Virus record (IMG/VR): IMGVR_UViG_3300028887_000078
Reading direction: 5' to 3' (one strand)
Length of the DNA: 64,000 bases
Source of the DNA: a virus
Lineage: Duplodnaviria > Caudoviricetes
Shown here: positions 1 through 64,000 of the stretch, piece after piece
Layout: each line of letters begins with the position of its first letter
How positions within the stretch are numbered: position 1 is the first letter of the stretch
Notes under the pieces: model-generated
Seen by the model: only the letters and a program-made list of their open reading frames with translations
The model's database searches: none
What the model was told of the DNA's origin: nothing
Translations under genes and position numbers: made by a program

Positions 1-86
1 TTCCATTATATTCAATAAATGGACAACCTATGAAGGACAGAGTATAACATAATCGCCGAACACATTTGACAAAAACAGGAGGAACA

Positions 87-416
87 ATGAAACTGACGGA
101 CACCAATGTATTGGCACCAAAAAGGCAACCAGACATATCACACCTTGTTTCCGACCATCTGAACTACGATAACTACGACGGTACATTGCACGTGTGCATA
201 ATCAACCGAAAAGACAGTCACATCACGGAGTTCAATATCAGGTTCATAAACGAAGGTATGTCCACATACCTGCGCAGAATACTTGATGTACTTGACTTGG
301 ATATAAGCGAGGAGATAAAGTTGGACGCGATAAGGGAATACTTCTACCGATGCTTCTGTGTAAAACTGTTGGAGGAAGTACACGACATAATCAGTGTGAA
401 TGTAACATACAAATAG
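87..416 (+). CDS. MRITES-tag family hypothetical protein (MKLTDT...)
   Basis: ATG at 87 after AGGAGG; N-terminal tag; resembles 34852..35199. Confidence 0.85.
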   Translation: MKLTDTNVLAPKRQPDISHLVSDHLNYDNYDGTLHVCIINRKDSHITEFNIRFINEGMSTYLRRILDVLDLDISEEIKLDAIREYFYRCFCVKLLEEVHDIISVNVTYK

Positions 417-419
417 ACT

Positions 420-803
420 ATGAGAATAACTGAAAGCGGAAACATAAGGGAATCACTGATAAAGGACAAGTTTGACAAGGTGTTCTATGACGACAGGTAT
501 GTTGTTGATGAGAGTGCATACGACACAGTGCTGTATGTTCAGTTCAGGTCGGAAAAAGACCCCAATGACATCCTGACCTACAAGATATTATTCTATGAGG
601 ACTACAACAAGAGCAGTGACGATATGCACAAACTTGTCGTGACGCTTATGAAGGATGAAACTATGGACACCTGCGACAACGCGGTGAAGGAGTACCTGTT
701 CAAGCATCAAGGTGTGATATTCGGTGACATTGAGATAAACGGGGTGGTTTACAACAACCCCTACAAAGTGGTCAGCACAATGATTAAAAGCGCAAGGATA
801 TGA
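420..803 (+). CDS. MRITES-tag family hypothetical protein
   Basis: Starts MRITES; resembles 34415..34855. Confidence 0.9.
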   Translation: MRITESGNIRESLIKDKFDKVFYDDRYVVDESAYDTVLYVQFRSEKDPNDILTYKILFYEDYNKSSDDMHKLVVTLMKDETMDTCDNAVKEYLFKHQGVIFGDIEINGVVYNNPYKVVSTMIKSARI

Positions 804-1297
804 AAATCACAGAAAGCGGCATTTCGGAAACTCTTGAAATGGACAATCCCATATTGGTGGACTCCAATGTCATAATTGACAACGGATACGGGAATTACAC
901 CCACAAACTCATAATCGCCTATTTTGGAGATGGATACCATACACATTTCAGAATACTGTTCAATCCTGAAACGATGAGCATCAAACTGCACAACGCATTC
1001 TTACAGGCGGACATTGACCCTTATAACATAAATCAGTGCAATGTTCCAAACGAAACCGACAATTTTGAACTTATAAAATGCGTGTACTACGATTTTGACA
1101 AGGAGACCGACAAGAAGAAATACAACGGCATCAAAGAATATGTAAACTCCATAAAGCACAACAACCACCCAAATATTGAAATCATATATGGCATCAAGAT
1201 AAACAAAGGTGAGTACTCTGCAAGCAGAGGCACTTATTCGGTGAAGGTGTCAGGCGGTTACTACCATACGACAAACATAACGGCGAAGAATATATGA
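800..1297 (+). CDS. MRITES-tag family hypothetical protein
   Basis: Starts MKITES; ATGA overlap with previous gene. Confidence 0.9.
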   Translation: MKITESGISETLEMDNPILVDSNVIIDNGYGNYTHKLIIAYFGDGYHTHFRILFNPETMSIKLHNAFLQADIDPYNINQCNVPNETDNFELIKCVYYDFDKETDKKKYNGIKEYVNSIKHNNHPNIEIIYGIKINKGEYSASRGTYSVKVSGGYYHTTNITAKNI

Positions 1298-1743
1298 AAC
1301 TATCGGACACGGACAAATTCAAGGGGAACAAACTCACCGACAACGGGGAGTATTACATAAACGACTATGAGGGCGGCAAACCTTCGGGTGGCATCATCGT
1401 TGAGATAACCTGCGCCTCCGAGACCTACCAATTCAACATATACTATGACCTGTTGCGGGTCAGCAGGGAGGTCGCGCAAATCCTTGACGGGATAGAGAAG
1501 CACAAGAACAGATACAACGGTATCACGAAAAAGGAGGGTGACAACAACGCCGCCGAACTTTGTGCCAACATCCTCAAATACCTGAACAAGACATACCCTG
1601 AAATAACGACCGACGGGACATACAGGGTGACGGGATGGAGCAACTACATATATGCGCCGTTCCAAGTGAATGTGGTCGGTGTGAACGGCATATCGGGTGT
1701 GACCGTGAACACAACAATAGGAAATTCAAACTACGCGATATGA
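1294..1743 (+). CDS. MRITES-tag family hypothetical protein
   Basis: Starts MKLSDT; shares KLxDNGEY and FNIxYD with 33946..34428. Confidence 0.9.
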   Translation: MKLSDTDKFKGNKLTDNGEYYINDYEGGKPSGGIIVEITCASETYQFNIYYDLLRVSREVAQILDGIEKHKNRYNGITKKEGDNNAAELCANILKYLNKTYPEITTDGTYRVTGWSNYIYAPFQVNVVGVNGISGVTVNTTIGNSNYAI

Positions 1744-2144
1744 GAATAACACAATCCGACAGTATGGTGAAGGAGGTCATTGATACCTGTGGGAACATTG
1801 ACGTGTTTGACACCACGTCTGCATACAACGATGTGTGCGCTATCTTGGACGGCGGTAAGGCGAAGAACTGCCTCCGCTATGCCGTTCTCGGAATCACAAG
1901 GGACAGGAAAGGTGCGGTCATCAGGATATGGTACAACGACGGAATGGAGTCAAAGCAACTTATGAGGGTGCTGCGGACGATAGCGAACAGGGACTTCATC
2001 ACAACGAAGAGTTGGTACGGTGTTGTTCTCGGATATTTCTGCCGCTACCTGAACGAGACCGCCAACAAGGACATCTTTCCGAAATGGTACAGTATGCGCA
2101 GTGCGAATGCGAAAAAAATGAAGGATATGAGCATACATATCTGA
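1740..2144 (+). CDS. MRITES-tag family hypothetical protein
   Basis: Start moved to ATG 1740 (MRITQS), ATGA overlap. Confidence 0.85.
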   Translation: MRITQSDSMVKEVIDTCGNIDVFDTTSAYNDVCAILDGGKAKNCLRYAVLGITRDRKGAVIRIWYNDGMESKQLMRVLRTIANRDFITTKSWYGVVLGYFCRYLNETANKDIFPKWYSMRSANAKKMKDMSIHI

Positions 2145-2150
2145 AATTTT

Positions 2151-2166
2151 CATTATATTCAATAAA
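2151..2166 (+). promoter_or_regulatory. Early-type promoter motif (CA/TG)TTATATTCAA(TAAA), representative copy
   Basis: Plus-strand copies at about 4, 2151, 2971, 4650, 19511, 54122; minus-strand copies at about 9590, 10107, 10650, 14318, 29593, 31269, 33964, 37061, 37600, 44860; all upstream of gene starts. Confidence 0.8.
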
Positions 2167-2173
2167 AAGAACT

Positions 2174-2446
2174 ATGCGGATAAGCGAGTCAGACGAATTT
2201 GGCAGTGAAATCTATGATGGGGAAGTTTTTGACCTGTATGACGATTTTGCAGTATATCACGCTATGGCGAGGTTCTTGAATCAAGGGGTGAATATTCCGC
2301 CAAACATTATGTATGTGGAATTGGGGTTTACAACAGTTTATTGAAAATCTAATAAAATCTATGAAAAACTGATAAAAACCAACCGATATAAATCTATGCA
2401 CAGTCCGAACAAATATGAGATGAAACAAATGGAGATTGGAATATGA
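2174..2446 (+). pseudogene. MRITES-tag gene with internal in-frame TGA at 2342-2344
   Basis: Starts MRISES; frame stays open after the TGA up to an ATGA overlap with the next gene. Confidence 0.65.
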
Positions 2447-2889
2447 GAATAAGCGACAACACAATTCTTAAAGACCTTGCCGACACGGGAGTCCGCCACA
2501 TAGATTGGGCAGACGGAAGTTGGGGAAACGGTGTGCCGTTCTGCAACCTGTTCACCCTCGCCACCATAAAGTTGTTTGACGGGAAAGGCGGCGTGCTTGA
2601 AGAACCGCAGACACTTGAGTTCAACGCCACATCCTACCAATTTGCCCGCGTATCCTGCGCTATGAGCGAGATAATAAAAGGGGCGATAGCCATCAAGGAA
2701 CTCCGTGAGAGCGGAATAAACGGAAAGGAGATGGAGATGAAGGAGACCTTGCAGACACTTGAACGCAAGGTTAGGAACTACATATCCCAAGTGGCGATTG
2801 GTCGCGACATCCTCTGTCTGACGGAACTGCAAACATTTGACATAAGACTGTATGACGATGACGGGAAGGAGATGTTCAGACTGCTATGA
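2443..2889 (+). CDS. MRITES-tag family hypothetical protein
   Basis: Starts MRISDN. Confidence 0.9.
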   Translation: MRISDNTILKDLADTGVRHIDWADGSWGNGVPFCNLFTLATIKLFDGKGGVLEEPQTLEFNATSYQFARVSCAMSEIIKGAIAIKELRESGINGKEMEMKETLQTLERKVRNYISQVAIGRDILCLTELQTFDIRLYDDDGKEMFRLL

Positions 2890-2994
2890 GAGCAACAATC
2901 TTATGGAATCGTGTGTGACACTTTTGGAACGTATGACAATATCAATGATGTATCATATTTTTCAAATTTTCATTATATTCAATAAAAGAAGTAT

Positions 2995-3258
2995 ATGAAA
3001 ATACAGACAACAGACGAGTACGCGGGCAACGTCCTTTACCGATGGCGGGAGTCATTCAACAACGTGTGGCACGAGACACGGTGCGAGGTTATTTCACACA
3101 ACGACAAGACCGCCGTCATAAAACTTCTCGGTTTCGGAAAGGACGGAAGAAGACCAGGTTCCCAAATGCGTGTCAAACTGACATCGCTCGTCGGTTTCAA
3201 ACAGGAAACTCCGAAAGAGGTCGATGACAAGTGGAAAGGTTACACCTATTTCGACTAA
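2995..3258 (+). CDS. Hypothetical protein
   Basis: ORF preceded by CATTATATTCAATAAA at 2971. Confidence 0.85.
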   Translation: MKIQTTDEYAGNVLYRWRESFNNVWHETRCEVISHNDKTAVIKLLGFGKDGRRPGSQMRVKLTSLVGFKQETPKEVDDKWKGYTYFD

Positions 3259-3689
3259 CACTCGTCGTACAACCGCTTGAGGTCTATGTCCCTGTGGTTT
3301 ACCGTGAAGTCGATGAACAGTTGTTCGTATGGCGTCAGTTGTTTGCTTGATATGTTAAACCCGAACGGTATGTTGAAGTATTTGATAATCTTCATATACA
3401 TCTTTGCAATCTTTTGGACGATTGCCTGCGAGTTCATATAAAGCGTTTCAAAATACTCTATCAGGTCGCGGAGTTCTTCCGCAGGGATTGGGTTCTCCTG
3501 TGTGTATTCGTTTTTCACAATCTTGAACACCGCGTCGTAGAACGGTTTCCTGCCGTTCTCAATCTCGCCGAGTCTGTATTTTTTCATCAAAGGTTTGTTC
3601 CTGTATTCGTTCAGTTTCCCTGAAAGGAACTCCGATATGCTTTCCGTCATACGCTCGGAAAATTCACTCATACTCATAATGTGTGTCAC
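3255..3689 (-). CDS. Late hypothetical protein with MTHIMSMSEF leader
   Basis: TATAAATA on minus strand at 3710-3717. Confidence 0.85.
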   Translation of the reverse strand: MTHIMSMSEFSERMTESISEFLSGKLNEYRNKPLMKKYRLGEIENGRKPFYDAVFKIVKNEYTQENPIPAEELRDLIEYFETLYMNSQAIVQKIAKMYMKIIKYFNIPFGFNISSKQLTPYEQLFIDFTVNHRDIDLKRLYDEC

Positions 3690-3763
3690 TGGACTTTGTA
3701 TATTTTATCTATTTATAAGGTTACATTTCTTTATAAATATATCGTTGATATATCGCAAGGATT

Positions 3764-4630
3764 ATGAGTTACTATGTAGATTGCAATGACACCGAGGCGC
3801 AGGAATGTCTCGCGGAGTTCACAGACCGAATAAACAAGAAGATGACACTGAACTGCCAAATACCCTTTTCGCTCCCGACGGCGGCGATTGCACAGGTTGT
3901 CGGCGAGGCGAAGAAATACTTCTACAACAAATACGACGACTCTATGGAGGAACTTTTCATTTCCTGCCCGTGGGAGGTGTTACAAGACCCGAAGTTCAAA
4001 TTCGGTCTCACCAACAGGGAGGGTATGGACGGCAACAAAATCCTGAAGTCGGAAACACAGAAGGACAGGGGCGTTTTGGTTATGCCCGACAACGTCTTTT
4101 CCGTTTTGCGTGTCTACCAACTCGGACGATTCAGCGGAGAGGCGGGTTGGGGAAGTTCGACAAGACTCGACGGCGGAAATATGGACTTCGGAATCCAAAG
4201 GATGTTCGCGTCGAGTATGTACAACGACCGCCTGCCGCAAGCAGCGGACAACCTCACATATTGGACTTGCAACTGGTACTTTTTCGACCAAGCGCGGCAG
4301 ATGTTGCAGGAAATGCACAGTTTCAAATACAACCGTCTGACAAAGAAGTTCAGGTTCACAGGTGAGTTGCCGAAGTATCCCTGTGTATTCGACGTTCTGT
4401 GCACGATACCTGACTGCGACTTGTTCGACGATGATTTGTTCTTCAGGTATTGCGTGGCAATCTGTATGAAGGATATGAGCAGAATTTTGGGTATGTTCCA
4501 ATACAATCTGCCCGGAAACGTGACCATCAACTATGATATGTACCAACAGTGGGGTTCGGAGGAATTGCAGGAAATAAAGGAGGAAATCGACCAGAACCGC
4601 CACAGCGTCGCCTATTTCTACACAACCTAA
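3764..4630 (+). CDS. Neck/head-tail connector protein, T4 gp13-like
   Basis: C-terminal LPGNVTINYD motif typical of gp13 homologues; late promoter at 3732-3739. Confidence 0.75.
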   Translation: MSYYVDCNDTEAQECLAEFTDRINKKMTLNCQIPFSLPTAAIAQVVGEAKKYFYNKYDDSMEELFISCPWEVLQDPKFKFGLTNREGMDGNKILKSETQKDRGVLVMPDNVFSVLRVYQLGRFSGEAGWGSSTRLDGGNMDFGIQRMFASSMYNDRLPQAADNLTYWTCNWYFFDQARQMLQEMHSFKYNRLTKKFRFTGELPKYPCVFDVLCTIPDCDLFDDDLFFRYCVAICMKDMSRILGMFQYNLPGNVTINYDMYQQWGSEELQEIKEEIDQNRHSVAYFYTT

Positions 4631-4661
4631 AAAAACGTTTCATTTTTTGTTATATTCAAGT

Positions 4662-6422
4662 ATGGACAAAAAAGAAATAATAGACGAGGTTCTAACAAGG
4701 CGTATATGCAATGGGAAGTCGTTCGCCAAAATGTTTCCGAAGGAATATGGCGAGATGATGAAAATCGAATTTCCAAAGGATTTCAAGTTTTCACAGAAAC
4801 TTTATCATTATCTGAATTGCGACGACAACCTTGAACTTGGGTTGTGTCCGGAATGCGGAAGTCGCTGTGGATATATAAACCTGAAACGCGGGTACCATAC
4901 CTATTGCTCTTCAAAATGTGCCACGTCTTCCAATGCGGTGCAGGAAAAGATGAAGGCGACCTGCCTTGAAAAGTACGGCGTTGAAAGTCCGACAAAAAAC
5001 AATGATATTAGGGAACGTATAAAGAACACCAACATTGAAAAATATGGTGTTGACAACCCTATGAAGTCCGATTTGGTGAAACATCGTGTGATACAAAACA
5101 CGCTTGAAAAATATGGAGTGGAACACACAACACAACTTGAATGTGTGAAAGAAAAGATAAAACAGGCAAACCTTGAGAAATACGGGTGTGAATGTGTGTT
5201 CGGGTCGGATGTGATAAAGGACAAGATAAAACAGACAAACCTTGAAAAATACGGCAGTGAATACATAGGCGGTTCGGAGGAAATTCGTAAAAAAATCGAA
5301 GAGCGCAACTTTGAGAAATACGGTGTTAAATGCACACTTGAACTCGATTGCATCAAGGAAAAATCAAAGAAGACCAACCTTGAAAAATACGGTGTTGAGC
5401 ATCCTGCACAATCGGAAGAGATACAAAGCAAGGCGAAACGGACGAACAATATGAAATATGGTGTCGATTTTCCATTGTCGTCAAAAGAAGTCCGTGAAAA
5501 AATAAGGAAAACAACACTTGACCGATATGGTGTAGAATGGGCGTGTATGCGAACGGAGGCGAGGAACTATTCCAACGACTCGAAACCGAACAGGGCGTTT
5601 GCCGAACTTTTGTCCGAACGGGGTGTCCAATTCGACCGCGAGTTCCCGCTTGGCAAGTATTCCTATGATTTCAGAATCGGCGACACCCTTGTCGAAATCA
5701 ATCCGACAATCACGCACAACTCGTTTTTAAGTGTTTTTGGGGATGCTCCGAAGTCAAACGACTACCATTGCCAAAAAAGTGAAACAGCCTCTAAAAACGG
5801 TTATAAATGCGTCCATATATGGGATTGGGACGATGTTGGCAAAGTGGTCGCAATGTTTGTGGAAAAGACAACCCTGCACGCAAGGAAACTGAATGTGTGT
5901 GTTGTGGGCACAAACATTGCGGACGTATTTTTCAACGAGAACCACATACAGGGAACCTGCCGAGGGAAGTCGCTTTGTGTCGGTCTCTATGACAACGGCA
6001 CGCTTGTTATGTGTATGGCGTTCGGCAAACCGAGATACAACAGGAATTATGAATTTGAACTGTTGAGGTTGTGTACGAAACAGGGATATGCGGTTGTCGG
6101 CGGGGCGGAGCGTCTGTTCAAGTTTGCGCTTGACAGACTTGAATGTTCAAGTGTGATAAGTTATTGTGACTGTTCAAAGTTCAGCGGCGATGTCTATGAG
6201 CGACTTGGTTTCAAAAAAGTCCGCACTTCAAAACCGACGAAGCATTGGTTCAGGATGTCGGACAGGTGTCACGTCACCGACAACCTGTTGAGGCAGCGCG
6301 GGTTCGACCAACTGTTCAATGCAAATTACGGAAAGGGGACGTCGAATGAGGAACTTATGCTTGAGAATGGATTTCTTCCAGTGTATGATTGCGGTCAGGA
6401 CATTTGGTCTTATGAACGGTAG
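4662..6422 (+). CDS. Free-standing endonuclease-like protein: EKYG repeats, PD-(D/E)xK-like domain, Hef/Mom-like C-terminus
   Basis: CxxC motifs; about 9 TxLEKYGV repeats; YDF..LVEINP; HIWDW; ELLRLC..VGGAERL..SYCD. Confidence 0.7.
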   Translation: MDKKEIIDEVLTRRICNGKSFAKMFPKEYGEMMKIEFPKDFKFSQKLYHYLNCDDNLELGLCPECGSRCGYINLKRGYHTYCSSKCATSSNAVQEKMKATCLEKYGVESPTKNNDIRERIKNTNIEKYGVDNPMKSDLVKHRVIQNTLEKYGVEHTTQLECVKEKIKQANLEKYGCECVFGSDVIKDKIKQTNLEKYGSEYIGGSEEIRKKIEERNFEKYGVKCTLELDCIKEKSKKTNLEKYGVEHPAQSEEIQSKAKRTNNMKYGVDFPLSSKEVREKIRKTTLDRYGVEWACMRTEARNYSNDSKPNRAFAELLSERGVQFDREFPLGKYSYDFRIGDTLVEINPTITHNSFLSVFGDAPKSNDYHCQKSETASKNGYKCVHIWDWDDVGKVVAMFVEKTTLHARKLNVCVVGTNIADVFFNENHIQGTCRGKSLCVGLYDNGTLVMCMAFGKPRYNRNYEFELLRLCTKQGYAVVGGAERLFKFALDRLECSSVISYCDCSKFSGDVYERLGFKKVRTSKPTKHWFRMSDRCHVTDNLLRQRGFDQLFNANYGKGTSNEELMLENGFLPVYDCGQDIWSYER

Positions 6423-6425
6423 TGT

Positions 6426-6836
6426 TCAGTCCACCGTACACATAAGGTATATTTCAACACCACCGCTTTGCGATTGGGACGCCCGCAATCTCAAATTGTT
6501 GAAGTTGTAGGTCTCCAATGCGTTTTTGCAGTAGTTTTTAGTCCATTTGTCCGCATTGGACGATTTGCTGTCGTAGGACGCGAGTATCTTGACACGCACC
6601 TCGGCGGGCGTTGCACCTGTAATCTCGAATGTGTGTATATTGAGTGGAAATTCGAGAACGACACCTGACGCGTAGTTGTATATTCTCATATTCGCAACGG
6701 AACCTTCGCCCAACATACCGACGATTTCGTCGCGGTTTCTTGCAAAGAAACCGTCGGTCGGTGCGCTTGCTTCAAACACCTTGTATATGGGTGCGCTTTC
6801 AAGTATGCCTTGTGACAGCGCCGAATCGGAAATCAT
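6426..6836 (-). CDS. MISD-tag hypothetical protein
   Basis: Starts MISDSAL. Confidence 0.8.
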   Translation of the reverse strand: MISDSALSQGILESAPIYKVFEASAPTDGFFARNRDEIVGMLGEGSVANMRIYNYASGVVLEFPLNIHTFEITGATPAEVRVKILASYDSKSSNADKWTKNYCKNALETYNFNNLRLRASQSQSGGVEIYLMCTVD

Positions 6837-6841
6837 AGTCG

Positions 6842-7351
6842 TTATTTGCCGAAAACCTTTTCCGCCTCGCGGTTCATCTGCTTGTAGGTGAGGGAAATGG
6901 GACGCTTCGCACCGAACATAGACCCCATACGCAGTCTGCCCTTCCCGTAGACGGGTCTTTTCATTTCGATTTGGTCTTTCGTCATATTGGACATAATCGT
7001 AAGTATCACCCTTGCCGACGCATAGTCCATCGACACCTCCGTGTTGTAATACATCCTTGCGCGGCGGATAAAGTTGCTCACCTCCTCATAGAACGTCTTC
7101 GGTGTGGCGCACCAATGCGGCGACGTGCGTTCATATTCGTTGAGGTTCGAGATGATTTTCTCGTGTGCGGCGAACAGGAAGTGCATAATGGTCTCCCTCG
7201 ACATTTTCCTTTCATAGGAGCGTCTTTCGTTCAATCTGATTACGTTTTCCACTTCCTTGAAGAACTCGTCCTCGTTGGACGAGTCGTTTTCGTACCAGCC
7301 TTTCGAGTAGAGCACGAGGTCAATCCATTCAAAGTCTTTTATCTTTTCCAT
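6842..7351 (-). CDS. Hypothetical protein
   Basis: Tightly packed ORF in minus-strand operon. Confidence 0.85.
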   Translation of the reverse strand: MEKIKDFEWIDLVLYSKGWYENDSSNEDEFFKEVENVIRLNERRSYERKMSRETIMHFLFAAHEKIISNLNEYERTSPHWCATPKTFYEEVSNFIRRARMYYNTEVSMDYASARVILTIMSNMTKDQIEMKRPVYGKGRLRMGSMFGAKRPISLTYKQMNREAEKVFGK

Positions 7352-7373
7352 ATCGTTGTCTCTTTTGTCGTTT

Positions 7374-7733
7374 TTATTGTATTTCTTTCATTGCATTTTC
7401 AACACAACCGTATTTTTCTTTGATTTCGTCACTGAACATATATGTCATTGTTGTGAAATCATCCACAATTTCGTCTAATTCCCAGATTTTGAGCAAGGCT
7501 TTGAAATACGGTATCATAAGTGTCATAAACACTTTGTTGTACAAATAAACGCGTTTGGAGCCTTCGTCATAACCTCCGATGTGCATTGTGAAGGAAATGT
7601 CTTTGTTGAATCCAATCAGAACCGCCATTTCATTTTCGTTTTCTTTCTGACGGGTTCTCAACCTTTCCTCCAATTCGTACATAAATTCTTCTTTACGAGA
7701 CCATCCATTCAACATTCTTTTATCTTTTTCCAT
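7374..7733 (-). CDS. Hypothetical protein
   Basis: Operon packing. Confidence 0.8.
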   Translation of the reverse strand: MEKDKRMLNGWSRKEEFMYELEERLRTRQKENENEMAVLIGFNKDISFTMHIGGYDEGSKRVYLYNKVFMTLMIPYFKALLKIWELDEIVDDFTTMTYMFSDEIKEKYGCVENAMKEIQ

Positions 7734-7739
7734 ATTGTC

Positions 7740-8138
7740 TTATGATATTTTTTCAAGGTCTATGACCGCCTTTTTCATTTCTTCAAGCAGCATAAGCGTT
7801 GTGTACTTGTGCCCGCCAATCATAGTTCCGTAGGCGTCGCCTGCGTGTGCGTAGTCCCAACCAATCCAATGCCCGCTTCCAAGCGGGTTCGGGCACCCAT
7901 TGCCCTGTATCACAGTTGAAAAGGTCAGCCCCCCGTGTACGCCAAGGTTGATGCTTTCGTAATCACAACCGTAGTATTTTTCGGTTTTGTTTATTTTCAG
8001 GTATATGCAGGGGTGTGTCCCGTATGACAGGATTTTGAACTCCCTGCCCCTGTATTTGCCTTGTGAAAGGATTTTGATTGTGTCTCTTTCCTCCTGATAC
8101 TCCATTTCGGAAATCAGGGAGATATTGTCGCTGTCCAT
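7740..8138 (-). CDS. Conserved phage hypothetical protein
   Basis: VHGGLTF and WIGWDYAH motifs common in phage proteins. Confidence 0.85.
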   Translation of the reverse strand: MDSDNISLISEMEYQEERDTIKILSQGKYRGREFKILSYGTHPCIYLKINKTEKYYGCDYESINLGVHGGLTFSTVIQGNGCPNPLGSGHWIGWDYAHAGDAYGTMIGGHKYTTLMLLEEMKKAVIDLEKIS

Positions 8139-8140
8139 CG

Positions 8141-8338
8141 TCAGAATAGTTTTTGTTTTTCTTTCACAGTTATTTTGTCAGCGTCTATTTTTCGGACGCA
8201 GTTCGGTTTTATCTCCACGAACTTGATTTTCTCCGCAATGTGGGAGATGAGTTCCCTGTCGCAGGAATCGCCTGCGATGTATCTGCCGTCTTTTGTTTCG
8301 CACAGGACGGTCACTTTTTTGATGTCGCTAACTTTCAT
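8141..8338 (-). CDS. Hypothetical protein
   Basis: Operon packing. Confidence 0.75.
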   Translation of the reverse strand: MKVSDIKKVTVLCETKDGRYIAGDSCDRELISHIAEKIKFVEIKPNCVRKIDADKITVKEKQKLF

Positions 8339-8834
8339 TGTTCAGGATTTTTCCTACACATTCGTTGAACTTGCACATATAGTCATACAGACCATATCGG
8401 ATGAGATAGTTCCGTATTTCTTCAGTCTCGCTGGTTTCGAGTTTCAGTTGTTCCGCCGCATACATTCTCCCGCAGATTAGGAACGCCTTTCTGTGTATGT
8501 CGCTCAATGACAGGAGGTAGTTGAAGCATTTTGAAACAACGTCCGCGTTGTAGCGGGTGATGTACTTCATATAGTTTTCAATGTGACTGATTGGTATGAG
8601 GTTCCATTTCAGACTGTCCATTGTGCAGCATCTGTCTATGTCTTTTCTGTTGTCCACGCAGTTCTTCACGATTGCGACAACTGCGTCGTCGTCGAGGTCG
8701 AAGTGCATAGCGTGCTCACCGTCGTTCCATAGTTGCCGCTCGAAGTCGGTTCCGAAGTGCATAGAAACCCGTTCGTTTTCCTGATAATACATAATGTCTT
8801 TTTTATTTTCCTGTTCAAGATTGGAGCGTTCCAT
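8328..8834 (-). CDS. Hypothetical protein
   Basis: Operon packing. Confidence 0.8.
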   Translation of the reverse strand: MERSNLEQENKKDIMYYQENERVSMHFGTDFERQLWNDGEHAMHFDLDDDAVVAIVKNCVDNRKDIDRCCTMDSLKWNLIPISHIENYMKYITRYNADVVSKCFNYLLSLSDIHRKAFLICGRMYAAEQLKLETSETEEIRNYLIRYGLYDYMCKFNECVGKILNNES

Positions 8835-8846
8835 ATAAATGCGCGT

Positions 8847-9170
8847 TTAGAGCATTTCGAGTTCCTGCTGCTTTTGTCTGATTTCCTTCGCGAGTTTCTC
8901 CTTGTAGATGGTGCTCCATCTTTGGTGGATTTCGTCGCACAGGGACTTTGTTTCCTCCTCTGTCAGTTCAGGTTCTCCGAATGTCGGATAGTCGTGCCAA
9001 CAGATGAACCCTTTCTTGTTGAAGGCGGCGAAGAATCCGTACCCTTCGATTGTGAACTTGCAGTCGACATATCCTTCTACTGTACTGCGTTCGAGACTCG
9101 TGATTTCAAACTCCCTGTTTTTAAGTTTTTCCGCGATGATTTCGCGAAGTTTTTCGATAAGTTCTTTCAT
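8847..9170 (-). CDS. Hypothetical protein
   Basis: Operon packing. Confidence 0.8.
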   Translation of the reverse strand: MKELIEKLREIIAEKLKNREFEITSLERSTVEGYVDCKFTIEGYGFFAAFNKKGFICWHDYPTFGEPELTEEETKSLCDEIHQRWSTIYKEKLAKEIRQKQQELEML

Positions 9171-9188
9171 AATATCTGTTTTTTTTTT

Positions 9189-9581
9189 TTAATTTTCTTT
9201 TATTTTTGCTTTCGTAACGGCATTCAGCACCATCGCCTTTCCTGTCAGTCCGCCGACGCACGCCTTTTTCTCTTCCCGCTTGCCGCTTGGAATGTACACG
9301 ATGTCGTGCGTCAGGTTGAAGTTGTCAGAATATCCGCGCCCGTAGTTCGTCGTGATGACAATATCGGTAACACCCCCTTTGGTGAACAGGAAGTCTCTGT
9401 ATGTGATGTGTCTCTGCGTCGTGTCGTTTTCATAGACATAGGTTATGTCCGTTTCGGTTTCCCACACCACGGTCTTGGTCTGTTCAAACAACAGAAACAA
9501 CTGCACCGCGAGCGTAATCACGCCTATTATAAGAATCGTTACTCCGATGGAGATTGTGCTGTTGATTTCTTTCGTGCTCAT
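9189..9581 (-). CDS. Membrane-anchored hypothetical protein
   Basis: N-terminal hydrophobic helix; early-type promoter at 9588-9603. Confidence 0.8.
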   Translation of the reverse strand: MSTKEINSTISIGVTILIIGVITLAVQLFLLFEQTKTVVWETETDITYVYENDTTQRHITYRDFLFTKGGVTDIVITTNYGRGYSDNFNLTHDIVYIPSGKREEKKACVGGLTGKAMVLNAVTKAKIKEN

Positions 9582-9611
9582 AGTCCTTTTATTGAATATA
9601 ATGTAAAATCA

Positions 9612-10091
9612 TCAAAGTTGGACATATTTTGAATATCTCCAATAACCCTGTTTCCCGTCCTTGCGTTCATCCTTTCGACAGGGGAGGCACGCTTCCCCGT
9701 TGGAGTTCAGTGCGCATCGGAGACATAGGTCTGAACCTGACAATGTGGGTTTTTCAATGAAGATGTAGTCGTTGACGCGTTCGACGCGCCAGTCGATTTC
9801 GATGTATTTCTCCTTTTTCCTTTTACCTATTTTGGATTTCTTTTTTTCCAAGAGTTTCCGTTCCGCGTCTATGTGGTTTTTTTCAATGATTTCTCCAATG
9901 TTTTCGTCCTTGAGCAACCAAATGTATCCACTGGCGGTTCGGTTCGCCTTCCACCAAATCGCATTTGAGATTGATGTTGCGTTTATGTTTGTTGCCCGTG
10001 CCGCTTCCGTGACGCTTTGGTATTCGGCGATAAATTCACCTGTTGCTGAATACTGTCTTACGACAGTCGAGTTCTTTCGCAGTATTGCCAT
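9612..10091 (-). CDS. NUMOD1-type HTH DNA-binding protein
   Basis: VRQYSATGEFIAEYQSVTEAAR...ISNA...TASGYIW; no nuclease domain seen; start reassigned to ATG 10091. Confidence 0.75.
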   Translation of the reverse strand: MAILRKNSTVVRQYSATGEFIAEYQSVTEAARATNINATSISNAIWWKANRTASGYIWLLKDENIGEIIEKNHIDAERKLLEKKKSKIGKRKKEKYIEIDWRVERVNDYIFIEKPTLSGSDLCLRCALNSNGEACLPCRKDERKDGKQGYWRYSKYVQL

Positions 10092-10125
10092 TTTTCTTTC
10101 TTTTTGTTGAATATAATGGAATTTT

Positions 10126-10641
10126 TCAGAAATTTGGATTGTATGATATGTTCGTGCTGACGTTGATTTCCTCCACGGCGAGAATTTCATAACGGTTGTC
10201 GTCCTTTGACCGCATCACATTCTCCATATAGTCCGCTATTGCTTTCCTGCCGTTACAATCCCGCAACTTTATCTCGACGGATTTGACGTGGATTGTCAGT
10301 GTGGTGTTCCGCGCGTCCCGTGTCAGAACCACTCCCTGTTTAAGGTCGCCTGTCTTTTCGGTTATGCCGTTTGTGTCCATATCGGCAATCTTTCCGAAAA
10401 TGCCGTCCTCCACCAATGCCTTTTCAAATTCGGCAGACCTTGCGTTCCTGTTGAAATATATTGAGATTGTGTCGTCGAATGCGAGGTTTCCGTAGTACTT
10501 GTCGCTCGCACCTATGCAGCATTTCACATTCATAACGAACTCGTACTTCCTGTACGATATTTCACCCTCGAATATGTTGAAACCGTTGCATTTTGGTTTC
10601 ACCATAGAATGTTCCAACAATTCCGTTTCAGTCAGTCTCAT
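10126..10641 (-). CDS. MRITES-tag family hypothetical protein
   Basis: Starts MRLTET at 10641, just after early-type promoter. Confidence 0.85.
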   Translation of the reverse strand: MRLTETELLEHSMVKPKCNGFNIFEGEISYRKYEFVMNVKCCIGASDKYYGNLAFDDTISIYFNRNARSAEFEKALVEDGIFGKIADMDTNGITEKTGDLKQGVVLTRDARNTTLTIHVKSVEIKLRDCNGRKAIADYMENVMRSKDDNRYEILAVEEINVSTNISYNPNF

Positions 10642-10690
10642 AGTTTTTCTTGAATATAATGGAAACTGAAAAAGACCGAAAAACAACCCG

Positions 10691-10698
10691 TATAAATA
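10691..10698 (+). promoter_or_regulatory. T4-type late promoter TATAAATA, representative copy
   Basis: Plus-strand copies at 3732, 10691, 12156, 15937, 29788, 45003, 53885, 56239, 60294; minus-strand copies at 3710, 17635, 18592, 19494, 25759, 38737, 49667, 53907; many precede structural genes. Confidence 0.9.
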
Positions 10699-10769
10699 TA
10701 TTGTCGGTATTGATATATCGGCGATATATTGTAGTTGAATTTAGTATTAACCCTTAAAACTCTAATTGG

Positions 10770-11906
10770 ATGCAAATTCAGAAAGTATGTGTAAGTGATG
10801 GTGACACATTGGAACAAAAAACCATCAATGTCCCCGTTGAGAACGGCGAGAAAATCATTTCAACAGAACCATACATTTTAGACTGTATCAACAAGTACAG
10901 GGCAAGTTGGGGCGGAAGCACGCTTGAGGACATCTCCGACTTTGAAAAGTCAGGAAGCAACCAGCTGCTTGAAAACGTGACCATCGAAAGGACTGACGAC
11001 AAGTTCGTGATAGACCTCAACAAGAAGTATGACTACCAAATGCCCGTTGAGAGCGAACCCGAAGAAGTAGTGTCGAGTTTCGATGTCGGTGTCAAGTACA
11101 AGATTCCCGTCGCCGCAAACACGAAAAATGGCATCAACATTTCAATCAAGGACTCAATCAAACTTGCGGTCAAGAACGAATTGCGTGCCGCCGCAGTGAC
11201 GCACAACACGTCCAATGCCTATTCAGCGCATATAGACGAGTGTATCAACGGAGGTTACTATGTGACCATTCAGGGAGTGAAGTGCTTTATGCCTGGCAGC
11301 ACGGCAAGTCTTTACAAACTGAAGGACTTCGAGAGCATTGTCGGAACCGATGTGATGGTCATACCCACTATGTACAATATGCAGCGGGACATCGTTGTCG
11401 TTTCGCACACCGCTTTCCTTGAGGCAATCAAACCGACCGTGCTTGACAGGGTTATGCAGGAAGAGAGGGACAATGAGTTCACAGGTGTTGTCACGATGCG
11501 CAAGCACGAATATTTGCTCATCACATTCAACGAGTGTCTTGCAGGAAAACTGTCCTATGCCGATATGGACGACGAGACGAAGGAACTTTTCAACAGCAAT
11601 ATGATAGAGGTTGAAAAGACCGAACTCAAGTTCAAAATCGACTATGAGCAGAACGGTCAGTTGCTTCTCACACAGACGTTCAGGACGCGCAAGATATGGG
11701 ACGAGAAGGTTGACGAGGAGTTCAAACCGAAATCGGTTATGGACGGCGTGGTTGTCGGGAACTCGAAGAAGTTCACCCTCGTGCAGTTGAAGTACGGCAT
11801 CATCGGAACGCTCCCGTACAATGAAAGCGCAACGAACGGCGAACATCTGAAAGTCAAGATTGTGAGCGTGGACAAGGAATCAAGAAAAATAAAACTTGCA
11901 CTATGA
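10770..11906 (+). CDS. Ribosomal protein S1-like multi-S1-domain protein
   Basis: GGYYVTIQGVKCFMPGS..IVVSH and VKIVSVDKESRKIKL S1 signatures; late promoter at 10691. Confidence 0.8.
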   Translation: MQIQKVCVSDGDTLEQKTINVPVENGEKIISTEPYILDCINKYRASWGGSTLEDISDFEKSGSNQLLENVTIERTDDKFVIDLNKKYDYQMPVESEPEEVVSSFDVGVKYKIPVAANTKNGINISIKDSIKLAVKNELRAAAVTHNTSNAYSAHIDECINGGYYVTIQGVKCFMPGSTASLYKLKDFESIVGTDVMVIPTMYNMQRDIVVVSHTAFLEAIKPTVLDRVMQEERDNEFTGVVTMRKHEYLLITFNECLAGKLSYADMDDETKELFNSNMIEVEKTELKFKIDYEQNGQLLLTQTFRTRKIWDEKVDEEFKPKSVMDGVVVGNSKKFTLVQLKYGIIGTLPYNESATNGEHLKVKIVSVDKESRKIKLAL

Positions 11907-12115
11907 TAACAGAAAACAAACCGACAATCACGAATGTGGTGTACTCCTCCATAACGAAGGACTTGATTGTAACCTATTCGGATGGCAACATAACCAAGTA
12001 CCTGAATGTTCCGCAGGATGTGTACGAAAGCATCATCAACAGCGGAAAGGTCGTTTCGGACTACCTGAAGGAGAACCTTGACGCGAACTACAGGAAATTA
12101 CAAAGCGTTCTGTGA
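11903..12115 (+). CDS. KTSC-domain protein
   Basis: LIVTYSDG..KYLNVPQDVYESI pattern, 70 aa. Confidence 0.7.
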   Translation: MITENKPTITNVVYSSITKDLIVTYSDGNITKYLNVPQDVYESIINSGKVVSDYLKENLDANYRKLQSVL

Positions 12116-12168
12116 AAGATTCAGCATTTCAAGGTTGAATATGAAATGAAACAATTATAAATAAAATG

Positions 12169-12296
12169 TAGGTGTGGGACGCACCGAATTTAAGCGTGTG
12201 GAGATGCGGGAAATAATTTTGAACGCTATAAAGCATCCAAAACAATCAGCATCGTTGAATCACGAAGATTCCACCTTTAGGGTGGAAACAGTTCAC
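12169..12296 (+). ncRNA. Orphan TnpB omegaRNA / IS200-IS605 right-end-like element
   Basis: GTGGGACGCACCGAATTTAAGCGTGTGGAG...TCGTTGAATCACGAA, subterminal hairpin TTCCACC-TTTAG-GGTGGAA, end ...AGTTCAC; no tnpB in window. Confidence 0.6.
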
Positions 12297-12326
12297 AAAG
12301 TGTTTAACATAAAAAAATAAAATACT

Positions 12327-13433
12327 ATGTCAGCAAAAGACGATACAACAAAACAGTATGAGGAAGACCTCATCAAAGAATTTTCCGAAAGAAACGAAAC
12401 CTCAAACGAAGTGCCTATGGAACTCGGCGCGGGCAATGTGTACGGCAGACCCGACGAACACGAACCTGTGCGAGACCTCGGCAAGGTGAAGAACCCAGGA
12501 AACCGCCCGAATTTTATGACAAGGGATGAGTTGGACAACGACCCTGAAGTGCAGCGTATGAACTCGCTTCTGAACTATGTTCGGGTTCCGATTGAGAACT
12601 TCCCGTCGGAAGGTCGTTTCTACGCGGACGACATAAGCGTGCACATCCGCGCCTGCCGTGTGGGTGAAATCCGCGAATACTCAATGATGGACGAAAGCAA
12701 TCCGAACGACATCATCGACAAGATGAACTATATGCTTGCAAACTGCACGAAGGTTTCCTTCGGAGGTATGCCCGGCAGTTACAAGGACTTGCTTGAGCAC
12801 GACCGTTTCTATCTCATCAAGAGGATTCAGGAACTCACGTTCAAGAACGGAGAGACCGTCATCAACATCCCTGTTCCTGACGGTGCGTGCAAGACACCGG
12901 GTTGCAAACCGCAGACGGAGGTGAAACTGACGAGCGATATGCTCGAAAGACCCGAACCTGACCCGCAGTTGGAGAAATACTACGACCCCGAAAACAAGTG
13001 CTATTCAATCAAGACGAAGCACTACGGCACAATCCAAATCGCCCCGCCGACCATCGGTGTGACAAGCATTGTGAGGGATTGGGCAATCGAAAGGACGCAG
13101 AACCAAAAGCATTGGGACCAAGCGCTCGTGCAAATCATCCCGTTCTTCCGTCGTGATTGGCGCCAGTTCAAGGAGAAGGACGTGTTCAACCTCGCAACCG
13201 AGTTCGAGAATTGGGACGCCACGAAGTTCACCCTCATCTACAGAATGATTGAAAAAATAAATGCGACAGTCGGAATGTCCCCGAACATCCACGTCCGTTG
13301 CGAGTCTTGCGGAGGGGATATGGAAATCCCCGTGATGTTTCAGACCACAAGTGACGATGGACAGGAAGTACGAGGAGGATTCAAATCGCTATTTGTTCCG
13401 CCTATTTCAAATCAACTTGACGAACTTCTTTAG
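12327..13433 (+). CDS. Baseplate hub protein, T4 gp26-like
   Basis: FPSEGRFY, DLLEHDRFY, PPTIG and CESCG motifs; late promoter at 12156. Confidence 0.65.
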   Translation: MSAKDDTTKQYEEDLIKEFSERNETSNEVPMELGAGNVYGRPDEHEPVRDLGKVKNPGNRPNFMTRDELDNDPEVQRMNSLLNYVRVPIENFPSEGRFYADDISVHIRACRVGEIREYSMMDESNPNDIIDKMNYMLANCTKVSFGGMPGSYKDLLEHDRFYLIKRIQELTFKNGETVINIPVPDGACKTPGCKPQTEVKLTSDMLERPEPDPQLEKYYDPENKCYSIKTKHYGTIQIAPPTIGVTSIVRDWAIERTQNQKHWDQALVQIIPFFRRDWRQFKEKDVFNLATEFENWDATKFTLIYRMIEKINATVGMSPNIHVRCESCGGDMEIPVMFQTTSDDGQEVRGGFKSLFVPPISNQLDELL

Positions 13434-13680
13434 GACAAGGGTTCTGCTGATGGAGAATTGGCACATCCAACCTTCGGAAATCGACGCGATGCAGTATTGG
13501 GAGTACGAAATCTCCCTCGAAGAGTACGAAAAGATTCTGAAGGAAAGAAAGGAGGAGCAGGACAAGGAACAGGAGGGTATGAATATGAACCCGCAGAAGA
13601 TGGGAAGCGATATGATGAAACAGGCGCAGAGCAACTTCAAGATGCCGAGTATGCCGAACATCAGTATGCCGCACATCTAA
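13357..13680 (+). CDS. Baseplate hub assembly chaperone, gp51-like (start uncertain)
   Basis: LMENWHIQPSEIDAMQYWEYEI pattern; overlaps the 3' end of the gp26-like gene. Confidence 0.6.
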   Translation: MDRKYEEDSNRYLFRLFQINLTNFFRTRVLLMENWHIQPSEIDAMQYWEYEISLEEYEKILKERKEEQDKEQEGMNMNPQKMGSDMMKQAQSNFKMPSMPNISMPHI

Positions 13681-13696
13681 TCCACCTGCAAAAAAG

Positions 13697-13723
13697 AAAG
13701 ACCGCCAAACGGCGGTCTTTTTT
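13697..13723. terminator. Bidirectional intrinsic terminator
   Basis: AAAGACCGCC-AAAC-GGCGGTCTTT with A/T tracts between convergent genes. Confidence 0.85.
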
Positions 13724-13726
13724 GTT

Positions 13727-14378
13727 TGGAATTATCCATTTTGGTATTGTTGCATCAAATCAAAAAATATCAATGGAATGGATGTCTGTTAATTTTCCGA
13801 TACTTCAAATGTTTCTTGCAAATAATCACCAACTATAATTTCATTGTTTGAAATGACATTTATGATGTTGTCAACATCATTTGTGAATGCTGTACAAACC
13901 GTTTCGATTTTTTCTAAATCTGAAATGTTTTCTTTTTTGAATTTTTCTGCGGTAATTCTTTTTATCATTTCAGATTCATTATAATCATAATCGGATATAA
14001 GCATCCTTTTCAATGTTTTTTCTTTGCTGATATTGTCTTTAATATCAAGGAATTTCAAATTGTCTATACTTGCTTTTAATTCATTTATCCAATGTGTAAA
14101 ATTTATATTTGTGCAGTCAAATAATTGACAGTATTTACACAAACACCAATTTTCAACAAGTTGAAAACGTAGTCCATCTACACGTTCTTTGTATTTTTTC
14201 AATGGAACTGCCATTTCATATATCATTCCAATGCGGTTAATCGTATCGGATACGGACTCATTTGTCATTTCAGAAACCTTTTTAATGTGCGGCATAGCAT
14301 TATTTTTATATCTCTTTATTGAATATAATAAAAATCTTGCAAAAATACGCTTTTTGCAAGATTAAAGGTACAATTCCG
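13727..14378. mobile_element. Inverted-repeat-bounded AT-rich single-gene cassette A
   Basis: IR copies at 13727-13750 and 14356-14378 in opposite orientations. Confidence 0.55.
13789..14295 (-). CDS. AT-rich hypothetical protein with MPHIKKVSEM leader
   Basis: ORF inside cassette A. Confidence 0.85.
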   Translation of the reverse strand: MPHIKKVSEMTNESVSDTINRIGMIYEMAVPLKKYKERVDGLRFQLVENWCLCKYCQLFDCTNINFTHWINELKASIDNLKFLDIKDNISKEKTLKRMLISDYDYNESEMIKRITAEKFKKENISDLEKIETVCTAFTNDVDNIINVISNNEIIVGDYLQETFEVSEN

Positions 14379-14397
14379 TTTTTTTTTGTTTTCTGTA

Positions 14398-15057
14398 TCA
14401 TTGGAAAAACTCTTCCTTGTCGAACATAAAGAACGTGTAGCATTTTTGGGGGTTGAGGTTCCCGTGCGACACCCATTCTTCATACAGCCTGCTTTCAACA
14501 TTGGAGATGTAGAACATTCTTGTCATATTGCAGGCGGACTTCACATTCCACGTCGAAATGTCCTGATTGAATGTGCAGTTTCCCTCGAACATCCTTGAGA
14601 AATCTATCACGTTCGAGACATTCCATTGCGAGATGTCCCCGTTGAAGTTGCTCCCCGCGAACATAGACGACATCATCCTGACGTTCGATACGTCCCATAC
14701 CGACAGGGCGTTCTGCGAGTCGTCGGTGAATTTTGTCTGCTTGAACATACTGTTCATAGTGAGTGTGTCCCCGAACTCCCACATAGAGAGGTCGCAGAAA
14801 ATGCTGCTCCCCGCGAACATAGTGTCGAAGTTCCTGACGTTACGCACGTCCCATCCGCTTATGTCCATACGCATATCGGCGTTCACAAACAGATGCGACA
14901 TATCCTCTATCTGTGAGACGTCTATGAAGTTGAGGTCTGCGTCATTGCCGTTCGTTTTGCATTCATTGAGGCATATTCGTATCAGTTCACTGCAATTTTT
15001 CACACTGACTGACTTGAAACGAATTGACCTGCCGATTCCGCTTTCTGATATTTTCAT
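14398..15057 (-). CDS. DUF285/BspA-like repeat protein carrying the MRITES tag
   Basis: FNGDISQWNVSNVIDFSRMF repeats; starts MKISES. Confidence 0.9.
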   Translation of the reverse strand: MKISESGIGRSIRFKSVSVKNCSELIRICLNECKTNGNDADLNFIDVSQIEDMSHLFVNADMRMDISGWDVRNVRNFDTMFAGSSIFCDLSMWEFGDTLTMNSMFKQTKFTDDSQNALSVWDVSNVRMMSSMFAGSNFNGDISQWNVSNVIDFSRMFEGNCTFNQDISTWNVKSACNMTRMFYISNVESRLYEEWVSHGNLNPQKCYTFFMFDKEEFFQ

Positions 15058-15060
15058 TTT

Positions 15061-15690
15061 TCAAGTTGTTGGATTAGGCGTTTCTTCCTTCAGGAGTTTC
15101 TTTCTCTGATTGTTGAAAACATTGCGTGGGTATTTATACGATTTGGTATCGTCAAGTATACCTGTCACGTCGGTTATCAACCTGACATACTTGACAAGCG
15201 GTTCCATAGAATATACAAGCGGTGTTCCGAAAAACATATACGACATATCAATTATCCCCTCAAGGTTCCAACCGCTTATGTCGGAATTGAAGTTGGACAT
15301 AGAAAACATCATCTGCGCGTACTTCACGTTTCTGACGTCCCATTTCTCTATCCCGTGCCCGTCAAAATCGGACTTGTGGAACATTCTCGACGAGTTTATC
15401 AGGTTACTTGTATCCCAAAGGTCGAGACTTCCGTTGAATTTCGTGTATGCGAACATACCTTCCATTATCTCCACGTTTGAGACATCCCACAGGGAAACGT
15501 CCCCGCAGAATTTTGTGGTGGAGAACAACGCGTGCATATTGATTATCTGCGAAACGTCGAAGTGGTTGAGGTCTGCGTCGTCACCGAGTCTTGACAGTTC
15601 CTCCCTGACGCTTTTCCACAGGTCGACAGTCTCCGTGAATATGCGCTTCGGGACTGTCAGCGTGTTGCCGATGTCTGTCAGTCTCGCCAT
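15061..15690 (-). CDS. DUF285/BspA-like repeat protein carrying the MRITES tag
   Basis: WDVSNV..M..MF repeats; starts MARLTD. Confidence 0.9.
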   Translation of the reverse strand: MARLTDIGNTLTVPKRIFTETVDLWKSVREELSRLGDDADLNHFDVSQIINMHALFSTTKFCGDVSLWDVSNVEIMEGMFAYTKFNGSLDLWDTSNLINSSRMFHKSDFDGHGIEKWDVRNVKYAQMMFSMSNFNSDISGWNLEGIIDMSYMFFGTPLVYSMEPLVKYVRLITDVTGILDDTKSYKYPRNVFNNQRKKLLKEETPNPTT

Positions 15691-15691
15691 A

Positions 15692-15874
15692 TTAGAACAT
15701 CGGGTCGTCGTAATACTCGTCCAATCCGTCGTCTATCTCGTCGGTGCAGTCGTTTTCATAGACATAGTCGTCCATAATGTTCTTTGCGGCGGCAAGGGTT
15801 TCCTTGTCCACATAGTATCCGTCGTTGTGAAGCGAGAGTATGAACCTCGCGCAGGTTACAGCATCTTGTTCCAT
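15692..15874 (-). CDS. Small acidic hypothetical protein
   Basis: Operon packing. Confidence 0.7.
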   Translation of the reverse strand: MEQDAVTCARFILSLHNDGYYVDKETLAAAKNIMDDYVYENDCTDEIDDGLDEYYDDPMF

Positions 15875-15965
15875 TGTGATTTGTTTATTGACTATAAACT
15901 ATATATAACAAAAAGTTTTGTGTTTTTAACCGAACGTATAAATATATCATAATATTTTTTTGCAA

Positions 15966-16928
15966 ATGCCAAGCGTAAGCGATAAACAGCAGAATTTTTT
16001 CAAATGGGTGCAGTCCGTGCAGAACGGCACCGCAAAGAAGAAAGACGCCCCGAAAAGCGTCCTTGACGCGGCAAAGTCTATGACAAAGAAACAGGTCAGT
16101 GATTTCGCAGACCACCTTTCGGTGAAGAAAAAACGCAAACAAGTCAAGGAAAAACATTATATAGACAGAAACATAAAATTGAAAACTATGACGAAGATAA
16201 TGAGAATAGACGAGTTCGTCGCCACAAACTTCGGGCACAAACTCAACGAATCGAACAGTGAGGGTGAAATAGGTCTGTGGTCGTTCCCAGGAACCTATGG
16301 CACACTTTGGGGTGACCTTGAAGACATTGAACTAATCGACAGCAACGAGTTCGAGAATATGTTCGGGCACCTTCCTGAACACGCGAATTTCGATGAATGG
16401 AAAGTGAACCTCGACACGTTCAAAAAAGAACTTGGGGAATTTTACACAACCGAAATTGAGAAACGATACAGGGAGGTTTTCGGAAACACGTTCAAACTTG
16501 AATTTAGCGAATTTTGGTCTCCGAGAGAATACAACTTCAGGAACGACGTCATCTATGCAAAACTGATTGTCGGCAACAACGGTGAGTTTGAAAGCGCACT
16601 TGTTGAAAAAATGAACGAACACAGTGATGTCATTGCAAAGGTGATAAACGACAGGCATTCAAGCAGGTCTGGGTTTGCGTCGCTTATGTCAAACGATTTC
16701 AACGAATGGATTGTCAAAATCAATGAATTTGACACGCAGTATATCGGTTACGCTATGTACTATGCCTACTGTGCCGACACCATTGGAAACGATGTTGAAA
16801 AATGGAACGAACTCGACCTTGACATATATGAACTCGCTAACGGGAACGGACTGACAATGGACGGTTTCTGTGAACCGACAACAGACGAGGCAAAACGCGA
16901 ATACCAAATGTACTTGGATAAAAGATAG
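15966..16928 (+). CDS. Late protein: DUF3008-like N-terminus fused to an MTKIMRIDEF-initiated domain (internal ATG 16188)
   Basis: MPSVSDKQQNFF...SMTKKQVSDFA; late promoter at 15937. Confidence 0.75.
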   Translation: MPSVSDKQQNFFKWVQSVQNGTAKKKDAPKSVLDAAKSMTKKQVSDFADHLSVKKKRKQVKEKHYIDRNIKLKTMTKIMRIDEFVATNFGHKLNESNSEGEIGLWSFPGTYGTLWGDLEDIELIDSNEFENMFGHLPEHANFDEWKVNLDTFKKELGEFYTTEIEKRYREVFGNTFKLEFSEFWSPREYNFRNDVIYAKLIVGNNGEFESALVEKMNEHSDVIAKVINDRHSSRSGFASLMSNDFNEWIVKINEFDTQYIGYAMYYAYCADTIGNDVEKWNELDLDIYELANGNGLTMDGFCEPTTDEAKREYQMYLDKR

Positions 16929-16959
16929 GTTGATATATCGCCGATATATCTCCAAACTT

Positions 16960-16986
16960 AAAGACCGCTTCAAGGCGGTCTTTTTT
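16960..16986. terminator. Intrinsic terminator
   Basis: AAAGACCGC-TTCAAG-GCGGTCTTT followed by T run. Confidence 0.8.
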
Positions 16987-17127
16987 GTATTTTTTGAATT
17001 AAACGTCCGAGTTCCGATTCCTTTGGCGCTTATTCTGAAAATTGAAAAAAAAGCGCCCTGTTTCAAGCGAGGTTGTGTCTAACTTCAAAAACAGGCGCCT
17101 TCCTGCAACCGCCATCTGAACCTTGTT

Positions 17128-17619
17128 CTAAAAGTTGAGTTTCGAGTCTTCCGTGACGAACTTGTATTCCATACCGCATTTGTCGCAATACGCCCTGCAC
17201 GCCTTCGCCTTCTCCATATTCTTTATATACACCTTCGCCTGCCGTTGGTAGTTCTCAAGGGTTTTGGGTGTTTCCCTTTTCGGTTTGACAGGAGGCGTCA
17301 GGTCTTTCTTCGGTTTCACCTCCACGACGATTTTGCGCACAGTGTCCCCCGTCTTGTACTCGAAGTAGAAGTCGGGGAAGTATTCGTGGTACTTTTCGTC
17401 TATTATGCTGAAGTAGTTTATGCGAAGGCATTCGCTCCCCCATTTTATCACGGACGACGACTCGTCGAGGAACTTGCACACCTTGTACTCCCAACTTGAA
17501 CGGTAGATTATCGGCATCTTCCCGCAGTATTTGGCGGGGAACAACGGGTTGTAGTACCCCTGCTTGAACGGGGACTTCCTGCTTCTTATTGTATGTGGTT
17601 GCAACGACTTTATGTCCAT
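17128..17619 (-). CDS. Head completion nuclease, T4 gp4-like (TnsA-type)
   Basis: KY.G..PIIYRSSWE, WGSE, YFPDF, VEVKP motifs; late promoter at 17635-17642. Confidence 0.9.
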   Translation of the reverse strand: MDIKSLQPHTIRSRKSPFKQGYYNPLFPAKYCGKMPIIYRSSWEYKVCKFLDESSSVIKWGSECLRINYFSIIDEKYHEYFPDFYFEYKTGDTVRKIVVEVKPKKDLTPPVKPKRETPKTLENYQRQAKVYIKNMEKAKACRAYCDKCGMEYKFVTEDSKLNF

Positions 17620-17777
17620 AAACAGGTTTTTGTGTATTTATAAATCTATGCAATAGATAAAATAAATGAAACTTGCAGCAATGTGTAAAATATCACGTAT
17701 AGATTCTTAATAGTATTTTGGAATTGTCCCTTTAGTCTTGTACTTTCACTTGTACATATTTCAAACCAACAAAAAAA

Positions 17778-17802
17778 AAAATCCTGCTATTAGCAGGATT
17801 TT
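17778..17802. terminator. Intrinsic terminator
   Basis: AAAATCCTGCTA-T-TAGCAGGATTTT; near-copy at about 60248-60272. Confidence 0.75.
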
Positions 17803-17806
17803 GTTT

Positions 17807-18683
17807 CGGAATTATCCCTTTTAGTCTTGTGAATATGTTGATGAATTTTGCTTCAGATTGAACCACCGTGACATTGAAAGTGCTTGGGAACACTTGTTGG
17901 GATTGGGAATTAACGGGGTGGCGGCGTGACTATATTTCAAACATTATCTGAAATTTGTCTTGATGAAATCAAAAGTTTTATTTGTTTAAGCATCCTAAAA
18001 TCAATCAGATGCTATGCCAAATCCCAATATTTTAGATTTTTTATCGCTATTGAATAATTTGAATGTGAAGAATAAAATCCACAAGTAAAATACAACCTTG
18101 TTGCGCTTTGGTTTTGTCTATAACTTAAATTGCCAAACCCTGTATTTATTACAGTTGCGCCTCCAACAATTTTAAGTTCGTGTTCAAAGTGATACCAAGT
18201 GTTCAATGAATGGGTGTCCATACCGATAAAAGCGGTGAACGGAGGCCAAAACGCATATTGGTTTTTTGACACAGATGCCAAAGTAAATATACTATTGTCC
18301 CCTTTTCTTGTGACATTAGCGTCAAATTCTCTTTTAATCCATAGGTCTGTCTGCGCTATTGGGTACAGATTCACATTGTTTATCCACGCAACATTGCTGT
18401 CGCCGTTACTACCAGTTTGTGAAAACACATAGGCATTCAACGAACTGTTCCAAGCATATTTTCCATTGTTATACAAGGACGCACCGCTTATATGGTCTGT
18501 GATGTCGCCATAGGACAACGGCATATCCAATATAAGTAGTTGTTGTGGGGGGGGGCAATGGTGGCGTATCGGCATAGTATTTAGTTTTTGATATTTATAA
18601 AGTTAATTTTTCAAAAAAGTTGTATTTTTGTGACGTGAAAAATCAATCATAAATATATTACAAGACTAAAAGGGATAATTCCG
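17807..18683. mobile_element. Inverted-repeat-bounded AT-rich single-gene cassette B
   Basis: Perfect 24-bp IR CGGAATTATCCCTTTTAGTCTTGT at 17807-17830 and reverse complement at 18660-18683; extra copy at 17719-17741. Confidence 0.65.
18012..18575 (-). CDS. Late, beta-rich hypothetical protein (possible virion-surface or lectin-like)
   Basis: N/S/Y/W-rich; late promoter at 18592-18599; inside cassette B. Confidence 0.75.
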   Translation of the reverse strand: MPIRHHCPPPQQLLILDMPLSYGDITDHISGASLYNNGKYAWNSSLNAYVFSQTGSNGDSNVAWINNVNLYPIAQTDLWIKREFDANVTRKGDNSIFTLASVSKNQYAFWPPFTAFIGMDTHSLNTWYHFEHELKIVGGATVINTGFGNLSYRQNQSATRLYFTCGFYSSHSNYSIAIKNLKYWDLA

Positions 18684-18708
18684 TTTATTTTTTACAGGTG
18701 GCGTTCGG

Positions 18709-19062
18709 TTAGTCCGTCGTGCTGTAGAAATAGTCGAGTTCCTTTCCTTTGAGGTTGTTCACCGCGTATTCGTCCGCCTCTTTCCACAGGTCGTTGTAGA
18801 GTTCGGCGAATTTGTCGTTCCTTTCATACCACTGCCAAATCTTGTGGTTGAGAACCATCACGAGTTCGGTCAGGTAGATGTAGTTGTCCTTCCATTCGTT
18901 GAATGCCCTTTTGTAGGTGTCCTTGATTGCGTTTATGCCGAACCTGTCGGCGATGGTGAAGTCTTCCCAAAATGTCGTCTGCGGTTTGTAACCCATCTCC
19001 TCCGCCATCTCCCAATGCTCGTTGACTGATGACATCTCGTCTATTGTCATAATGTATGCCAT
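18709..19062 (-). CDS. Conserved phage hypothetical protein with MAYIMTIDEM leader
   Basis: TTFWEDFTIADRFG and YLTELVMVLNHKIW motifs. Confidence 0.85.
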   Translation of the reverse strand: MAYIMTIDEMSSVNEHWEMAEEMGYKPQTTFWEDFTIADRFGINAIKDTYKRAFNEWKDNYIYLTELVMVLNHKIWQWYERNDKFAELYNDLWKEADEYAVNNLKGKELDYFYSTTD

Positions 19063-19083
19063 ATCTCAAAATTTATACTTGCA

Positions 19084-19476
19084 TTATTTATATCTTGCAA
19101 GTTTCACCATATCAATCGCTCCGTTTGTCAGTTCCTTCACCTTTTCACAGAACGCCATATCGTACACACAAACCACGTTGTGTGAGACACTCTTGTAACT
19201 GCTCGGCGGAGAGAACGGCATAAGGCGTGAGAACTGTGTGCGTATAACCTCCCTCCTGTACAGGGCAGCAAGTTTCCCGTCCTTTGTCAGGAACTTCACG
19301 GCGGCGGGTGACATCTCATTGGAGTACATTGGGTTCATCACTTTCGGAACCTGTGTGTCAAACACCTCAACCAATTTCGGCATAATCCATAAAAACAGGT
19401 CTGCGGGTGTCATAGAACCGAACAGACATCCGTTTGTGGTTCGACCGAGCGTGATTTCAAAAAGAGGGGTTTCCAT
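19084..19476 (-). CDS. Late hypothetical protein
   Basis: Start METPLF at 19476; TATAAATA at 19494-19501. Confidence 0.8.
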   Translation of the reverse strand: METPLFEITLGRTTNGCLFGSMTPADLFLWIMPKLVEVFDTQVPKVMNPMYSNEMSPAAVKFLTKDGKLAALYRREVIRTQFSRLMPFSPPSSYKSVSHNVVCVYDMAFCEKVKELTNGAIDMVKLARYK

Positions 19477-19534
19477 TTTTCTCAATTTTTCATTATTTAT
19501 AGATTTTTTTATTATATTCAATAAAAGAACAATT

Positions 19535-19888
19535 ATGAAAAAGAAAATCAGAGCAAAATATCCGACACTCTTTTGTGATGAAAAGAAAGGCAGGGACAAC
19601 AAAGATTATTACAACACAAGTGGAAGACCGTGCGAGAGCGGATATACGGTGAGAGTGCCGTCACTGAAACGCAGCAAAAAGATTTGGGACAATTTTTACA
19701 AGTTGTTCCCATACATCAAGAACTCGTTGATGAACAACCGATATGTGTACCGTTTCGGTGAACCGACTTTGGTCGGTAATGTCTATGTGTGCAAGGAAGA
19801 GCGTGTACACGCGCTGAACCCGTTTAATGGCAGAGTACACGGTGTAGGACGCAGAATCCGAACGACAAAATTTTTGAAAACTTGGTAA
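19535..19888 (+). CDS. Hypothetical protein
   Basis: Start MKKKIR after early-type promoter at 19511. Confidence 0.8.
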   Translation: MKKKIRAKYPTLFCDEKKGRDNKDYYNTSGRPCESGYTVRVPSLKRSKKIWDNFYKLFPYIKNSLMNNRYVYRFGEPTLVGNVYVCKEERVHALNPFNGRVHGVGRRIRTTKFLKTW

Positions 19889-19909
19889 TAAAAACAAAAA
19901 GATAAAAAT

Positions 19910-20143
19910 ATGAATGAAGTGGTCACAGTAAAGAAAGACCGTTATTATATGTGCATAATGGACTGGCACAAATTGGGTTCGTCTTTCACAGAAGGAAAGG
20001 TTTACAAGTGTCACAAAGACCGTTGTATGTATGATGACAATCACTCCGAGAAGGCTTCGGTCGGTATGTTGTTCCGTCTTGCCACAAAGGATGAGATTAG
20101 AGAACATAAGAGAATGTTGAAACTTCAAAGTCGCAGAATCTGA
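19910..20143 (+). CDS. Hypothetical protein
   Basis: Ends inside repeat copy 2, where CGA has become TGA. Confidence 0.8.
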   Translation: MNEVVTVKKDRYYMCIMDWHKLGSSFTEGKVYKCHKDRCMYDDNHSEKASVGMLFRLATKDEIREHKRMLKLQSRRI

Positions 20144-20203
20144 ACAACGAAGTTTTTGAAAACTTGGTAAAAAATAAAACAAAAATAACAAAAACAAGCA
20201 AAT

Positions 20204-20482
20204 ATGAAAAGAGCGGTTTATTTAGGCGGATTCAAAGAGTTCAATCCCGAAGACACGAACACAAAAGATGGTGATGTTTACCTCTTTCATTCAAAAAAGG
20301 ATATGAAACTCCATATCGGAATATTCTTCAAACAGGATGAAAATGGTAGTTGGGGGTTTACCGATTACTTCACGGGAAAGCGGCATTATCCCTATACATC
20401 CGAAGTTATTGATTTGAATGAGGCAACACTTGAAGATGTTGCAATAACACTTAACCCAACGGGGAATCTGTCAAAATGCTGA
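20204..20482 (+). CDS. Hypothetical protein
   Basis: Lies between repeat copies 2 and 3. Confidence 0.8.
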   Translation: MKRAVYLGGFKEFNPEDTNTKDGDVYLFHSKKDMKLHIGIFFKQDENGSWGFTDYFTGKRHYPYTSEVIDLNEATLEDVAITLNPTGNLSKC

Positions 20483-20605
20483 CAAATGGCATAATAAATG
20501 CACTTGCAACGTCAAGCGCGGAGGCGGTGCTGTTCGGGATGGTTGTGGTCATAGAATCCGAACGACAAAATTTTTGAAACTTGGTAAAATTAAAAACAAC
20601 AAACT

Positions 20606-21202
20606 ATGAAGAATCTTGAAAAAGTAACGGAACTGATGTTCTCCGTGAACGTAAAAGACCTTAAAGAGCACATTCGCGGCAAAATCAAAGTGTTGAGAAG
20701 TGCCAATAAGGACTACTGTGGAAATTGGTGGTCGTTAGGAATGAAACGAATATCCGCACAAGACCTGTCTGACAAGAGAATGTACTTCGGTGAATGCAGG
20801 CACGGGTTCTCATTCGTGGAGGAGGACAAACCTTTTATGCAGGTCGCCAACCTCATTTCTTTGATAAGCAAGAACGACCTGCGCTCATTCATACGAAAAG
20901 TTGGTGAGAACCCGTCAAAGGAGGTCATCTTGGATTTCATCATCAAGAAACTCCCCGACTGCATTATGTTCCAAATGCGCGGGTTCCCGCACAATGACTG
21001 TATGGTTCTCTCGGAAATCAAAGACCCGAATGACTATGCCGTTGACAAGTCGGAACGCATTAAGGTCTATGAGTCCGAATTGAAAAAATTGGAGAAAGAG
21101 GTTCGTGTACTCCTAATCAATCAGGACAACATTAAAAGAAAACTCCATAACCTGAAGTTGTATCAGGAACATTATAACGAATTACAAAAAATCAAGAAGT
21201 GA
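20606..21202 (+). CDS. Hypothetical protein with C-terminal coiled coil
   Basis: ORF after repeat copy 3. Confidence 0.85.
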   Translation: MKNLEKVTELMFSVNVKDLKEHIRGKIKVLRSANKDYCGNWWSLGMKRISAQDLSDKRMYFGECRHGFSFVEEDKPFMQVANLISLISKNDLRSFIRKVGENPSKEVILDFIIKKLPDCIMFQMRGFPHNDCMVLSEIKDPNDYAVDKSERIKVYESELKKLEKEVRVLLINQDNIKRKLHNLKLYQEHYNELQKIKK

Positions 21203-21492
21203 TGAAACCTGAATTTGTATCCTGCAAAATGCCGATGAACAGGGAAACCGTCAACTTTCTCAAAAAGAAAGGGGACTTCTTTTTCGTGAAGGTGCGCAGA
21301 ACGTCCGTGAAGTACGACTATGACAAGTTGAAAAACGTGACGGAGCAGTCCGTCAAAATAACGACGTTGCAGATATTCCCCAATATCGTCATATACTCAC
21401 ACGACTTCTTCAGGGAGTACAAGGACGAAACCCTCATCGGGTACTGCCCCATTGAATTTGAACAGGAGAAAAATCTGACAATCAATCTGTAA
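21202..21492 (+). CDS. Hypothetical protein
   Basis: TGATG overlap. Confidence 0.8.
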   Translation: MKPEFVSCKMPMNRETVNFLKKKGDFFFVKVRRTSVKYDYDKLKNVTEQSVKITTLQIFPNIVIYSHDFFREYKDETLIGYCPIEFEQEKNLTINL

Positions 21493-21534
21493 AAGTCAAT
21501 CTGTAAAAAGTCAATTTGTAAGCGCCAATCCGCA

Positions 21535-21933
21535 ATGATAACCTCAACCCCCATATTGAAAGAATGCTGCTGTGTCAACAATGAAACAGATAACAGCATA
21601 GTGTATTGGAAGTTCGGCGACCGCATAGACTTCATTCTGTATGTCTATGCCGCGAGGGATATATGGGGCGGAAAGGTCGAACAGGACGGGTTGTGCGAAA
21701 AATTGGGTGCAAGGATAAAAAGTCTCAAGAATGAAGTCCTTATAGACGGCATTGCTGGACGTTTCACGGAAGTCAAAAGATACAGCAGGATGGTCGCGTT
21801 GAACGGGTCTATACCGTCAAGTGATGAATTTGCCACAAACTTCAATATGGGCGTATTCAAAAAGTTGAAAAGGCGGAAATTGAGCGTGATATACCTTGAA
21901 CTGACGGAAGAAATCGGTCTGATTGTATGCTGA
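21535..21933 (+). CDS. MISD-tag array protein
   Basis: Starts MITSTPILKEC. Confidence 0.85.
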   Translation: MITSTPILKECCCVNNETDNSIVYWKFGDRIDFILYVYAARDIWGGKVEQDGLCEKLGARIKSLKNEVLIDGIAGRFTEVKRYSRMVALNGSIPSSDEFATNFNMGVFKKLKRRKLSVIYLELTEEIGLIVC

Positions 21934-21949
21934 CAAAAATATGATTGCA

Positions 21950-22369
21950 ATGATAAGCGACAATGACGTATTGAAACAAACCTGTGAAATGCTGCCCGAC
22001 AACCTCGTGCATTGGGTTGATTCCGATTGCAGAGGTGTGGCGATGCTGCGCTTTTCGTTCACGGTTAGCACGGTGTACGGGGCGCTTTGGAGGAAGATGG
22101 ACATTGAAACGTTCTATGAGCAAATGAAGCACGCCGTGGACGGAGGCGACTCGAACGTAATCTATGTAGGAAGATGGGTTGCACACATAGACAGGATTGC
22201 TCTTGTCGGCGGTTGCATCACGGCGGACTGTCATTTCAATGGGAGTCAGTGGCAAAATGATATTTTGGAACACCTGTGCCGCCTTGAACTCGACGGGTTC
22301 CAAATAAGGAAATTCGGTTATGACACGGTTAATTTTGCAATGACACATCACTACATTTTGGATTATTGA
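21950..22369 (+). CDS. MISD-tag array protein
   Basis: Starts MISDNDVLKQTC. Confidence 0.85.
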   Translation: MISDNDVLKQTCEMLPDNLVHWVDSDCRGVAMLRFSFTVSTVYGALWRKMDIETFYEQMKHAVDGGDSNVIYVGRWVAHIDRIALVGGCITADCHFNGSQWQNDILEHLCRLELDGFQIRKFGYDTVNFAMTHHYILDY

Positions 22370-22378
22370 GGAATATAA

Positions 22379-22810
22379 ATGATAAGCGACAACAACATAC
22401 TGAAAGCAACCTGCGAACACACCCCAATCGGAAACGGCAACTCGATGATATGTTGGGTTATGACTTCGTATGTGGTGAACTTCCGCATTTTTCTGCGCGA
22501 CGTCGTGACTTTGCCTGACGGGTACATAAAAAGCGCAGGTGAACTTGTCTATAAACTGCTCAACAGGATTGACAGCGGGTCGAACAAAGTTGAGTTCGGG
22601 GAGTTCGGGGAGTTCGGCGACGGGACTGTCACTAATGCGTGGAAATCCCCTTGGAGTGAGAACAACGTTGCGATTGACGGGTATTTCCAATTCAGTTCAA
22701 GTAAGGAAGCGGAGGCATTTTACGAAAGAATAACGTCAAGATACGCCACCTCCGACACATTGAACTTCTTTATGCTCGATGTAGGGAAGTATTGCGGTCA
22801 GGTGTCCTAA
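22379..22810 (+). CDS. MISD-tag array protein
   Basis: Starts MISDNNILKATC. Confidence 0.9.
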   Translation: MISDNNILKATCEHTPIGNGNSMICWVMTSYVVNFRIFLRDVVTLPDGYIKSAGELVYKLLNRIDSGSNKVEFGEFGEFGDGTVTNAWKSPWSENNVAIDGYFQFSSSKEAEAFYERITSRYATSDTLNFFMLDVGKYCGQVS

Positions 22811-22840
22811 TCCATTTGAAAGTGAAATCCGATTTTTGAT

Positions 22841-23239
22841 ATGATAAGCGACAACAACATATTGAAAGACTGCTGCTTCAAAACGAATGAAAACGGGGCG
22901 TACTTCAGCATACAAGGGTGCAGAGTCCATTTCTTTTTCTCCGTCGCACCTCCAAGTCTTATGACCGCCGACGAATTTATCAAAAAGCTGCAAGACAGGA
23001 TTTGCACAGGAAACAACCAAGTGATGATTTCCGAAAGTGAGCAGGAAGGTACGGTGGATGAGGTTTACGAGTGTTACGACGGGACGGTTCTGATTGTTGG
23101 AAGCATCCATTTCGACAATTATGCGTTTGCTTACAAGGCATACGAGACATTGGAGAATAGTTTTGGCAAGCATCCGCCTGTCGCGACCTGCATAGAAAAA
23201 CTCGACGGACTTTGCTGCGTCATTTTGAAACAAGATTGA
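22841..23239 (+). CDS. MISD-tag array protein
   Basis: Starts MISDNNILKDCC. Confidence 0.9.
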   Translation: MISDNNILKDCCFKTNENGAYFSIQGCRVHFFFSVAPPSLMTADEFIKKLQDRICTGNNQVMISESEQEGTVDEVYECYDGTVLIVGSIHFDNYAFAYKAYETLENSFGKHPPVATCIEKLDGLCCVILKQD

Positions 23240-23249
23240 ACAACAACCG

Positions 23250-23657
23250 ATGATAAGCGACAACAACATATTGAAAGGCAGTTGCAGTTTCCACGAAAAG
23301 GGAAGCGAAATCCATTTTTGGACAGTCAACGGTTCCGTCGGGTTCCATATTTTCGTGACCGATATGCAGCATCAAGGTATGACGCTCTCGGAGTTCAACC
23401 GAAAGATGAACGTCCTTCTGAAAGAGGGTCGAGACGAAATCGTTATCGGGGACATAAGAAACGGAACGGTCGTGAATGTCTTTACATACACGATGCCTGG
23501 GGGGACGCTCTGCGTCCTGATTGAGGGTGTATGGTTATGCACTACGGAAAGCGAACGCGCGAAAATATACAACTACCTGTCAGACGAGTTCGGCGAAAGA
23601 AAACCAACGGTATGGTGTATCGAGAACATTGCGAATATTTGCGCGACATTGGTATAA
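23250..23657 (+). CDS. MISD-tag array protein
   Basis: Starts MISDNNILKGSC. Confidence 0.9.
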   Translation: MISDNNILKGSCSFHEKGSEIHFWTVNGSVGFHIFVTDMQHQGMTLSEFNRKMNVLLKEGRDEIVIGDIRNGTVVNVFTYTMPGGTLCVLIEGVWLCTTESERAKIYNYLSDEFGERKPTVWCIENIANICATLV

Positions 23658-23668
23658 AACATAGAATT

Positions 23669-24124
23669 ATGATAAGCGACAGCAAGATTTTATCCAATTT
23701 GGTGAATGCGGACGACGGTTATGCACACATAGATTATTGGGGTGATTTCGACGGAATGCGCATACGCTTCGAGGTGAGGGCGAAAAGGGTTTTCAGTTTC
23801 TGCGGAAATATGGTTGAATGTTCAGTATTTGATGGTTACAACAGCATACAGAACATCCTTTTGAAATCCAACGACACAATCAAGTTCGTGTCAGGCAAGG
23901 ACGTCCGTCACGGAACGGTCGAGCAATGCGCGGTCATCAACGGGGAACTGCGCATAGTAGGGTATATGCGCGACGTGTGGTATTCTTATGATTCACACGG
24001 GTCGCGGATTGAGAAACACGTTGAAAGATTTTCAAGGATTGTGGACTCCCTGAACACACATTCGTTTGTGTGCATACACGAGTTATTCTTTCCGAGTGAA
24101 CACATAGAGGTGAAAAACATTTGA
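23669..24124 (+). CDS. MISD-tag array protein
   Basis: Starts MISDSKIL at 23669. Confidence 0.85.
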   Translation: MISDSKILSNLVNADDGYAHIDYWGDFDGMRIRFEVRAKRVFSFCGNMVECSVFDGYNSIQNILLKSNDTIKFVSGKDVRHGTVEQCAVINGELRIVGYMRDVWYSYDSHGSRIEKHVERFSRIVDSLNTHSFVCIHELFFPSEHIEVKNI

Positions 24125-24129
24125 ATGTT

Positions 24130-24552
24130 ATGATAAGCGACAGCAAGACATTGAAATCCGCAATAGACTTCGACGAGCGTGTGGATTGGAGTTACAACGA
24201 GCAAACCTGCGACCTGTACATTTCCGTCACCGTCAAAACGGCAAACGTTTCCTATGACATTCCAATCGGGGAATATGACCCTTTGTGTGAATGCAGGGAG
24301 TTGGTTTCCGAAGAGAACCCCCCGCCGCTCGTTTTCGGTGTCGTCACTGTTATAGTCGGCGAGGTGACGGACATATACGATTTCGGAAGTTGTCTTGTCA
24401 TAAAAGGCGTGCTGCCGAACGTGAATCCCCGTTCAAGGATTGCGTTCCACATAGATGACCTGAACAAAAACGGTTTCAACGTTGTCATACGCAAATACAT
24501 AGGTCGCCGAGCATACAGGTTCGACATACTTGAACGAAAGGAAACTATATGA
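24130..24552 (+). CDS. MISD-tag array protein
   Basis: Starts MISDSKTLK at 24130. Confidence 0.85.
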   Translation: MISDSKTLKSAIDFDERVDWSYNEQTCDLYISVTVKTANVSYDIPIGEYDPLCECRELVSEENPPPLVFGVVTVIVGEVTDIYDFGSCLVIKGVLPNVNPRSRIAFHIDDLNKNGFNVVIRKYIGRRAYRFDILERKETI

Positions 24553-25025
24553 GATTGAGTGAAACGAAAAATATATCGGCAGGCAAATTTTGCGGTGTCG
24601 TCGTGATTCCTTCTGAAAAATACAAGGACACATTTGATTTGTATGTCACTGTGAGAACTGTTCTTGCCTATGGTCGCCGTGTCGAAATGGAATCGGCATA
24701 CCACATTCTGCAAGATATGATTGCCAAAAAAGACAATGTCTTTGACATCATTGGGGAGTTTGTGAATGACAGCAGGAAACCGACAATCAGACATCTGCTG
24801 CACGGAAAGTTTGACTTTGTGTCATTGTCGAAGGACGACAACACCGACAATGGTTCAATATGCGTTCACGGAATTTTAAGAAGTCCTGACCTTGACGCTT
24901 TGTACGGGTGTGTGGACAAGTTCAGTTCGGAAGAGGTACAAATGTCGCTTGTCCATAGAATACCGAAACTGCCGAACCCTGTCGGAGGGTTCTGCGGAAT
25001 TGTGTTTGATTCCTATAACAGGTAA
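24549..25025 (+). CDS. MRITES-tag family hypothetical protein
   Basis: Starts MRLSET. Confidence 0.85.
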   Translation: MRLSETKNISAGKFCGVVVIPSEKYKDTFDLYVTVRTVLAYGRRVEMESAYHILQDMIAKKDNVFDIIGEFVNDSRKPTIRHLLHGKFDFVSLSKDDNTDNGSICVHGILRSPDLDALYGCVDKFSSEEVQMSLVHRIPKLPNPVGGFCGIVFDSYNR

Positions 25026-25121
25026 ATATCGGGAACCCCACTATAAAATGGAATGGACACGGAAATCAAAAACAAACGGAATTGTCTCATTTTAATCTTG
25101 TTATATATTCTCTCTTATATA

Positions 25122-25150
25122 AAAAACGCAGGCGGTTACCTGCGTTTTTT
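25122..25150. terminator. Bidirectional intrinsic terminator
   Basis: AAAAACGCAGG-CGGTTA-CCTGCGTTTTT; same stem at 30209-30239. Confidence 0.85.
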
Positions 25151-25204
25151 TTTTATTTTTCAATAAACTGATACACAATCTAATCAAGTGTATGACAATC
25201 AAGT

Positions 25205-25732
25205 CTATGACACGAACAATTCGCCATTGATGGTATTGATTACTTCAAGCGTGTCATTAAGGTCAATCGGTGAACTATCATCCGCATTCATTTTCATAAC
25301 CATATTGTCTTTGTCAATCATACAGTCATAGTCCTCCGAAGCAGCAAGTCTTTCGTCGCGACCCCAACTGTAATACACGCAATTCCCTTCCACGGTCTTG
25401 AACAAATCCTCTCCCGAATCCCCTATTTTGTTCACATAGTTCTCAATGTACTTGCAGATGGTGTCGGGGTCAAGTTTTCCGTCCACTCTCTCAAACATCA
25501 TTTCGGGGACATCATCCTGAAGGTCTCTGTCCACAATTTCTTTATAGAGAATGCTTGCCTCCATCACATAACCTTTGTCAAGGCAAATCTTATAGTATGC
25601 CATAAGTTTTTCATCCGAACACGCTTTCACGTTCTGCCTTCGCTGTCCTTTATGCCATTGCTCCATTTTGCTTGATTGGACACTCGCATTTGAGAGACTT
25701 GCCATCTCATCAATTTTCATTATATGCGTCAT
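25205..25732 (-). CDS. Late hypothetical protein with MTHIMKIDEM leader
   Basis: TATAAATA at 25759-25766. Confidence 0.85.
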   Translation of the reverse strand: MTHIMKIDEMASLSNASVQSSKMEQWHKGQRRQNVKACSDEKLMAYYKICLDKGYVMEASILYKEIVDRDLQDDVPEMMFERVDGKLDPDTICKYIENYVNKIGDSGEDLFKTVEGNCVYYSWGRDERLAASEDYDCMIDKDNMVMKMNADDSSPIDLNDTLEVINTINGELFVS

Positions 25733-25772
25733 ATTCGTTTTGTATATTTTTCTGTTATTATTTATAGAAACT

Positions 25773-25791
25773 GATATATCGGCGATATATC
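25773..25791. repeat. Dispersed double palindrome GATATATC-N3-GATATAT(C/T), representative copy
   Basis: Copies at 3736, 10712, 16932, 25773, 31289, 37637, 44981, 50491, 55962, 63219. Confidence 0.95.
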
Positions 25792-26239
25792 AGGCATTGG
25801 TTAGTTTGTGAATACTCTTGACGAACTCTTCCACTTCAAAATTCTTTGAATACAGAATACGGAACCTTTCTGCATAGAACCCGTTTTCAATCAAATATTC
25901 CTTGATTTCGTTTTTGAGCGTGTCGCACTTATTGGTCAGTTCATAGTCCACACCTCCTGCAAAAAACGCATTTGCGGAGTCGGTTTGCATCTGTATGATT
26001 TTTGAAAGGCGTTCCGACGGATTGGTCGCGTCATACAATATGAAAACATCATCGGTCAATGCTCTCATATATCGTGTGGTGTCCGTGTTGTTCACCGAAC
26101 AATCCAACACATTGGTGCCGTATATGCAGTTCTTGTCATATATGACGGTCAGTCTGATTTCAATTTTTTCACGGAACTTGTCGCAGGCGGTTTCAAATTC
26201 GCTTTTTGCGCTTATGATGTTTGTTTCAGTCAGTTTCAT
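25790..26239 (-). CDS. MRITES-tag family hypothetical protein
   Basis: Starts MKLTET. Confidence 0.85.
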   Translation of the reverse strand: MKLTETNIISAKSEFETACDKFREKIEIRLTVIYDKNCIYGTNVLDCSVNNTDTTRYMRALTDDVFILYDATNPSERLSKIIQMQTDSANAFFAGGVDYELTNKCDTLKNEIKEYLIENGFYAERFRILYSKNFEVEEFVKSIHKLTNA

Positions 26240-26382
26240 TGTGACACATTCAGACTGCCTTCACTTGTACACAATACCGATGTCGGTATACCTTTTCATC
26301 GCCTTTTCCGTCGTGGTTTTGTCGAGCGGTGTCTCAAGACCGCACCAGTCGCAATTTATGACCGTTAGGTGTCTTATGCCCA

Positions 26383-27549
26383 TTACTTCCTGTATTGGGA
26401 GTCCCCGCTTCCAAGAATGACGACGGAGGCGTTGTTGCGAAGTTCATACAGGTTCCTGCTGTTCGTGTAGGACATACAGGAGCAGATGAACGATTTGATT
26501 TTCTCTGCAAGTTCGCTCACGCTGTACTTGACTTCGGTCGGTCTTGAAATTCCCTCCGCTGCAAAGTTGGAGTCCGAACCCATAATCCGCTTCGCTTTTT
26601 CGGAACCCATACCGAAGTATTCGCGGTATAATTTCAGTGTGTTGTCCTTGTTTTGCGACAGACGGACATTCCCCTTCATAAATTCTTCCTCGTTAAGGGC
26701 AAATTTCGCCTCATACGCCGCCTCTTTGCATTCATTGAACATCTTACCGCACATAACGGCGTCGGCGCCTAAAACCAGCGATTTTGTGATGTCGTCGAAT
26801 GAGTTTATCCCACCGTCGGCGATGACACTCGTGATGTGTTTCGGTTTGAGGAGGAACTTTTGTCTTGTTTTGTTCTTCCGTTCCATCTTCTTTCGGATGG
26901 TGTTGATTTCGTCAAGCAGCGACGCCATAGGGTAGTGTACGCCTGTCGTGCAGGATGTCGTGCATCTGCTGCCCGTGCCGACAGAGACACGCACCCAATC
27001 AATCCCGTATTCGCAATAGTGTTTGTATGCGTTCGGATTGGCGATGTTGCCAGCCATAATCACGATGTGGTCGCCGAGTTGTCTTTTCAGTTCCTTGCAT
27101 ACATTGAACATCTTTCTCATAGTCCCCTGTGCGATGTCGATGCAGATGTGCACTTTCGAGCATTGGTGCTGCGTTGCACAGGAATAGAGTATGCGGCACT
27201 CTTCGGTAAGGTTTTTGATGTTGTTGTGCGTCATCCTTTCCGCTTCCTTGAGTGAGAATGAAACGAACGCATAGCGGGCGACGGATACCCTTGTTTGAAA
27301 GTCTTCGATGCTGTCGCTGTATGCGCTCCTCGGTATGACAGGTGTGAAATACGGTGTGAAATACTGCCAATTTTCACGGTCTATGACAGTAGCCATCGGC
27401 GCGACAAACACGGGCAGTTTCTCATCATACTTGTTCAGAATTTCCGTTTTCGGATTGACGTCACACCTGCTGTCTATGTCCGAAATTTCCGCCTGCACTA
27501 TTGCAACGTCCTTGAGTTCGTATCCAATTTTTGTCAGTTTGCTTTTCAT
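26383..27549 (-). CDS. IMP dehydrogenase / GMP reductase family protein
   Basis: APMATV, CIDIAQG, MAGNIA, VGTGSRCTT (catalytic Cys), IADGGI, GADAVMCG, YFGMGS, AEG. Confidence 0.92.
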   Translation of the reverse strand: MKSKLTKIGYELKDVAIVQAEISDIDSRCDVNPKTEILNKYDEKLPVFVAPMATVIDRENWQYFTPYFTPVIPRSAYSDSIEDFQTRVSVARYAFVSFSLKEAERMTHNNIKNLTEECRILYSCATQHQCSKVHICIDIAQGTMRKMFNVCKELKRQLGDHIVIMAGNIANPNAYKHYCEYGIDWVRVSVGTGSRCTTSCTTGVHYPMASLLDEINTIRKKMERKNKTRQKFLLKPKHITSVIADGGINSFDDITKSLVLGADAVMCGKMFNECKEAAYEAKFALNEEEFMKGNVRLSQNKDNTLKLYREYFGMGSEKAKRIMGSDSNFAAEGISRPTEVKYSVSELAEKIKSFICSCMSYTNSRNLYELRNNASVVILGSGDSQYRK

Positions 27550-27568
27550 ATTGCCGATGATTTGTTTT

Positions 27569-27769
27569 CTATTCAAGGTGAAGAAGCACAATCAGACCGA
27601 CTATCGCAAGGATTCCCACCGCTATTGCAACGGGTATCCACAGGGGCGCGGTGACCCACCACCAAGACCAGTCGATGACGTGCGTCAGTTTGAGGATTAA
27701 GAACACGATGAACAGGACGGTTCCGAGCGAGAACCCGCTGCCTGTGACTTTTTTTTGTTCGTTATTCAT
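27569..27769 (-). CDS. Small membrane protein
   Basis: LKLTHVIDWSWWWVTAPLWIP; two TM helices. Confidence 0.85.
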   Translation of the reverse strand: MNNEQKKVTGSGFSLGTVLFIVFLILKLTHVIDWSWWWVTAPLWIPVAIAVGILAIVGLIVLLHLE

Positions 27770-27780
27770 ATCAATTCATT

Positions 27781-27963
27781 TTAATCGTTCTTGTATTTGC
27801 GTTCCATATTCGGCGCGAACAGGCATAGCAGCAACGCCCCTATGACAGACGCCCACCATCCGAAAAGCAGAAGGACGGACACCAAAAAAATCGCACCGCA
27901 CCCCTTGTCGATGACGGCAAGGGGAGGTGCGAAGAATATAAGGAAAATTTGCAGAATGCTCAT
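27781..27963 (-). CDS. YqaE/Pmp3-family membrane protein
   Basis: IFFAPPLAVIDKGCG pattern; two TM helices. Confidence 0.75.
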   Translation of the reverse strand: MSILQIFLIFFAPPLAVIDKGCGAIFLVSVLLLFGWWASVIGALLLCLFAPNMERKYKND

Positions 27964-27981
27964 TGCACGGAATTTTTCAAA

Positions 27982-29508
27982 CTATGCGAGTGTCACCTGT
28001 GCGTATCTCTCGGAGAGCAACACGTTCAGGAGGTTCTTCCACGGGTCGGTTTCCTCCGACAAAACCATCTTGCAGACCGCGGGTGAATAACCGCTGACAA
28101 GTGCCACTCCGAGTTCGTTCTCTTTCACGGGCACCACTCCCGTTCTTGAGTTGACGTTCCAAAACACGAGTTTTGGGAGTTTGTAACCCTTGTCTGCATA
28201 CAGTTTCGCAATATGCTCAAAGAGGTTCACGTCGGGTCTTGTGTATGAGCGGGTCTGATAGTCCCATTCCGTTGTGGCGGCGTCGAACTCCATATCGGAC
28301 ACGATGAGCAACTGACCCGGCATATCCTCCTGCTTCATATTGTTCGACACGGCGGTGTCGAGCAGAAGTTGGAACGTTTTCTGAATGTCCGTGTTGCTAC
28401 ACTCGTTGTAATGGCGGAGGAATGATTTTTTCTGCATAGTGGTCATATTCTCGCCAAACTCGACGAGTTGCGGCGTGCTGCTGAAGGTGATGAACTTGTT
28501 GTGGAACTCACCCGTCATACGCTCCGAGAAATAGACGCACAATGCGCTCGCCACGTCCAATGCGGTTGTGGTGCTGTTCGGAATGCGGGAGGTCATAGAA
28601 CCCGAACCGTCTCGCACGACAAGGGTTTTGCAGTCACCCTTTACAAAGTCGGGAAGCGCCTTCCACATCGCCTCTGCGGTCGCGGTCTCATTGCCGAGCA
28701 TTTTCCACACGTCGTGCGGGAACACTGCGGACGCGTTGATTTTCTTCTCTCCCTTGACGAGGGAATCGAGATATTCGTTGCGACGCTTTTCGTCATACTT
28801 GAGGAACAGTTTCGCATAGCGGGTGTTGGCGACGGAGGGAACCCTCTCGTAGTCAATCTCCGCATAGTTTTTCGTGGAGATGTTGGTCTCCACAATCTGA
28901 ATCTTCTTGCGGAGTTCCGACAGGGACTTGCGGTAGGACGCCTCGTTCACAGTCACACCCGCCTTGTTCATCTCTCTGATGAGGGACTTTGCGAACGACT
29001 TTGACTTCTTGCCAGCATTCGGCGAGGGCATCCATTTGCCCATAAGGGTCGGGGTTTCGCTCTCAAGGTCTTTGAGGAACTGCGAGGAAACGATTGTGAC
29101 GATGTAGCGCTTCACCTTGTCGCTCTTGGTGTTGTAGAGAATATAGACGAGGTCGTCCCAACGTCCGTATTCGGGGATGAACTTCAGGAGTTTTACGGCG
29201 TCGTCCTCCGCGTTGTCGCAGAACCAAAGGAAAAGGTTTCGGAACGCGTTTCTTTCGCCCATACCGCCGCGCACGTCGCGGAGGTAGAAAAGGAACTTCA
29301 CGAAAAGTTCGCGACTTTCGGCGTCCGCCTTTGCAAGCAGCATCTCCGTGTGCGTGTCAAGCGATGCTTTCGTGGCACGGAGTTGGGGTGCCTTGAACGA
29401 GAGGTCGAGGATGTTCCTGCCTGTCGTGCTGTACATCTTTGCACCGTTCTCGGAATAACAGACATTGTAGTCGCTGTTCAATAACTCTTTCTTGATTTCG
29501 TCAATCAT
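27982..29508 (-). CDS. TROVE-like/vWA protein (DUF2828, Ro60-related)
   Basis: SENGA, RDVRGGMGER, YGRWDDL, KWMPS, MIDAS DGSGSM, SDMEFD, FWNV, SGYS. Confidence 0.9.
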   Translation of the reverse strand: MIDEIKKELLNSDYNVCYSENGAKMYSTTGRNILDLSFKAPQLRATKASLDTHTEMLLAKADAESRELFVKFLFYLRDVRGGMGERNAFRNLFLWFCDNAEDDAVKLLKFIPEYGRWDDLVYILYNTKSDKVKRYIVTIVSSQFLKDLESETPTLMGKWMPSPNAGKKSKSFAKSLIREMNKAGVTVNEASYRKSLSELRKKIQIVETNISTKNYAEIDYERVPSVANTRYAKLFLKYDEKRRNEYLDSLVKGEKKINASAVFPHDVWKMLGNETATAEAMWKALPDFVKGDCKTLVVRDGSGSMTSRIPNSTTTALDVASALCVYFSERMTGEFHNKFITFSSTPQLVEFGENMTTMQKKSFLRHYNECSNTDIQKTFQLLLDTAVSNNMKQEDMPGQLLIVSDMEFDAATTEWDYQTRSYTRPDVNLFEHIAKLYADKGYKLPKLVFWNVNSRTGVVPVKENELGVALVSGYSPAVCKMVLSEETDPWKNLLNVLLSERYAQVTLA

Positions 29509-29639
29509 TGTTTTTTGGTTTTAGGTTACGAGAGGCGGTTGTCTGTGTTTTGCTGCGTGCCTCTCAAAAACGCAACTGTGGAAATCCCACATTTGAATAT
29601 AATAAAAAAAATCGAAAATTTGCATTTGTGGAAAAAAAA

Positions 29640-30187
29640 TGGAATTATTCCCTTTAGTCTTGTAAACCAAATTCACAATAAGTTGAATTGGGAAACACAT
29701 AGCAAACGCTTCACCTTTGTGGTGGAAATGGTTTTGCTTTCATTGTGCGTAGATATGATATGGCAGATGGAGATGTTTCGGTTGTCGTATAAATAATGAA
29801 AATATGATTTGAAACTATGGCGCACATTAAAAGAATTGATGAATTACAATTTTCTGCTTCATCAAATGCACTTGATAATCTAATAAAATTGGAAGACGTA
29901 GAACGTAACATTTCAGACTGGGTTTGGTTGACAGAGGAAAGAAAAAGGTCAAAGACATTTGAAAGTAATATGCGTAAACGAATGTTTGATGTTTATTTTG
30001 ATTATGATTCACACGACATAACCTGTGTAGTTTTCTACGATAAGACGAGCAATCCAAATTATAAGAATCCAAAAATATTGAATGTTGACGGCGCTTCTGT
30101 TTCATTGGAAGATGTTATTGAAGAAATCAAGGTGCAGATGGGTTATTAAAACGAAACAATTTTTACAAGATTAAAGGTATAATTCCG
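29640..30187. mobile_element. Inverted-repeat-bounded AT-rich single-gene cassette C
   Basis: IR copies at 29640-29663 and 30165-30187 (opposed); extra copy at 30247-30270. Confidence 0.6.
29817..30149 (+). CDS. Late AT-rich hypothetical protein with MAHIKRIDEL leader
   Basis: TATAAATA at 29788; inside cassette C. Confidence 0.85.
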   Translation: MAHIKRIDELQFSASSNALDNLIKLEDVERNISDWVWLTEERKRSKTFESNMRKRMFDVYFDYDSHDITCVVFYDKTSNPNYKNPKILNVDGASVSLEDVIEEIKVQMGY

Positions 30188-30276
30188 AAAAATTTTAATG
30201 TACAGACAAAAAACGCAGGTGTATTGAACCTGCGTTTTTGTTTTTTACAAGACCAAAGGGGACAATTCCGAAAAAA

Positions 30277-30627
30277 TCAGATTACCTCGACGCTCTTGAT
30301 TTCCGTCCGAATGAGTTTCTCATCGTTTTCCCTGCAATGGATTTTCATTATCAGGAAAACACGTTCCTTTAGCGCTATGAACAATGCGTCGTTGTTGCTG
30401 TCCGTCTTGTAGCGCTCGTACAGTTTTTGGAAGTTCCTGTCGGCGATGAAGTTTATGTTCGCGCATTTGACACTGCGTCCTGCGCTGTTCCTGAAACCGC
30501 ACATATACTCGCACACTACGAGCATAGGTTTGCGTTCGGCGTCATTCGGGTTTCCAAGAGTCCCGCCGTCGATTTCCACCGCATTGCTTATCGCGGATGA
30601 TATGTTCGCGCTTTCGGTTATTCTCAT
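30277..30627 (-). CDS. MRITES-tag family hypothetical protein
   Basis: Starts MRITES at 30627. Confidence 0.85.
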   Translation of the reverse strand: MRITESANISSAISNAVEIDGGTLGNPNDAERKPMLVVCEYMCGFRNSAGRSVKCANINFIADRNFQKLYERYKTDSNNDALFIALKERVFLIMKIHCRENDEKLIRTEIKSVEVI

Positions 30628-31085
30628 AGTCTGATGTTGATTATTTCGTCTATGGTGTGTGTCTTGAAAAATTCCTTGCTTATGATTCTGACAGTCCCTA
30701 TGAACAGGATGCACTTGTTGTTCAACGATTCCGAACCCGATACAGAAAGGTATGCGTCCATTCTCTGCTGTGCGTTGGTGTATGCGTTAATCGAGATATT
30801 CTTGCCCGTTTCATCCGTGCTGTCCTTAAAATTCAAATATGTGTCATAGTATTCAGACGCTTTTGCTATGTGCCTGCTCATAGCGTTCTTGTGTGTATGC
30901 ACGCAATACACAACCTTTTCGCAACCGTCTTTTTTTTCTGCGTTCAACGTGAATGCGACCGTTACCACAACGGTGTCGTAGAAGTCCAAAAAGTTGATTG
31001 CGCCGTCGTCGTCAATGTGGCATACGACACAGCACTCATCCTTCAGGCAACCGTTTATGACATCTTTGTTTTCAGTCAGTCTCAT
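30624..31085 (-). CDS. MRITES-tag family hypothetical protein
   Basis: Starts MRLTEN. Confidence 0.9.
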   Translation of the reverse strand: MRLTENKDVINGCLKDECCVVCHIDDDGAINFLDFYDTVVVTVAFTLNAEKKDGCEKVVYCVHTHKNAMSRHIAKASEYYDTYLNFKDSTDETGKNISINAYTNAQQRMDAYLSVSGSESLNNKCILFIGTVRIISKEFFKTHTIDEIINIRL

Positions 31086-31258
31086 AATTCATAGAAAAGT
31101 CTGTATGCCTCCCCGTTTCCGAGTGGGACGATTGCGATGATATTCGGTTCCACACCGCCTCTCCGAAGTTCGTTCACAAATTCGCACAATGCGTCAGACG
31201 AACCGAAGTATTTTGTTTTCAGTTCCTTCTTTTCATTTTCGTAAATGCTGTTATCCAT
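31082..31258 (-). CDS. Small hypothetical protein (58 aa, below ORF-track cutoff)
   Basis: MDNSIYENEKK...; early-type promoter at about 31267-31280; ATGA overlap with next gene. Confidence 0.7.
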   Translation of the reverse strand: MDNSIYENEKKELKTKYFGSSDALCEFVNELRRGGVEPNIIAIVPLGNGEAYRLFYEL

Positions 31259-31320
31259 AGTCTTTTATTTGAATATAATGCTTTTTTCGATATATCGGCG
31301 ATATATCCGCGCAATTTCCG

Positions 31321-31731
31321 TCAATCGGCGACATCCTCGAACGTCAACTCATCGACAATGACTGCCGACACGTTTCTCTTGAACACCCTGTCCCATATAT
31401 ACTCCTCAAGTGCGTACCGCATAGCGAACACAATGGCGTCGTCGCCGCATCTTTCAGGGACGATGGTCTTCGTGCTGTATTTGAGAACACCGCTTATGTA
31501 TCGGACATATATGTGTGACAATTCTCTCGACATCTTGTTTGGCGTTGCCGCGCAATATATGATTGCATCCCAATTTTCAATCAGTGTCGTTTGTGTTTCT
31601 TTGTCATTCAGCACAACCTTGAATTTCACATAGAGTTGTTTGCCGAAGTCTCCTGTGTCGATGTACATCGTGGTTATCCTTCCTCCGTCTATGCTTTTTT
31701 TCACATTGTTTTCGCTGTCGCTTATCCTCAT
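31321..31731 (-). CDS. MRITES-tag family hypothetical protein
   Basis: Starts MRISDS. Confidence 0.9.
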   Translation of the reverse strand: MRISDSENNVKKSIDGGRITTMYIDTGDFGKQLYVKFKVVLNDKETQTTLIENWDAIIYCAATPNKMSRELSHIYVRYISGVLKYSTKTIVPERCGDDAIVFAMRYALEEYIWDRVFKRNVSAVIVDELTFEDVAD

Positions 31732-31771
31732 AACTGCATTTTTATTTTGAAATGTTTTGGGAAAGAAGGGA

Positions 31772-32179
31772 TTATGTTTTCATAAGTATGTCGATGTCCT
31801 TCGGTGCGACCACGCGGTAACCGTTCGCCACGATTCCGTCATAGGGGGTGTTGCATTGGAGGTATTCGGAAAGGATTTCCAAGAGTCTGCGTTTTACCGA
31901 GTCCTGATTCTGTTTCAAGACGTTGAAATACTGCTTGTGCAACTCCAACACTATCTTGAGTGACTCGCTCATACGTTCGTCCGCAAGATACCACAAGCGC
32001 AGGTCGAATGTCTTTCCACGCCACTCGCAACGCGTCTCGATGCACCAAAGGTCTTCGCAGGGCACGTTTTTTTCCGCAACTTCCAACGTACGCAACCAAG
32101 TGTCCAAATTGTCGTATGTGTTGCGGGTGCCGTCAAGAAGCGCCTCTTTCAAATGTTCAGGGGATTCGGTTATTCGCAT
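31772..32179 (-). CDS. MRITES-tag family hypothetical protein
   Basis: Starts MRITESPEH; related to 33081..33557. Confidence 0.9.
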   Translation of the reverse strand: MRITESPEHLKEALLDGTRNTYDNLDTWLRTLEVAEKNVPCEDLWCIETRCEWRGKTFDLRLWYLADERMSESLKIVLELHKQYFNVLKQNQDSVKRRLLEILSEYLQCNTPYDGIVANGYRVVAPKDIDILMKT

Positions 32180-32577
32180 TGTATCGTCATTTTTCTTATC
32201 TGTTCAGGTGAGGGGATGCGCAATGTGTACCACTTCGGTTCAATTCCACTGAAACCGCACTCATCGAAATACCGCTTCAGTTCTGACAGAACGTCGGTGA
32301 ATGTTACATCGCTTTTGAATGTGTGTGACTTCAACGCCGTTTTCAGGACTTTGTTGAGGGACACACTCTCCTTTCCGTTGATGTACCAAAGGCGAACCAT
32401 CCTTTCCTCCCCTTTAATATACCAACCTATATAAAGATACCTCAACCCCTCCGCGTACCTGTTTTCGCGCTTCGCTGTAACCGCGACCCTGTACGCGGGA
32501 TATGTGTCGAACACGTCCTCGACTCGGACGTTCTCCGCAATTACCTTTGCCTCTCCGTTTGATTTGCTTATCCTCAT
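32170..32577 (-). CDS. MRITES-tag family hypothetical protein
   Basis: Starts MRISKS. Confidence 0.9.
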   Translation of the reverse strand: MRISKSNGEAKVIAENVRVEDVFDTYPAYRVAVTAKRENRYAEGLRYLYIGWYIKGEERMVRLWYINGKESVSLNKVLKTALKSHTFKSDVTFTDVLSELKRYFDECGFSGIEPKWYTLRIPSPEQIRKMTIQCE

Positions 32578-32585
32578 ATCGGTTT

Positions 32586-33071
32586 CTATGAAAAGTATTC
32601 CCCGTTGAATATGAAAAGTTCATAAATGTCCGTCCACATATCGGACGCCTTGAGGTTGTCGGGGTCGGATTCCGTCCACGAGTTGCGGTTGGCATAGTCT
32701 ATGAAACCCGCGTAATTCGGGTTTCCGTAAGTGTTGTTGTATGATATTTTTGATATGGCGCCCCAACTTTCCACAATGGCGTGCGGACTGTTTTTGAACT
32801 CAAGGAAATCCTCCATCCCAGCCAAAACGAACGCGGCGTACAATTCATTGCTCATACAATCGTTGAAATACACCGGCACGATGGGGTATATTGGATTGTT
32901 GGAATCTTCGTATGTCTCCTCGCGTTTTTTCAGATTTATGCACATCTTGTATCTGTAAACGACACCATTGCCACAGTCGAGTATCCTCCTGTATTGTCCG
33001 CTCTTGTTCGTCCTGCACACGGGTCTGCACACAGCGTTCCGCATTATGTTCCCATTGTCGCTTATCCTCAT
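32586..33071 (-). CDS. MRITES-tag family hypothetical protein
   Basis: Starts MRISDN. Confidence 0.9.
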   Translation of the reverse strand: MRISDNGNIMRNAVCRPVCRTNKSGQYRRILDCGNGVVYRYKMCINLKKREETYEDSNNPIYPIVPVYFNDCMSNELYAAFVLAGMEDFLEFKNSPHAIVESWGAISKISYNNTYGNPNYAGFIDYANRNSWTESDPDNLKASDMWTDIYELFIFNGEYFS

Positions 33072-33080
33072 ATCCGATTG

Positions 33081-33557
33081 TCAGTTGCAATAGTTTTCTA
33101 TGAATTGCGAGAATTTGGTCTTGTCCCCCATAATTTTTACGATTTCCCGTTTGGTCGCCTTATTGATGTCGTAACCCCTGACGCGCACGCCGTCCAACAC
33201 GGAATTGGCGTTTATGTATTCGGACAGGGCGTTGTAGAGTTTCTTCTGTCCATCCGCGATTTCCGCCTCCGTTGTGTAAATCGTCTTCACCTTTGTGAGA
33301 TAATCGACCTGCGCCGCCGCAAAGTCGAGCATATACTTGCTTACCGATATGCCAGGCAGATACAATATCATAATGCAGACCTCTTTGTCCCTGTAAAGGC
33401 AGTCCGCGAGAATGTACAGCATTTTGCCGGGTTTCTCGCTTCCGTCGCACACGTCGTTCGCATAGCATATCGCGTCCGTGTTGTCGAACAGGTGGTAGGT
33501 GCTCTCAATGCCAACAACCTCGTCTTTGATGTGTTCGGGTGATTCGCTTATCCTCAT
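33081..33557 (-). CDS. MRITES-tag family hypothetical protein
   Basis: Starts MRISESPEH at 33557. Confidence 0.9.
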   Translation of the reverse strand: MRISESPEHIKDEVVGIESTYHLFDNTDAICYANDVCDGSEKPGKMLYILADCLYRDKEVCIMILYLPGISVSKYMLDFAAAQVDYLTKVKTIYTTEAEIADGQKKLYNALSEYINANSVLDGVRVRGYDINKATKREIVKIMGDKTKFSQFIENYCN

Positions 33558-33559
33558 AT

Positions 33560-33949
33560 CTATTCGGTTTTCGTTTTCACGCTGTTTATGCACTCATAGT
33601 CCGCTCTGAATGTTCTGTACCAAAGCACGCTTGCGTTCCTGAAGCGTCTTGTGTGGTGCCGCAGATAGAACTCAAGTTCGTTCACAATCCTTTCCCTGTC
33701 GAAGTCGTATGAATTTCTGATGATTCCGTTCAATGCCATTGTCAACTGACTGTCGTGCCACCACAGGCGGACGCGTTCATTCCTCCCGTTGTTTTTGTTG
33801 AGCACCTCCATCTCAAAAAAATTCAGTCTCGACACCCTGCCGTTGTTTTGGTACGCCCTCAACTGCAAATATGCGAACAGGGTGTCGAACACGTCGTAGA
33901 CGGTTTCGGCGAATTGCTGTTTCAGATGTCCTGCTTCGGTAATTCTCAT
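33560..33949 (-). CDS. MRITES-tag family hypothetical protein
   Basis: Starts MRITEA. Confidence 0.9.
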   Translation of the reverse strand: MRITEAGHLKQQFAETVYDVFDTLFAYLQLRAYQNNGRVSRLNFFEMEVLNKNNGRNERVRLWWHDSQLTMALNGIIRNSYDFDRERIVNELEFYLRHHTRRFRNASVLWYRTFRADYECINSVKTKTE

Positions 33950-34428
33950 TTTATTCCCTTTGGTTGAATATAATGGAAATACTTTTCATCCACTTTCACA
34001 TCCGCATATTTGTTCAGTCCGTGAGACGCGTGCAAGGTCTTGAGCGTCGCCGAGTCCACTATAATATAGGGTGCGAGGACATATTCCCCCATTCTAACGA
34101 ACCTGTATATGTTTGTATCATCCACTTCAGGATAATGTCTCCCTATGTATGACAGCACGATTCGTTGCAGTTCGGTGTCATTTGTCCAATCGTTTCCCTT
34201 CGTTTCTTTTCCGAATGCCTGTTTGATGATTTCACGCAATTCCCCTGTGCAGTTGGCGTCGTCGTATATGATGTTGAACAGGTGCCTGTCGTTCCTGCAA
34301 CTCTCCACCTCGACGGCAATCATACTGTAAGCACGTCGCGACGCTACGCTTTCGGTGTCGTATATCGTGTACTCACCATTGTCCTCAAGTTTTTCTATGT
34401 CAGTGATGTGCGTTTCAGAGATTTTCAT
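33946..34428 (-). CDS. MRITES-tag family hypothetical protein
   Basis: Starts MKISET. Confidence 0.9.
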   Translation of the reverse strand: MKISETHITDIEKLEDNGEYTIYDTESVASRRAYSMIAVEVESCRNDRHLFNIIYDDANCTGELREIIKQAFGKETKGNDWTNDTELQRIVLSYIGRHYPEVDDTNIYRFVRMGEYVLAPYIIVDSATLKTLHASHGLNKYADVKVDEKYFHYIQPKGIK

Positions 34429-34855
34429 TTTTCATCAAGTATTTGTATTCAACACGTTCCAATTTATAACCGTAGTCCAAGACCGTTTTTTCGACACAAC
34501 CGTCTTTGACAACTTCATTCAGCGCTGAACCCAAAACGAAGTCGTGCCGTTTCTCAAGGTATTCCTTCACCGCGTATTCCATTTCTGTGTCTGTGCCGCC
34601 CTTCGCGGTCATAGCACCCAATCCGCTCTTCACGGTCATAGAAACCAATTTGTGAAGTTCGTCGCTGCATTTATAATAGTCCGAATTGAACATAATCGCA
34701 TATCTGATTGGTTTGAGGTTCCTGCATTCCGAACGGAAGGTCACATACATACACACGTCATACTCATCGTCCAACGGGTTCCCGTGGTCGTAGAATGTGC
34801 GGTCTGCGTGATTGTCAATGCCGTACCTTATGTTGTCGGTTTCGCTTATTCTCAT
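34415..34855 (-). CDS. MRITES-tag family hypothetical protein
   Basis: Starts MRISET at 34855. Confidence 0.9.
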   Translation of the reverse strand: MRISETDNIRYGIDNHADRTFYDHGNPLDDEYDVCMYVTFRSECRNLKPIRYAIMFNSDYYKCSDELHKLVSMTVKSGLGAMTAKGGTDTEMEYAVKEYLEKRHDFVLGSALNEVVKDGCVEKTVLDYGYKLERVEYKYLMKNENL

Positions 34856-35199
34856 TTGTGAACTATGTATATGTCTCCGATTTCGTATCTGCATTCTTCC
34901 AATTTGAAGCAGTACATATTGAAAAAGTAGTCCCTTACGGAAGAGATTGTTTTAACCCGCATACGGTCTTCAAACGAACCTGATTCTATGGACTCGACAA
35001 TGTCGTGCAATTCGCCTGTCATATAGTATGTCACATACTTGACATTGAACAATATGGTTTCATTGTTCAGCGTGTCGAACACATTGACAACCATAACGGC
35101 GTCCGATTCGCTTTGGGACAGCATTGTGTCGTTCAGGTTGGCGCTTACGGTTCCTCCCATAACGGTTTCCGATAATGGCGTGGTTTCACTTATTCTCAT
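34852..35199 (-). CDS. MRITES-tag family hypothetical protein
   Basis: Starts MRISET. Confidence 0.9.
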   Translation of the reverse strand: MRISETTPLSETVMGGTVSANLNDTMLSQSESDAVMVVNVFDTLNNETILFNVKYVTYYMTGELHDIVESIESGSFEDRMRVKTISSVRDYFFNMYCFKLEECRYEIGDIYIVHK

Positions 35200-35203
35200 A
35201 ATA

Positions 35204-35617
35204 CTAAATCCAAAGTCCTGTTATATGTTTTTTCTCAAAATCATAATAACCCATAGATGTGATATAGTCGGAGATTTTTTGGATGAGTTTTTCTCACACC
35301 GAATTGTAGTTCGTTTCCCCTGACTTCAGTTTGTTTATATCGGATATTATACTTGCAATCTTCTTGCTTTGGTCGAATTGGTCGTACCAAATTTGGTATT
35401 CCCGCTCATATACGTTGTCCTTCTCCAACCTGCTCACCTCACCGCAGGGCATAGCGGACGTCACAACCCTTATGTTCTTGAGATGCCCTGTCCCCACATA
35501 GATTCCGTCCTTTCGTTTCAAAATCTCCTTTTCAATCCATTCCCTGTCGCATACAATGAACTCGTTTCCGCTGTCCAACACGTTCTCCTTTATGTTTGTG
35601 CTTTCTGTAAGTCTCAT
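35204..35617 (-). pseudogene. MRITES-tag gene with internal in-frame TGA at 35294-35296
   Basis: Frame continues EKLIQKISDYITSMGYYDFEKKHITGLWI to a TAG 4 nt before the next ATG. Confidence 0.65.
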
Positions 35618-35622
35618 CGGTT

Positions 35623-36141
35623 TTATTGGTTTAACAGTTTTTTTATTTCATTTTTGAGGCATTCCTCGATGTCTTCCTCCACTTTCTTGACAACAAGGTG
35701 CCGTATGAATGCGTGTACATACTTTTTTGTGTCCACTATGCGGCACCGACCGCCGACGCATTCCCATTCATATATGTCGAAACCATTGTCGCCATCCGCA
35801 AAATAGTTGCTCAACATACGGAGGTATTCGTTGGCAATGTGTGAGAAATAACGGTACTTGTACCGTGCAGGAACGTTGTTGGTGTTTTTCTTTGCCTTTT
35901 TGTAAGCCTCGCCAAGTGTGTGTGAGTCAAATGCGCATTTGTCAAGTCCTGAACCATTGTGTTCGATTTTCAATGCAAGCGTCCGTGTTATTCGTGCGTC
36001 ACACTTACTTCTTATGCACAGGATGAGGTATTCGTTATCGCAGTCGGATTGCGTCTCACCTATGTCAATCGGGTACGGTCTTATGTCAAACCCGTTGAAT
36101 ATGTTGTCGTTCTTTATAATTCCTGTGTCTGTCAGTCTCAT
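35623..36141 (-). CDS. MRITES-tag family hypothetical protein
   Basis: Starts MRLTDT. Confidence 0.9.
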   Translation of the reverse strand: MRLTDTGIIKNDNIFNGFDIRPYPIDIGETQSDCDNEYLILCIRSKCDARITRTLALKIEHNGSGLDKCAFDSHTLGEAYKKAKKNTNNVPARYKYRYFSHIANEYLRMLSNYFADGDNGFDIYEWECVGGRCRIVDTKKYVHAFIRHLVVKKVEEDIEECLKNEIKKLLNQ

Positions 36142-36145
36142 AATC

Positions 36146-36532
36146 TCATTGTTTTACAACATAGACATAGACGCTGTATTTCAAAAATTCCTCGCTGTAT
36201 TTGGACGACAATGGGTGTGCGCGGATGTATTCATAGATATAGCTGCTCGGACAGGGGTTCTCTTTGTTTCTTATGTTCGTTATGAGCGCGGACATAGGTT
36301 TGCTCATAACATCGCCGTAGTTTATGCACACCATTATTATATGCAGTTTGCTCAAGTTGTTGTGTGCGAACCCCTCCTTTGCTTTTATAAACCTGTGCGC
36401 ATAGATTTTCAACTTGCGGTCGGTTTCACACATTTCGCCTTCAAGCAGATAGTTGTCGTCAAGTTCTATGCTGTCTATGTCGTCTATGCACTTTTCGTTT
36501 TCAACGATGCCTTTTCTTTCAGTCAGTTTCAT
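36146..36532 (-). CDS. MRITES-tag family hypothetical protein
   Basis: Starts MKLTER. Confidence 0.85.
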   Translation of the reverse strand: MKLTERKGIVENEKCIDDIDSIELDDNYLLEGEMCETDRKLKIYAHRFIKAKEGFAHNNLSKLHIIMVCINYGDVMSKPMSALITNIRNKENPCPSSYIYEYIRAHPLSSKYSEEFLKYSVYVYVVKQ

Positions 36533-36536
36533 AACG

Positions 36537-37058
36537 CTATTTTTTTATAGACCATTGTGTCGCACTCACCGCCTTGTAGTACACAATGTTCTTCACTCTT
36601 GCCATTGCATACGGATGGTTGTGAAAATACTCTGTCAGAAGTTTGTCCCTCTTTTCGCGTTCCTCCATTTCCATATATCGGCACCTTTTGTAATAATCGT
36701 CGTAATTGGCAATGGACTCCGAACCGAATATGGCGCCTTTGAAATTTTTGTACGCCACGACTTTTGTATGGTGGTCGAGTATCTCCTTCATCATCGGCGA
36801 TTGGTATGCCTTGTCGGATGTGTATATTATTTCACATCGGATGTAGTCTTTGTCGTCTTTGTCGAACCCATAGACAAGGTCTGTAAAACTGTCTTTGCTG
36901 TTTGGGTACTCCTTTCCGAAAACAACTACGAATTTGTGCGAGAACTTGTCCGACGCACTTTCGCAGTCCGCGTCTGTGCGAATGTCGTACAATACGAGTT
37001 CGCCGTCGTTCTTTTCGTCGGCGATTTCCGACAGGTTTTGTGTTTCTGTTATTCTCAT
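36537..37058 (-). CDS. MRITES-tag family hypothetical protein
   Basis: Starts MRITET at 37058. Confidence 0.9.
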   Translation of the reverse strand: MRITETQNLSEIADEKNDGELVLYDIRTDADCESASDKFSHKFVVVFGKEYPNSKDSFTDLVYGFDKDDKDYIRCEIIYTSDKAYQSPMMKEILDHHTKVVAYKNFKGAIFGSESIANYDDYYKRCRYMEMEEREKRDKLLTEYFHNHPYAMARVKNIVYYKAVSATQWSIKK

Positions 37059-37088
37059 ATTTGAATATAACAAAAAAATCGACTGATT

Positions 37089-37583
37089 TTATCCGAAATA
37101 TATATAATCTCCGTTCCACTCAACCGCATCGACAAAATAGTCTTCTATGCTGTCGAACGACAAAAGCATATTCGGGTGCAGACTTATGTAGTTCTTCAGT
37201 TCGCAGAAGAACCTTCTTTTGCATACAAACGGGTCGTCATTCCCTTTATGCTTTCGGTGGCGCCAATAGGGTGCCGAATACGGGTTGGGTTCGCTTTCAA
37301 TCCAAAGCAATGAGTTCGACGATTTGTATTTTCTCCATTTTTTCAAAACCCTTTGTATGGACTGCGATTGGCAGGAATGGTGTGTGTTGTACACGATTTT
37401 CGCAAATATGGTCTTGCGCCTGTCGCCTTCAAACTTGACGAGTTCGACTGTCATATCGTCGCATTCGTCGCTCGCGTAAAGCGTGCGGGACGGCATATAC
37501 TCCCTGTCGTTGAGGGTGATTTCACCCTCGTCCAGCCGTTTCGATATTCCATCTTTCACGGTGTCGGTTTCGCTTATTCTCAT
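37089..37583 (-). CDS. MRITES-tag family hypothetical protein
   Basis: Starts MRISET; early-type promoter at about 37599-37614. Confidence 0.9.
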   Translation of the reverse strand: MRISETDTVKDGISKRLDEGEITLNDREYMPSRTLYASDECDDMTVELVKFEGDRRKTIFAKIVYNTHHSCQSQSIQRVLKKWRKYKSSNSLLWIESEPNPYSAPYWRHRKHKGNDDPFVCKRRFFCELKNYISLHPNMLLSFDSIEDYFVDAVEWNGDYIYFG

Positions 37584-37682
37584 AATTCCGATTCGTTTTT
37601 ATTGAATATAATGGAAACGCATAAAAAAGAAACACCGATATATCCGCGATATATCGGTGGTTTATATTGGTGTTCACGGATT

Positions 37683-38288
37683 TCAGTTTTTCCTGAACCG
37701 TTTCCGATAGCACTTGTGGCACATAGGGACATATTCCCCGTCGCCAATCATAATCTGCTCCCCGTCCGTTATCACTGTGTCCGTGGTCGCGTCATATCGT
37801 GCGTTCACAATCGCTTTGCTTCCGCACATAGGGCAACTCAATTTGATTTCGTCTATGCTGTCCGCTATTTCCATAAGTCTTTTGGAACCCTCAAACAAGT
37901 TTGTCCTGAAATCCGTTCGCAGTCCGTAGCACATTACATTTATGTCAAGGTTGTCCGCGACCGCGCGGAGTTCGTCAATCTGTTTTTCGGTGAAGAATTG
38001 GCATTCGTCCGCAAGAACCCACTTCGGTATGGTTTTGCCGCAGTTTGTCGTGACATACATACCCAAATGCTCCATAACTGCATCGAAGACATTGTCGTCC
38101 TTGCCGACGGTGACACATTCCGCAGACAAACCCTTTATCCTTGACTCTATGCGGTTGCTTCTCGTGTCCGCCGCAGGTTTTATCAGCATAACGGGAAACC
38201 CCGCCTGTGTGAGTGAAAAATGCTGTGTTAGCAAAGTTGCCGATTTAGCGCTTGACATAACGCCGTATCTGAAATAAAGTTTGCCCAT
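37683..38288 (-). CDS. tdk: Thymidine kinase
   Basis: LYFRYGVMSSAKS, DECQF, YGLRTDF, FEGSKRL and Zn-binding CxxC motifs. Confidence 0.95.
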   Translation of the reverse strand: MGKLYFRYGVMSSAKSATLLTQHFSLTQAGFPVMLIKPAADTRSNRIESRIKGLSAECVTVGKDDNVFDAVMEHLGMYVTTNCGKTIPKWVLADECQFFTEKQIDELRAVADNLDINVMCYGLRTDFRTNLFEGSKRLMEIADSIDEIKLSCPMCGSKAIVNARYDATTDTVITDGEQIMIGDGEYVPMCHKCYRKRFRKN

Positions 38289-38289
38289 A

Positions 38290-38715
38290 CTATTCTCCTG
38301 TTCCGCTGTTGGTTAAAATGTCGTTTCCGTTGATTTGCGCAGTAACGGTATCCTCGCCTGTGATTTCAAATCTCACCTCGTGGTTGTCAACGTTGATATT
38401 GATTCCATCCTGTGCGTCGTTCAGGATTTCAAGACGACCTGCCATAAGTTGTTGGATTTTTTGGATATGCTCCGATGTCAGGGTGTATTCACCTATTGTG
38501 ACACCCTGTGTGGTGACAACGACGTCCCCGACTCGAAGTTCATTTCCCTTCAATGCGGTCGTCGTGCTTCCGATTTCGTCCGCCGACACCAACTGACCGA
38601 TGGTGTTGATTGCCTGCGCGAGAACCCTGAAATTGTTGTTGATTGTCACACGGGAGTTGTTCATACTGTCCGTGCCGAGAATTTCGGTTACTGTTATGTT
38701 GATATTGTTTGCCAT
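38290..38715 (-). CDS. Late virion structural protein (fibre-like N-terminus)
   Basis: ILGTDSMNNSRVTINNNF resembles the N-terminus of 50742..53879; late promoter at 38737-38744. Confidence 0.65.
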   Translation of the reverse strand: MANNINITVTEILGTDSMNNSRVTINNNFRVLAQAINTIGQLVSADEIGSTTTALKGNELRVGDVVVTTQGVTIGEYTLTSEHIQKIQQLMAGRLEILNDAQDGININVDNHEVRFEITGEDTVTAQINGNDILTNSGTGE

Positions 38716-38754
38716 ATTGTGAAAATTGGTTTGCTATATTTATACGCATACCGT

Positions 38755-39108
38755 TCAGGAAAATTCGATAGTATAGTATTGCGACACGAACCTTTCCGTG
38801 TTCGCGATGTTGTTGTGTATGTACCTGTCGAAAAGTCTAAACAAGTCGAAGTCGTTCGCACCCAACGGGTCTTTTTGCAGTTTGTCTATTTCATCGTTTA
38901 TCTCCCTTATGTATATGGACGGGGAGTCGTACACATAAATCTGCACGTTCGCGCTCGAACTCCCTATGGCGTGCTCGCGCATATATACGGTGAACTTGTA
39001 GAGCGGTACGGATTCTTTCCATCTTCCGTCGTGTATGTCGAACCCGTCGGTTACGATTCCGCCGCCTGTACAGTTTTTCAATGTATTGTTTTCCGTTATC
39101 CTGCCCAT
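38755..39108 (-). CDS. MRITES-tag family hypothetical protein
   Basis: Starts MGRITEN. Confidence 0.85.
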   Translation of the reverse strand: MGRITENNTLKNCTGGGIVTDGFDIHDGRWKESVPLYKFTVYMREHAIGSSSANVQIYVYDSPSIYIREINDEIDKLQKDPLGANDFDLFRLFDRYIHNNIANTERFVSQYYTIEFS

Positions 39109-39126
39109 AACACAATCTGTTTTTGT

Positions 39127-39561
39127 TTATTTATGGGACGACTTTTCTTCAAGCATTTTCCTGTATGCTTCAAGTTCAGTTCCGTCTATTCCGGTCACGT
39201 TAATCTGCATTGCCTTGCACATTGACGTGAACGGGAGGAGTTTTTTCACATAGGTTCCGAGTTTTTTCCAAAAGATTGTGTTCGACGAACCGTATCCACA
39301 CCAACGGTTCATCATCACGATGTCACTGAAGTCGGCGGACGGCACTACATTGAATATATCTTCGAGTTCGTAAGGTATGCTTTCGGCGTCGTATATCACT
39401 CTGACGTTCAAGTACATTTTCGTGTTCCTCATATCAATTCTCATAAGCATCCAACTCGGACATTCCGACAAAGTGGGTTCGATTATGCAAAGGGCGCTTT
39501 CGTCCGCGATTTTCCCGTTGCCTATCATAGTGCCTACGTCCGATTCGCTTATCCTGCTCAT
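39127..39561 (-). CDS. MRITES-tag family hypothetical protein
   Basis: Starts MSRISES at 39561. Confidence 0.85.
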   Translation of the reverse strand: MSRISESDVGTMIGNGKIADESALCIIEPTLSECPSWMLMRIDMRNTKMYLNVRVIYDAESIPYELEDIFNVVPSADFSDIVMMNRWCGYGSSNTIFWKKLGTYVKKLLPFTSMCKAMQINVTGIDGTELEAYRKMLEEKSSHK

Positions 39562-39929
39562 AAATCGTTCACAAGTGTGTCGTACAGTTCCTCCGGCGTC
39601 GCAATCGACACGTCGTTTCCCTTTTCGTCTGTCAGGCAACCGCTTGTGTACTTCTTTCCGAACTCAAGGTCGTATATGAAGTATTGGAGGGTGTTGTTCT
39701 TTTCAGGAAGTTCAAATTCGGACTCAAGCGCGCCGATGAGTTCGTTTTCAAGTTCGGTGTTGTGCAGAAGTCCGAACAGGTCTACGAAGTCCATATCGTT
39801 TCTGAAACGGGAGGTGTTACGGAGCGTGTTCTCAATCCCGTCCTCGATTTCATCCGCGGAGGTTCTCGCCTTTTCAAGCGCCTTTATGATTTTGCAGAAG
39901 GTTTCCTTTTTCATTATTTTCCTTGCCAT
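39558..39929 (-). CDS. Conserved phage hypothetical protein
   Basis: YFIYDLEFGK..TPEELYD motif. Confidence 0.8.
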   Translation of the reverse strand: MARKIMKKETFCKIIKALEKARTSADEIEDGIENTLRNTSRFRNDMDFVDLFGLLHNTELENELIGALESEFELPEKNNTLQYFIYDLEFGKKYTSGCLTDEKGNDVSIATPEELYDTLVNDL

Positions 39930-39992
39930 ATCAGAGTGTATAAAACGTGACACTTTAATATAACAAAAAACACGCCGCTTTTAACAGCATTG

Positions 39993-40448
39993 TCAAAAAA
40001 TCTCATTCCAACCTTCATCGCACCAAGGGTACCATCGGTTCTTTATCGGTATTTTCGCGACCTCGCTTGTGCAGACCGACGCTATCGTGCAGTTTTCAAG
40101 GGACGGGACGTTTTTCCCGATGTATTCCGAAAGGGTGCTGAATATGTCTCCGTTGTAGTTCAGGTTCGACTTGTAATTGTTCGGTTCGGCATTCAGTTTA
40201 TCTATGACGCGCGTTATTTCAGGCGATGTTTTTTCAGTGGCGTATATGACGCAGGTGGTGGCGATTTCACTCAATATGCTCGCCACGATTTCATAAACGG
40301 GTTCCACCTTCGGCGCACCGCTCCCATTGTCCGCATAGTTGTCGAAAATGCAGATGCAGCGGAACGGTTTGCCGTTAAGGAGTTTGTCCATTTTCATCCA
40401 CGCCTTGTTTCGGATGCCTATCTCTATGCAACTTTCACTTATCCTCAT
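39993..40448 (-). CDS. MRITES-tag family hypothetical protein
   Basis: Starts MRISES. Confidence 0.85.
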   Translation of the reverse strand: MRISESCIEIGIRNKAWMKMDKLLNGKPFRCICIFDNYADNGSGAPKVEPVYEIVASILSEIATTCVIYATEKTSPEITRVIDKLNAEPNNYKSNLNYNGDIFSTLSEYIGKNVPSLENCTIASVCTSEVAKIPIKNRWYPWCDEGWNEIF

Positions 40449-40842
40449 TTTCAACCAATTTCACGTCATACACCTCGAAGTCGATGTCCACTATGAACGA
40501 CCTGCAATTACGCGTGATGTAATTCGCCGCGTATTTGAAGAGGGTTTCCCTGCTTTTGCAGTGGTGCTTCTTTATGACCGCATACACATCGAGTATGCAG
40601 TCCAAGCAGGTGGTGCGCATCAACAAAATGTCGGTGAACTCGACCACGACCTTGCTGCGCTTTTCCGCGCCTGTGTCAGCGTCTTTGTATTTGACGTACA
40701 GGTGTATTTCTCCGAAATTGCAATTCTTGCCAGAATACAGTTTTTCCCCGCCGACGCCCAACCAACACTGCACGTCGTCAACGGTCTCCAACACGTCAAC
40801 GTCTATCGAGTTCCTTATGTTGTCGGATTCAGTCAGTCTCAT
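40435..40842 (-). CDS. MRITES-tag paralog (VVVEF/YDV subfamily)
   Basis: Starts MRLTES. Confidence 0.9.
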   Translation of the reverse strand: MRLTESDNIRNSIDVDVLETVDDVQCWLGVGGEKLYSGKNCNFGEIHLYVKYKDADTGAEKRSKVVVEFTDILLMRTTCLDCILDVYAVIKKHHCKSRETLFKYAANYITRNCRSFIVDIDFEVYDVKLVENEDK

Positions 40843-41249
40843 AATAGTTCGATTCGTTTCATTTCAATAACCCTCACGTCATACACTTCGTACTCACACA
40901 TCGACAGAATGCTGTGATGCCGAAGATATATTTCCGCCTGTTTGAGCAGTTGCGTTTTGTTCTCGCTTGTGTCTGATTTCATAAATTCATAATAAGCACC
41001 CAAGACTATGTCTATCAAACTTGTCCGTATTGTCCACCTTGACGAGAACTCAACCACCGCCTTGTACTTTGTTGAGGTGCGCGTTTCACGGATGTAAATG
41101 TGAAGTTCGTTCCACATCTCGTTTGGAGGCACTATGAAAGTGCCAACGCTTGTGCAGTTTATCTTGGAAACGCTTGTGTCGTTTATCGTGGTCAAGGTTT
41201 CCACATTCTCAAGCGGAACGATGTCTGTGTTCGATTCGGTCAGTCTCAT
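40839..41249 (-). CDS. MRITES-tag paralog, recent tandem duplicate
   Basis: Near-identical to 41246..41629. Confidence 0.9.
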   Translation of the reverse strand: MRLTESNTDIVPLENVETLTTINDTSVSKINCTSVGTFIVPPNEMWNELHIYIRETRTSTKYKAVVEFSSRWTIRTSLIDIVLGAYYEFMKSDTSENKTQLLKQAEIYLRHHSILSMCEYEVYDVRVIEMKRIELL

Positions 41250-41629
41250 AGTTCGATTCGTTTCATTTCAATAACCCTCACGTCATATACTTCGTACTCA
41301 CACATCGGCAGAATGCTGTAGTGCCGAAGATATATTTCCGCCTGTTTGAGCAGTTGCGTTTTGTTCTCGCTTGTGTCTGATTTCATAAATTCATCATAGG
41401 CGACCAAGACTATGTCCATCAAACTTGTCCGTAATGCCCACCTTGACGAGAACTCAACCACCGCCTTGTACTTTGTTAAGGTGCGCGTTTCACGGATGTG
41501 AATGTGCAGTTCGTTCAACACCTCGTTTGATGGCACCCTGAAACTGCAAAGTTGTATGTCGTTTATCGTGGTCAGGGTTTCCGCATTATCAAGCGGAACG
41601 ATGTCTGTGTTCGATTCGGTCAGTCTCAT
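41246..41629 (-). CDS. MRITES-tag paralog, recent tandem duplicate
   Basis: Near-identical to 40839..41249. Confidence 0.9.
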   Translation of the reverse strand: MRLTESNTDIVPLDNAETLTTINDIQLCSFRVPSNEVLNELHIHIRETRTLTKYKAVVEFSSRWALRTSLMDIVLVAYDEFMKSDTSENKTQLLKQAEIYLRHYSILPMCEYEVYDVRVIEMKRIEL

Positions 41630-41637
41630 AGTTCTTG

Positions 41638-42003
41638 TTATTTTATGTCGATTTGCGGCAGTTTCACATCATACACTTCAAATTCGTCCCTTACAATGTC
41701 ATAAGTGCGGACATAGTCGCGTGCAATACCCTTCAATGTGCCTTTGGTAATTAAGTTTCGTTCAAACTGTCTGTATGCGTTCAACAAGTTGTCCATTTTT
41801 GACGAGTGCAGCATCCACTCCACTGCATATTGCACGGTTATCCGTTTCCGAACCCCGTCCTTCCTTACATATATCCACGCCTGACGGTACTCCTTCCTGC
41901 CGTTCGCTTTCCCGCCTGTAAGAAGTCCATAGTCATCGAAAACGGTCAGGTCTTCAACATAGTCCGTAAGGTTCTTCAGATTATCGTTTTCCGTTATTCT
42001 CAT
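41638..42003 (-). CDS. MRITES-tag paralog
   Basis: Starts MRITEN. Confidence 0.9.
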   Translation of the reverse strand: MRITENDNLKNLTDYVEDLTVFDDYGLLTGGKANGRKEYRQAWIYVRKDGVRKRITVQYAVEWMLHSSKMDNLLNAYRQFERNLITKGTLKGIARDYVRTYDIVRDEFEVYDVKLPQIDIK

Positions 42004-42018
42004 ATCCTGTTCGGTGTT

Positions 42019-42444
42019 TCAATTTTTGATTATCGTGACGTCCGTGATGGCATTGTATTGTATGTCGAAAAAGTCGGCAAGACCGTTCGTGAACAGATAG
42101 AGCATATAGCGCTGCGCCCAATATGCCCTGTACGAAAGCGTGATGAACATATTGTCAGACACCACTTTTGAGATTCTGTCGCTTATGTAGCGACCGCTTT
42201 TGTCGTCCACGAAACGCACGACCACAATTCCGTGTTTTTCCTTGACGGGTCTGTTCATATCACCAACGACTATCTTGCGTATATGGATATGCACTTCGGA
42301 AAACGTGAGGTTCTCCTTCTTTGCGAACTCCTCCGCGAACCCGTCGCTTTCCCCAAGCAGTATGGCGAGGTCGTTGTATTCCCCGAACATCTCCAATCCT
42401 TCGCTCACGGACTTCATTATGTTGTCGCTTTCCGTTATCCGCAT
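42019..42444 (-). CDS. MRITES-tag paralog
   Basis: Starts MRITES. Confidence 0.9.
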   Translation of the reverse strand: MRITESDNIMKSVSEGLEMFGEYNDLAILLGESDGFAEEFAKKENLTFSEVHIHIRKIVVGDMNRPVKEKHGIVVVRFVDDKSGRYISDRISKVVSDNMFITLSYRAYWAQRYMLYLFTNGLADFFDIQYNAITDVTIIKN

Positions 42445-42866
42445 AATTCGTCCTCCTGTATTTCAACGTCGTAAATACGGAACTCATCAACGTTTTTCAA
42501 CTGCGGCGTATGCTTCAACCAATGCCTGTAGTATCTCGTCGCGCAATATAGTACTTCCGTTATGGGTTTGCCTTTGTGATAGTCATACCAAGACAGCAGT
42601 CTGTTCATCGCGTGTGTCGCATAACTGTTGTGTCTTTCGGTCAGGAACTCAATCTCTATCCTTTTCCTGCCTCTGACCCGTCTGTTGCCCGACGTCATCG
42701 TGCATTCCCCGTAGAAAAACATTTTTCCGAATTTCAGATTGCTTTTGTCCACCCCATACAGTTGACTCAAATCGTCGCCGTACAGGAATTTCAGGTCATT
42801 GAACTTCCCGATGGTCTCTATGCCGTTTGCAAGACTTTTCAGATTGTCGCTTTCGGATATTCTCAT
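42435..42866 (-). CDS. MRITES-tag paralog
   Basis: Starts MRISES at 42866. Confidence 0.9.
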   Translation of the reverse strand: MRISESDNLKSLANGIETIGKFNDLKFLYGDDLSQLYGVDKSNLKFGKMFFYGECTMTSGNRRVRGRKRIEIEFLTERHNSYATHAMNRLLSWYDYHKGKPITEVLYCATRYYRHWLKHTPQLKNVDEFRIYDVEIQEDELCG

Positions 42867-42868
42867 CG

Positions 42869-43267
42869 CTATATGATTTTCACGTCGGTAAGTTTCACAA
42901 GACTTGTCGCGATTGGGAAATTGGTGCACCACATATAGGTGCGCACCGACATTTCAAGGTCTTTGTTTGTCACGACGTCAGGGTTTTTTTCATAACGCTC
43001 AAATACATTGTCGAGCGCGGCGGTCATCCACCTACCGTTGTGGTTACGGACAAAGAACACCGTGTACCTGAACGGTACGGAATACCCGTCATCCCTTCCG
43101 CCCCGTGCAAGACCCCGTATTTCCAATATGGAGGTGTCGAGTATTTCCATATATTCCTTGACCCGTTTGCGGTCGTTTCCGAGAAGGGGCGCTATGTCCC
43201 AATACTCATAGTGCAGGGTGTTGTCCCCGGCGATGTCCATTGTGGTTCTGTTTTCGCTTATTCTCAT
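42869..43267 (-). CDS. MRITES-tag paralog
   Basis: Starts MRISEN. Confidence 0.9.
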   Translation of the reverse strand: MRISENRTTMDIAGDNTLHYEYWDIAPLLGNDRKRVKEYMEILDTSILEIRGLARGGRDDGYSVPFRYTVFFVRNHNGRWMTAALDNVFERYEKNPDVVTNKDLEMSVRTYMWCTNFPIATSLVKLTDVKII

Positions 43268-43275
43268 TTTCCTGT

Positions 43276-43704
43276 CTATTCAAAGTTGAAGTCATACACG
43301 CAGAAGGACACTATGCCCTTGAAACTCAAATCATACATCAGCATATTCCTGACATACAAATCCAACGCGTTCATCAATTTTGCATTGTTTTTGGAGTTTT
43401 CCTTTATGTATTCGTCATAGTTCCGTATGACGTTTTCCATTGCCGTTGAAGTGAGCATCCCGAACTCGTTTATGAACTTGACCACGACCTTTCCCGTCGT
43501 CTGTCGCCGCACACCGCCCACCGTCTCGGTGCATTTGCCGTAGATTGTGAGTATGGAATAGCAGTCGCACAAACCAATACTCCTGTCGAATGCGTCCTCG
43601 TTGCTTTTTGTCACGCCGTGCAGGATGTGGCAGTCGTTCAGCACCGCGACGGTCTTCGGTTCTCCGAGCAGTTCCTTTGTGTTTTCGGATTCCGTGAGTC
43701 GCAT
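43276..43704 (-). CDS. MRITES-tag paralog
   Basis: Starts MRLTES. Confidence 0.9.
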   Translation of the reverse strand: MRLTESENTKELLGEPKTVAVLNDCHILHGVTKSNEDAFDRSIGLCDCYSILTIYGKCTETVGGVRRQTTGKVVVKFINEFGMLTSTAMENVIRNYDEYIKENSKNNAKLMNALDLYVRNMLMYDLSFKGIVSFCVYDFNFE

Positions 43705-43712
43705 ATCTTAAA

Positions 43713-44114
43713 TCAATTTTCAAGTGAACTTCGCCATTCGCCCCGCTTTATGACACTTCTGACGCCTTTCGGCGCGGGTCTCCCATTTCTAACACGTTTC
43801 TTGAGTTTCGGCATCACCTTTCTTTTCAACCATTCCTTGTAACCATCGCTCAAGTTTTCGTCACGGATGTCCTTTTCGGCGCTCTTCTTGTCGATAGTCC
43901 AAGTCCCGTCCGTCGGTTCGTCCCAATCCTCGCCTTTCGGAGGTTTGTATTCCACGACGTGCTCGTCGATTTCATCGGCGTCGTACTTGGCAAGCGCATT
44001 GCGGAGAATGTGGTTGTTTTTGTTGGAAACACGGCGGCGCTTGTTTTTGTAGTATTTTGTGTTGTTGCCGCAGCAAACGCCCACCTTGACGTATTTTCTG
44101 TAACTCTTTGACAT
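43713..44114 (-). CDS. Basic hypothetical protein
   Basis: Start MSKSYRK at 44114. Confidence 0.8.
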   Translation of the reverse strand: MSKSYRKYVKVGVCCGNNTKYYKNKRRRVSNKNNHILRNALAKYDADEIDEHVVEYKPPKGEDWDEPTDGTWTIDKKSAEKDIRDENLSDGYKEWLKRKVMPKLKKRVRNGRPAPKGVRSVIKRGEWRSSLEN

Positions 44115-44131
44115 TGTTTTGCTGTTTATGT

Positions 44132-44848
44132 TTATCTGTATTTCGCCGCCTGCTTGTGTATGCTTTTCGCATAGTCCCCAGTTTCCGAATACACATTGTC
44201 GAGCATATTCAGATACTCGTCGATTGAAGGTTTCCCGTTCCTGTCCCTGAACATCCATTTCTCCCACAGTATCCTGTCGATGACGCTCGTTTTCCAATTT
44301 TGGTATTCCGCATAGGGTTCCTTCTTGTTCCACCTGTTTATGTCGCACCGCAATTCCCTTTTTTCTGGTTTCTTCATCCCGAACAGGTTGTTGCACCGCT
44401 TCGCGACGTCGCTTTTGCCGCACCCCGACTCCCTCACCGCCTGCATCATAATGATGTCAGGGTACCAAGGGTCGCACTCCTGTATGAACTTCCAAATGTT
44501 GTCGTGCGTGCATTTCTCGCATTTGGAGGAGCAGAACACTTCCGCGCAGATTACACTGAATTTGTCGCACCTGACGACCTCGTTGAGTTCGGATATGCAG
44601 GAATCGCATTTCCGTTCGGCAAGCGCAACGCACATTTCCTTTTCCTCGTTCGCATTTGAAATCGCGACCGCGTTGCTGATTGACAATGCGCCCGTGATTA
44701 TGGGTATTGCGAGCACGAGGACAAACACTGCCAACTTCAGGTACGGTATCCCGCCGACCCATCCGATGTTTTTCTCGTCAAGTTTGACCTTCTTCACTAT
44801 CAGAAGGTCGCTCGCCCTCATCATATAGTATTCGTTCGATTTTTTCAT
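44132..44848 (-). CDS. Membrane-anchored glucosaminidase (GH73-like peptidoglycan hydrolase)
   Basis: QAVRESG.G.S...NNLFGMK motif; N-terminal TM helix; early-type promoter at about 44858. Confidence 0.8.
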   Translation of the reverse strand: MKKSNEYYMMRASDLLIVKKVKLDEKNIGWVGGIPYLKLAVFVLVLAIPIITGALSISNAVAISNANEEKEMCVALAERKCDSCISELNEVVRCDKFSVICAEVFCSSKCEKCTHDNIWKFIQECDPWYPDIIMMQAVRESGCGKSDVAKRCNNLFGMKKPEKRELRCDINRWNKKEPYAEYQNWKTSVIDRILWEKWMFRDRNGKPSIDEYLNMLDNVYSETGDYAKSIHKQAAKYR

Positions 44849-45036
44849 AGTTTTCTTTTATTGAATATAATGGAAAGAAAACAAACATTGTAACTTGTTG
44901 TTTCTGTTGGTGTTGTAGGAAAAATCTCAAAATTCTAATTATATCAGTAATATGCGGTGTCCGTTATGGATTTCAGGGGTGATATATCGCCGATATATTT
45001 CTTATAAATATACTGATGAATAAATTGGATTGGTCT

Positions 45037-45522
45037 ATGGCGAATATCAAATCTTATGAGGAATACAAGAGGGAGATTGGTCTCCAAAAGGAACGCATAG
45101 GTATGTCAGACACGTTGAGGGTCGAACTTCCGTTGTGTTATTTCGGTTGCCTGTTTGTCGGCGACACTGATTGGACTATATTGAACGACAACGACGGATA
45201 TGTGTATGGAAAGGTAAACAAGCATTTCAGCGACAACGGTATGCCCCAAATCATCTGGGACATCGACATAAACAAAGGCGAGATAAAAGGTTGGAAGGGA
45301 AATGGGGTTTCGTTCTATTTCAAGGTTGTCGACAGAGGAATCTATTCCCTTTTGTCGGATGGCGTTGAGGTGAAGCGTGTTGAAAACGAATATGTACCCG
45401 ACTTCTTGCAGATTGACGACGAGGGATATGGCGACTATCTCTGTTTCACGGTTGATTCAAACGGACGCATCAAAGGTTGGAACAGGAAGTATGCCAACGC
45501 TGTGCTTTCGTTTTTCAAATAG
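45037..45522 (+). CDS. Late hypothetical protein with MANIKSYEEY leader
   Basis: TATAAATA at 45003; YVPDFL..GYGDY motif. Confidence 0.8.
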   Translation: MANIKSYEEYKREIGLQKERIGMSDTLRVELPLCYFGCLFVGDTDWTILNDNDGYVYGKVNKHFSDNGMPQIIWDIDINKGEIKGWKGNGVSFYFKVVDRGIYSLLSDGVEVKRVENEYVPDFLQIDDEGYGDYLCFTVDSNGRIKGWNRKYANAVLSFFK

Positions 45523-45524
45523 TT

Positions 45525-46427
45525 TCAGGAAAGAAGTCTTTTGAGTTTCACTCTGAACTTGATTTGCGGGTGGAGTTTAATCCACTGCATATTCCCCATT
45601 TTTAGTTTTACAATGACAGACCTGTCGCTTCCCTGCTGTGCGGTTACATTGATTTTGTTTTCGCATCCTTTTGTGGACAATGAGTCTGTGGCATACTCGA
45701 ACTTTGTGTTGTCGAACACCACAGGTTCGTTTTCAATGTAGATGTATTCTGTGAATATGGTGTAGTCCGACGGGTTTGCGGCGACTATCGCGTAGGTGTG
45801 GTTTTTGTGGTCGTTTGCGACGTGTATGCTCTTGGTCAGCGTGATTATGATTTCATTGCCGTTTCCATCTTTTTTCCACACTTCGTATTTTTTGTGCAGT
45901 TCCCCTTCGGTTCCTTCTTCAAGCACGGACTTCAGCAGGTTCGAGAACCCTGTGTTCTGTGTGTTGGCGCTGAACAGTATGTTGCCGTTCACCGCGTTTG
46001 AGAAAGCAAAGACGCGCCCTATGGGTGTTTCATACCATTTTTCATCCTGTGTTATGTTTTGCATCGCGAGTGACTTCAGGTCGTTTGTGAACAGGTTGGT
46101 GTTGTCGTCCCCGTATTCTCCGAGCGACCAATCGCTCTCTATTTTCATTTCCCAATAGTCGCCGTCGTCAATTTCCTCCCATTCGCCTGTCTGTATGTCG
46201 TTGTATATGCCTTCCCTTGTGTTGCGTATGAGTGCGAACGGTATGTAGTTGTAGAGGGTGGACTGCAACCATTGCAGTTGTTCCTCCCCGCTTCCTTCCC
46301 TGCATTCCGTATATTCATTTTTCCACTCTGTGCAGTCATAGGGACGGAAGGCAATGACGAGCGTGCATTTGAGCGTTTCGTCTGCATATTCGTATTTTAC
46401 CTTGAAATCCGCGCTTGTCTTTTGCAT
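45525..46427 (-). CDS. Hypothetical protein, probably structural
   Basis: Downstream of the collagen-like gene in a late operon. Confidence 0.8.
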   Translation of the reverse strand: MQKTSADFKVKYEYADETLKCTLVIAFRPYDCTEWKNEYTECREGSGEEQLQWLQSTLYNYIPFALIRNTREGIYNDIQTGEWEEIDDGDYWEMKIESDWSLGEYGDDNTNLFTNDLKSLAMQNITQDEKWYETPIGRVFAFSNAVNGNILFSANTQNTGFSNLLKSVLEEGTEGELHKKYEVWKKDGNGNEIIITLTKSIHVANDHKNHTYAIVAANPSDYTIFTEYIYIENEPVVFDNTKFEYATDSLSTKGCENKINVTAQQGSDRSVIVKLKMGNMQWIKLHPQIKFRVKLKRLLS

Positions 46428-46441
46428 ATTTCAGAAATGGG

Positions 46442-48040
46442 TTATTGGTTGCTGATTACATCGAACGGCACATAGAGTTTCGCCGCTATGAGTATGTAGT
46501 TGCCCATAGTTGCGTCGAAGAAATCGTAATGGACGCTCAAGTGCCTGTTGTATGCCGCGGGTTCGAGTGAGAGTGTGTTTCCGCTTATTGATATTTCCGA
46601 CGGGAGGTTCTCGTCAACATAGATTATGATGTTGTCATTCCACACTTCATAGAGAAGGTCTTCAAAGTTTATGGTAAACTCGTTATTCAAGGGTATGAAT
46701 TGGTTGAGTGTGTCGCTTATCTTGCATTTGTCGCAACCGCATCCGCAGCCGCAACCGCCGCCACGTCCGCCTTCATAACCGCGTGGTCCCTGTATCCCCT
46801 GCAAGGCGGCGATGAACATATCAACTGTCCCCTGTATGCCTTGCACTGCCTGCGTGTATTCATACCATATATCGTATGTCGATTTGCCGATACCCCCCTG
46901 AACGCCCTGTAATCCTTGTATTCCCTCGAAACCCCGCACTCCTTGGAATCCTTGCAGACCGTTAAGCCCTGTCATACCCATTTGTCCTTGCAGACCCATT
47001 ATGCCTTGAAGCCCGAACATTCCCTGAATGCCCTGAAAGCCCTGTATGCCGATTTCGCCTTGTATGCCTTGAAGTCCGAACCCGTCGTTGCCCTGAATGC
47101 CCTGAACACCCTGTGAGCCTTCTGCGCCCTGAATGCCCTGAACACCCTGCGCGGCGTATTCACCAGGTATTCCCTGTTCACCCTGAATGCCTTGCAGACC
47201 GAAGTTACCCTGTACACCCTGCGTGCCCTGTGTGCCTTGATAAATGACGAAATGTTGGTTCGGGTCGTCGGGGTTTATCACCATCGCCTCACCCTTTACT
47301 CCTTGTATTCCGTTGTTTCCTTGAATGCCGCGTATTCCTTGCAGACCGATAATTCCCTGAATGCCTTGCAGACCGCAATCGCCCTGAAGTCCGTCAGTTC
47401 CCTGAACGCCTTGGAATATGTGGAACGACTGTTCCGTGGACTGCACATACACGGTCGCCTCGCCGCTGACGCCCTGTATTCCCATTATTCCCTGCAATCC
47501 CCTGTCGCCGATTCCGCCTGCCCAACCTTGTGTGCCTCGGTTTCCCTGCACACCCTGTATGCCGCAGCATCCCTGAATGCCAGCAAGACCTTGCAGACCG
47601 TATCCGACCGCACCCTGCGAACCCTGCATACCGCGTTCGCCACGTTCTCCGTTTCCGCCTCTGTAACCCTGTATTCCCTGCAATCCCTGAATGCCGTTTG
47701 TCCCCTGCACACCCTGAACCGCGACACCTCCGCCGCCTGTCCCCTGCAAGGAGTTTCCGATTCCAATCCATCCGTCGTCGACGTCTGGCACTACTCCGTA
47801 CAGGTAGTCGTTGGGCGATATGATTGGCGCAGGAACCATATTGTTCGGGTTGTAGTACATATACAATTCAAATGTGGGCGGAAGGGTCGACTCGTTGACA
47901 ATGTAAACGATGTCCTGACTGTAGTAGTAACGGTCAGGGTTCCAGGGGTTGGCGACCTTCTTGAAATTGGTGTCGACCTCCGAGTGTGTGAGTTCGCGTC
48001 CGACCTCCGTTCTGAATTTTATAAGTTCCTGCAAGTTCAT
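46442..48040 (-). CDS. Collagen-like (Gly-X-Gln) fibre protein
   Basis: Long QG[ILV]QG triplet runs; N-terminal RELTHSEVDTNF. Confidence 0.85.
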   Translation of the reverse strand: MNLQELIKFRTEVGRELTHSEVDTNFKKVANPWNPDRYYYSQDIVYIVNESTLPPTFELYMYYNPNNMVPAPIISPNDYLYGVVPDVDDGWIGIGNSLQGTGGGGVAVQGVQGTNGIQGLQGIQGYRGGNGERGERGMQGSQGAVGYGLQGLAGIQGCCGIQGVQGNRGTQGWAGGIGDRGLQGIMGIQGVSGEATVYVQSTEQSFHIFQGVQGTDGLQGDCGLQGIQGIIGLQGIRGIQGNNGIQGVKGEAMVINPDDPNQHFVIYQGTQGTQGVQGNFGLQGIQGEQGIPGEYAAQGVQGIQGAEGSQGVQGIQGNDGFGLQGIQGEIGIQGFQGIQGMFGLQGIMGLQGQMGMTGLNGLQGFQGVRGFEGIQGLQGVQGGIGKSTYDIWYEYTQAVQGIQGTVDMFIAALQGIQGPRGYEGGRGGGCGCGCGCDKCKISDTLNQFIPLNNEFTINFEDLLYEVWNDNIIIYVDENLPSEISISGNTLSLEPAAYNRHLSVHYDFFDATMGNYILIAAKLYVPFDVISNQ

Positions 48041-48055
48041 TCGGCGTTAATTGTT

Positions 48056-49645
48056 CTATTTTTCGGGTTTGTCGTCCTTTTTCTTTTCCTCTTTCTTTTC
48101 CGATTCGGGTTCATCTTCGATGTCGAGGCTGTTCAGGAATTTGGTGATTGCCTTGTCCTCGATGGAACCGACCCGTATCCATTTGCAAAGTTTGTCGGAG
48201 TCCGCGCTTTCGATTTCAATGTCGTCGGGGTCTGTCCCCTTGAGCAGTCCAAATGTGTTTTTCGGTTTGCTTTTGACAAACATCTTTGCGGTGTCGAGAT
48301 ACAGGCGTTTGTAATCGTCGACCTTCATATTCCCGTTCAGTATGGTTTCCACTTGAATCGGGGAGAACCCGTTCCGTTTGAGGATTTCGGACACATTCGC
48401 GTTTCCGTATGCGATGTTCCTGAACTCGCCTTGCCTGCAAAGCGGTTTGATGCCCTTTTCCTCCCATTTTTCAAGCACTTCGTCCTTTTGTTTGTCGGAG
48501 AGTTTCTTTTCAAACTCCTCGCGCATTCTGTTCACGTCGTTTTCGTGGGCAGTCTGCGCGTTTTTCAACGATTCCATTGCTTTTTTGAGTTCGTCGTTTT
48601 CGTTCTCGTCTTTCTTCTCTATCTCCGTCATTTCCTCGAATGCGTCGATATAGCCGTCTATTTTCCTTATGCTGAACATTTCAAGTATGTCGAGCATATT
48701 CATATTGATTTTGATGCAGACCGCAGCCGCCCTGCTTTCCGCGGACTGTTTCACGGACTGCGCGTAGTTGGCGACCATTTCCTTCGCTTCCTGCTTTGCC
48801 ACGTTGCTAATCGTGGTGAACTGTTCCACAAGCGACTGTATTTCCTTGTCCTGACTTGCCTTGACAAGCTGTTCCACATTGCGACCCGTTTCCTGATAGA
48901 TGTTTTGGTTGTATCCCATTTTCGAGTCCCAATTCATTTGGTGGTCCATTGTCGTCTTGTACGTTTTCATCCAAGATGTGAGGCGTTTCATTTGGTTGTC
49001 GTTGAGTATGTTCTTCAGCGTGAACTTGTTCCCCTTTTCGTCATACATCGTTTCGCCTGACATTGCGGTTATCGTGTCGTTTGTTATTTGGGCGCGGAGG
49101 TTTGCCGCGAAGTCCCTCATCGCCTTCTTGTGCCCTGAAAGGTTCGCCGCAATCTGCGCGAAGAAAAGGTCTGACGCGAGGTTGAGTGTTATGAGCGCGG
49201 TCTGCAACGAGTGGCGTATGATGGCGAGGTAGTATTTGTATGCGAGGGATATGATTTTCGCATTGCGTATGGGGCGTATGAGTACCCTGTAGTTGAGTAT
49301 GTTGCTAACGACAACGTCTGTCAAAAAACTCGCGGAGGTGAGCGATGTCATAACAATCAGGTGACTTATGTCGAGTTTCGCCTTGTCTATGTGGAGTTCG
49401 AGAATGTTCTTTTTTCCAACATTCGCCTTGTGCTTCTTGTTCCATTCGTCAATCGCTTTCTCAAGGTTGTCCACGTTTTGGTTTATGTGTTTGAAAATCG
49501 CGGTGCCCGTCTTTTCGGTGCCTCCGAGCATTTTGGACACAAGGTTTCCTGTCCTGCGGTTTAGGAGCCCTTCGTCTATCCTTTCGCAGTATGTGTTTTC
49601 GGAAAGCACTTCGTTCACAAAGTCGTCAAAATTATATATTTGCAT
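48056..49645 (-). CDS. Late helical protein with MQIYNFDDFVNE leader (possible internal head protein)
   Basis: TATAAATA at 49667-49674. Confidence 0.8.
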   Translation of the reverse strand: MQIYNFDDFVNEVLSENTYCERIDEGLLNRRTGNLVSKMLGGTEKTGTAIFKHINQNVDNLEKAIDEWNKKHKANVGKKNILELHIDKAKLDISHLIVMTSLTSASFLTDVVVSNILNYRVLIRPIRNAKIISLAYKYYLAIIRHSLQTALITLNLASDLFFAQIAANLSGHKKAMRDFAANLRAQITNDTITAMSGETMYDEKGNKFTLKNILNDNQMKRLTSWMKTYKTTMDHQMNWDSKMGYNQNIYQETGRNVEQLVKASQDKEIQSLVEQFTTISNVAKQEAKEMVANYAQSVKQSAESRAAAVCIKINMNMLDILEMFSIRKIDGYIDAFEEMTEIEKKDENENDELKKAMESLKNAQTAHENDVNRMREEFEKKLSDKQKDEVLEKWEEKGIKPLCRQGEFRNIAYGNANVSEILKRNGFSPIQVETILNGNMKVDDYKRLYLDTAKMFVKSKPKNTFGLLKGTDPDDIEIESADSDKLCKWIRVGSIEDKAITKFLNSLDIEDEPESEKKEEKKKDDKPEK

Positions 49646-49684
49646 AACTGTCAGATTTCTTCACTATATTTATAAACAGTCTTA

Positions 49685-50467
49685 TCAGAACTGCAAGAAC
49701 CTCGGAGTCCAATTCAGGGAAAGACCGACCCCTACATAGGGTGACATTTTCACGCCTGCGTTTGTGAACGCCGCTCCGTATCCGACCTGTATGCCGAGTC
49801 CGAGACCGAACTGTTTTCTGCTCTTGTATTCATATTTGTCATCCGAAACGAGTATCGCGGTTCCGCTGTTGAACGTGCAGGACGGATAGTCGGTCTTTAA
49901 CCGCAGGTAGGTGTAACCCTTCTTGTCCCTGTACAGGTCGCTTTCAATCCAAATGTTTTGGTTGATTACGACCTCGCTCTCTCCGTCGGCGTTGAGCATA
50001 CCGCTTTCACAGTCCACATAGTACGAGGTTGTTATGCTCGTCTCCCTCCAAGATTTTCCGAACACGCTCTTTTCGCTTGAAACTATGACGCCTTTGTCAG
50101 ACCAAGGGTATTCGTTGAGGTACGTCGTGTCGTGTATGACCACTGTCGGAGCGGTGAAAGTGTCGTTCACGGAAGTCACATATTTGATGATGGTGACAGG
50201 TGTTTTCCCGCGTTCGAGTTTCAGACTGTCCGCGAGTTCGTCCACTCTCAACTGCAAGGCACGCATAGTGGCGATGTTCCATCCGTTCTCGCGGTAGTTC
50301 TTCAGCGTGTCGTTTGCTGCAAGAAGGTTGTTCTCAAGTCTTGTTTTCTCGCTTTTGTATTCCTGTATGGACTTGCACTGCCTGAATGTGACGAGCGCCA
50401 TCACAACGCAGATTGTCAGTAGAATCCACTTCAGGTTCTTGGAGATAAATTCAAATGCCTTTTTCAT
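49685..50467 (-). CDS. Spanin-like membrane protein
   Basis: N-terminal TM helix, coiled coil, C-terminal Gly-rich amphipathic beta strands ending in Phe; start MKKAF at 50467. Confidence 0.55.
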   Translation of the reverse strand: MKKAFEFISKNLKWILLTICVVMALVTFRQCKSIQEYKSEKTRLENNLLAANDTLKNYRENGWNIATMRALQLRVDELADSLKLERGKTPVTIIKYVTSVNDTFTAPTVVIHDTTYLNEYPWSDKGVIVSSEKSVFGKSWRETSITTSYYVDCESGMLNADGESEVVINQNIWIESDLYRDKKGYTYLRLKTDYPSCTFNSGTAILVSDDKYEYKSRKQFGLGLGIQVGYGAAFTNAGVKMSPYVGVGLSLNWTPRFLQF

Positions 50468-50468
50468 A

Positions 50469-50723
50469 TTAAGTGTCTTTTTTGTTTGTTGATATATCGG
50501 TGATATATTTGAGAAATTCGTTGTAGTCAACGTTTCCGTATCGTTCCTTGATGCCGCTTATGAAACTGTTTTCACGTTCCGTCAGTTTTTCAAGTTCGGA
50601 AATGAGTTGGGCGTGCCGTGATTTGAACTCCTCCATTTTTTTCATTATGTCATTGAGTTCGCAGTCTATTTCGGAGTACTTGTGCACTATTTCGCGGAGT
50701 TCCGCAATTTCTTTTTCCGTCAT
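50469..50723 (-). CDS. Small coiled-coil hypothetical protein
   Basis: Heptad pattern. Confidence 0.8.
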   Translation of the reverse strand: MTEKEIAELREIVHKYSEIDCELNDIMKKMEEFKSRHAQLISELEKLTERENSFISGIKERYGNVDYNEFLKYITDISTNKKDT

Positions 50724-50741
50724 TTCGCGTGTTTTTAATTG

Positions 50742-53700
50742 TTATCCTATAGGTTCTGGTGCGACGTCCAGGTATTCGTTATTTTGCGAGTCGTACACGT
50801 CTTCTGTTGTAGCATCATCATCTATGATTGAACGGTATTGCATCCCGTAAAATTCGTCATCGAGGTTCGGTGTTATGACATAACTGTAATTCAATGACAT
50901 ACTTGTATAGAGTCCGATTACGGGACGAAAACATCTGTTGGGAGTGATGATGTTAGTGTTCAGGAAACCGTTATACGAAGTGTTTTTATAATATTCCGTG
51001 TTTCCGAAGTCTGTCAGAATTTGTGGATAAAAGTATGTGTATTTTGTATTCAACGGTGTTGTTTTTATGAATTTGTCCTCGTTCCAAGCAAAATTACTCG
51101 ACGGCATACTCATACGGGGGTCGGTTGCAATGTTTGAATGACATTTGCTGTTTTTGTCCGTTATGACAGGACCATAGCGTTTTCCGAACCTTTCGTGCAA
51201 AGCACCCCTTGTTCCTGTTGAGTTTGACGAGTTTTCATTTGTCCCGAAATTACCATAGACGATTGATGTTTTCCCGTCTGTTAAGATGTCTCCCACGGTT
51301 ATGTTTCCGCTTTTGCAAGTCGTACCAGAATCGTCTATTTTCGTATATTCGCCGCCGCCTCCAATTTTGTAATATCCGCTGACACCTTCCGTGCCGACGT
51401 TTCCGTTTCCGTATATTGAAGAGACACGGGAAGAGTTTATTGATATTGGTATTGTGAATATAGTTATGGGTTGGTTTTCCATATTGTTTTCGCCGTCTGT
51501 CCAATTAACATATATTTTTTTGTATATGATTTTGTATATGGAGGGAATATCCGCGCTCCCGCATTGATACACCTCGTCCGGGCGGTTTGAGTTGCACATC
51601 ATTTTTGCAAGAGTTTTATTGTACGGGGTGAAATTATAATTACCACCTGATTGTGTAATCTGATACCAAGTTGTCAGCATAGGGTCTTGCAAGGGGTTTG
51701 GTAAATAACCCGTGTAATCAGGAGTTTGGCTGTTTACCGACCATTTGTTGTAACCGAACATATAGTCGCTTATATAATACAGTTGCTTGTCGTTGTTGTT
51801 GTATGCGTACCATTCCGCCCGTAAGTTCACATTGACAACATTTCCTGCCTTTTGCCATACTTGGTTGACAACGAAAAACAAGGAGTCCTCTTTTTCTGTG
51901 TCCCTCATACTATCAAGTAGTTGGAAATTTTTTTTGGTTGTGCTGAATGTCCCGTTTTCGTATTTTATCTGAAAGACCTCCGTCATAGTTCCTGAAAGAA
52001 GTTGGTGTTCACAGCATTGCGACGCGTCAAGAACGATAGGGGATGTGTGTTTTATGACGTTTATGCCAGATAACTGCAATGTTGAATTGCGGGGCGTTAG
52101 AGTATATGGGAATGTATTGCTATAATTTCCGTTCGCAAATCTTCCGTATGTCCCTTTCCTGTAGTTGGCATTTGAGTCAATCACAATTCTGTTTGCGTGG
52201 ATTGCCACGTTGTTTGTGTCGAAAAATTCGACGCCGCTTGGGTTTGTTGAGGTGAGATTGTCATATTCTTTGTCGGCGGAGTAAACATCCGTTCTCTGAA
52301 TATCTGTATGGTATATCGGGTTTATTCCGATTATGACATTTCCCATTCTTCTGATGTCCGCAATGTAAGTATGTGCGTTAGTTACAAAATCCATTATATG
52401 TGCATCTTCAACAGACGCACCACCTGTGATGAACACTGTTCCGCCCACACTTTCCATAGTATCGACGGAATTGTTTGCACGTCCGCCGGTAATCACTATA
52501 TCCTTTCCTGAACCATAGGTTTTGCTTGAGTAGTCGGCACCGCTTATGCAAAGCGTGTTTCCGATTGCCTTTGTGTGGACGGTCGAGTTGTTTTTCGCTT
52601 TTATGTCTATGTATTTGTCGATTGAAATCGCCACAAGTCTTGCATACGCCGACGCGTTTGGCGTCAGTGTGTACGGAGTTGCGCTGTCGTCTATGACTAT
52701 ATGTTCGGACACGGTTTGCGATTGTATCGTTGATTTTGTAACAAGAGTTATGTGCGGGGCGTTTTTTGTATTTTCGTTTCCGACATATATTCCGAAATGT
52801 GTTTGGTTGCTGTTTATAAAATGTTCCGCTGCATTTGCCGATTGTATCCCGAAGGAAACACCCCTTGACGAAAGTGCAAACACAGGGAAGTTTGTCTGCG
52901 AAGTCTGCACGTTGAACCTTAAAAAGTCATTGGTTCCATAGTTGCTGTCTATGAAATTCACAACCGCCCCCTGTTTGACATAAATGTCGCCAATCCTGCA
53001 ATTCGGACTGCCTATGTCGAGAGTTTCTGTCGGATAAAGTTCGTGGTTTGCCGTTCCGATTCTCCATTTATATTCATTTGTCACGTTGCCCGCTTCGTCC
53101 GTTGTGACGATTGCCGTTCCGCCTGTTGCCACCGGCATACTGTTGCGAGTGCTCAATGTTATGGCGCCGCCGCCAACCTGCACATATTCGTTTCCGCAAC
53201 ACATTCTCACAACGCCGTCGTCGCGACCCTCCAATTTCAGTATCGGGGTGTCAGGAAGCGGCTGCTCATAGTCTATGTATAGGTTTCCGTCGGCGTAGTC
53301 ATTGGAATATGAAGTTGGCATTGCCTTTTTACCATATAGGGAGATGTGGTATTTTATATAATTTTCCTCGAAATTCTTTCCCGATATGACCAATGCACTG
53401 CCGCTTATACTGTCCAAACGCCTTGTTTGGAGGTCTGCGTTTTCCGTGTCGGTGTTCCCCAATCCGAACACGATTTGGTTGTCGCTATAATTCACCCTCG
53501 GAACTATTGTTCTGTACTCCGTGTTTGTGAACGGGGACTCCGCATACTCATTTATGTCCATAGCGGGTTCCCAATAGTTTTCGCTTCCATCGTTCAACAC
53601 TATGTAGAACACGCCGCCGTACAATGTCATATCGCCTGTGTTGTAGTTTGCTGCGGGATGTTCATCTGGGTCTGGGTTGAAATTATAGATTCTCGAACCG

Positions 53701-53879
53701 CGTTCGCCGCCAATGCCCTGTTCGCCCTGTGTGCCGATTGGACCGCGTATGCCCTGTATGCCCTGTATGCCTGCTGGACCGCCGCCCTTCAGCGACAGCA
53801 AGTCAAAATTGTAGTTGATTTTGTCAACCATCGACGAAACGGTGTCGCCTGCGCTTATGTCTTTTATCGGAATGCTCAT
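50742..53879 (-). CDS. Large tail fibre/baseplate-associated structural protein
   Basis: KINYNF N-terminus, short collagen-like stretch, N/T/G-rich body; late promoter at 53907-53914. Confidence 0.75.
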   Translation of the reverse strand: MSIPIKDISAGDTVSSMVDKINYNFDLLSLKGGGPAGIQGIQGIRGPIGTQGEQGIGGERGSRIYNFNPDPDEHPAANYNTGDMTLYGGVFYIVLNDGSENYWEPAMDINEYAESPFTNTEYRTIVPRVNYSDNQIVFGLGNTDTENADLQTRRLDSISGSALVISGKNFEENYIKYHISLYGKKAMPTSYSNDYADGNLYIDYEQPLPDTPILKLEGRDDGVVRMCCGNEYVQVGGGAITLSTRNSMPVATGGTAIVTTDEAGNVTNEYKWRIGTANHELYPTETLDIGSPNCRIGDIYVKQGAVVNFIDSNYGTNDFLRFNVQTSQTNFPVFALSSRGVSFGIQSANAAEHFINSNQTHFGIYVGNENTKNAPHITLVTKSTIQSQTVSEHIVIDDSATPYTLTPNASAYARLVAISIDKYIDIKAKNNSTVHTKAIGNTLCISGADYSSKTYGSGKDIVITGGRANNSVDTMESVGGTVFITGGASVEDAHIMDFVTNAHTYIADIRRMGNVIIGINPIYHTDIQRTDVYSADKEYDNLTSTNPSGVEFFDTNNVAIHANRIVIDSNANYRKGTYGRFANGNYSNTFPYTLTPRNSTLQLSGINVIKHTSPIVLDASQCCEHQLLSGTMTEVFQIKYENGTFSTTKKNFQLLDSMRDTEKEDSLFFVVNQVWQKAGNVVNVNLRAEWYAYNNNDKQLYYISDYMFGYNKWSVNSQTPDYTGYLPNPLQDPMLTTWYQITQSGGNYNFTPYNKTLAKMMCNSNRPDEVYQCGSADIPSIYKIIYKKIYVNWTDGENNMENQPITIFTIPISINSSRVSSIYGNGNVGTEGVSGYYKIGGGGEYTKIDDSGTTCKSGNITVGDILTDGKTSIVYGNFGTNENSSNSTGTRGALHERFGKRYGPVITDKNSKCHSNIATDPRMSMPSSNFAWNEDKFIKTTPLNTKYTYFYPQILTDFGNTEYYKNTSYNGFLNTNIITPNRCFRPVIGLYTSMSLNYSYVITPNLDDEFYGMQYRSIIDDDATTEDVYDSQNNEYLDVAPEPIG

Positions 53880-53916
53880 ATACTTATAAATATATAGAAT
53901 ACTTTGTATTTATACA

Positions 53917-54108
53917 ATGAGTTGCAACTGCCGAAAATCAATAACCGTTAGAAACCTTGTGACTGCGGAAAGCGGGAAGGGTGGCGCCAATGCGTCCAAT
54001 GCCGACGTCAACGAGAAAACCGACAGGAAGACGAAGTTGAAGATACTTCGTGAAATGTGGGAGGAGGCAAAACGCAAAAAAAGCAATTCTGAAAAAAAAT
54101 CGGATTGA
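53917..54108 (+). CDS. Small late protein (MSCNCRK)
   Basis: TATAAATA at 53885. Confidence 0.7.
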   Translation: MSCNCRKSITVRNLVTAESGKGGANASNADVNEKTDRKTKLKILREMWEEAKRKKSNSEKKSD

Positions 54109-54169
54109 TTTTGTATTTTTTCATTATATTCAATAAAAGGAAAAAACATCAACCTAAAACAAAAAGAAA

Positions 54170-56173
54170 ATGAATTTACCGCAAGAGGAACAGATTCCTG
54201 TGTACGAGGAAGACAACCGCAAGAGAGGTGGCGGAACCCTAAAGGCAGAATTTTGCAACAGACTTATCGGCGAACGCGCCGTGAATATGGACGAATATGC
54301 GCGCCGTATGTTCGACTCGCTTGGCGTCAAAAACCACGGGGTGTTCATCACAGGAGGCAGAGGTGTCGGCAAGACCGCGCTTGTCAAGCATTTCCAATAT
54401 CTCATTTCAAACTACAGGTGCCCTTCCATTTATTATGGCGGCGAAGTGTTTGAAATGGATATGTACAAACTGTCGTCGCAAATCAAGTCGCTTGCTGAAT
54501 ACGAGGAGCGCATTATGCGTATGTTCGCTTCGATTGGAACCAACACGACAAAGGACAAACCCCTGTTCCTGTTCATCGACAGCGTGAACCTGTTCGTGTC
54601 GAAAAACAACATCAACCTTATGACTTCGCTCTATCTTGAGAACGCGGTGAAGGCGGGCATCCGTGTAATCTGCTGTTGCAACCTCAACGAGCGCAAGCAA
54701 CTCGAAAGCGAATACGACCTTTTCCGCCATTTCACTGAAATCCGCATCAAGGAACCGAGCGCGGAGGAAACGAAACAGATACTTCGTGAGAAAACGGAGG
54801 AAATCTGCAAACGCTACAACCTTTCCGTTTCCGAATCAATCACGGACAGAATCGTCACGTTGTCCGACAAATACATCAAGAGCGACTTCCTTATGCCGAA
54901 GAAGGCAATCAATGTGTTCGAGTATGCCGCGGCAAAGCACAACAACGACCTGTGTATGCCCTGTGACGATGTGATTGGGAAAATAGACAGTACCGTGAAA
55001 CTCCGCGCTGAACTGAACGATATGGCGAAATCGCTCAACAAGAACGGTTCCGATATGAATGATTTAATCCGCAAGTACACGGAACTGACGGACACCGAGT
55101 CGCTCATCAGAAACAACAACCGCACAATCGGGCGTGAGGACAGGGTGCTGACAGAGAACGACGTGTTCTCGGCAATCAGCGACATCGCAGGCGTGCCTGT
55201 CGCAAAAATGACGGAGAGTGACACTTCCAAACTGAAGAATATGGAAGGCGAAATCGAGTCAAAAGTCATCGGTCAGGACAACACGGTTGCAAAAGTCTGC
55301 AAGACCATCAAGAGAAACAGACTCGGTTTGAGAAAGAAAAACCACACCATCGGCAACTTCCTGTTTCTCGGTTCCACGGGTGTCGGCAAGACGTTCCTTG
55401 CCAAGAAAATCTCCGAGTATATGTTCGGTTCGGAGGAGGCGATGACACGGTTGGATATGAGCGAATACACGGACGAGATTTCGGTCAACAAACTGATTGG
55501 TGCGCCTCCGGGTTATGTGGGATACGGTGAAGGCGGCGTCCTTTGCAACGCAATCAAGAACAATCCCTATTCCGTCATTCTTTTTGATGAAATCGAAAAG
55601 GCGCACCCGACCATCTACAACACCATCCTGCAACTGATGGACGAGGGTCGCATCACGGACGCCAACGGAAACCGCATCTCCGCCACCAACAACATTGTCA
55701 TTATGACAAGCAACATCGGTGTCAAGGAAGCGCAGAACGCGGCGAAAGTTGTCGGTTTCTCCGCAAGCAGGGAAGTGAAGGAGCAAAAGGACAGTGAGAA
55801 CCGAAAGGACATCATCGGCAAGTCTATGCGACGACTCTTCTCACCGGAGTTCCTCAACCGCATCGACGGGGTGTGCTACTTCAACGACCTCAACAGCGAC
55901 AACCTCTCCCTCATTTTCGACAACGAAATCAAGGAAGTCGCGGAATCGGTGTCCGAACTCGGATATATCCTTGATATATCGCAGGATGTTAAAGATTGGA
56001 TTGTGAAGAAATCCGAAACCGAGAAACTCGGAGCAAGACCGCTCATCCGTTTTATCCAACAGGACATCGTGGACGAGGTGACTGAACTCATCATCAACGA
56101 GGAGGTCGGCGAGGACAAGACCATTGCCGTGAGATATGACAAGGAGAATGACAAACTCACGTTCGGTGAGTGA
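54170..56173 (+). CDS. Clp/Hsp100 AAA+ ATPase (ClpB/ClpC-like, no N-domain)
   Basis: Walker A GGRGVGKT and GSTGVGKT, DMSEY, GAPPGYVGY, LFDEIEKAHP, FSPEFLNRID, GARPL. Confidence 0.93.
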   Translation: MNLPQEEQIPVYEEDNRKRGGGTLKAEFCNRLIGERAVNMDEYARRMFDSLGVKNHGVFITGGRGVGKTALVKHFQYLISNYRCPSIYYGGEVFEMDMYKLSSQIKSLAEYEERIMRMFASIGTNTTKDKPLFLFIDSVNLFVSKNNINLMTSLYLENAVKAGIRVICCCNLNERKQLESEYDLFRHFTEIRIKEPSAEETKQILREKTEEICKRYNLSVSESITDRIVTLSDKYIKSDFLMPKKAINVFEYAAAKHNNDLCMPCDDVIGKIDSTVKLRAELNDMAKSLNKNGSDMNDLIRKYTELTDTESLIRNNNRTIGREDRVLTENDVFSAISDIAGVPVAKMTESDTSKLKNMEGEIESKVIGQDNTVAKVCKTIKRNRLGLRKKNHTIGNFLFLGSTGVGKTFLAKKISEYMFGSEEAMTRLDMSEYTDEISVNKLIGAPPGYVGYGEGGVLCNAIKNNPYSVILFDEIEKAHPTIYNTILQLMDEGRITDANGNRISATNNIVIMTSNIGVKEAQNAAKVVGFSASREVKEQKDSENRKDIIGKSMRRLFSPEFLNRIDGVCYFNDLNSDNLSLIFDNEIKEVAESVSELGYILDISQDVKDWIVKKSETEKLGARPLIRFIQQDIVDEVTELIINEEVGEDKTIAVRYDKENDKLTFGE

Positions 56174-56200
56174 TTTGATTTTTTCCTGTTTTTGAATTTC

Positions 56201-56227
56201 CCCTGACTAAAAAGTCAGGGTTTTTTT
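56201..56227 (+). terminator. Intrinsic terminator
   Basis: CCCTGACT-AAAA-AGTCAGGG followed by T run. Confidence 0.85.
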
Positions 56228-56262
56228 GTTATATTCTTTATAAATAGATAGGTAATACATAA

Positions 56263-57624
56263 ATGTCATCTATGGAAATAAATGAAGTGATAACTAAAAA
56301 TGATTTGTTCACATTTCTAACAACAAGAAAAAAATATTCTAACTCATACTTTATAGAATCATATTTCAAAAAAATATTCAAGACACATTATGAAAACATT
56401 TTGAATTTTCACAACAAGTATTATGATTTTGATATTCCGTTTAATCAGAAACTATACAATTATCTTTATGATATAACAAAATTACCGTGTTGCTTGAATT
56501 GTGGTAAAAACACAAAATATGTATCATTTTCTTATGGATATGGAACGTATTGTTCAACACAATGTTCTTTGCATAGTGATGTGCGTGCAGAGGTTATTGG
56601 AAACAGTCATAGAAATAAATCAAAAGAAGATGTTGAAATTGCAATTAGAAAAAGGGAAGCGACGTGTTTGGAAAAATACAATGTGACGTATGTCAGTAAA
56701 TGTGAAGCGGTAAAACAAAAAATGAAAGATACGGTAAGTAAAAAAACAGATGAAGATAAAAAACTCACGAAAGAAAAAGTAAGAAATACTTGGAAGAATA
56801 AGTCAAAAGAAGAAAAAGATGAAATTGTAAGAAAACGAAATGAAACCAATTCAAATAAGTCAAAAGAAGAAAAAGATGAGATACATAAAAAATCCGTTCT
56901 TACAAGAATTAAACATTGTGGATGTATTGAGGAATCATACAGACTTGGAATAGAGAAGGGAAAGGTTACAAATAATGAAAAGTATGGTGTTGATAATCCA
57001 TTTCAGTTGCAGAAAGTGATAGATGCCACAAAAGAAAAATGGAACAAATACAGAAACGAGAATTTCACAGATGTTATTGAATACATAAAAGAAACAGATA
57101 CATATATTTGTAAATGTGTTGATGATACCTGTAATTTGTGCGATATAAAAAAATTTTCCATATCTACACATAATTATCTTAATAGAAAACGGTATGGTTA
57201 TTCGCAAGAAGATATGTGTGTCATAAAAAATCCAATCGGTGAATACCGAGGAAAATCAAAAACACAAGATGAGATTTATGATTTTGTAAAAAGTATATAC
57301 AAAGATAGCATTATCTATAATGATAAAAATGCTTTGAAAAATGCAAATGAAAGAAAAATAGAATTGGATATATTTTTTCCTTCAATCAATTTGGCAATAG
57401 AAGTCAATGGCGATTATTGGCACGCAAATCCGAAATTTTATTTGGATAATGATGTGAATAAAACATTAGGGTTAACTGCAAAAGAAATATGGGAACGAGA
57501 CGAACAAAAAAGAATAATGTGCAAACAATGTGGAATCAATTTGTATGTTATATGGGAAGATGAATGGAAACATAGCAGATTGGAGACACAAGAAAGAATA
57601 AAGAAAATGTTGAATGTTATATGA
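56263..57624 (+). CDS. Free-standing endonuclease (EKYG repeats plus Vsr/DUF559-like domain), putative homing endonuclease
   Basis: ELDIF..AIEVNGDYWH..IWE; strongly AT-rich; N-terminus resembles 4662..6422. Confidence 0.8.
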   Translation: MSSMEINEVITKNDLFTFLTTRKKYSNSYFIESYFKKIFKTHYENILNFHNKYYDFDIPFNQKLYNYLYDITKLPCCLNCGKNTKYVSFSYGYGTYCSTQCSLHSDVRAEVIGNSHRNKSKEDVEIAIRKREATCLEKYNVTYVSKCEAVKQKMKDTVSKKTDEDKKLTKEKVRNTWKNKSKEEKDEIVRKRNETNSNKSKEEKDEIHKKSVLTRIKHCGCIEESYRLGIEKGKVTNNEKYGVDNPFQLQKVIDATKEKWNKYRNENFTDVIEYIKETDTYICKCVDDTCNLCDIKKFSISTHNYLNRKRYGYSQEDMCVIKNPIGEYRGKSKTQDEIYDFVKSIYKDSIIYNDKNALKNANERKIELDIFFPSINLAIEVNGDYWHANPKFYLDNDVNKTLGLTAKEIWERDEQKRIMCKQCGINLYVIWEDEWKHSRLETQERIKKMLNVI

Positions 57625-59561
57625 AAAAAATTGATGTAAACAAAACATACAAGGTATTATCCGATATAGACCACACACTTCTTCGTCCATCATCATTTCT
57701 TGGAAGTGTTGTTATGGAAACTGCGAGCAAATATGTGATGGAAAACGGAAGGTTCGTAATAAGAGATGTCACATACAATCCAGGTTTTCACAAACTTTTT
57801 GATGAAATTATATCAAATTCTGTGGATGAAAGCAAAAGACCATCAACAAAATTAAATACAATAAAGGTTGACATTGATGTAAAAAAATGCGCAATAACAA
57901 TTTATGATAATGGCGGAATACCTGTTGAAATACACAAGGAAACAAAAATGTATGTTCCTCAAATGATATTTGGAAATATGAGAAGTTCATCTAACTATAA
58001 TGATAGTGAGGACAGAGAGTGGGTTGGTGTCAATGGTCTTGGAAGTAAAATAACAAACATATTTTCCATTTTATTTAAGGTTGAAACCGCAGACGGAAAA
58101 AAGAAGTTTGTAATGCAATGGTCGGATAATATGAAAAAAGCATCATCTGCGAGTGTTGTTAAATCAACTTTACATTTTACTAAAATCACATACATTCCTG
58201 ATTTGGGAAGGTTCGGAATGACTACCATAACAGATGATGATATAAAACTTATTGAAAAACGAATATATGAGATTGCTGGGTGTAATCCGAAACTCAATAT
58301 GTATTTTCAGGGAAAACGAATACAACTGAAATCATTTAAGGATTACTGTAATATGTATGTGAAAGATGAAAACCTTATATACGAAGATAATAAAAAATGG
58401 CAAGTCGGAGTGGCATTGTCACCAAGCGGTACATTTCAACAGGTTAGTTATGTCAATTCAGTTTATACTTATGATGGTGGAACACATTGTGATTATGTAT
58501 TGAACCAAATAACATCTTTATTGCGTGAAAAAATAAGTAAAAAATGTAAATGTGACATACTCCCAGGTCAGATAAAGAACCATATTATGTTGTTTGTTAA
58601 TGCAACAATAATAAGACCGTCATTTTCATCACAAACAAAGGAAAAACTTATAACAAACCAAAAAGATTTTGGAACAGATATAAAATTGTCAGATAAGTTT
58701 TTAATGTCTGTATATAAAAGTGAAATTACACAATCTGTAATAGATTGGGTTTCAAAGAAAGCGGAGGCGGACGAAAAGGCGGCGGTGAGGAACGCCAACA
58801 AGATGCTCGCCAAAGTGAAGATAAGCAAACTCGTCGATGCAAAGGGCAGCGACAGAAGGAAATGCACGCTTATGCTCTGCGAGGGTGATTCACCGATGGC
58901 GGGGTTCAGGAAGTACAGGAACCCAGAAACACAGGGCGCTTTCCCGTTGAGGGGAAAATCATTGAACGTGAGGGAGGTGACTGAATCCAAGGCGATACAG
59001 AACCAAGAAATCAAAAGCATAATCGGCGCGCTCGGTTTGCAGTTCGGCAAGTCGCCTTTCGTGTATGACAAGAACGGGAACCTGATTGAAGACAACCTCC
59101 GATACGGGGAGATACACATCTACAGCGACGCGGATGTCGACGGCATAAGTTGCGCAAGTCTGTTGGTGAACATCTTCGAGAGGTGGTGGCCGGAACTCTT
59201 CAAGGAACACCGCGTGGCGAGGTGTGAGACACCCGTCATAATCGCGAAGAACAAAAAGACGGGCAAATGCCTGAACTTCTATTACGACGACGAATGGGAC
59301 GCTTGGGTGAAGAAAAACAAGACCGACGGTTGGGACATAGAATACAAGAAAGGACTCGCCGCGCTCGACGACGGACAGTATGCGGAAATCATACGCAATC
59401 CGAGACTTTATTATTATGAACTGACCGAAGAATCCCGTGAAAAACTGAACCTGTGGTTCGGCAGCGACTCCGCTCCGAGAAAGGACGAACTTATGAAAAA
59501 GGACGTTCCTGAAAGGGAGTATAAGGAACTTAAACCGAAAAAGACAAAGAAACTGTTTTGA
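57621..59561 (+). CDS. DNA topoisomerase II large subunit (GHKL ATPase plus TOPRIM; T4 gp39+gp60 equivalent)
   Basis: EIISNSVDE, DNGGIP, GVNGLGSK, CEGDS, PLRGK, DADVDG, YKKGL. Confidence 0.95.
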   Translation: MKKIDVNKTYKVLSDIDHTLLRPSSFLGSVVMETASKYVMENGRFVIRDVTYNPGFHKLFDEIISNSVDESKRPSTKLNTIKVDIDVKKCAITIYDNGGIPVEIHKETKMYVPQMIFGNMRSSSNYNDSEDREWVGVNGLGSKITNIFSILFKVETADGKKKFVMQWSDNMKKASSASVVKSTLHFTKITYIPDLGRFGMTTITDDDIKLIEKRIYEIAGCNPKLNMYFQGKRIQLKSFKDYCNMYVKDENLIYEDNKKWQVGVALSPSGTFQQVSYVNSVYTYDGGTHCDYVLNQITSLLREKISKKCKCDILPGQIKNHIMLFVNATIIRPSFSSQTKEKLITNQKDFGTDIKLSDKFLMSVYKSEITQSVIDWVSKKAEADEKAAVRNANKMLAKVKISKLVDAKGSDRRKCTLMLCEGDSPMAGFRKYRNPETQGAFPLRGKSLNVREVTESKAIQNQEIKSIIGALGLQFGKSPFVYDKNGNLIEDNLRYGEIHIYSDADVDGISCASLLVNIFERWWPELFKEHRVARCETPVIIAKNKKTGKCLNFYYDDEWDAWVKKNKTDGWDIEYKKGLAALDDGQYAEIIRNPRLYYYELTEESREKLNLWFGSDSAPRKDELMKKDVPEREYKELKPKKTKKLF

Positions 59562-59578
59562 AAAAGGAAGACGACAAT

Positions 59579-60211
59579 ATGAACCCGTTTGAAGTGCTCG
59601 GCGTGCCGAACAACACACCTGTTTCGGTCGTGAAGCATTTTTTCAGGAAACTGTCGATGGTGAAGCACCCAGACAAGGGAGGCGACGAGGGGGAGTATAA
59701 AAAACTCTTGTCGGCGTACAGCAAGATTTCCTGCGGTTACAAGGTGCCTGAAAAAAATAGGAAGTCCGCCCCGAAGAAAAACACGTCAGTCACCTATACA
59801 AAGGCGGTTGTTTCGATTGACGACGCCGCATACGGTTGCTATGCCGATGTCCCTGTCGGAAACGATTGCGCCTATGTGTTTGTCCCCGCTTGGGTTTTGA
59901 ACGGCGAGCACTTGCAGTTCAAGGGGATGGGCGCTCCTGACAGACAGGGTGTTAACGGCACGCTTGACGTCCTTGTTGAACTTTCAATCCCTGACGGGTT
60001 CACGTTTGAAAAGTATCTCGGACGCGACGTCCTTGTGTACAACATAAAATTGGAGCGGTCGTCCATTCCGAAAAAAATCACAATACCCCTGTTCAAAAGA
60101 AGGAAGGTCATATATCTGCCGAAAAAACTTCGCGACGGGATGTTCCTGAAAGTTCTCGGTTGGGGATACCCGAAAGGCGAACCTCTTTTTGTCAGAATCA
60201 TAATAAAGTGA
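59579..60211 (+). CDS. DnaJ-like protein (J-domain plus C-terminal domain)
   Basis: NPFEVLGV..KHPDKGGD; KGMG..G.L.V. Confidence 0.85.
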   Translation: MNPFEVLGVPNNTPVSVVKHFFRKLSMVKHPDKGGDEGEYKKLLSAYSKISCGYKVPEKNRKSAPKKNTSVTYTKAVVSIDDAAYGCYADVPVGNDCAYVFVPAWVLNGEHLQFKGMGAPDRQGVNGTLDVLVELSIPDGFTFEKYLGRDVLVYNIKLERSSIPKKITIPLFKRRKVIYLPKKLRDGMFLKVLGWGYPKGEPLFVRIIIK

Positions 60212-60322
60212 TTTCTCCGTATAATGGAAATTTTTGAAAAAATGAAATTCTGCTAATAGCAGGATTTTTTTTTGCTCTTTATTTTTTGCTCTTTATAAAT
60301 ATCTGAAAACGGATTACATAAA

Positions 60323-62284
60323 ATGTCGGCAATTCCAAACGTGAACAACTATCTTTCCACTGACACATTCCCACTGTCGGACGCTGCGTCAAAACTTGCA
60401 GGCGCAATCGCATCAGGCGAAATCGGCGAGAATGCGGCAACGAGCGGTCGTGACAAGTACGACACCCAAGTCGGGAAGTTCCTGAAAGGCGGTCGCAACA
60501 CAAACCTGATGACAGGCAATAACAAGATTGTGAACGGAATGGAAGACCCAAGTTTCCTTGCGTTTTCTTTCGGCATAGATACAATCGACGAAGGCGGACT
60601 GTTTGGGACAGACATTTCAAACTCAAACAAGAGCACAAACACCCTGCTTGCATTGAACAAGGACAGGTCGTATTCCGCGCTTACCTATCTGCACAACGCG
60701 ATAGGAAACGACGGTGATATGTCAAAGTTCACGTTTCCAAATGAATATGTCGAGATGACGAGATTTGTGAACGGGTTTCTGACATTGACAAAAGACCACC
60801 CCTATGTGTTCCAAGCGATTGACGGACTACCTGACGCCTACAAAAACTATATGAACATACACAAGGACTCTATGCTCGGCGGCGGGAAGGAAACCAAGAT
60901 AAAAATCACCTGCATAGAATCTATGGACTTGCGTATGTCCGCATTGTTCGATTCCTATTTCCAATCAGTCTACAACCACAGGTACAGGAGGATGAACATT
61001 CCGAACAACCTGTTGAGGTTCGACTGTTGGGTGCTTTTGCACGACCTTCGGAACGTCGCGCAGGATATGGGCGGACTTGGCGTGATTCGGAACATTACCC
61101 CGACAATCACAAAGGACATAGTGAACCATCTGTCCACAGTCCTGTTCCTGTTCAAGAACTGCACGTTCAATGTGGAGGAAATAGGTTCGTCATTCGACAG
61201 TATAAGCAACAAGGATGTCAATGAAACGAAGTTCGCTTTCTCGTTCACATACGGAGACCTTGAAGTGTCCATAAACTCGCTTGCCGACGCCTTTGAGGAA
61301 AACACGATTGGAAATGCCCCCGACAACCGCTATGAAAGCGGCATAGACATCGTGAAACTGAACGACAAGGCATTGCTGTCACATAAAACGAAGGATACCT
61401 TCGGTGACGACGGGTATGACAGCGGCATAAATCTCGGAGGTTTGATAAAGAAAGTCGGGTCTACCATATTCCACTATGCCACAAGCAAGTCCCCTATGGG
61501 GAATGTGTATGATGAAAGTTGGGCTGGAATGTTTTCCAATATGATGTCAACCATCACCAATGCAAGCACGTCGAGCATATTGAACTCCGTGTTCGAGACA
61601 GGTCGCCGCCACGCATACAACGCCGTGGCGAACAAAATAAACCCGAAGAACCCGCTTGGTGACCCCGTGTACGATGTTCCCGACAATGTGTACGGGCGCG
61701 GTGGTGAAACCGACGTGGAACCCGTGACGGAACTCGGAACAAGTTATCAGGAAGAACCGCTTGCCGAAGAACTTGTCGCGGTGAACGTGTACCCGCCGAT
61801 GCAACCGCAGGGAACACAACCTTCAGGCACTGTATATACATCATCACCGTCGCAGACACACCTTACAGTGTCGTCTGTATATGGGGACGAACCGCAGCAA
61901 AGTCACATTTCCGTAGAGAACATATATGGCGATATGCCTGAAAGCACACCATACTTCGGCGAAACAGCGGACGTTTCCACAAACGCAAATCACGGAAGGA
62001 TAGGAAATGAAACTATTTCGTTTTTTGAACCTGAACCGAATCGGATTGGCAGGGAGAATGTGTATGGTGAAACCGAAACCGAGAGCACTGAAATTGTGTT
62101 CGGAAACGTGTATTCATCGCCGATGGGAAAATCAAGACCTGCGTTCCATATAAATGTCTATGACAGGATTGTGGAGAGCATAACCAATCCGATGACCGTC
62201 GCCGAAATATTCGGAGCGCCGAAACCACCGCGCAAATTGAATAACGAAAACATATACGAAAATGGCACACATCCTACGAATTGA
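60323..62284 (+). CDS. Late structural protein with C-terminal N[VI]Y repeats
   Basis: TATAAATA at 60294; about 10 spaced [ND/S/T][VI]Y motifs in a P/E-rich tail. Confidence 0.75.
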   Translation: MSAIPNVNNYLSTDTFPLSDAASKLAGAIASGEIGENAATSGRDKYDTQVGKFLKGGRNTNLMTGNNKIVNGMEDPSFLAFSFGIDTIDEGGLFGTDISNSNKSTNTLLALNKDRSYSALTYLHNAIGNDGDMSKFTFPNEYVEMTRFVNGFLTLTKDHPYVFQAIDGLPDAYKNYMNIHKDSMLGGGKETKIKITCIESMDLRMSALFDSYFQSVYNHRYRRMNIPNNLLRFDCWVLLHDLRNVAQDMGGLGVIRNITPTITKDIVNHLSTVLFLFKNCTFNVEEIGSSFDSISNKDVNETKFAFSFTYGDLEVSINSLADAFEENTIGNAPDNRYESGIDIVKLNDKALLSHKTKDTFGDDGYDSGINLGGLIKKVGSTIFHYATSKSPMGNVYDESWAGMFSNMMSTITNASTSSILNSVFETGRRHAYNAVANKINPKNPLGDPVYDVPDNVYGRGGETDVEPVTELGTSYQEEPLAEELVAVNVYPPMQPQGTQPSGTVYTSSPSQTHLTVSSVYGDEPQQSHISVENIYGDMPESTPYFGETADVSTNANHGRIGNETISFFEPEPNRIGRENVYGETETESTEIVFGNVYSSPMGKSRPAFHINVYDRIVESITNPMTVAEIFGAPKPPRKLNNENIYENGTHPTN

Positions 62285-63341
62285 CGAAATGAATACGGCG
62301 GGGAAGATACACCATCTTCTCGGAAACGAGCAGTCGCTTGACGAACTCGCCTCCGACCTGATACGCTTCGTCAGATGGCAGATGACGCACTCCACGAAGA
62401 AAAGGAGGTTGTATGACGGAAAGAAATACATCTATTACTATCTGTGGGACTTCAACGAGATAACCGGATGGTTTTCCGAACAGGGAATCGACTTCCACTA
62501 TCCGCTATTCCTTGTCGAAAGCGGGGAGACCGTATCTGTCAAACTGTCGGTTGCGAGAATGGTGAAGGGTAGGAGAAAACAGCACGAGAGCGTCGGACTG
62601 ATAAAGTTGTTCGGCAACGAGAACGCATCACACAGCGTGAGGAAAAACGCAGACAAAATCAATGGCCATACAATATATGTGAATGCGGCGGTTCTGTCGA
62701 AGAAAGAGGGGATGGACATACACGGATACCTGAAAAGCGACAAGTTCGCGGACAGGTTCAGGGGGTCGGTCTGCCACGAGCTTATGCACGCGTTTGACAG
62801 GATAAGGATGCCGAAGCACACAAGGTCGCATATTGACGCTATGAAACGCGCATACAAGAAATACAGGTCGGATTTCGGCATAGGGAAGTCCATCGTCACA
62901 TTGAAGGATTTCGGGGTATGGAAAGGAAAGGCATTCAAAACAGACTCGGCGTTCCTGTCGGAACCTGTGAACGTCCGCGCCTTTTTTTATATGCTCCTCT
63001 ACTATGTCACCGACACGGAGATGAATGCTTATCTACAGACATTCGCCAACCAAATGCTGTCGCTCCGCACGGACGACCCCTATGAAAGTGACATATACAG
63101 GCGATACCACGCGATAAAGGAGATACTTGAAACCGACTTCAGTGGAATCGCGGACAGGGTTTTTGACGAAAGGACGGTATCTGACTTCACGGGACTTTTC
63201 CCAAAACTGAAAGGAAAGGATATATCGACGATATATCATAAATTGAGCGTGATGTTTTTGGAAAAGACAGAGAAATACATACACAAGATGAACACAATCC
63301 TTTATGATATAATGGAGTTATATGAGCAACATAAATTTTGA
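62262..63341 (+). CDS. Putative zinc metallopeptidase-like protein with MAHILRIDEM leader
   Basis: HELMH (HExxH) plus downstream EMNAY. Confidence 0.65.
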   Translation: MAHILRIDEMNTAGKIHHLLGNEQSLDELASDLIRFVRWQMTHSTKKRRLYDGKKYIYYYLWDFNEITGWFSEQGIDFHYPLFLVESGETVSVKLSVARMVKGRRKQHESVGLIKLFGNENASHSVRKNADKINGHTIYVNAAVLSKKEGMDIHGYLKSDKFADRFRGSVCHELMHAFDRIRMPKHTRSHIDAMKRAYKKYRSDFGIGKSIVTLKDFGVWKGKAFKTDSAFLSEPVNVRAFFYMLLYYVTDTEMNAYLQTFANQMLSLRTDDPYESDIYRRYHAIKEILETDFSGIADRVFDERTVSDFTGLFPKLKGKDISTIYHKLSVMFLEKTEKYIHKMNTILYDIMELYEQHKF

Positions 63342-63912
63342 TATGGAAAATATATTGACATACAACGAATTGACAGAAAGATTCACAGACGGGAACCTTG
63401 TTGACGACTCCTATATGGCACCTGTGAAGCAAATGCTGAAGGCAATGAGCGGGTTCAGCGCGAAATACCAAGCGGAACTCGCCGCTTTGAAACTGTCGCT
63501 CATAAGACCTGTCGAGTGCGTTTCCATCAACTCCCTGTTCGACGTCGAAACGGTGAGGGACATAAAGCGCTATGTCCGCCCTGCGGAAAAGAACTGCTTT
63601 GCAGACGCGTTCAGGACGGCAGACCTGCTCGGTCAGGACGGCGTGGAATACTGCGAAGGATATATGATTGTATACGGCATTCCGATTGAGCACGCGTTCA
63701 ATTCTTACAACGGGAGTTTCTTCGATGTGACGCGCGAAATCGGCGGGAACGACAATGTGACAAAGAACCAATATGTGTTCCTGAAATCTTGGGACGCGGA
63801 AAGCGCTATGCGCATAATGGCGGCGGATTCTATGCAGACCTATGGCGAGGTCTTTGACAAGGAGTTCCTCCTTGGACACAAAAACCTTGTGGAACCAAAG
63901 TTGAAAGCATAA
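63322..63912 (+). CDS. Conserved phage hypothetical protein
   Basis: NCF..YCEGY..PIEHAFN..FDVT, possibly a Cys-His-Asp triad. Confidence 0.8.
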   Translation: MSNINFDMENILTYNELTERFTDGNLVDDSYMAPVKQMLKAMSGFSAKYQAELAALKLSLIRPVECVSINSLFDVETVRDIKRYVRPAEKNCFADAFRTADLLGQDGVEYCEGYMIVYGIPIEHAFNSYNGSFFDVTREIGGNDNVTKNQYVFLKSWDAESAMRIMAADSMQTYGEVFDKEFLLGHKNLVEPKLKA

Positions 63913-64000
63913 AAAAACATTTTGTTTTTGTTATATTGAATGTGAAAAAACATACACTATGCTTACACGAACGATAGACAATTTCCTCGATGTAGACCAA

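Follow-up and report, generated by a model that had tools for sequence, protein, structure and literature searches.

Why should about half of the genes in 64 kb of a phage genome carry the same short N-terminal peptide, [R/K]-[I/L]-[S/T/D]-[E/D], and what would read it? The stretch analyzed here (the window, 64,000 nucleotides) belongs to a gut phage that is T4-like, as shown by the genes of its left flank (gp32 [PF08804], Phage_T4_gp13, Cpn10, and RNA ligase), by the topoisomerase II large subunit (phrog_543) in the window, and by the TATAAATA boxes before its late genes.

The window was scanned in six frames with the pattern M[RK][ILV][ST][DE], and the main count was limited to ORFs of at least 100 amino acids (aa). 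Thirty-six such ORFs start with M[RK][IL][ST][DE]; two further short ORFs (2174-2344+ and 8141-8338-) share this start, and a match at 1950-2153(-) is probably a spurious antisense ORF. The tagged proteins are 107 to 173 aa long, or 219 aa for a DUF285 protein. A wider pattern, [RK][ILV][STD][DE] in the first 10 residues or an Arg-less form, heads 52 of 99 curated genes, with late-leader genes (described below) counted in, against about 0.5 expected from the frequency of this pattern inside proteins (16 matches in 18,000 positions). The set of about 39 tagged genes reported in the first-pass annotation is real, and larger than was claimed. Its three arrays and scattered singletons were all reproduced by the six-frame scan, and the tagged genes and their variants are laid out as follows:

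87..2889, plus strand: array 1, tagged genes 87-416, 420-803, 800-1297, 1294-1743, 1740-2144 (MRITQS), 2174-2344 (short), and 2443-2889
6426..6836, minus strand: singleton, MISDS start
10126..10641, minus strand: tagged singleton, MRLTET start, orphan body with no link to the main superfamily
14398..15057, minus strand: DUF285 repeat protein, MKISES start (PF03382, E 1.8e-33)
15061..15690, minus strand: second DUF285 repeat protein, MARLTD start, tag shifted by one residue (PF03382, E 4.9e-29)
21535..24552, plus strand: seven Arg-less paralogs, M-I-S-D-[NS]-x-[IT]-L-K, at 21535 (MITSTP), 21950, 22379, 22841, 23250, 23669, and 24130
24549..25025, plus strand: tagged singleton, MRLSET start, orphan body, at the end of the MISD array
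25790..26239, minus strand: tagged singleton, MKLTET start, orphan body
30277..37583, minus strand: array 2 (16 tagged genes), part 1, 30277-30627, 30624-31085, 31321-31731, 31772-32179, 32170-32577, 32586-33071, 33081-33557, and 33560-33949
30277..37583, minus strand: array 2, part 2, 33946-34428, 34415-34855, 34852-35199, 35294-35617, 35623-36141, 36146-36532, 36537-37058, and 37089-37583
38755..43704, minus strand: array 3, tagged genes 38755-39108 (MGRITE), 39127-39561 (MSRISE), 39993-40448, 40435-40842, 40839-41249, 41246-41629, 41638-42003, 42019-42444, 42435-42866, 42869-43267, and 43276-43704

The array 1 genes at 87, 420, 1294, and 1740 are same-order paralogs of those at 34852, 34415, 33946, and 33560/32170 on the opposite strand. 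Between array 2 and the late gene and TK upstream of it lies a hairpin (37633-37659), and a second one (30209-30239) is found at the array's end. Array 3, which has an untagged gene (39558-39929) interleaved within it, is downstream of a glucosaminidase gene (44132-44848).

The tag is a short linear peptide motif with the core [R/K]-[I/L]-[S/T]-[E/D], which begins at residue 2 (or 3) in all genes of the Arg/Lys form and often runs on as [S/T]-x-N-[I/L]-[K/R]. It is the most conserved segment of these proteins (3.2 to 3.8 bits per position versus a median of 1.1), and conservation extends through positions 6 to 10. The core ends in [IL]-[ST]-E in 28 of 36 genes, with Asp in 6 and Gln or Lys in 2; near variants that lack the acidic position 5 are MRITQS (1740-2144+) and MRISKS (32170-32577-). 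A shift is tolerated, as MGRITE (38755-39108-), MSRISE (39127-39561-), and MARLTD (15061-15690-, DUF285) keep the core one residue further in. Arg-less M-I-S-D-[NS] starts occupy the array at 21950-24552+, with MITSTP at 21535+ and MISDS at 6426-6836-.

The constraint acts on the peptide and not on the DNA, as had been proposed from the sequence, because all ten Ser/Thr codons (and no others) are used at position 4, replacements are exclusively conservative (R/K, I/L, S/T, and E/D), and synonymous divergence in the tag (pS, 0.18) can be taken as equal to that in the bodies (0.16), while nonsynonymous divergence is lower in the tag. Codon use is similarly varied at position 3 (8 of the 9 Ile/Leu codons) and position 2 (AGA, AGG, CGG, CGA, and AAA). 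A conserved DNA element, such as a mobile regulatory cassette of the kind found in RB49/phi1, does not fit the ten Ser/Thr codons and the equal pS values.

What the tag is attached to is less diverse than it appeared. In profile comparisons with the tags removed, about 31 of the small tagged proteins formed one remote superfamily (17 of 210 profile pairs at P < 0.01 among tag bodies versus 0 of 462 among controls), and AlphaFold2 predicted a single confident fold for the tag body (mean pLDDT, 82.6), so that the "several dissimilar subfamilies" described earlier are wrong for most of the set. Searches found no known relative of this fold, and of 1.84 billion proteins only 43 cluster representatives have it; as far as searches can tell, it is new. 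The two DUF285 proteins, both confirmed, the MISD family (a different, beta-rich family), and four orphan bodies had no profile link to the superfamily. The tag is thus portable, and since it sits on unrelated bodies, the first-pass description of a portable label is a fair one. The opposing case, that all bodies share one fold of which the motif is the first strand, is borne out only in that about 31 bodies are linked; the others are not, and residues 1 to 12 fall outside the predicted fold, with pLDDT below 50 and no secondary structure, the first strand being placed at residues 16 to 22 (an earlier model agrees). If this prediction is right, the tag is not a structural strand but lies within a disordered tail, about 12 residues long, at the N-terminus.

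The bodies evolve in the manner of arms-race genes, with a raised median dN/dS (~0.46 versus ~0.16 in neighboring genes) and with gain, loss, and truncation of tag-gene copies between relatives. The encoded proteins are mostly acidic (median pI, 5.4).

T-rich sequence plus TTATATTCAA boxes lie 5 to 25 nt upstream of tagged genes at 2174, 10641 (box at 10659), 33949, 37058, and 37583, and a box at 44870, before the glucosaminidase gene, precedes the operon that leads into the array at 43704. No TATAAATA was found directly before any gene with the Arg/Lys tag in the window. The claim that the tagged genes follow an early-type promoter thus holds in part, for those five genes and one operon. The argument built on it, that T4-style capsid targeting is disfavored, is weak, because the phage is T4-like, the leader of T4 Alt is cleaved at I-T-E, and in T4 the internal proteins are synthesized both early and late.

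A second N-terminal peptide, M-x-H-I-x-[RK]-I-D-E-[MFL], heads unrelated proteins whose genes follow TATAAATA directly, and it has the R-I-x-E core in common with the tag:

29817..30149, plus strand: late-leader gene, M-A-H-I-K-R-I-D-E-L, directly behind TATAAATA
3255-3689-, 13789-14295-, 16188-16928+, 18709-19062-, 20606-21202+, 25205-25732-, and 62262-63341+: other late-leader genes

The acidic residue is flanked by S/T before and S/T/N after in the early tag, and by D/N before and M/F/L after in the late leader; these systematic differences may mean two different readers.

By analogy, the tag most resembles the T4 leaders that load proteins into the head for injection, and the likeliest of the readings makes it a T4-type prohead leader, which would be a minimal version of the T4 Alt leader and the 10-residue internal protein (IP) capsid targeting sequence (CTS). 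We propose, with a rough probability of 0.35, that it may serve as a leader of the Alt/CTS type, for head loading and protease cleavage, on a large accessory repertoire that evolves fast. In T4, gp21 cleaves after L/I-x-E, residues 1 to 10 of IPIII are enough to target a protein to the head, and Asp at the cut position prevents cleavage while leaving targeting intact (PMC9026906). A six-residue leader is removed from Alt at I-T-E (PMC5694885), and the T-even internal proteins are diverse defense inhibitors with only the leader in common (PMC3012670). IPI-III are produced in large amounts at early and late times alike (PMC6071114), so early synthesis is compatible with head loading. On this model, expression from promoters of the TTATATTCAA class would let the tagged proteins build up in the infected cell; at prohead assembly the leader would bind the scaffolding core; a gp21-like protease would cut after [I/L]-x-E, while Asp copies may load uncut, as in T4; and the mature proteins would be kept in the head and reach the next host cell along with the DNA. 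The cargo would be fast-turning-over, small, mostly acidic proteins, namely the superfamily with its roughly 31 paralogs, together with the DUF285, MISD-family, and orphan proteins, plausibly aimed at host defenses.

Head loading is favored because the phage is T4-like, the motif fits the gp21 rule in 28 of 36 genes, and the late leader shares its R-I-x-E core, and also because the tag is predicted to be disordered, is the most conserved segment, is constrained as a peptide, tolerates a shift, and is portable, on bodies that behave as in an arms race. The head module (prohead protease, scaffold, and capsid genes) was not in the window or its reachable flanks; a gp21-like protease and a scaffolding core are likely present by analogy with T4. 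Several observations count against this reading. No gene with the Arg/Lys tag has its own TATAAATA, the TTATATTCAA class also serves nonstructural genes, among them those for the Clp ATPase and a homing endonuclease, and the terminator-like hairpin at 37633-37659 blocks read-through from the nearby late gene. Asp occupies the would-be cut position in 6 of 36 genes, in every M-I-S-D-type gene of the MISD family, and in roughly one-half of the copies carried by one relative (L005), and conservation runs past the supposed cut site. The five-residue form has no counterpart of the hydrophobic positions 4 and 7 of IPIII, and the tagged proteins are mostly acidic, whereas T4 internal proteins are described as highly basic (PMC6071114). 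The early tag and late leader also differ in ways that would fit separate readers. Finally, the reading implies at least 50 packaged species, for which we know of no precedent in a T4-like phage.

Other readings have to be weighed against this one. The tag might have no addressing role and be an inherited family start, kept for initiation or early elongation in a non-Shine-Dalgarno host and recombined onto a few other genes. Most carriers do fall in one superfamily, a Shine-Dalgarno site is absent at most starts, many starts overlap the preceding stop as ATGA, and an A-rich codon bias is superimposed on the tag (AGA, 69% versus ~19%; ATA, 87% versus ~45%; GAA, 96% versus ~62%; AAA, 7 of 7); shuffling of small genes by regulatory cassettes is also described for T4-type phages (PMC2839356). 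Yet the conservative replacements through many codons and the equal pS values speak against it, variants with an inserted GGC, AGC, or GCG codon retain R-I-T-E, the untagged genes of the window show no such start, and the tag persists although bodies have diverged beyond BLAST recognition. We consider this explanation unlikely. The tag could instead dock these proteins on another shared hub of host or phage (for example, RNA polymerase, the ribosome, the nucleoid, or a chaperone), with the variable bodies supplying different activities. Docking peptides usually show just such a pattern (a conserved linear motif, predicted to be disordered, on bodies that vary), the one-residue shift is tolerated, and the phage encodes DnaJ-like and GroES-like proteins. 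This idea is possible but doubtful, as it is generic, has no candidate partner, and finds nothing here to favor it over the T4 precedent.

A more specific partner would be the unfoldase that the phage itself encodes:

54170..56173, plus strand: Clp-type double-AAA+ unfoldase (AAA_2, 1.4e-56; ClpB_D2-small, 3.7e-15; phrog_4871)

The tag could be a degron or handle for this enzyme working with ClpP, giving early/middle accessory proteins a short programmed life. The tail is predicted to be disordered and terminal, as degrons are; the unfoldase lacks an N-domain and carries a K-V-V-G-F loop just past the TSN motif of D2, at the position where ClpA and ClpC dock on ClpP; and its TTATATTCAA box (54124) is of the same promoter class as those of the tagged genes. 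The R-I-x-E core of the late, TATAAATA-driven leader is left unexplained, no likeness of the tag to a described ClpX or ClpA N-terminal signal was noted, and no phage is known to mark half of its accessory proteins in order to have them degraded; this reading is improbable. The tag might also be modified, with R-x-S/T phosphorylated by a phage kinase or its Arg ADP-ribosylated by a phage ADP-ribosyltransferase (ART), to switch the proteins on or off or to mimic R-I-D-E. Position 4 is always S or T here (in relatives also C), and the late leader has Asp or Asn at the matching place; Lys replaces Arg in about 12 to 20% of copies, which does not suit an Arg-specific ART, and we regard this possibility as very remote. 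More speculatively, and with considerable doubt, the phage might address proteins by two separate N-terminal codes, the late M-x-H-I-x-R-I-D-E-M for loading enzymes into the head and the early/middle M-R-I-[S/T]-E, which another machine would read on about 45 accessory proteins. That machine could be the phage's ClpP-docking unfoldase, for timed clearance; or else a switch such as S/T phosphorylation could let the tag mimic R-I-D-E, so that cytoplasmic effectors become late head cargo.

If the tag is a head-loading leader, the capsid would come preloaded with dozens of small proteins, far beyond the known handful of T4. This would provide a ready catalog of candidate injected antidefense factors from the gut, and it would show that a five-residue leader can be enough for loading, a useful property in phage-based delivery of proteins. 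If another machine reads the tag, the phage would have a phage-wide code for protein addressing or turnover of a kind not described before.

Among known systems, the N-terminal signals of Clp proteases resemble the tag in being short, unstructured terminal peptides read by an AAA+ unfoldase, of which this phage encodes one, although degradation through the tag is hypothetical. The phiKZ-like and SPN3US giant phages have many head-internal proteins, some in paralog families, with a gp21-like cut after Glu (PMC9026906, PMC5694885), but their propeptides are 20 to more than 100 residues long, follow the motif S/A-x-E, and belong to late genes. The CTS of T4 IPI-III is, like the tag, a portable N-terminal leader on diverse, fast-evolving small proteins and has an I-x-E end (PMC9026906, PMC3012670, PMC6071114). 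It differs in being 10 residues long, in having its targeting determinants at positions 4 and 7, and in being borne by basic proteins of few kinds, whereas the carriers here are mostly acidic and mostly from one superfamily; the late M-x-H-I-x-R-I-D-E-M leader is a closer match to the CTS than the tag is. T4 Alt is itself a packaged, injected protein (PMC5694885), whereas packaging and cleavage are only proposed here, and unlike Alt, the tag has five residues with a basic residue before I/L, is found on about 45 genes rather than one, and belongs to a non-late promoter class. In both cases, however, a very short peptide stands at the N-terminus in a T4-type phage, and the I-T-E that closes the Alt leader (M-E-L-I-T-E, with the gp21 cut at I-T-E-6; PMC5694885) is matched by [IL]-[ST]-E in 28 of 36 tagged genes.

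The N-terminal tag, whose core is [R/K]-[I/L]-[S/T]-[E/D] as in M-R-I-T-E, is a real and striking feature of this phage. A six-frame scan of the window recovered 36 open reading frames of at least 100 aa starting M[RK][ILV][ST][DE], together with two short ones, and the core was found at the N terminus of 52 of the 99 curated genes. From how often this pattern turns up in protein interiors, 0.5 genes would be expected, which rules out a chance origin. A variant start, M-I-S-D-[NS]-x-[IT]-L-K, is the tag minus its Arg, with Asp throughout, and marks what we call the MISD family.

Tagged gene sets in the window
87-2889 (+), tag array 1
30277-37583 (-), tag array 2
38755-43704 (-), tag array 3
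10126, 14398, 24549, and 25790, tagged singletons
21535-24552 (+), seven tandem MISD paralogs, a beta-rich family unlike the superfamily formed by most tagged proteins
6426-6836 (-), singleton with the MISD start

The tag motif extends past five residues. Information content across 110 copies, drawn from this phage and from relatives, is 3.2-3.8 bits at each of positions 2-5 and 2.3 bits at position 6 (S/T/N), with N-[I/L]-[K/R] preferred at positions 8-10; well-occupied columns of the bodies (the proteins minus the tag) have a median of 1.1 bits. The core is shifted by one residue in MGRITE, MSRISE, and MARLTD.

All ten Ser/Thr codons, and no others, are present at tag position 4, eight of the nine Ile/Leu codons are in use at position 3, and every substitution is conservative (R/K, I/L, S/T, E/D). 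Compared with the close relative L001, a contig from a human-gut metagenome that carries these arrays as well, the phage showed a synonymous divergence of 0.18 in tag codons 2-10 and 0.16 in the bodies, and nonsynonymous divergence was lower in the tag (0.062) than in the bodies (0.087). The codon variety, the conservative substitutions, and a synonymous divergence close to that of the bodies indicate that selection acts on the tag peptide; codon use and synonymous divergence rule out a purely DNA-level conservation. Superimposed on this constraint is a codon bias that fits selection for A-rich, unstructured starts: AGA makes up 69% of Arg codons in the tag versus about 19% elsewhere, ATA 87% of Ile codons versus about 45%, GAA 96% of Glu codons versus about 62%, and AAA 7/7 Lys codons versus about 54%. 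Overlaps of the ATGA type with the previous stop, seen at about eight tagged starts, likewise favor an A-initial second codon. Most tagged genes lack a Shine-Dalgarno site and have an A near -3, and one ortholog of a tagged gene starts with GTG.

BLAST of the tagless bodies yielded small clusters only, and an iterative HMM search with them within the window halted at seven members. Links between bodies were seen only once two database searches and three contigs had supplied relatives and 21 tagless subfamily profiles had been compared in all pairs. Seventeen of the 210 pairs reached P<0.01 (nine of them P<0.001), compared with 0 of 462 control pairs with other small window proteins at P<0.01, and the two score distributions differed (Mann-Whitney P = 3.6e-13). 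An AlphaFold2 model from a 73-row family alignment (mean pLDDT, 82.6; pTM, 0.78) showed a strand at 16-22, a helix at 23-28, strands at 43-53 and 60-70, helices at 78-92 and 99-112, and a strand at 122-130; an earlier model of another subfamily had the identical element order. Taken together, the profile links and matching models indicate that about 31 of the small proteins belong to a single remote superfamily and share a single predicted fold. Homodimer prediction for one tagged protein scored 0.15 against a mark of 0.42.

Residues 1-12 of the confident model fall below pLDDT 50 and lack secondary structure, so the segment in which the family is most conserved is predicted to be a floppy tail; placement of the tag as a first beta-strand was ruled out on both models. 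Two DUF285 repeat proteins also bear the tag (MKISES and MARLTD), and a chance rate under 1e-3 per protein argues that this is not coincidence. No superfamily profile link was found for the MISD family or for the orphan bodies at 2443, 10126, 24549, and 25790, which, with the DUF285 proteins, brings the kinds of body that bear the tag to at least three. The first-pass annotation had set its portable label against a single shared fold with the motif as first strand and the DUF285 cases as chance. One fold does serve most carriers, but the tag is predicted to be nonstructural and the DUF285 carriers are not accidental.

Cultured phages gave no DNA or protein match to the arrays, a tagged protein, or a 1045-aa protein, and IMG/VR scans with one tagged protein and a 529-aa late protein found no relatives. 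The small tagged proteins had no family in Pfam or PHROGs, DUF285 excepted. For both AlphaFold2 models, Foldseek searches of PDB and BFVD returned nothing at E<=0.001, and the top hits of VIA-align against 48,161 chains (Z, 4.7) and of the ESM Atlas (TM, 0.42) were not taken as relatives; protein language-model look-alikes all scored <0.9. Judging from the models, a convincing relative of the superfamily fold appears to be absent from PDB, BFVD, and the ESM Atlas. The family profile matched only 43 cluster representatives out of 1.84 billion proteins. All full-length matches begin with the tag, two of them behind an upstream-extended gene call, and the exceptions are two truncated entries.

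The tagged proteins evolve fast, with a median dN/dS of about 0.46 versus about 0.16 for neighboring genes, and are mostly acidic (median pI, 5.4; 27 of 38 below 6). Four tagged genes lie in the same order on opposite strands at 87-2144 (+) and 33560-35199 (-), with 20-37% identity; array 1 is an old segmental duplicate of part of array 2 that retains its gene order. Among relatives, copies have been duplicated, truncated, or lost. In L001, the ortholog of 43276-43704 (7041-7493) has an M/L-K-I-D-L-R-Y... N terminus in place of the tag, and that of 42019-42444 (8624-8755) is reduced to a 43-residue remnant.

The phage is T4-like. Its left flank has gp32, T4 gp13, Cpn10, and RNA ligase, and the window, near the right end of a 163,494-bp contig, encodes topoisomerase II, thymidine kinase, a Ro/TROVE-like protein, a collagen-like fiber, and homing endonucleases. 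One homing-endonuclease-like gene, at 56263-57624 (+), sits between the Clp ATPase and topoisomerase II genes in an island of 30% G+C; a second lies at 4662-6422. The late box TATAAATA is found 20-30 nt upstream of many late-looking genes. A T-rich stretch plus a TTATATTCAA box, which defines a promoter-like class distinct from TATAAATA, occurs at 16 sites in the window, mostly 5-25 nt upstream of a start codon.

Examples of T-rich plus TTATATTCAA sites
2153, 2973, 4650, and 54124 (+)
44870, 37611, 37070, 33973, 14328, and 10659 (-)

These boxes precede five tagged genes, the array 3 lead-in operon, the Clp ATPase, a homing endonuclease, and others, and their positions bear out the earlier view that tag genes follow an early-type promoter, as regards position and not timing. 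Some lie so near the start codon that the mRNA would be nearly leaderless. Array 2 is flanked on both sides by long perfect hairpins that look like terminators, at 30209-30239 and 37633-37659; the latter, a strong GATATATC-type double palindrome with a T run behind it, separates the array from a late gene and the thymidine kinase gene.

Eight further genes, for seemingly unrelated proteins of 110-359 aa, share a late leader, M-x-[HK]-I-x-[RK]-[IV]-[DS]-E-[MFL], and four of them lie immediately behind TATAAATA.

Late-leader genes
3255-3689 (-)
13789-14295 (-)
16188-16928 (+)
18709-19062 (-)
20606-21202 (+)
25205-25732 (-)
29817-30149 (+)
62262-63341 (+)

In sequence, the M-x-H-I-x-R-I-D-E-M form resembles a T4 capsid targeting sequence of full length, and late leader and tag have an R-I-x-E core in common. 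A single open frame at 15966-16928 (+) has a Lys-rich 74-residue N-terminal part behind TATAAATA at 15937 and continues into the protein with its own start at 16188 (M-T-K-I-M-R-I-D-E-F); either a fusion or a pair of nested starts could explain this.

The reading with the best precedent is that the tag is a T4-type leader for loading into the phage head, to which we give roughly one chance in three. It is favored because it accounts for the tag's portability, its predicted disorder and I/L-x-E core, and its kinship with the late leader. The T4 prohead protease, gp21, cleaves after L/I-x-E; to load foreign proteins into the T4 head, the first 10 residues of IPIII are enough, and an Asp at the cut position stops cleavage with loading unaffected (PMC9026906). 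The internal proteins of T-even phages are diverse defense inhibitors with only the leader in common (PMC3012670). The first-pass annotation took promoter timing to speak against capsid targeting; this does not hold up, as T4 produces IPI-III abundantly both early and late (PMC6071114). Still, the promoter class itself, which is not late, counts against a head-loading role, as do the Asp that one-sixth of copies and all M-I-S-D-type genes of the MISD family have at the cut position, conserved residues past that site, the acidity of the tagged proteins, the sheer number of species, and the systematic difference between early and late leaders.

The best specific rival is that the tag is a handle for the phage Clp unfoldase. 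The Clp ATPase gene, 54170-56173 (+), has its promoter class in common with the tag genes and encodes a double-AAA+ protein that lacks an N-terminal domain; in its second ATPase domain, K-V-V-G-F directly follows the TSN motif. This V-G-F loop lies at the position through which ClpA and ClpC dock on ClpP, and the phage ATPase may dock on ClpP as well. The rest of the probability is divided among a generic docking motif, a start cassette that is inherited and benefits translation, and a modification site.

T4 Alt loses six residues, at I-T-E (PMC5694885); compared with that leader, M-R-I-T-E is one residue shorter and obeys the same L/I-x-E rule. The tag could be a separate addressing code, but it is most economically classed as a variant of the T4 leader system that has not been described previously.

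Follow-up and report, generated by a model that had tools for sequence, protein, structure and literature searches.

A 19-bp double palindrome recurs at even spacing along the genome of a giant T4-like rumen phage: a putative array of sites for a symmetric DNA-binding protein

A few plasmids and temperate phages are already known to carry dispersed operator arrays. In the cluster A mycobacteriophages L5 and Bxb1, more than 20 dispersed copies of the repressor site, the stoperators, lie at promoters and in short intergenic gaps and act on passing transcription, not at one promoter (PMC9283540); each is an asymmetric 13-mer that a monomer binds and that is oriented with transcription, and they serve prophage silencing in temperate phages (PMC9283540). 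The OB operators of plasmid RK2 are a scattered palindrome at variable distance from promoters, where the protein KorB loads and from which it slides over kilobases (PMC11790492). PeSL cassettes of T4-superfamily phages, about 100 bp long, combine an early promoter with a G/C-rich terminator stem and cluster in hyperplastic regions (PMC2839356, PMC4122927), and REP, BIME, and REPIN elements are short palindromes found after genes and between convergent transcription units (PMC3116915). A limited literature search found no comparable evenly spaced array, and no spacing-dependent genome-wide cis system, in any phage. We describe here a repeated element in a 64,000-nucleotide stretch of DNA (the window) from a giant T4-like phage of the cattle gut, with a genome of about 330 kb. 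The window encodes a T4-type topoisomerase II, and the gene content, with gp32, gp13, and UvsW-like genes, is T4-like and lytic, with no repressor or integrase seen in the roughly 55% of the genome covered.

The element reads GATATATC-N3-GATATAT(C/T), and it is present at each of the ten window positions given in the initial annotation (3736, 10712, 16932, 25773, 31289, 37637, 44981, 50491, 55962, and 63219), against 0.00 matches expected from dinucleotide-preserving shuffles. Its 19 bp consist of two self-complementary GATATATC boxes 11 bp apart, joined by a spacer with an R-N-Y preference that is itself dyad-symmetric; because GATATATC equals its own reverse complement, the occurrence of the box in either orientation, remarked on earlier, is automatic. 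All 16 of the GATATATC 8-mers in the window (0.8 expected) fall within the ten sites, leaving no lone half-sites. The window holds no further copies at up to three mismatches, and four-mismatch matches are as frequent as in a control genome lacking the motif, so that the crowd of irregular additional copies named beforehand as grounds for abandoning the annotation was not found. Copies have zero to two mismatches or are absent altogether, and none is decaying, which argues against a selfish or neutral repeat. The 19-mer can also be drawn as a hairpin with an 8-bp stem and a 3-nt loop. What is conserved is the sequence rather than the fold: the bare hairpin is weak (-5.3 kcal/mol), single base changes in the stem are uncompensated, with variants giving A.C mismatches, and stem extension is lacking at 39 of 49 sites.

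The gaps between the ten sites are as first reported (CV 0.17) and far more even than chance, since among 20,000 random draws of ten intergenic regions no more than one was as even (P<=5e-5); for two promoter-like motifs of the window the CVs are 0.79 and 0.85. A 124-kb contig, G001, which is probably another part of the same ~330-kb rumen T4-like phage, contains 21 more sites with gaps of 2.5-12.2 kb and a CV of 0.42, also more even than random intergenic placement (P~1e-4). Loss of regularity outside the window had been proposed as evidence against a genome-wide feature; evenness persists in G001, more loosely. The ~6.6-kb regularity of the initial annotation thus survives as evenness and not as a strict period, the pooled CV being 0.36 over gaps of 2.5-12.2 kb.

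Eight of the ten window sites are intergenic (binomial P 2e-7), at junctions of transcription units of divergent, convergent, and same-direction type and mostly in short gaps. Divergent junctions carry the site at 3736..3754 (AATATATCGTTGATATATC; between 3255-3650(-) and a gp13-like gene at 3764-4630(+)), which shares bases with a TATAAATA box (3732-3739) and stops 9 nt short of the ATG; the site at 10712..10730 (GATATATCGGCGATATATT; between 10126-10605(-) and 10770-11906(+)), which has a TATAAATA box (10691) on one side and the + strand gene on the other, with a CATTATATTCAA promoter-like box at 10650(-); and the site at 44981..44999 (GATATATCGCCGATATATT; between an endolysin-like gene at 44132-44848(-) and 45037-45522(+)), which has a TATAAATA box 3 nt after it and immediately after whose last base, 44999, one relative's contig diverges from the window. 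The site at 16932..16950 (GATATATCGCCGATATATC), at a convergent junction, begins 3 nt past the stop of 15966-16928(+) and is followed by a separate GC-rich hairpin with a T-run at about 16960-16986. Two identical copies, both GATATATCGGCGATATATC, occupy same-direction junctions on the - strand: the one at 25773..25791 overlaps the TGA stop of 25790-26239(-), with a TATAAATA box 6 nt downstream in the sense direction, and relatives' contigs become similar to the window from 25768; the one at 31289..31307 has a CATTATATTCAA box 8 nt downstream and then a 58-aa gene (31082-31258), and this pair of site and gene is kept in the related contigs L147, L112, and L292. The site at 37637..37655 (GATATATCCGCGATATATC) forms the tip of a hairpin with a 12-bp stem (37633-37659; -16.3 kcal/mol) that lies upstream of a CATTATATTCAA box at 37602; with the U-rich run that comes after it on the - strand, this extended hairpin looks like an intrinsic terminator. 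Within a - strand block, the site at 50491..50509 (GATATATCGGTGATATATT) stands 23 nt from an ATG at 50467 and is more likely upstream of that ATG than inside a real 84-aa gene (ORF 50469-50723). The initial annotation had counted this copy among three within coding sequences; the other two do stand, at 55962..55980 (GATATATCCTTGATATATC) in a ClpB-like ATPase gene (54170/54200-56173,+) and at 63219..63237 (GATATATCGACGATATATC) in the gene 62262/62289-63341(+).

The sites adjoin promoters or terminators at no fixed distance. The claim of the initial annotation that position is not tied to promoters does not hold as worded, given eight of ten sites at unit junctions beside promoters and terminators. 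Promoter-like boxes nevertheless stand on either side, at distances of -4 to more than 280 nt, a CATTATATTCAA box lies within 120 nt of only 4 of the 10 window sites, and such variable distances and sides to the TATAAATA and CATTATATTCAA boxes (57 TATAAATA boxes in 188 kb) argue against classical activator or promoter geometry. Counting the 10 sites in 64 kb together with the 21 in 124 kb, some 80% fall between genes, often with overlap of a stop codon.

Synonymous-site conservation of the intragenic copies in relatives, a prediction of the initial annotation, was borne out: all 16 specified bases are invariant in homologues with 50-79% protein identity, and the flanks diverge. The 63219 copy, with the codons GAT ATA TCG ACG ATA TAT C for D-I-S-T-I-Y-H, is exact in L289, L290, L292, and L293, even where protein identity is as low as 50%, and the 55962 copy, which encodes G-Y-I-L-D-I-S in the D2-small domain, is identical in L289. 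The chance of obtaining the motif from codon choice alone, given the peptide, is 0.3-0.6% per lineage; judged from these comparisons, the DNA itself is under selection in the intragenic copies. Motif-free ClpB homologues have GFSLSIS or GYKIKLS where the window has GYILDIS, and the ClpB-like protein sequence appears to have been bent to fit the motif, an example of how a DNA signal can override protein sequence. Related contigs contribute 17 further sites, and conservation stops at the edges of the 19-mer. The element is restricted to one lineage, and a sister genus with topoisomerase genes 55-62% identical is without it.

With the stoperators, the phage element shares one short site in many dispersed copies, mainly in short intergenic gaps; it differs in its symmetry, as a double palindrome, in belonging to a T4-like phage, in its even spacing, and in being kept within genes as well. 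RK2 has 12 OB sites on 60 kb, a density similar to that of the phage element. A palindrome at variable distance from promoters is also what KorB/ParB loading sites look like, although KorB is a ParB-family CTPase and OB a single 13-bp palindrome as opposed to a doublet. PeSLs resemble the element as repeated intergenic stem-loops beside early promoters in T4-superfamily phages, and may be like it in lying where the gene content of relatives differs; the element, however, is an invariant 19-bp AT-rich doublet, mostly promoter-less, evenly spread, and present in conserved genes too. It is not a PeSL composite, having a CATTATATTCAA box near only 4 of 10 window sites and conservation limited to the 19-mer. 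REP and BIME elements are bound by gyrase and IHF. REPs are imperfect, numerous, irregular, and decaying, whereas the phage copies are all-or-none and even and are kept at orthologous positions, including in coding sequence; with no three-mismatch copies above the control rate, we rejected an identity as decaying, RAYT-spread REP/REPIN copies.

We tentatively favor the reading that the sites form a putative array for a symmetric DNA-binding protein and act as domain boundaries or loading points. From the observed properties of the sites we infer protein binding, the nature of the binder, and its effect. The 19-bp element would be a high-affinity, two-fold symmetric site on double-stranded DNA, and the binder, sequence-specific and probably phage-encoded, would be a dimer or a dimer of dimers; the dimeric or tetrameric protein already proposed fits the two-fold symmetry and the placement of the boxes one helical turn apart. 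At one site per ~6 kb, the ~330-kb genome would carry an estimated 50 copies and be divided into domains of ~6 kb, whose borders would mostly be junctions of transcription units; the bound protein would act in cis, over the few kilobases next to its site. It may stop RNA polymerase and supercoils as a boundary or roadblock that works in either orientation, or it may mark the point where a sliding or spreading factor is loaded or nucleated; a boundary or loading role would explain why spacing is conserved instead of promoter distance. A more specific version, in which evenly spaced points load or nucleate a T4-type clamp for TATAAATA late promoters, topoisomerase II, or a KorB-like clamp, we consider unlikely; if true, a site would have to be kept about every 6 kb to cover the ~330 kb, even where this means an altered protein sequence. 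Several observations weigh against the binding-site reading: a tight roadblock would be costly inside two expressed genes; the sister phages manage without the motif; the element can fold as a hairpin or cruciform and textbook intrinsic terminators enclose two of its copies, so it may have some single-strand or RNA role; and several sites adjoin points at which similarity between relatives breaks off, which could mean recombination.

Among the alternatives, an extruded hairpin or cruciform could itself be functional, as a promoter of the N4 type or as a programmed nick, break, or unwinding site, at which recombination-dependent replication would begin or the sliding clamp that T4-type late promoters require would be loaded. 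The early promoters of phage N4 are hairpins with a 5-7 bp stem and a 3-nt loop, extrudable from supercoiled DNA, and three of them at one genome end are read by the virion RNA polymerase. Every site here has a perfect AT-rich 8-bp stem and the same loop length, start codons follow several sites by 1-25 nt, initiation or loading sites would suit even spacing, and breakpoints at sites fit gene-conversion tracts beginning there. T4 uses clamp-dependent late transcription and recombination-dependent replication, which makes both plausible in a T4-like phage. The sites, unlike N4 promoters, lack a consistent direction, though, and their pairing is not preserved by compensatory change, while the R-N-Y symmetry of the spacer is irrelevant to a loop. 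Most genes are already covered by host-type and T4-late promoter boxes, and the T7/N4-type RNA polymerase domain (PF00940) has no match in G001, G002, or G005-G007, a search in which the control genomes gave none either. Nicking both strands of the palindrome would break the genome, and relatives' contigs read through the sites uninterrupted; like the clamp version above, this reading is improbable, slightly more so. An RNA element is less probable still: a transcript hairpin serving as terminator or attenuator, processing or stability signal, or translational-repressor operator would account for the sites, about half of all, that lie within 27 nt past a stop codon (seven overlapping it) and for about ten that lie 1-25 nt before a start codon, and a palindrome gives the same hairpin from either transcribed strand. 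Strong extended hairpins with U-runs occur at 37637 and L135:2562 (-16.3 and -19.1 kcal/mol), the only two sites that qualify as intrinsic terminators; elsewhere the bare element is too weak, and a U-run is missing at 8 of 10 window sites. The end-base G-to-A variant, the only asymmetry of the element, follows transcription 7:2 (not significant), giving same-direction sense RNA an A.C mismatch in 7 cases against a G.U pair in 2; at divergent junctions the site is upstream of either promoter, and even spacing is unexplained.

A host factor could instead be recruited by sites that mimic a host repetitive extragenic palindrome, bringing gyrase, topoisomerase, or a nucleoid protein, for example, to the junctions. 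Two Bacteroidales genomes have 150-167 pattern hits (at most one mismatch), the exact 19-mer GATATATCAACGATATATC among them; the boxes recur there in 11-bp phase within REP-like palindromes. Under the twin-domain model, supercoils accumulate at convergent and divergent junctions, gyrase binds E. coli REP/BIME elements at operon ends, and the window encodes its own topoisomerase II. We nevertheless regard this explanation as very unlikely: the only DNA matches of the phage to these two genomes are a ClpB homologue and the motif itself, the genomes have a G+C of 0.55-0.58 and the phage one of 0.44, 16 invariant bases are not a known topoisomerase need, and the motif is absent from sister phages with the same topoisomerase genes. 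Equally doubtful is a recombination linker, a short sequence between gene modules that lets relatives swap blocks in the manner of PeSLs, which are documented exchange points in T4-type phages (PMC2839356, PMC4122927). Breakpoints between relatives do abut 25773, 44981, 63219, and L151:1531: similarity starts or stops 0-5 nt from the first two, at 63219 the nucleotide identity to L289 rises abruptly, from about 75% to about 96%, and gene order in L151 breaks from that of G001 beside the site. No breakpoint accompanies 55962, however, and breakpoints would be expected at any intergenic junction. Nineteen base pairs are very short for homologous exchange, PeSL conservation extending over ~100 bp (PMC2839356), and a linker leaves both the even spacing and the exact copies inside conserved genes unexplained.

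A search for the putative binder among 166 small proteins of the window and G001 gave no HTH/RHH regulator among the Pfam families listed (all 18 in one scan, the first 25 of 42 in the other). ParB_N (PF02195) had no match in the available part of the phage genome and its relatives (G001, G002, G005-G007) or among the small proteins of the window, and no GntR domain was found in the phage proteins scanned. The 19-bp oligonucleotide offers a handle to fish out the binder, and the ~50 expected sites a built-in map for ChIP, Hi-C, nick, or transcript-end mapping, in a group, the rumen phages, that is abundant but uncultured. In a virulent T4-like phage of giant size, selection on spacing itself would set the array apart from those known so far, suggesting that a very large viral chromosome is organized or switched by physical DNA distance and not by promoter architecture. 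The same architecture also occurs outside phages. Besides the Bacteroidales repeats, which carry the same boxes in high copy, an identical GATATATC-N3-GATATATC lies in Rhizobiales (L303) between a GntR/FCD regulator gene and its divergent neighbor. Unlike the phage array, it is present in a single copy per genome next to the regulator gene, and it looks like an ordinary local operator; the 19-mer architecture thus recurs, in Rhizobiales at an operator position.

All ten copies of GATATATC-N3-GATATAT(C/T) reported in the initial annotation were confirmed, and the window contains no other exact match, compared with 0.00 expected from dinucleotide-preserving shuffles. The 16 GATATATC octamers of the window all fall within these ten sites (0.8 expected). 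Since GATATATC reads identically on both strands, the 19-mer can be described in two ways: as two palindromic boxes in direct repeat at an 11-bp interval, and as a hairpin with an 8-bp stem and a 3-nt loop. A fuzzy search of the window did not turn up the many additional, irregularly spaced copies that had been named as a reason to doubt the pattern: there are none at three or fewer mismatches, and four-mismatch matches are as frequent as in a control genome that lacks the motif, so copies are essentially perfect or absent. The element is a real, strongly selected feature.

The window encodes a T4 gp13-like neck protein, a baseplate hub, a collagen-like tail fibre and the large subunit of a T4-type topoisomerase II, along with a ClpB-like ATPase, a thymidine kinase and several homing endonucleases; gp32, a UvsW-like helicase and an RNA ligase are encoded immediately upstream, and the source contig is 163 kb long. 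The runs containing window DNA come from the gut metagenomes of cattle or other animals, and no close DNA relatives were found among reference phages. Within IMG/VR, many exact motif copies occur on two contigs only, G001 (124 kb) and its near-twin G002. G001 has almost no genes in common with the window, yet it has the same promoter motifs, and the sample that yielded G002 contains a window protein letter for letter, so that G001 is most probably another part of the same ~330-kb genome and not an independent relative. The sister phages G003-G007, whose topoisomerase genes are 55-68% identical to the window's and which include the 96%-complete, 363-kb G005, have no motif copies. In G005, which was fetched whole and was the sole sister scanned for dyads, there is no analogous dyad of any other sequence, and its over-represented TTTCGAAA palindrome was rejected as a counterpart, being intragenic and randomly spaced (CV 1.2). 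Judging by these comparisons, the element is a genus-level innovation, and the edge of the clade is marked by contig L294, which lacks any motif and whose homologue of the 62289-63341 protein has another peptide at the site position.

Sites are evenly distributed. The nine gaps of the window average 6,609 bp (CV 0.17), an evenness matched at most once in 20,000 random draws of ten from the 45 intergenic regions (P<=5e-5); two other repeated motifs of the window have CVs of 0.79 and 0.85. G001 has 21 sites at two or fewer mismatches (19 at one or fewer), with gaps of 2.5-12.2 kb and a CV of 0.42, which again exceeds the evenness of random intergenic placement (P~1e-4). Pooled over the 64 kb of the window and the 124 kb of G001 that the spacing tests cover, gaps average 6.2 kb with a CV of 0.36. 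The spacing is even, not periodic: the regular ~6.6-kb intervals first proposed hold as evenness in the window and, more loosely, in G001, but not as a strict period.

The phage has two classes of promoter-like boxes. The early-type motif ttttYATTATATTCAAtAAAAg, a probable early promoter, resembles a variant form of the Bacteroidota -7 box (TAnnTTTG); it has 15 copies in G001 and 14 in the window (4, 2151, 2971, 9592, 10107, 10650, 14319, 19510, 29593, 31269, 33964, 37602, 44861 and 54122), 10-70 nt 5' of start codons. The sister phage G005 instead has AAATAGTATCTTTGTAAAAA (~40 copies) and TTTTTGTTATATTTAA (~30 copies), and similarity in contigs of relatives often breaks at the early-type boxes in a PeSL-like manner. 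The T4 late-promoter box, TATAAATA, has 19 copies in the window (3710-60294) and 38 more in G001; it is almost exclusively intergenic, 15-70 nt ahead of start codons (for example, 10691, 25759, 45003 and 53885/53907), which implies that late transcription in this rumen phage is of the gp55 type. Boxes of both classes lie upstream of, downstream of or overlapping the sites, at distances of -4 to >100 nt, without the set geometry of an activator or promoter. The earlier view that position is not tied to promoters stands insofar as no constant distance separates sites from boxes, but not as regards placement: of the ten window sites, eight lie between genes, at unit junctions (P 2e-7 for intergenic position), and in G001 16 of 21 sites are intergenic (P 4e-10). 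The window junctions are divergent at sites 3736, 10712 and 44981, convergent at 16932 and same-direction at 25773, 31289, 37637 and 50491. Taking the window and G001 together, seven sites overlap the upstream gene's stop codon, and about ten end 1-25 nt ahead of a start codon. Some sites are preceded or followed by separate intrinsic terminators, and at window 37637 (-16.3 kcal/mol) and L135:2562 (-19.1 kcal/mol) the element is the tip of an extended hairpin with a U-run; one small RNA-library contig spans site 37637, which proves nothing. The tRNA array of G001 contains one site; it is ~8 kb long (L059 about 7000-15200), and two motif sites lie within it or on its border; a homologue of the translation initiation factor IF-1 directly follows the first G001 site (L057:350-595).

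Selection on the DNA is most visible inside genes. The synonymous-site conservation of intragenic copies in related phages, whose absence the initial annotation had named as a ground for refutation, is seen in four contigs, L289, L290, L292 and L293, recovered via the protein encoded at 62289-63341. L289 (79% identity in this protein; topoisomerase II large subunit 99% identical to the window's) keeps both intragenic copies, in the ClpB-like gene and in the 62289-63341 gene. L290 (73% identity; gp52-like topoisomerase subunit 92% identical to that of L289) keeps the latter copy plus the next site 4.5 kb on. The copy is also kept in L292 and L293 (50% identity; gp52-like subunit 85-86% identical to those of L289 and L290), where GATATATC-NNN-GATATATC occupies the same codons (GAT ATA TCN NNG ATA TAT C) in surroundings that are about half diverged. 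Given the peptide and the codon usage of the phage, the probability of the motif is 0.003-0.006 per lineage. The peptide specified by the motif in the ClpB-like protein is GYILDIS, where motif-free homologues have GFSLSIS or GYKIKLS, with no insertion, and the protein sequence appears to have been altered to carry a DNA signal. Outside coding sequence, site 31289, upstream of a 58-aa gene, is kept together with the neighbouring genes in L147, L112 and L292.

The same boxes occur in bacteria. A bacterial genome scan found the 19-mer architecture once per genome in Rhizobiales, including a GntR case in Brucella; many carry just a single GATATATC-N3-GATATATC, joined in some by a third box ~45 nt away (contigs L303, L295, L305, L308, L319, L325, L329 and L364). 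The copy at L303:1634-1652 lies between a GntR/FCD regulator gene and a divergent FAD-dependent oxidoreductase gene, and the Rhizobiales copy looks like a conserved local operator. Two Bacteroidales MAGs, G008 and G009, have 150-167 pattern hits each (at one or fewer mismatches), with boxes in 11-bp phase in REP-like palindromes. This high-copy REP/REPIN-like palindrome, GATACATCAAC GATATATCAAC GATATTTCGAC ... plus the reverse complement, is found in ordinary chromosomal contexts where assembly is often broken (L301:1040-1150, L335:7530-7640 and the contig ends of L306 and L355), and a limited search found no description of it. A host link between the phage and the two box-bearing Bacteroidales genomes found no support: there were no spacer-like or prophage matches. 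An unrelated metagenome contig, L148 (G+C 0.51), has tandem 11-bp GATATATCGTC arrays at 90-130 and 1049-1090, ~960 bp apart, which look like iterons.

The phage element is probably a protein-binding array. Its 16 invariant base pairs, two-fold symmetry and one-turn phasing are what a putative dimeric or tetrameric DNA-binding protein would read, and the preferred spacer, purine-N-pyrimidine, has a symmetry that shows in the duplex but would mean nothing in a 3-nt loop (dyad symmetry of the spacer beyond purine/pyrimidine composition is marginal, P 0.046). An RNA hairpin could form from the 8-bp stem, and it is improbable as the functional form: the hairpin of the bare element is weak (-5.3 kcal/mol), there is no additional pairing beyond the stem at 39 of 49 sites, and pairs are broken at variant sites, uncompensated with one exception. 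The polarity of G-to-A variants relative to transcription (7:2) is not significant. The hairpin promoters of N4, like bacterial REP elements, also belong to the closest systems; the element has the hairpin form but breaks pairs at variant sites, and it is not assigned to the N4 type. A cruciform-dependent promoter, or a cruciform-dependent initiation or nick site, would use the hairpin form in DNA and seems unlikely. Recruitment of a host factor through REP mimicry, for which the phased boxes of Bacteroidales would be the model, we regard as a distant candidate.

The phage element also comes closest to the stoperators found in cluster A mycobacteriophages (PMC9283540), the RK2 operators of KorB (PMC11790492) and the PeSL cassettes of T4-type phages (PMC2839356, PMC4122927). 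A recombination linker of the PeSL kind would fit the similarity breakpoints that abut sites 25773, 44981 and 63219 and the break in gene order at L151:1531, and is nonetheless very doubtful. The element fails at least one defining feature each of stoperators, PeSL cassettes and REP elements and is therefore not filed under any of them; it is likewise not assigned to KorB operators. A ParB_N domain search of G001, G002 and G005-G007 was negative. A limited search of open-access text found nothing relevant on the motif itself, nor any phage genome described as having invariant double palindromes at even spacing. The explanation we tentatively prefer is a protein-binding array on duplex DNA that would divide the genome into ~6-kb domains at unit junctions, with the putative bound protein either forming a boundary or roadblock or marking a point of loading or nucleation. 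Such an array would account for the symmetry, the all-or-none conservation and the indifference to promoter geometry and strand, as well as for all three junction types, the even spacing and the invasion of coding sequence.

A search among the phage proteins for the putative binder yielded none. Pfam listed no HTH or RHH regulator in 80 small window proteins (18 families), and none is among the first 25 of the 42 Pfam families listed for 86 G001 proteins. A search for T7-type RNA polymerase was negative in G001, G002 and G005-G007, and control genomes likewise gave no match. The 58-aa protein P0001 (31082-31258, -) is found only in the motif-bearing clade, its gene always preceded by a site, and is confidently modelled as a beta-alpha-beta-beta unit (pLDDT 85); it was set aside as the binder, its model matching no structure significantly and showing no obvious fold for DNA binding. 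A gene for a 163-aa TnsA-like (PD-(D/E)xK) endonuclease (17128-17619, -) lies 177 nt from site 16932, but its 47% identical homologue in motif-free G005 indicates that it is not motif-specific, and it was rejected as a partner.

Several other genes of the window are unusual in arrangement or type. Between 30277 and 44848 (-) lies a run of ~30 small genes (100-200 aa), many of which begin with ATGAGAATAAGCGA or ATGAGACTGAC (MRISD/MRLT...). A Ro/TROVE-like RNA-binding protein (DUF2828/DUF7788; PHROG 850) is encoded at 27982-29508 (-), adjoining an IMP dehydrogenase/GMP reductase-like gene at 26383-27591 (-). An AT-rich homing-endonuclease-like gene (56263-57624; local G+C 0.37) sits between the ClpB-like and topoisomerase genes, its place being taken in L289 by an unrelated 242-aa gene, and a second large homing endonuclease (DUF7487/HNH), at 4647-6422, has a 50% identical copy in G001.

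What the first reader, a model, noticed from the sequence alone, without database searches (positions are those of the whole stretch)
12156..12320. Orphan TnpB omegaRNA-like element directly behind a late promoter
Seen: TATAAATA at 12156-12163, then within a few bases a structured ~128-nt segment. It has a GGTGT/GCACC hairpin, GATGC/GCATC and CGTG/CACG complementarity, a TTCCACC-TTTAG-GGTGGAA hairpin and a ...AGTTCAC end. Established: IS200/IS605-family right ends have a subterminal hairpin and a TCA(A/C)-type terminus, and this region encodes the TnpB guide scaffold with the guide taken from the 3' flank. No tnpB or tnpA is adjacent. Inference: either an IS remnant or a domesticated trans-acting guide RNA expressed late. 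The predicted guide is AAAGTGTTTAACATAA (12297-12312), which is also the leader of the gp26-like gene.
Basis: partly seen in the sequence, partly recalled or inferred. Interest (0 to 1): 0.72.

Follow-up and report, generated by a model that had tools for sequence, protein, structure and literature searches.

The report
Guide-RNA mini-transposon in a rumen phage
A 195-base jumping element sits just before this cattle-gut phage's baseplate hub gene; it has lost its RNA-guided nuclease gene (tnpB) but keeps its ends, a phage late promoter and the nuclease's guide-RNA scaffold, which is a known kind of element (a PATE that encodes an omegaRNA) in an unusual host.

Summary
Window 12102-12296 is a 195-nt insertion. 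Ten related phages lack it, and so do two near-identical strains in other cattle-gut metagenomes (precise empty site). Its last 132 nt (12165-12296) are 86% identical in translation to the C-terminal tail of full-length TnpB proteins. Both its ends match a tnpB-only element in a viral contig (L019), so it is that element type minus about 1.2 kb of tnpB. More distant relatives also carry a Y1 TnpA, which makes this IS200/IS605. All left flanks end in TTAC except one orphan copy (TAAC), and nearly all right ends read ...AGTTCAC. The retained 3' part folds into five helices with strong covariation, and a model built from it finds the 3' ends of distant tnpB genes. The TATAAATA box comes from the element's left end and now sits a few bases before helix 1. 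No tnpA or tnpB lies in the 64-kb window. tnpB-less copies recur in phage contigs, once beside a full-length tnpB. Expression of the RNA and its use by a TnpB supplied in trans are inferred. Guide-encoding PATEs are already published. This scan had noted this same stretch before.

The parts
11903..12115 (+). 70-aa KTSC-domain gene. Its last codons (from 12102) and its stop codon TGA (12113-12115) are now supplied by the element's left end.
   Evidence: Pfam KTSC PF13619, E = 9e-8. In relatives the gene ends ...QSV-stop about 20-35 nt before the hub ATG.
12098..12101 (+). TTAC: the target motif just 5' of the left end, and the predicted TAM for the cognate TnpB.
   Evidence: Left flanks end in TTAC in the window, L019, L020, L021, L023, L050 and metagenome copy X3 record 9. 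The TAM role is inferred from published IS200/IS605 logic.
12102..12296 (+). 195-nt non-autonomous IS200/IS605 mini-element (PATE-like).
   Evidence: A DNA contig with about 98% identical flanks (runs X3 and X4, probably one data set filed twice) skips exactly 195 nt, 12106->12302, with a 3-nt ambiguity; the X5 contig joins 12109->12312. Ten relatives lack it. Both ends match L019.
12102..12164 (+). Left end (LE). It holds AAAG (12115-12118) just 5' of a subterminal hairpin (12119-12125 / 12134-12140).
   Evidence: 81% identical over 58 nt to the LE of the full-length element in L019 (1406-1462). The hairpin is read from the sequence. The DNA-guide role of AAAG is recalled from IS608 work and was not tested.
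12156..12163 (+). TATAAATA, a T4-type late-promoter box inherited from the LE. The predicted transcript start is about 12168-12171.
   Evidence: 19 copies against 1.6 expected, nearly all just upstream of genes. L019's LE has the same box about 17 nt before its tnpB start. The start position is inferred from T4 spacing.
12165..12296 (+). Remnant of the last ~44 codons of tnpB, which is the omegaRNA scaffold region. It has five helices: 12171-76/12180-85; 12195-98/12261-64; 12203-10/12246-53; 12216-22/12236-42; 12269-76/12280-87.
   Evidence: 83-86% identity to the tails of TnpB proteins P0002, P0004 and P0005. Covariation: 94% of cells paired and 14 of 34 pairs with compensatory changes, against 0-3 in slid controls; 32 of 34 pairs over 30 sequences. 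Model hit at 12162-12296, 138.6 bits.
12269..12287 (+). Right-end subterminal hairpin. It is helix 5 of the scaffold and the presumed TnpA-binding hairpin of the RE.
   Evidence: Stem sequences differ between homologues but pairing is kept: 7 of 10 pairs have compensatory changes in A1. The loop TTTA and the flanks ACGAAG / AGTTCAC are conserved.
12293..12296 (+). TCAC: the element's terminal motif. It differs from TTAC by one base, so the occupied site would not carry the TAM.
   Evidence: The ending ...AGTTCAC is kept in all but two of about 26 homologues listed. The only window match to TTAC plus guide within 3 mismatches is this junction, with TCAC.
12297..12316 (+). Predicted guide segment. 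It is the ancestral flank: the displaced gene tail (C)AA AGT GTT TAA plus the spacer before the hub gene.
   Evidence: It matches L003 and the empty-site contigs. The empty alleles differ from it at guide position 5 (C instead of T). The guide role is inferred.
12327..13433 (+). Baseplate hub gene (gp26-like), downstream with no terminator in between.
   Evidence: phrog_150 baseplate hub and Pfam T4_baseplate, both weak. No + strand terminator-like site in 11800-12600.

Best explanation
Identity (close to certain). Window 12102-12296 is a 195-nt non-autonomous IS200/IS605-family mini-element of the PATE type. It arose from a tnpB-only element like the one in L019 by deletion of about 1.2 kb. 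The deletion joins the left end, just after its T4-type late promoter, to the last ~132 nt of the element. Those 132 nt are the tail of tnpB, which encodes the omegaRNA scaffold, plus the right end. The element inserted 3' of TTAC, inside the last codons of the KTSC-domain gene.

Mechanism (inferred; my odds are about 50%). Late in infection the TATAAATA box starts a transcript within a few bases of helix 1. The transcript runs through the scaffold into the flank AAAGTGTTTAACATAA... and on into the hub gene. A cognate TnpB of the P0002/L019 type, made by a full-length element elsewhere in the phage, in a co-infecting phage or in the host, would bind the scaffold and keep about 16-20 nt of flank as guide. 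The complex would then cut element-free alleles that read TTAC followed by that flank. Recombinational repair from the occupied genome would copy the mini-element in, so it would spread by RNA-guided homing between co-infecting phages. Transposition to new TTAC sites would need a Y1 TnpA acting in trans on the two end hairpins. A side effect, whether or not the RNA works, is that the element gives the hub gene a canonical late promoter and a 163-nt structured leader.
For: - Insertion and empty site.
- tnpB tail homology.
- Both ends match full-length L019, and L019's LE carries TATAAATA.
- Y1_Tnp and TnpB Pfam domains in relatives.
- TTAC at seven left flanks and ...AGTTCAC at the right ends.
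- Five-helix structure with strong covariation, including G-U pairs that exist only on the + strand RNA.
- The model built here finds the 3' ends of distant, non-training tnpB genes (L024, L013) and many more.
- The same LE-scaffold architecture sits at a second site (X3 record 9), so the mini-element moved after the deletion.
- Other tnpB-less mini-elements keep the whole scaffold, more than TnpA should need.
- One of them (L050) lies in the same phage contig as L019's intact tnpB.
- A metatranscriptome contig identical to the window bridges 12213-12395.
- Meers et al. state that PATEs often encode omegaRNAs that TnpB acts on in trans: PMC10055086.
Against: - No tnpB or tnpA lies in the 64-kb window, and I could not search the rest of the genome. 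Earlier scan notes place intact tnpBs 41-46 kb upstream, but they appear to be other lineages and I did not check them.
- The RNA evidence is contigs from an RNA library. They cannot show a start, an end or a strand, and DNA carry-over is possible.
- No Rfam family matches.
- The window's LE hairpin has a G-T mismatch, and its first bases differ from the family's usual AAAAAT. The RE hairpin has one arm a base shorter than in relatives. Mobility may therefore be impaired.
- The two empty-site alleles seen carry a mismatch at guide position 5.
Confidence: 0.7

Rival explanations
1. Inert relic. The element is the same IS200/IS605 mini-element, but it no longer works as a guide-RNA gene or a transposon. 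Its only present effect is cis: it supplies the late promoter and a long structured 5' leader for the hub gene.
For: No cognate tnpB or tnpA in the window. The LE start is altered and the LE hairpin is imperfect. No + strand terminator lies between the element and the hub gene, so the transcript reads into it, and relatives lack a canonical TATAAATA before the hub gene. Pure right-end fossils of this family exist, for example L046.
Against: All five helices are intact in the window copy. Several tnpB-less copies in other phage contigs and metagenomes keep the whole 130-nt scaffold, although TnpA should need only the terminal hairpin. At least two differently built mini-elements exist, and one lies beside an intact tnpB.
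Confidence: 0.3
2. A small late protein gene. The open frame 12174 (GTG) or 12204 (ATG) to 12320 would encode a 38-48 aa protein.
For: An open frame of 48 codons follows the promoter.
Against: The frame is the tail of tnpB. Its last 8 codons run into ancestral non-coding flank. In most full-length relatives the frame stops inside the RE hairpin loop, and the middle of the tail is poorly conserved as protein while base pairing is conserved. It has no Pfam or PHROG match.
Confidence: 0.03
3. A DDE-type MITE or transposase-less IS1595 cassette, inserted with an 8-bp target duplication (AAAGCGTT / AAAGTGTT).
For: An 8-nt near-repeat (7 of 8) flanks the insert. IS1595-type cassettes with 8-bp duplications are reported in this genome.
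Against: There are no terminal inverted repeats beyond 5-6 nt. The IS1595 inverted repeat of this window (GGAATTATCC...) is absent. Homology to L019's LE runs right up to TTAC. Other copies show no flanking repeat.
Confidence: 0.02
4. A cis-regulatory leader, such as a thermosensor or a protein-binding 5' UTR, evolved for the hub gene and unrelated to mobile DNA.
For: It is a structured RNA between a promoter and a gene.
Against: It is absent from all relatives and from near-identical strains. The same structure sits at tnpB 3' ends in unrelated gene contexts.
Confidence: 0.02

Closest known systems
PATEs (palindrome-associated transposable elements) of IS200/IS605, including the omegaRNA-encoding PATE-like elements of Geobacillus stearothermophilus (Meers et al. 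2023, PMC10055086; term from Dyall-Smith et al. 2011, PMC3119063)
   Same: It has no intact gene and keeps the LE and RE with their subterminal hairpins. It derives from a tnpB element, and it keeps the guide-RNA scaffold, so it would depend on TnpB and TnpA supplied in trans.
   Different: It lives in a large cattle-gut phage rather than a bacterial chromosome. The LE carries a T4-type late promoter that the deletion has placed a few bases before the scaffold. It sits inside a gene's last codons and re-encodes them.
IS608 of Helicobacter pylori (the mechanistic reference for IS200/IS605; details recalled from Barabas et al. 2008, not re-read here)
   Same: Target TTAC 5' of the LE. AAAG sits directly 5' of the LE hairpin. 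The hairpins at the two ends resemble each other. The right-end terminal tetranucleotide differs from the target. The cleavage site lies about 18 nt from the LE hairpin and about 8-9 nt from the RE hairpin.
   Different: The right end is TCAC rather than TCAA. There is no tnpA or tnpB in the element. The IS608 features are recalled, so this resemblance is a lead and not a test.
ISDra2 TnpB omegaRNA (reRNA) (Karvelis et al. 2021, PMC8612924)
   Same: The scaffold is encoded by the 3' end of tnpB and runs to the right end. The guide is the flank beyond the right end, and the TAM equals the transposon's target motif.
   Different: There is no sequence or Rfam match. The TAM here would be TTAC, not TTGAT. 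The nuclease gene is missing from the element.
Free-standing homing endonuclease genes of T4-type phages (seg, mob; Edgell, Gibb and Belfort 2010, cited in PMC13565253)
   Same: A small selfish insert between conserved phage genes, present or absent among close strains and expressed from phage promoters. It is expected to spread by cutting the empty allele during co-infection.
   Different: Target recognition would be by RNA, the nuclease would be supplied in trans, and the element also has transposon ends.
Transposase-less IS1595-type cassettes in the same genome (earlier scan report e1-5760812)
   Same: Small non-autonomous inserts that carry a late-promoter box and vary between strains.
   Different: Those have long inverted repeats (GGAATTATCC...) and 8-bp duplications. 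This element has neither.

Membership tests
IS200/IS605 (non-autonomous, PATE-type) | Subterminal hairpins at both ends and no long terminal inverted repeats | tested here: met
   LE hairpin at 12119-25/12134-40 and RE hairpin at 12269-87. The RE stem is kept by compensatory changes. Only a 5-6 nt inverted match exists at the termini.
IS200/IS605 (non-autonomous, PATE-type) | Insertion 3' of a fixed tetranucleotide, with a precise empty site | tested here: met
   TTAC precedes seven independent left ends. Empty-site contigs skip exactly 195 nt.
IS200/IS605 (non-autonomous, PATE-type) | No target-site duplication | tested here: inconclusive
   In the window the first 8 nt of the LE (AAAGCGTT) resemble the right flank (AAAGTGTT), and in L019 6 nt do (AAAAAT). 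Five other copies show no repeat. LE homology to L019 reaches TTAC, which argues against a true duplication.
IS200/IS605 (non-autonomous, PATE-type) | Full-length relatives encode a Y1 (HUH) TnpA | tested here: met
   L020 and L021 were scanned and carry Y1_Tnp PF01797 (E = 1e-29 and 2e-24) divergent from tnpB. L023 has a homologous 138-aa ORF that was not scanned. The closest relative, L019, is tnpB-only.
IS200/IS605 (non-autonomous, PATE-type) | No intact protein-coding gene inside the element | tested here: met
   Only a 44-codon tnpB tail remains.
TnpB omegaRNA | Encoded by the 3' end of tnpB and running to the transposon's right end | tested here: met
   12165-12296 aligns to residues 398-440 of P0002 and ends at the RE. 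The DNA is 86% identical to L019 2689-2824.
TnpB omegaRNA | Conserved secondary structure supported by covariation | tested here: met
   A1: 94% of cells paired, 14 of 34 pairs compensatory, 0 of 500 shuffles reach the observed values. A2 (fitted to the model): 92% paired and 32 of 34 pairs compensatory, against 34-43% paired in slid controls.
TnpB omegaRNA | Match to a curated omegaRNA covariance model | tested here: not met
   No Rfam 15 hit at gathering score, and nothing relevant at E <= 10. I do not know whether Rfam holds a model for this TnpB clade. The model built here recovers distant tnpB 3' ends.
TnpB omegaRNA | Transcribed, bound by TnpB, and directs TAM-dependent DNA cleavage | not testable with these tools
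   The only RNA evidence is contigs from an RNA library covering 12213-12395 and diverged copies.
T4-type late promoter | TATAAATA box at about -10 of late genes, over-represented and placed just upstream of genes | tested here: met
   19 copies against 1.6 expected; 16 of 19 lie 5-32 nt before a co-oriented ATG. Promoter activity itself was not tested.

The most novel reading that the evidence does not exclude
The mini-element is a stand-alone, late-expressed guide-RNA gene that a phage-borne TnpB uses in trans as an RNA-guided gene drive or marker-exclusion weapon. It would cut the KTSC/hub junction of co-infecting phages that lack the element and convert them. The C-for-T change at guide position 5 in the empty alleles would then be an escape variant. 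This would be RNA-guided 'intronless homing' between viruses, with guide and nuclease on separate mobile elements.
Probability: 0.25. Interest if true: 0.75.

Novelty: new member of a known kind. Interest (0 to 1): 0.5.

Why it matters
The published role of TnpB is homing: cutting the empty site so that the transposon is copied back. Phage co-infection is a natural setting for that, and here the parts are easy to see. There is a mini-element that is little more than a promoter, a guide scaffold and two ends. Occupied and empty alleles exist in near-identical phage strains from different cattle-gut samples. Intact cognate nuclease genes occur in other phage contigs, and a tnpB end of the same family appears in one of the runs laid here. 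This gives a defined TAM (TTAC), guide and target for a direct test of RNA-guided homing between viruses, and of whether guide-only elements parasitise nuclease-bearing ones. It also shows a transposon end adapting to its viral host by carrying that phage's late promoter, which now also drives a structural gene. As a kind of element it is not new, because guide-encoding PATEs have been described in bacteria.

Tried and rejected
- Rfam: the whole window at gathering score, and 11800-12700 at E <= 10, gave nothing relevant.
- INPHARED phages, blastn 'distant': no match for the 2.5-kb region and only a 21-nt chance hit for the insert.
- No second copy of the insert in the window, by blastn or by the covariance model.
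- An exact 28-mer of the RE is not in IMG/VR.
- The window's whole genome is not held, so I could not look for a cognate tnpB outside the window.
- My first reading was a moron or MITE with a 10-nt target duplication and a small ORF. I dropped it once the tnpB-tail homology and the LE homology up to TTAC appeared.
- IS1595 cassette ends were compared and do not match.
- The stronger fold of the minus strand (z = -3.96) is probably the complement of the same helices plus flanks. The conserved G-U pairs favour the + strand RNA.
- The hub protein was not found in the TnpB-bearing viral contigs, which are fragments, so I could not examine their KTSC/hub junctions.

Full report
**1. What is there**

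The box TATAAATA lies at 12156-12163. It is a real signal in this genome. There are 19 copies against 1.6 expected, and 16 of them lie 5-32 nt before a co-oriented ATG. The one in question lies 163 nt before the next start codon, the longest such gap.

The 211-nt spacer (12116-12326) separates a 70-aa KTSC-domain gene (11903-12115; Pfam) from a gp26-like baseplate hub gene (12327-13433). The fold of the single sequence is unremarkable on the + strand (z = -1.7). No Rfam family matches.

**2. It is an insertion with a precise empty site**

Twelve related loci, from ten or so distinct contigs (40-84% identity in the hub protein), were fetched from IMG/VR and metagenomes. In every one that covers the junction, only about 20-35 nt separate the KTSC gene's stop from the hub ATG.

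In public cattle-gut runs, a 9,056-nt DNA contig whose flanks are about 98% identical to the window joins 12106 to 12302. It skips exactly 195 nt, with a 3-nt ambiguity. It appears in runs X3 and X4, which are probably one data set filed twice. A second run (X5) joins 12109 to 12312 across the letters TAACAT. So near-identical strains exist with and without the insert.

The closest relative (L003) and the empty alleles show that the sequence right of the insert is ancestral. It reads (C)AA AGT GTT TAA, the old Gln-Ser-Val-stop tail of the KTSC gene, followed by the old spacer.

**3. What the insert is**

Read in frame from 12165, the insert's last 132 nt are 83-86% identical to the extreme C-terminal tails of three full-length proteins of 427-472 aa. 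These carry the OrfB_IS605 and Cas12f1-like TNB domains, so they are TnpB. By tblastn this is the only TnpB-like match in the 64-kb window (E = 1.5e-17), and there is no tnpA.

A full-length relative with DNA in hand (L019, an IMG/VR contig of 124 kb) matches the insert at both ends:
- L019 1406-1462 is 81% identical to window 12098-12154. This is the left end.
- L019 2689-2824 is 86% identical to window 12165-12299. This is the tnpB tail plus the right end.

The window element is therefore that element type with about 1.2 kb (nearly all of tnpB) deleted. L019's left end carries the same TATAAATA box about 17 nt before its tnpB start. So the box in the window belongs to the transposon end, and the deletion junction lies within about 12156-12165.

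More distant relatives (L020, L021, L023; TnpB 60-64% identical to P0002) also have a divergent gene of about 137 aa. In L020 and L021, which I scanned, it carries the Y1_Tnp domain; L023's homologous ORF was not scanned. That places the family in IS200/IS605.

**4. The ends**

Seven independent left flanks end in TTAC: the window, L019, L020, L021, L023, L050 and metagenome copy X3 record 9. One orphan in L028 has TAAC, with a changed tetranucleotide before its LE hairpin.

All but two of about 26 right ends listed read ...AGTTCAC. In the window the element therefore ends in TCAC, one base away from TTAC. That matches the published TAM/TEM logic, in which the occupied site lacks the nuclease's motif.

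The left end has AAAG directly 5' of a subterminal hairpin. The right end has ACGAAG, a hairpin and then 8-9 nt. As I recall the IS608 literature this is the same layout, but I did not re-read it.

**5. The retained 3' part is a conserved structured RNA**

I aligned six homologous 3' ends (A1). The predicted consensus has five helices and 34 pairs.
- On A1, 94% of cells pair, against 35-49% when partners are slid by one to three columns.
- 14 pairs show compensatory changes, against 0-3 in the slid controls, and no shuffle out of 500 reaches the observed values.
- Several conserved G-U pairs exist only on the + strand. This favours an RNA in the tnpB sense over a DNA hairpin or an antisense RNA.

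A covariance model built from A1 finds a single copy in the window (12162-12296, 138.6 bits). Outside its training set it also finds the 3' ends of distant tnpB genes: L024, whose TnpB is 36% identical, and L013.

A search of IMG/VR with a right-end motif, followed by the model, gave 32 more matches. On that alignment, which is fitted to the model and so leans its way, 92% of cells pair and 32 of 34 pairs show compensatory changes.

**6. Guide-only copies recur**

Of the model hits with enough upstream sequence, about 13 have an open frame of 389 aa or more running into the scaffold. About 7 have only 33-92 codons.

Three are complete mini-elements:
- L028 5086-5218 has an LE, a short tnpB remnant, the scaffold and an RE.
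- L050 has an LE after TTAC, a TATAAATA box, the scaffold and an RE. It lies in the same 124-kb viral contig as L019's intact tnpB. A phage carrying both a nuclease gene and a separate guide-only element is therefore observed, not just imagined.
- The short proteins P0006-P0008 are frames called across L050-type copies. They have three different continuations after the right end, which means three insertion sites.

In the metagenomes, a copy with the window's own LE-scaffold junction (X3 record 9, about 90% identical) sits after another TTAC next to an IS1595-type repeat. So the mini-element moved after the deletion.

**7. How it most likely works**

Shown:
- An insertion with a precise empty site.
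- Derivation from a tnpB element of the IS200/IS605 family.
- An intact, covarying scaffold, with a late-promoter box directly upstream.
- No + strand terminator before the hub gene.
- A contig in an RNA library, identical to the window, that bridges 12213-12395. This shows presence in the library, not transcription.

Inferred:
- With T4-like spacing, the transcript starts at about 12168-12171, one to three bases before helix 1. No 5' processing would then be needed.
- A cognate TnpB supplied in trans binds the scaffold and keeps about 16-20 nt of flank as guide.
- The complex cuts alleles that read TTAC followed by that flank, which are the empty sites of co-infecting phages.
- Repair from the occupied genome then copies the element in.

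I put about 50% on this and about 30% on the element being an inert relic that merely donates a promoter and a long leader to the hub gene. The main argument for function is that several tnpB-less copies keep the full ~130-nt scaffold, although transposition should need only the terminal hairpin. The main argument against is that no cognate nuclease has been shown in this phage.

**8. Unexplained detail**

The first 8 nt of the window's left end (AAAGCGTT) match the right flank at 7 of 8 positions (AAAGTGTT). They are identical to the empty-site alleles, and they differ from the family's usual start (AAAAATGTT in L019 and X3 record 9; L021 also starts AAAAAT). As a result the KTSC protein keeps its Gln-Ser-Val tail and gains one Leu before a stop codon supplied by the LE.

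L019 shows a similar 6-nt coincidence, and its host gene stops at the same LE-borne TGA. Five other copies show nothing of the kind.

My best guess is patch conversion of the LE start by an empty allele, through the short homology TTACAAA...GTT, during phage recombination. That is speculation. A true 8-bp duplication is unlikely, because homology to L019's LE runs up to TTAC.

The empty alleles carry C where the guide has T at position 5. That could be plain polymorphism or an escape change.

**9. Comparison and novelty**

The closest known things are PATEs, the gene-less derivatives of IS200/IS605. Meers et al. write that PATEs 'often encode omegaRNAs' that TnpB from other elements must act on in trans (PMC10055086). 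The kind is therefore known.

What is particular here:
- The host is a large cattle-gut phage with T4-type late promoters.
- The transposon end carries the phage's late-promoter box, now butted against the scaffold.
- The insertion into a gene's last codons is nearly silent.
- Occupied and empty alleles occur in near-identical strains.

This scan had already noted this same stretch from an overlapping window (that follow-up is withheld), as well as other tnpB and IS605 elements in this genome and in other phages. I used those notes as leads only.

**10. Limits**

The run search and the read-laying tool were each limited to one call, and only contigs were available, not raw reads.

Noticed in passing
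window 10710-10729, 16930-16950, 25771-25792: A 20-nt perfect palindrome (TGATATATCGSCGATATATCA) occurs three times. Two copies lie within about 12 nt of a TATAAATA box (10691 on the + strand, 25759-66 on the - strand). It could be an operator or a protein-binding site at some late promoters.
   Followed up: no
window 9584-9606, 10099-10121, 10642-10664, 14311-14333, 29593-29626; inverted at 19506-19526: A recurring motif, TTGAATATAATG/A with a T-rich lead, lies next to the starts of minus-strand genes. It may be a second promoter class (early or middle) of this phage.
   Followed up: no
window 13728-13753, 17807-17833, 18660-18696, 29641-29666, 30244-30276, 14364-14387: Copies of a ~24-39 nt inverted repeat (GGAATTATCCC.TTTAGTCTTGT) bracket small gene cassettes. 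These are the IS1595-type transposase-less cassettes of an earlier report. One metagenome copy of the mini-element (X3 record 9) sits directly after such a repeat.
   Followed up: partly
window 19850-19900, 20132-20182, 20550-20600: The 3' end of one gene is repeated three times (75-84% identity), each copy followed by a new gene. This is another case of inserted genes bracketed by a copied gene tail.
   Followed up: no
window 21931-24156: A tandem array of six genes share a near-identical 5' end (ATGATAAGCGACA...) but have diverged bodies.
   Followed up: no
L028 5057-5410 (minus strand), contig IMGVR_UViG_3300025677_000011: A second, tnpB-less element lies in the same 41-kb contig as a full tnpA+tnpB IS605 (L020). 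Its left flank is TAAC instead of TTAC, and the tetranucleotide before its LE hairpin is TAAG instead of AAAG. This may be co-variation of the DNA guide and its target.
   Followed up: partly
L019 1406-1424 and 2821-2830: In L019 the full-length element also sits in the last codons of a gene. That gene now stops at the same LE-borne TGA as the KTSC gene in the window, and the LE's first 6 nt equal the right flank.
   Followed up: partly
L030 (CAVIUT010000073.1, binned as Eggerthellaceae): The only hit in 185,579 species genomes for the scaffold's 5' signature is a 10-kb MAG contig that begins inside a tnpB of this family. It may be a mis-binned phage contig.
   Followed up: no
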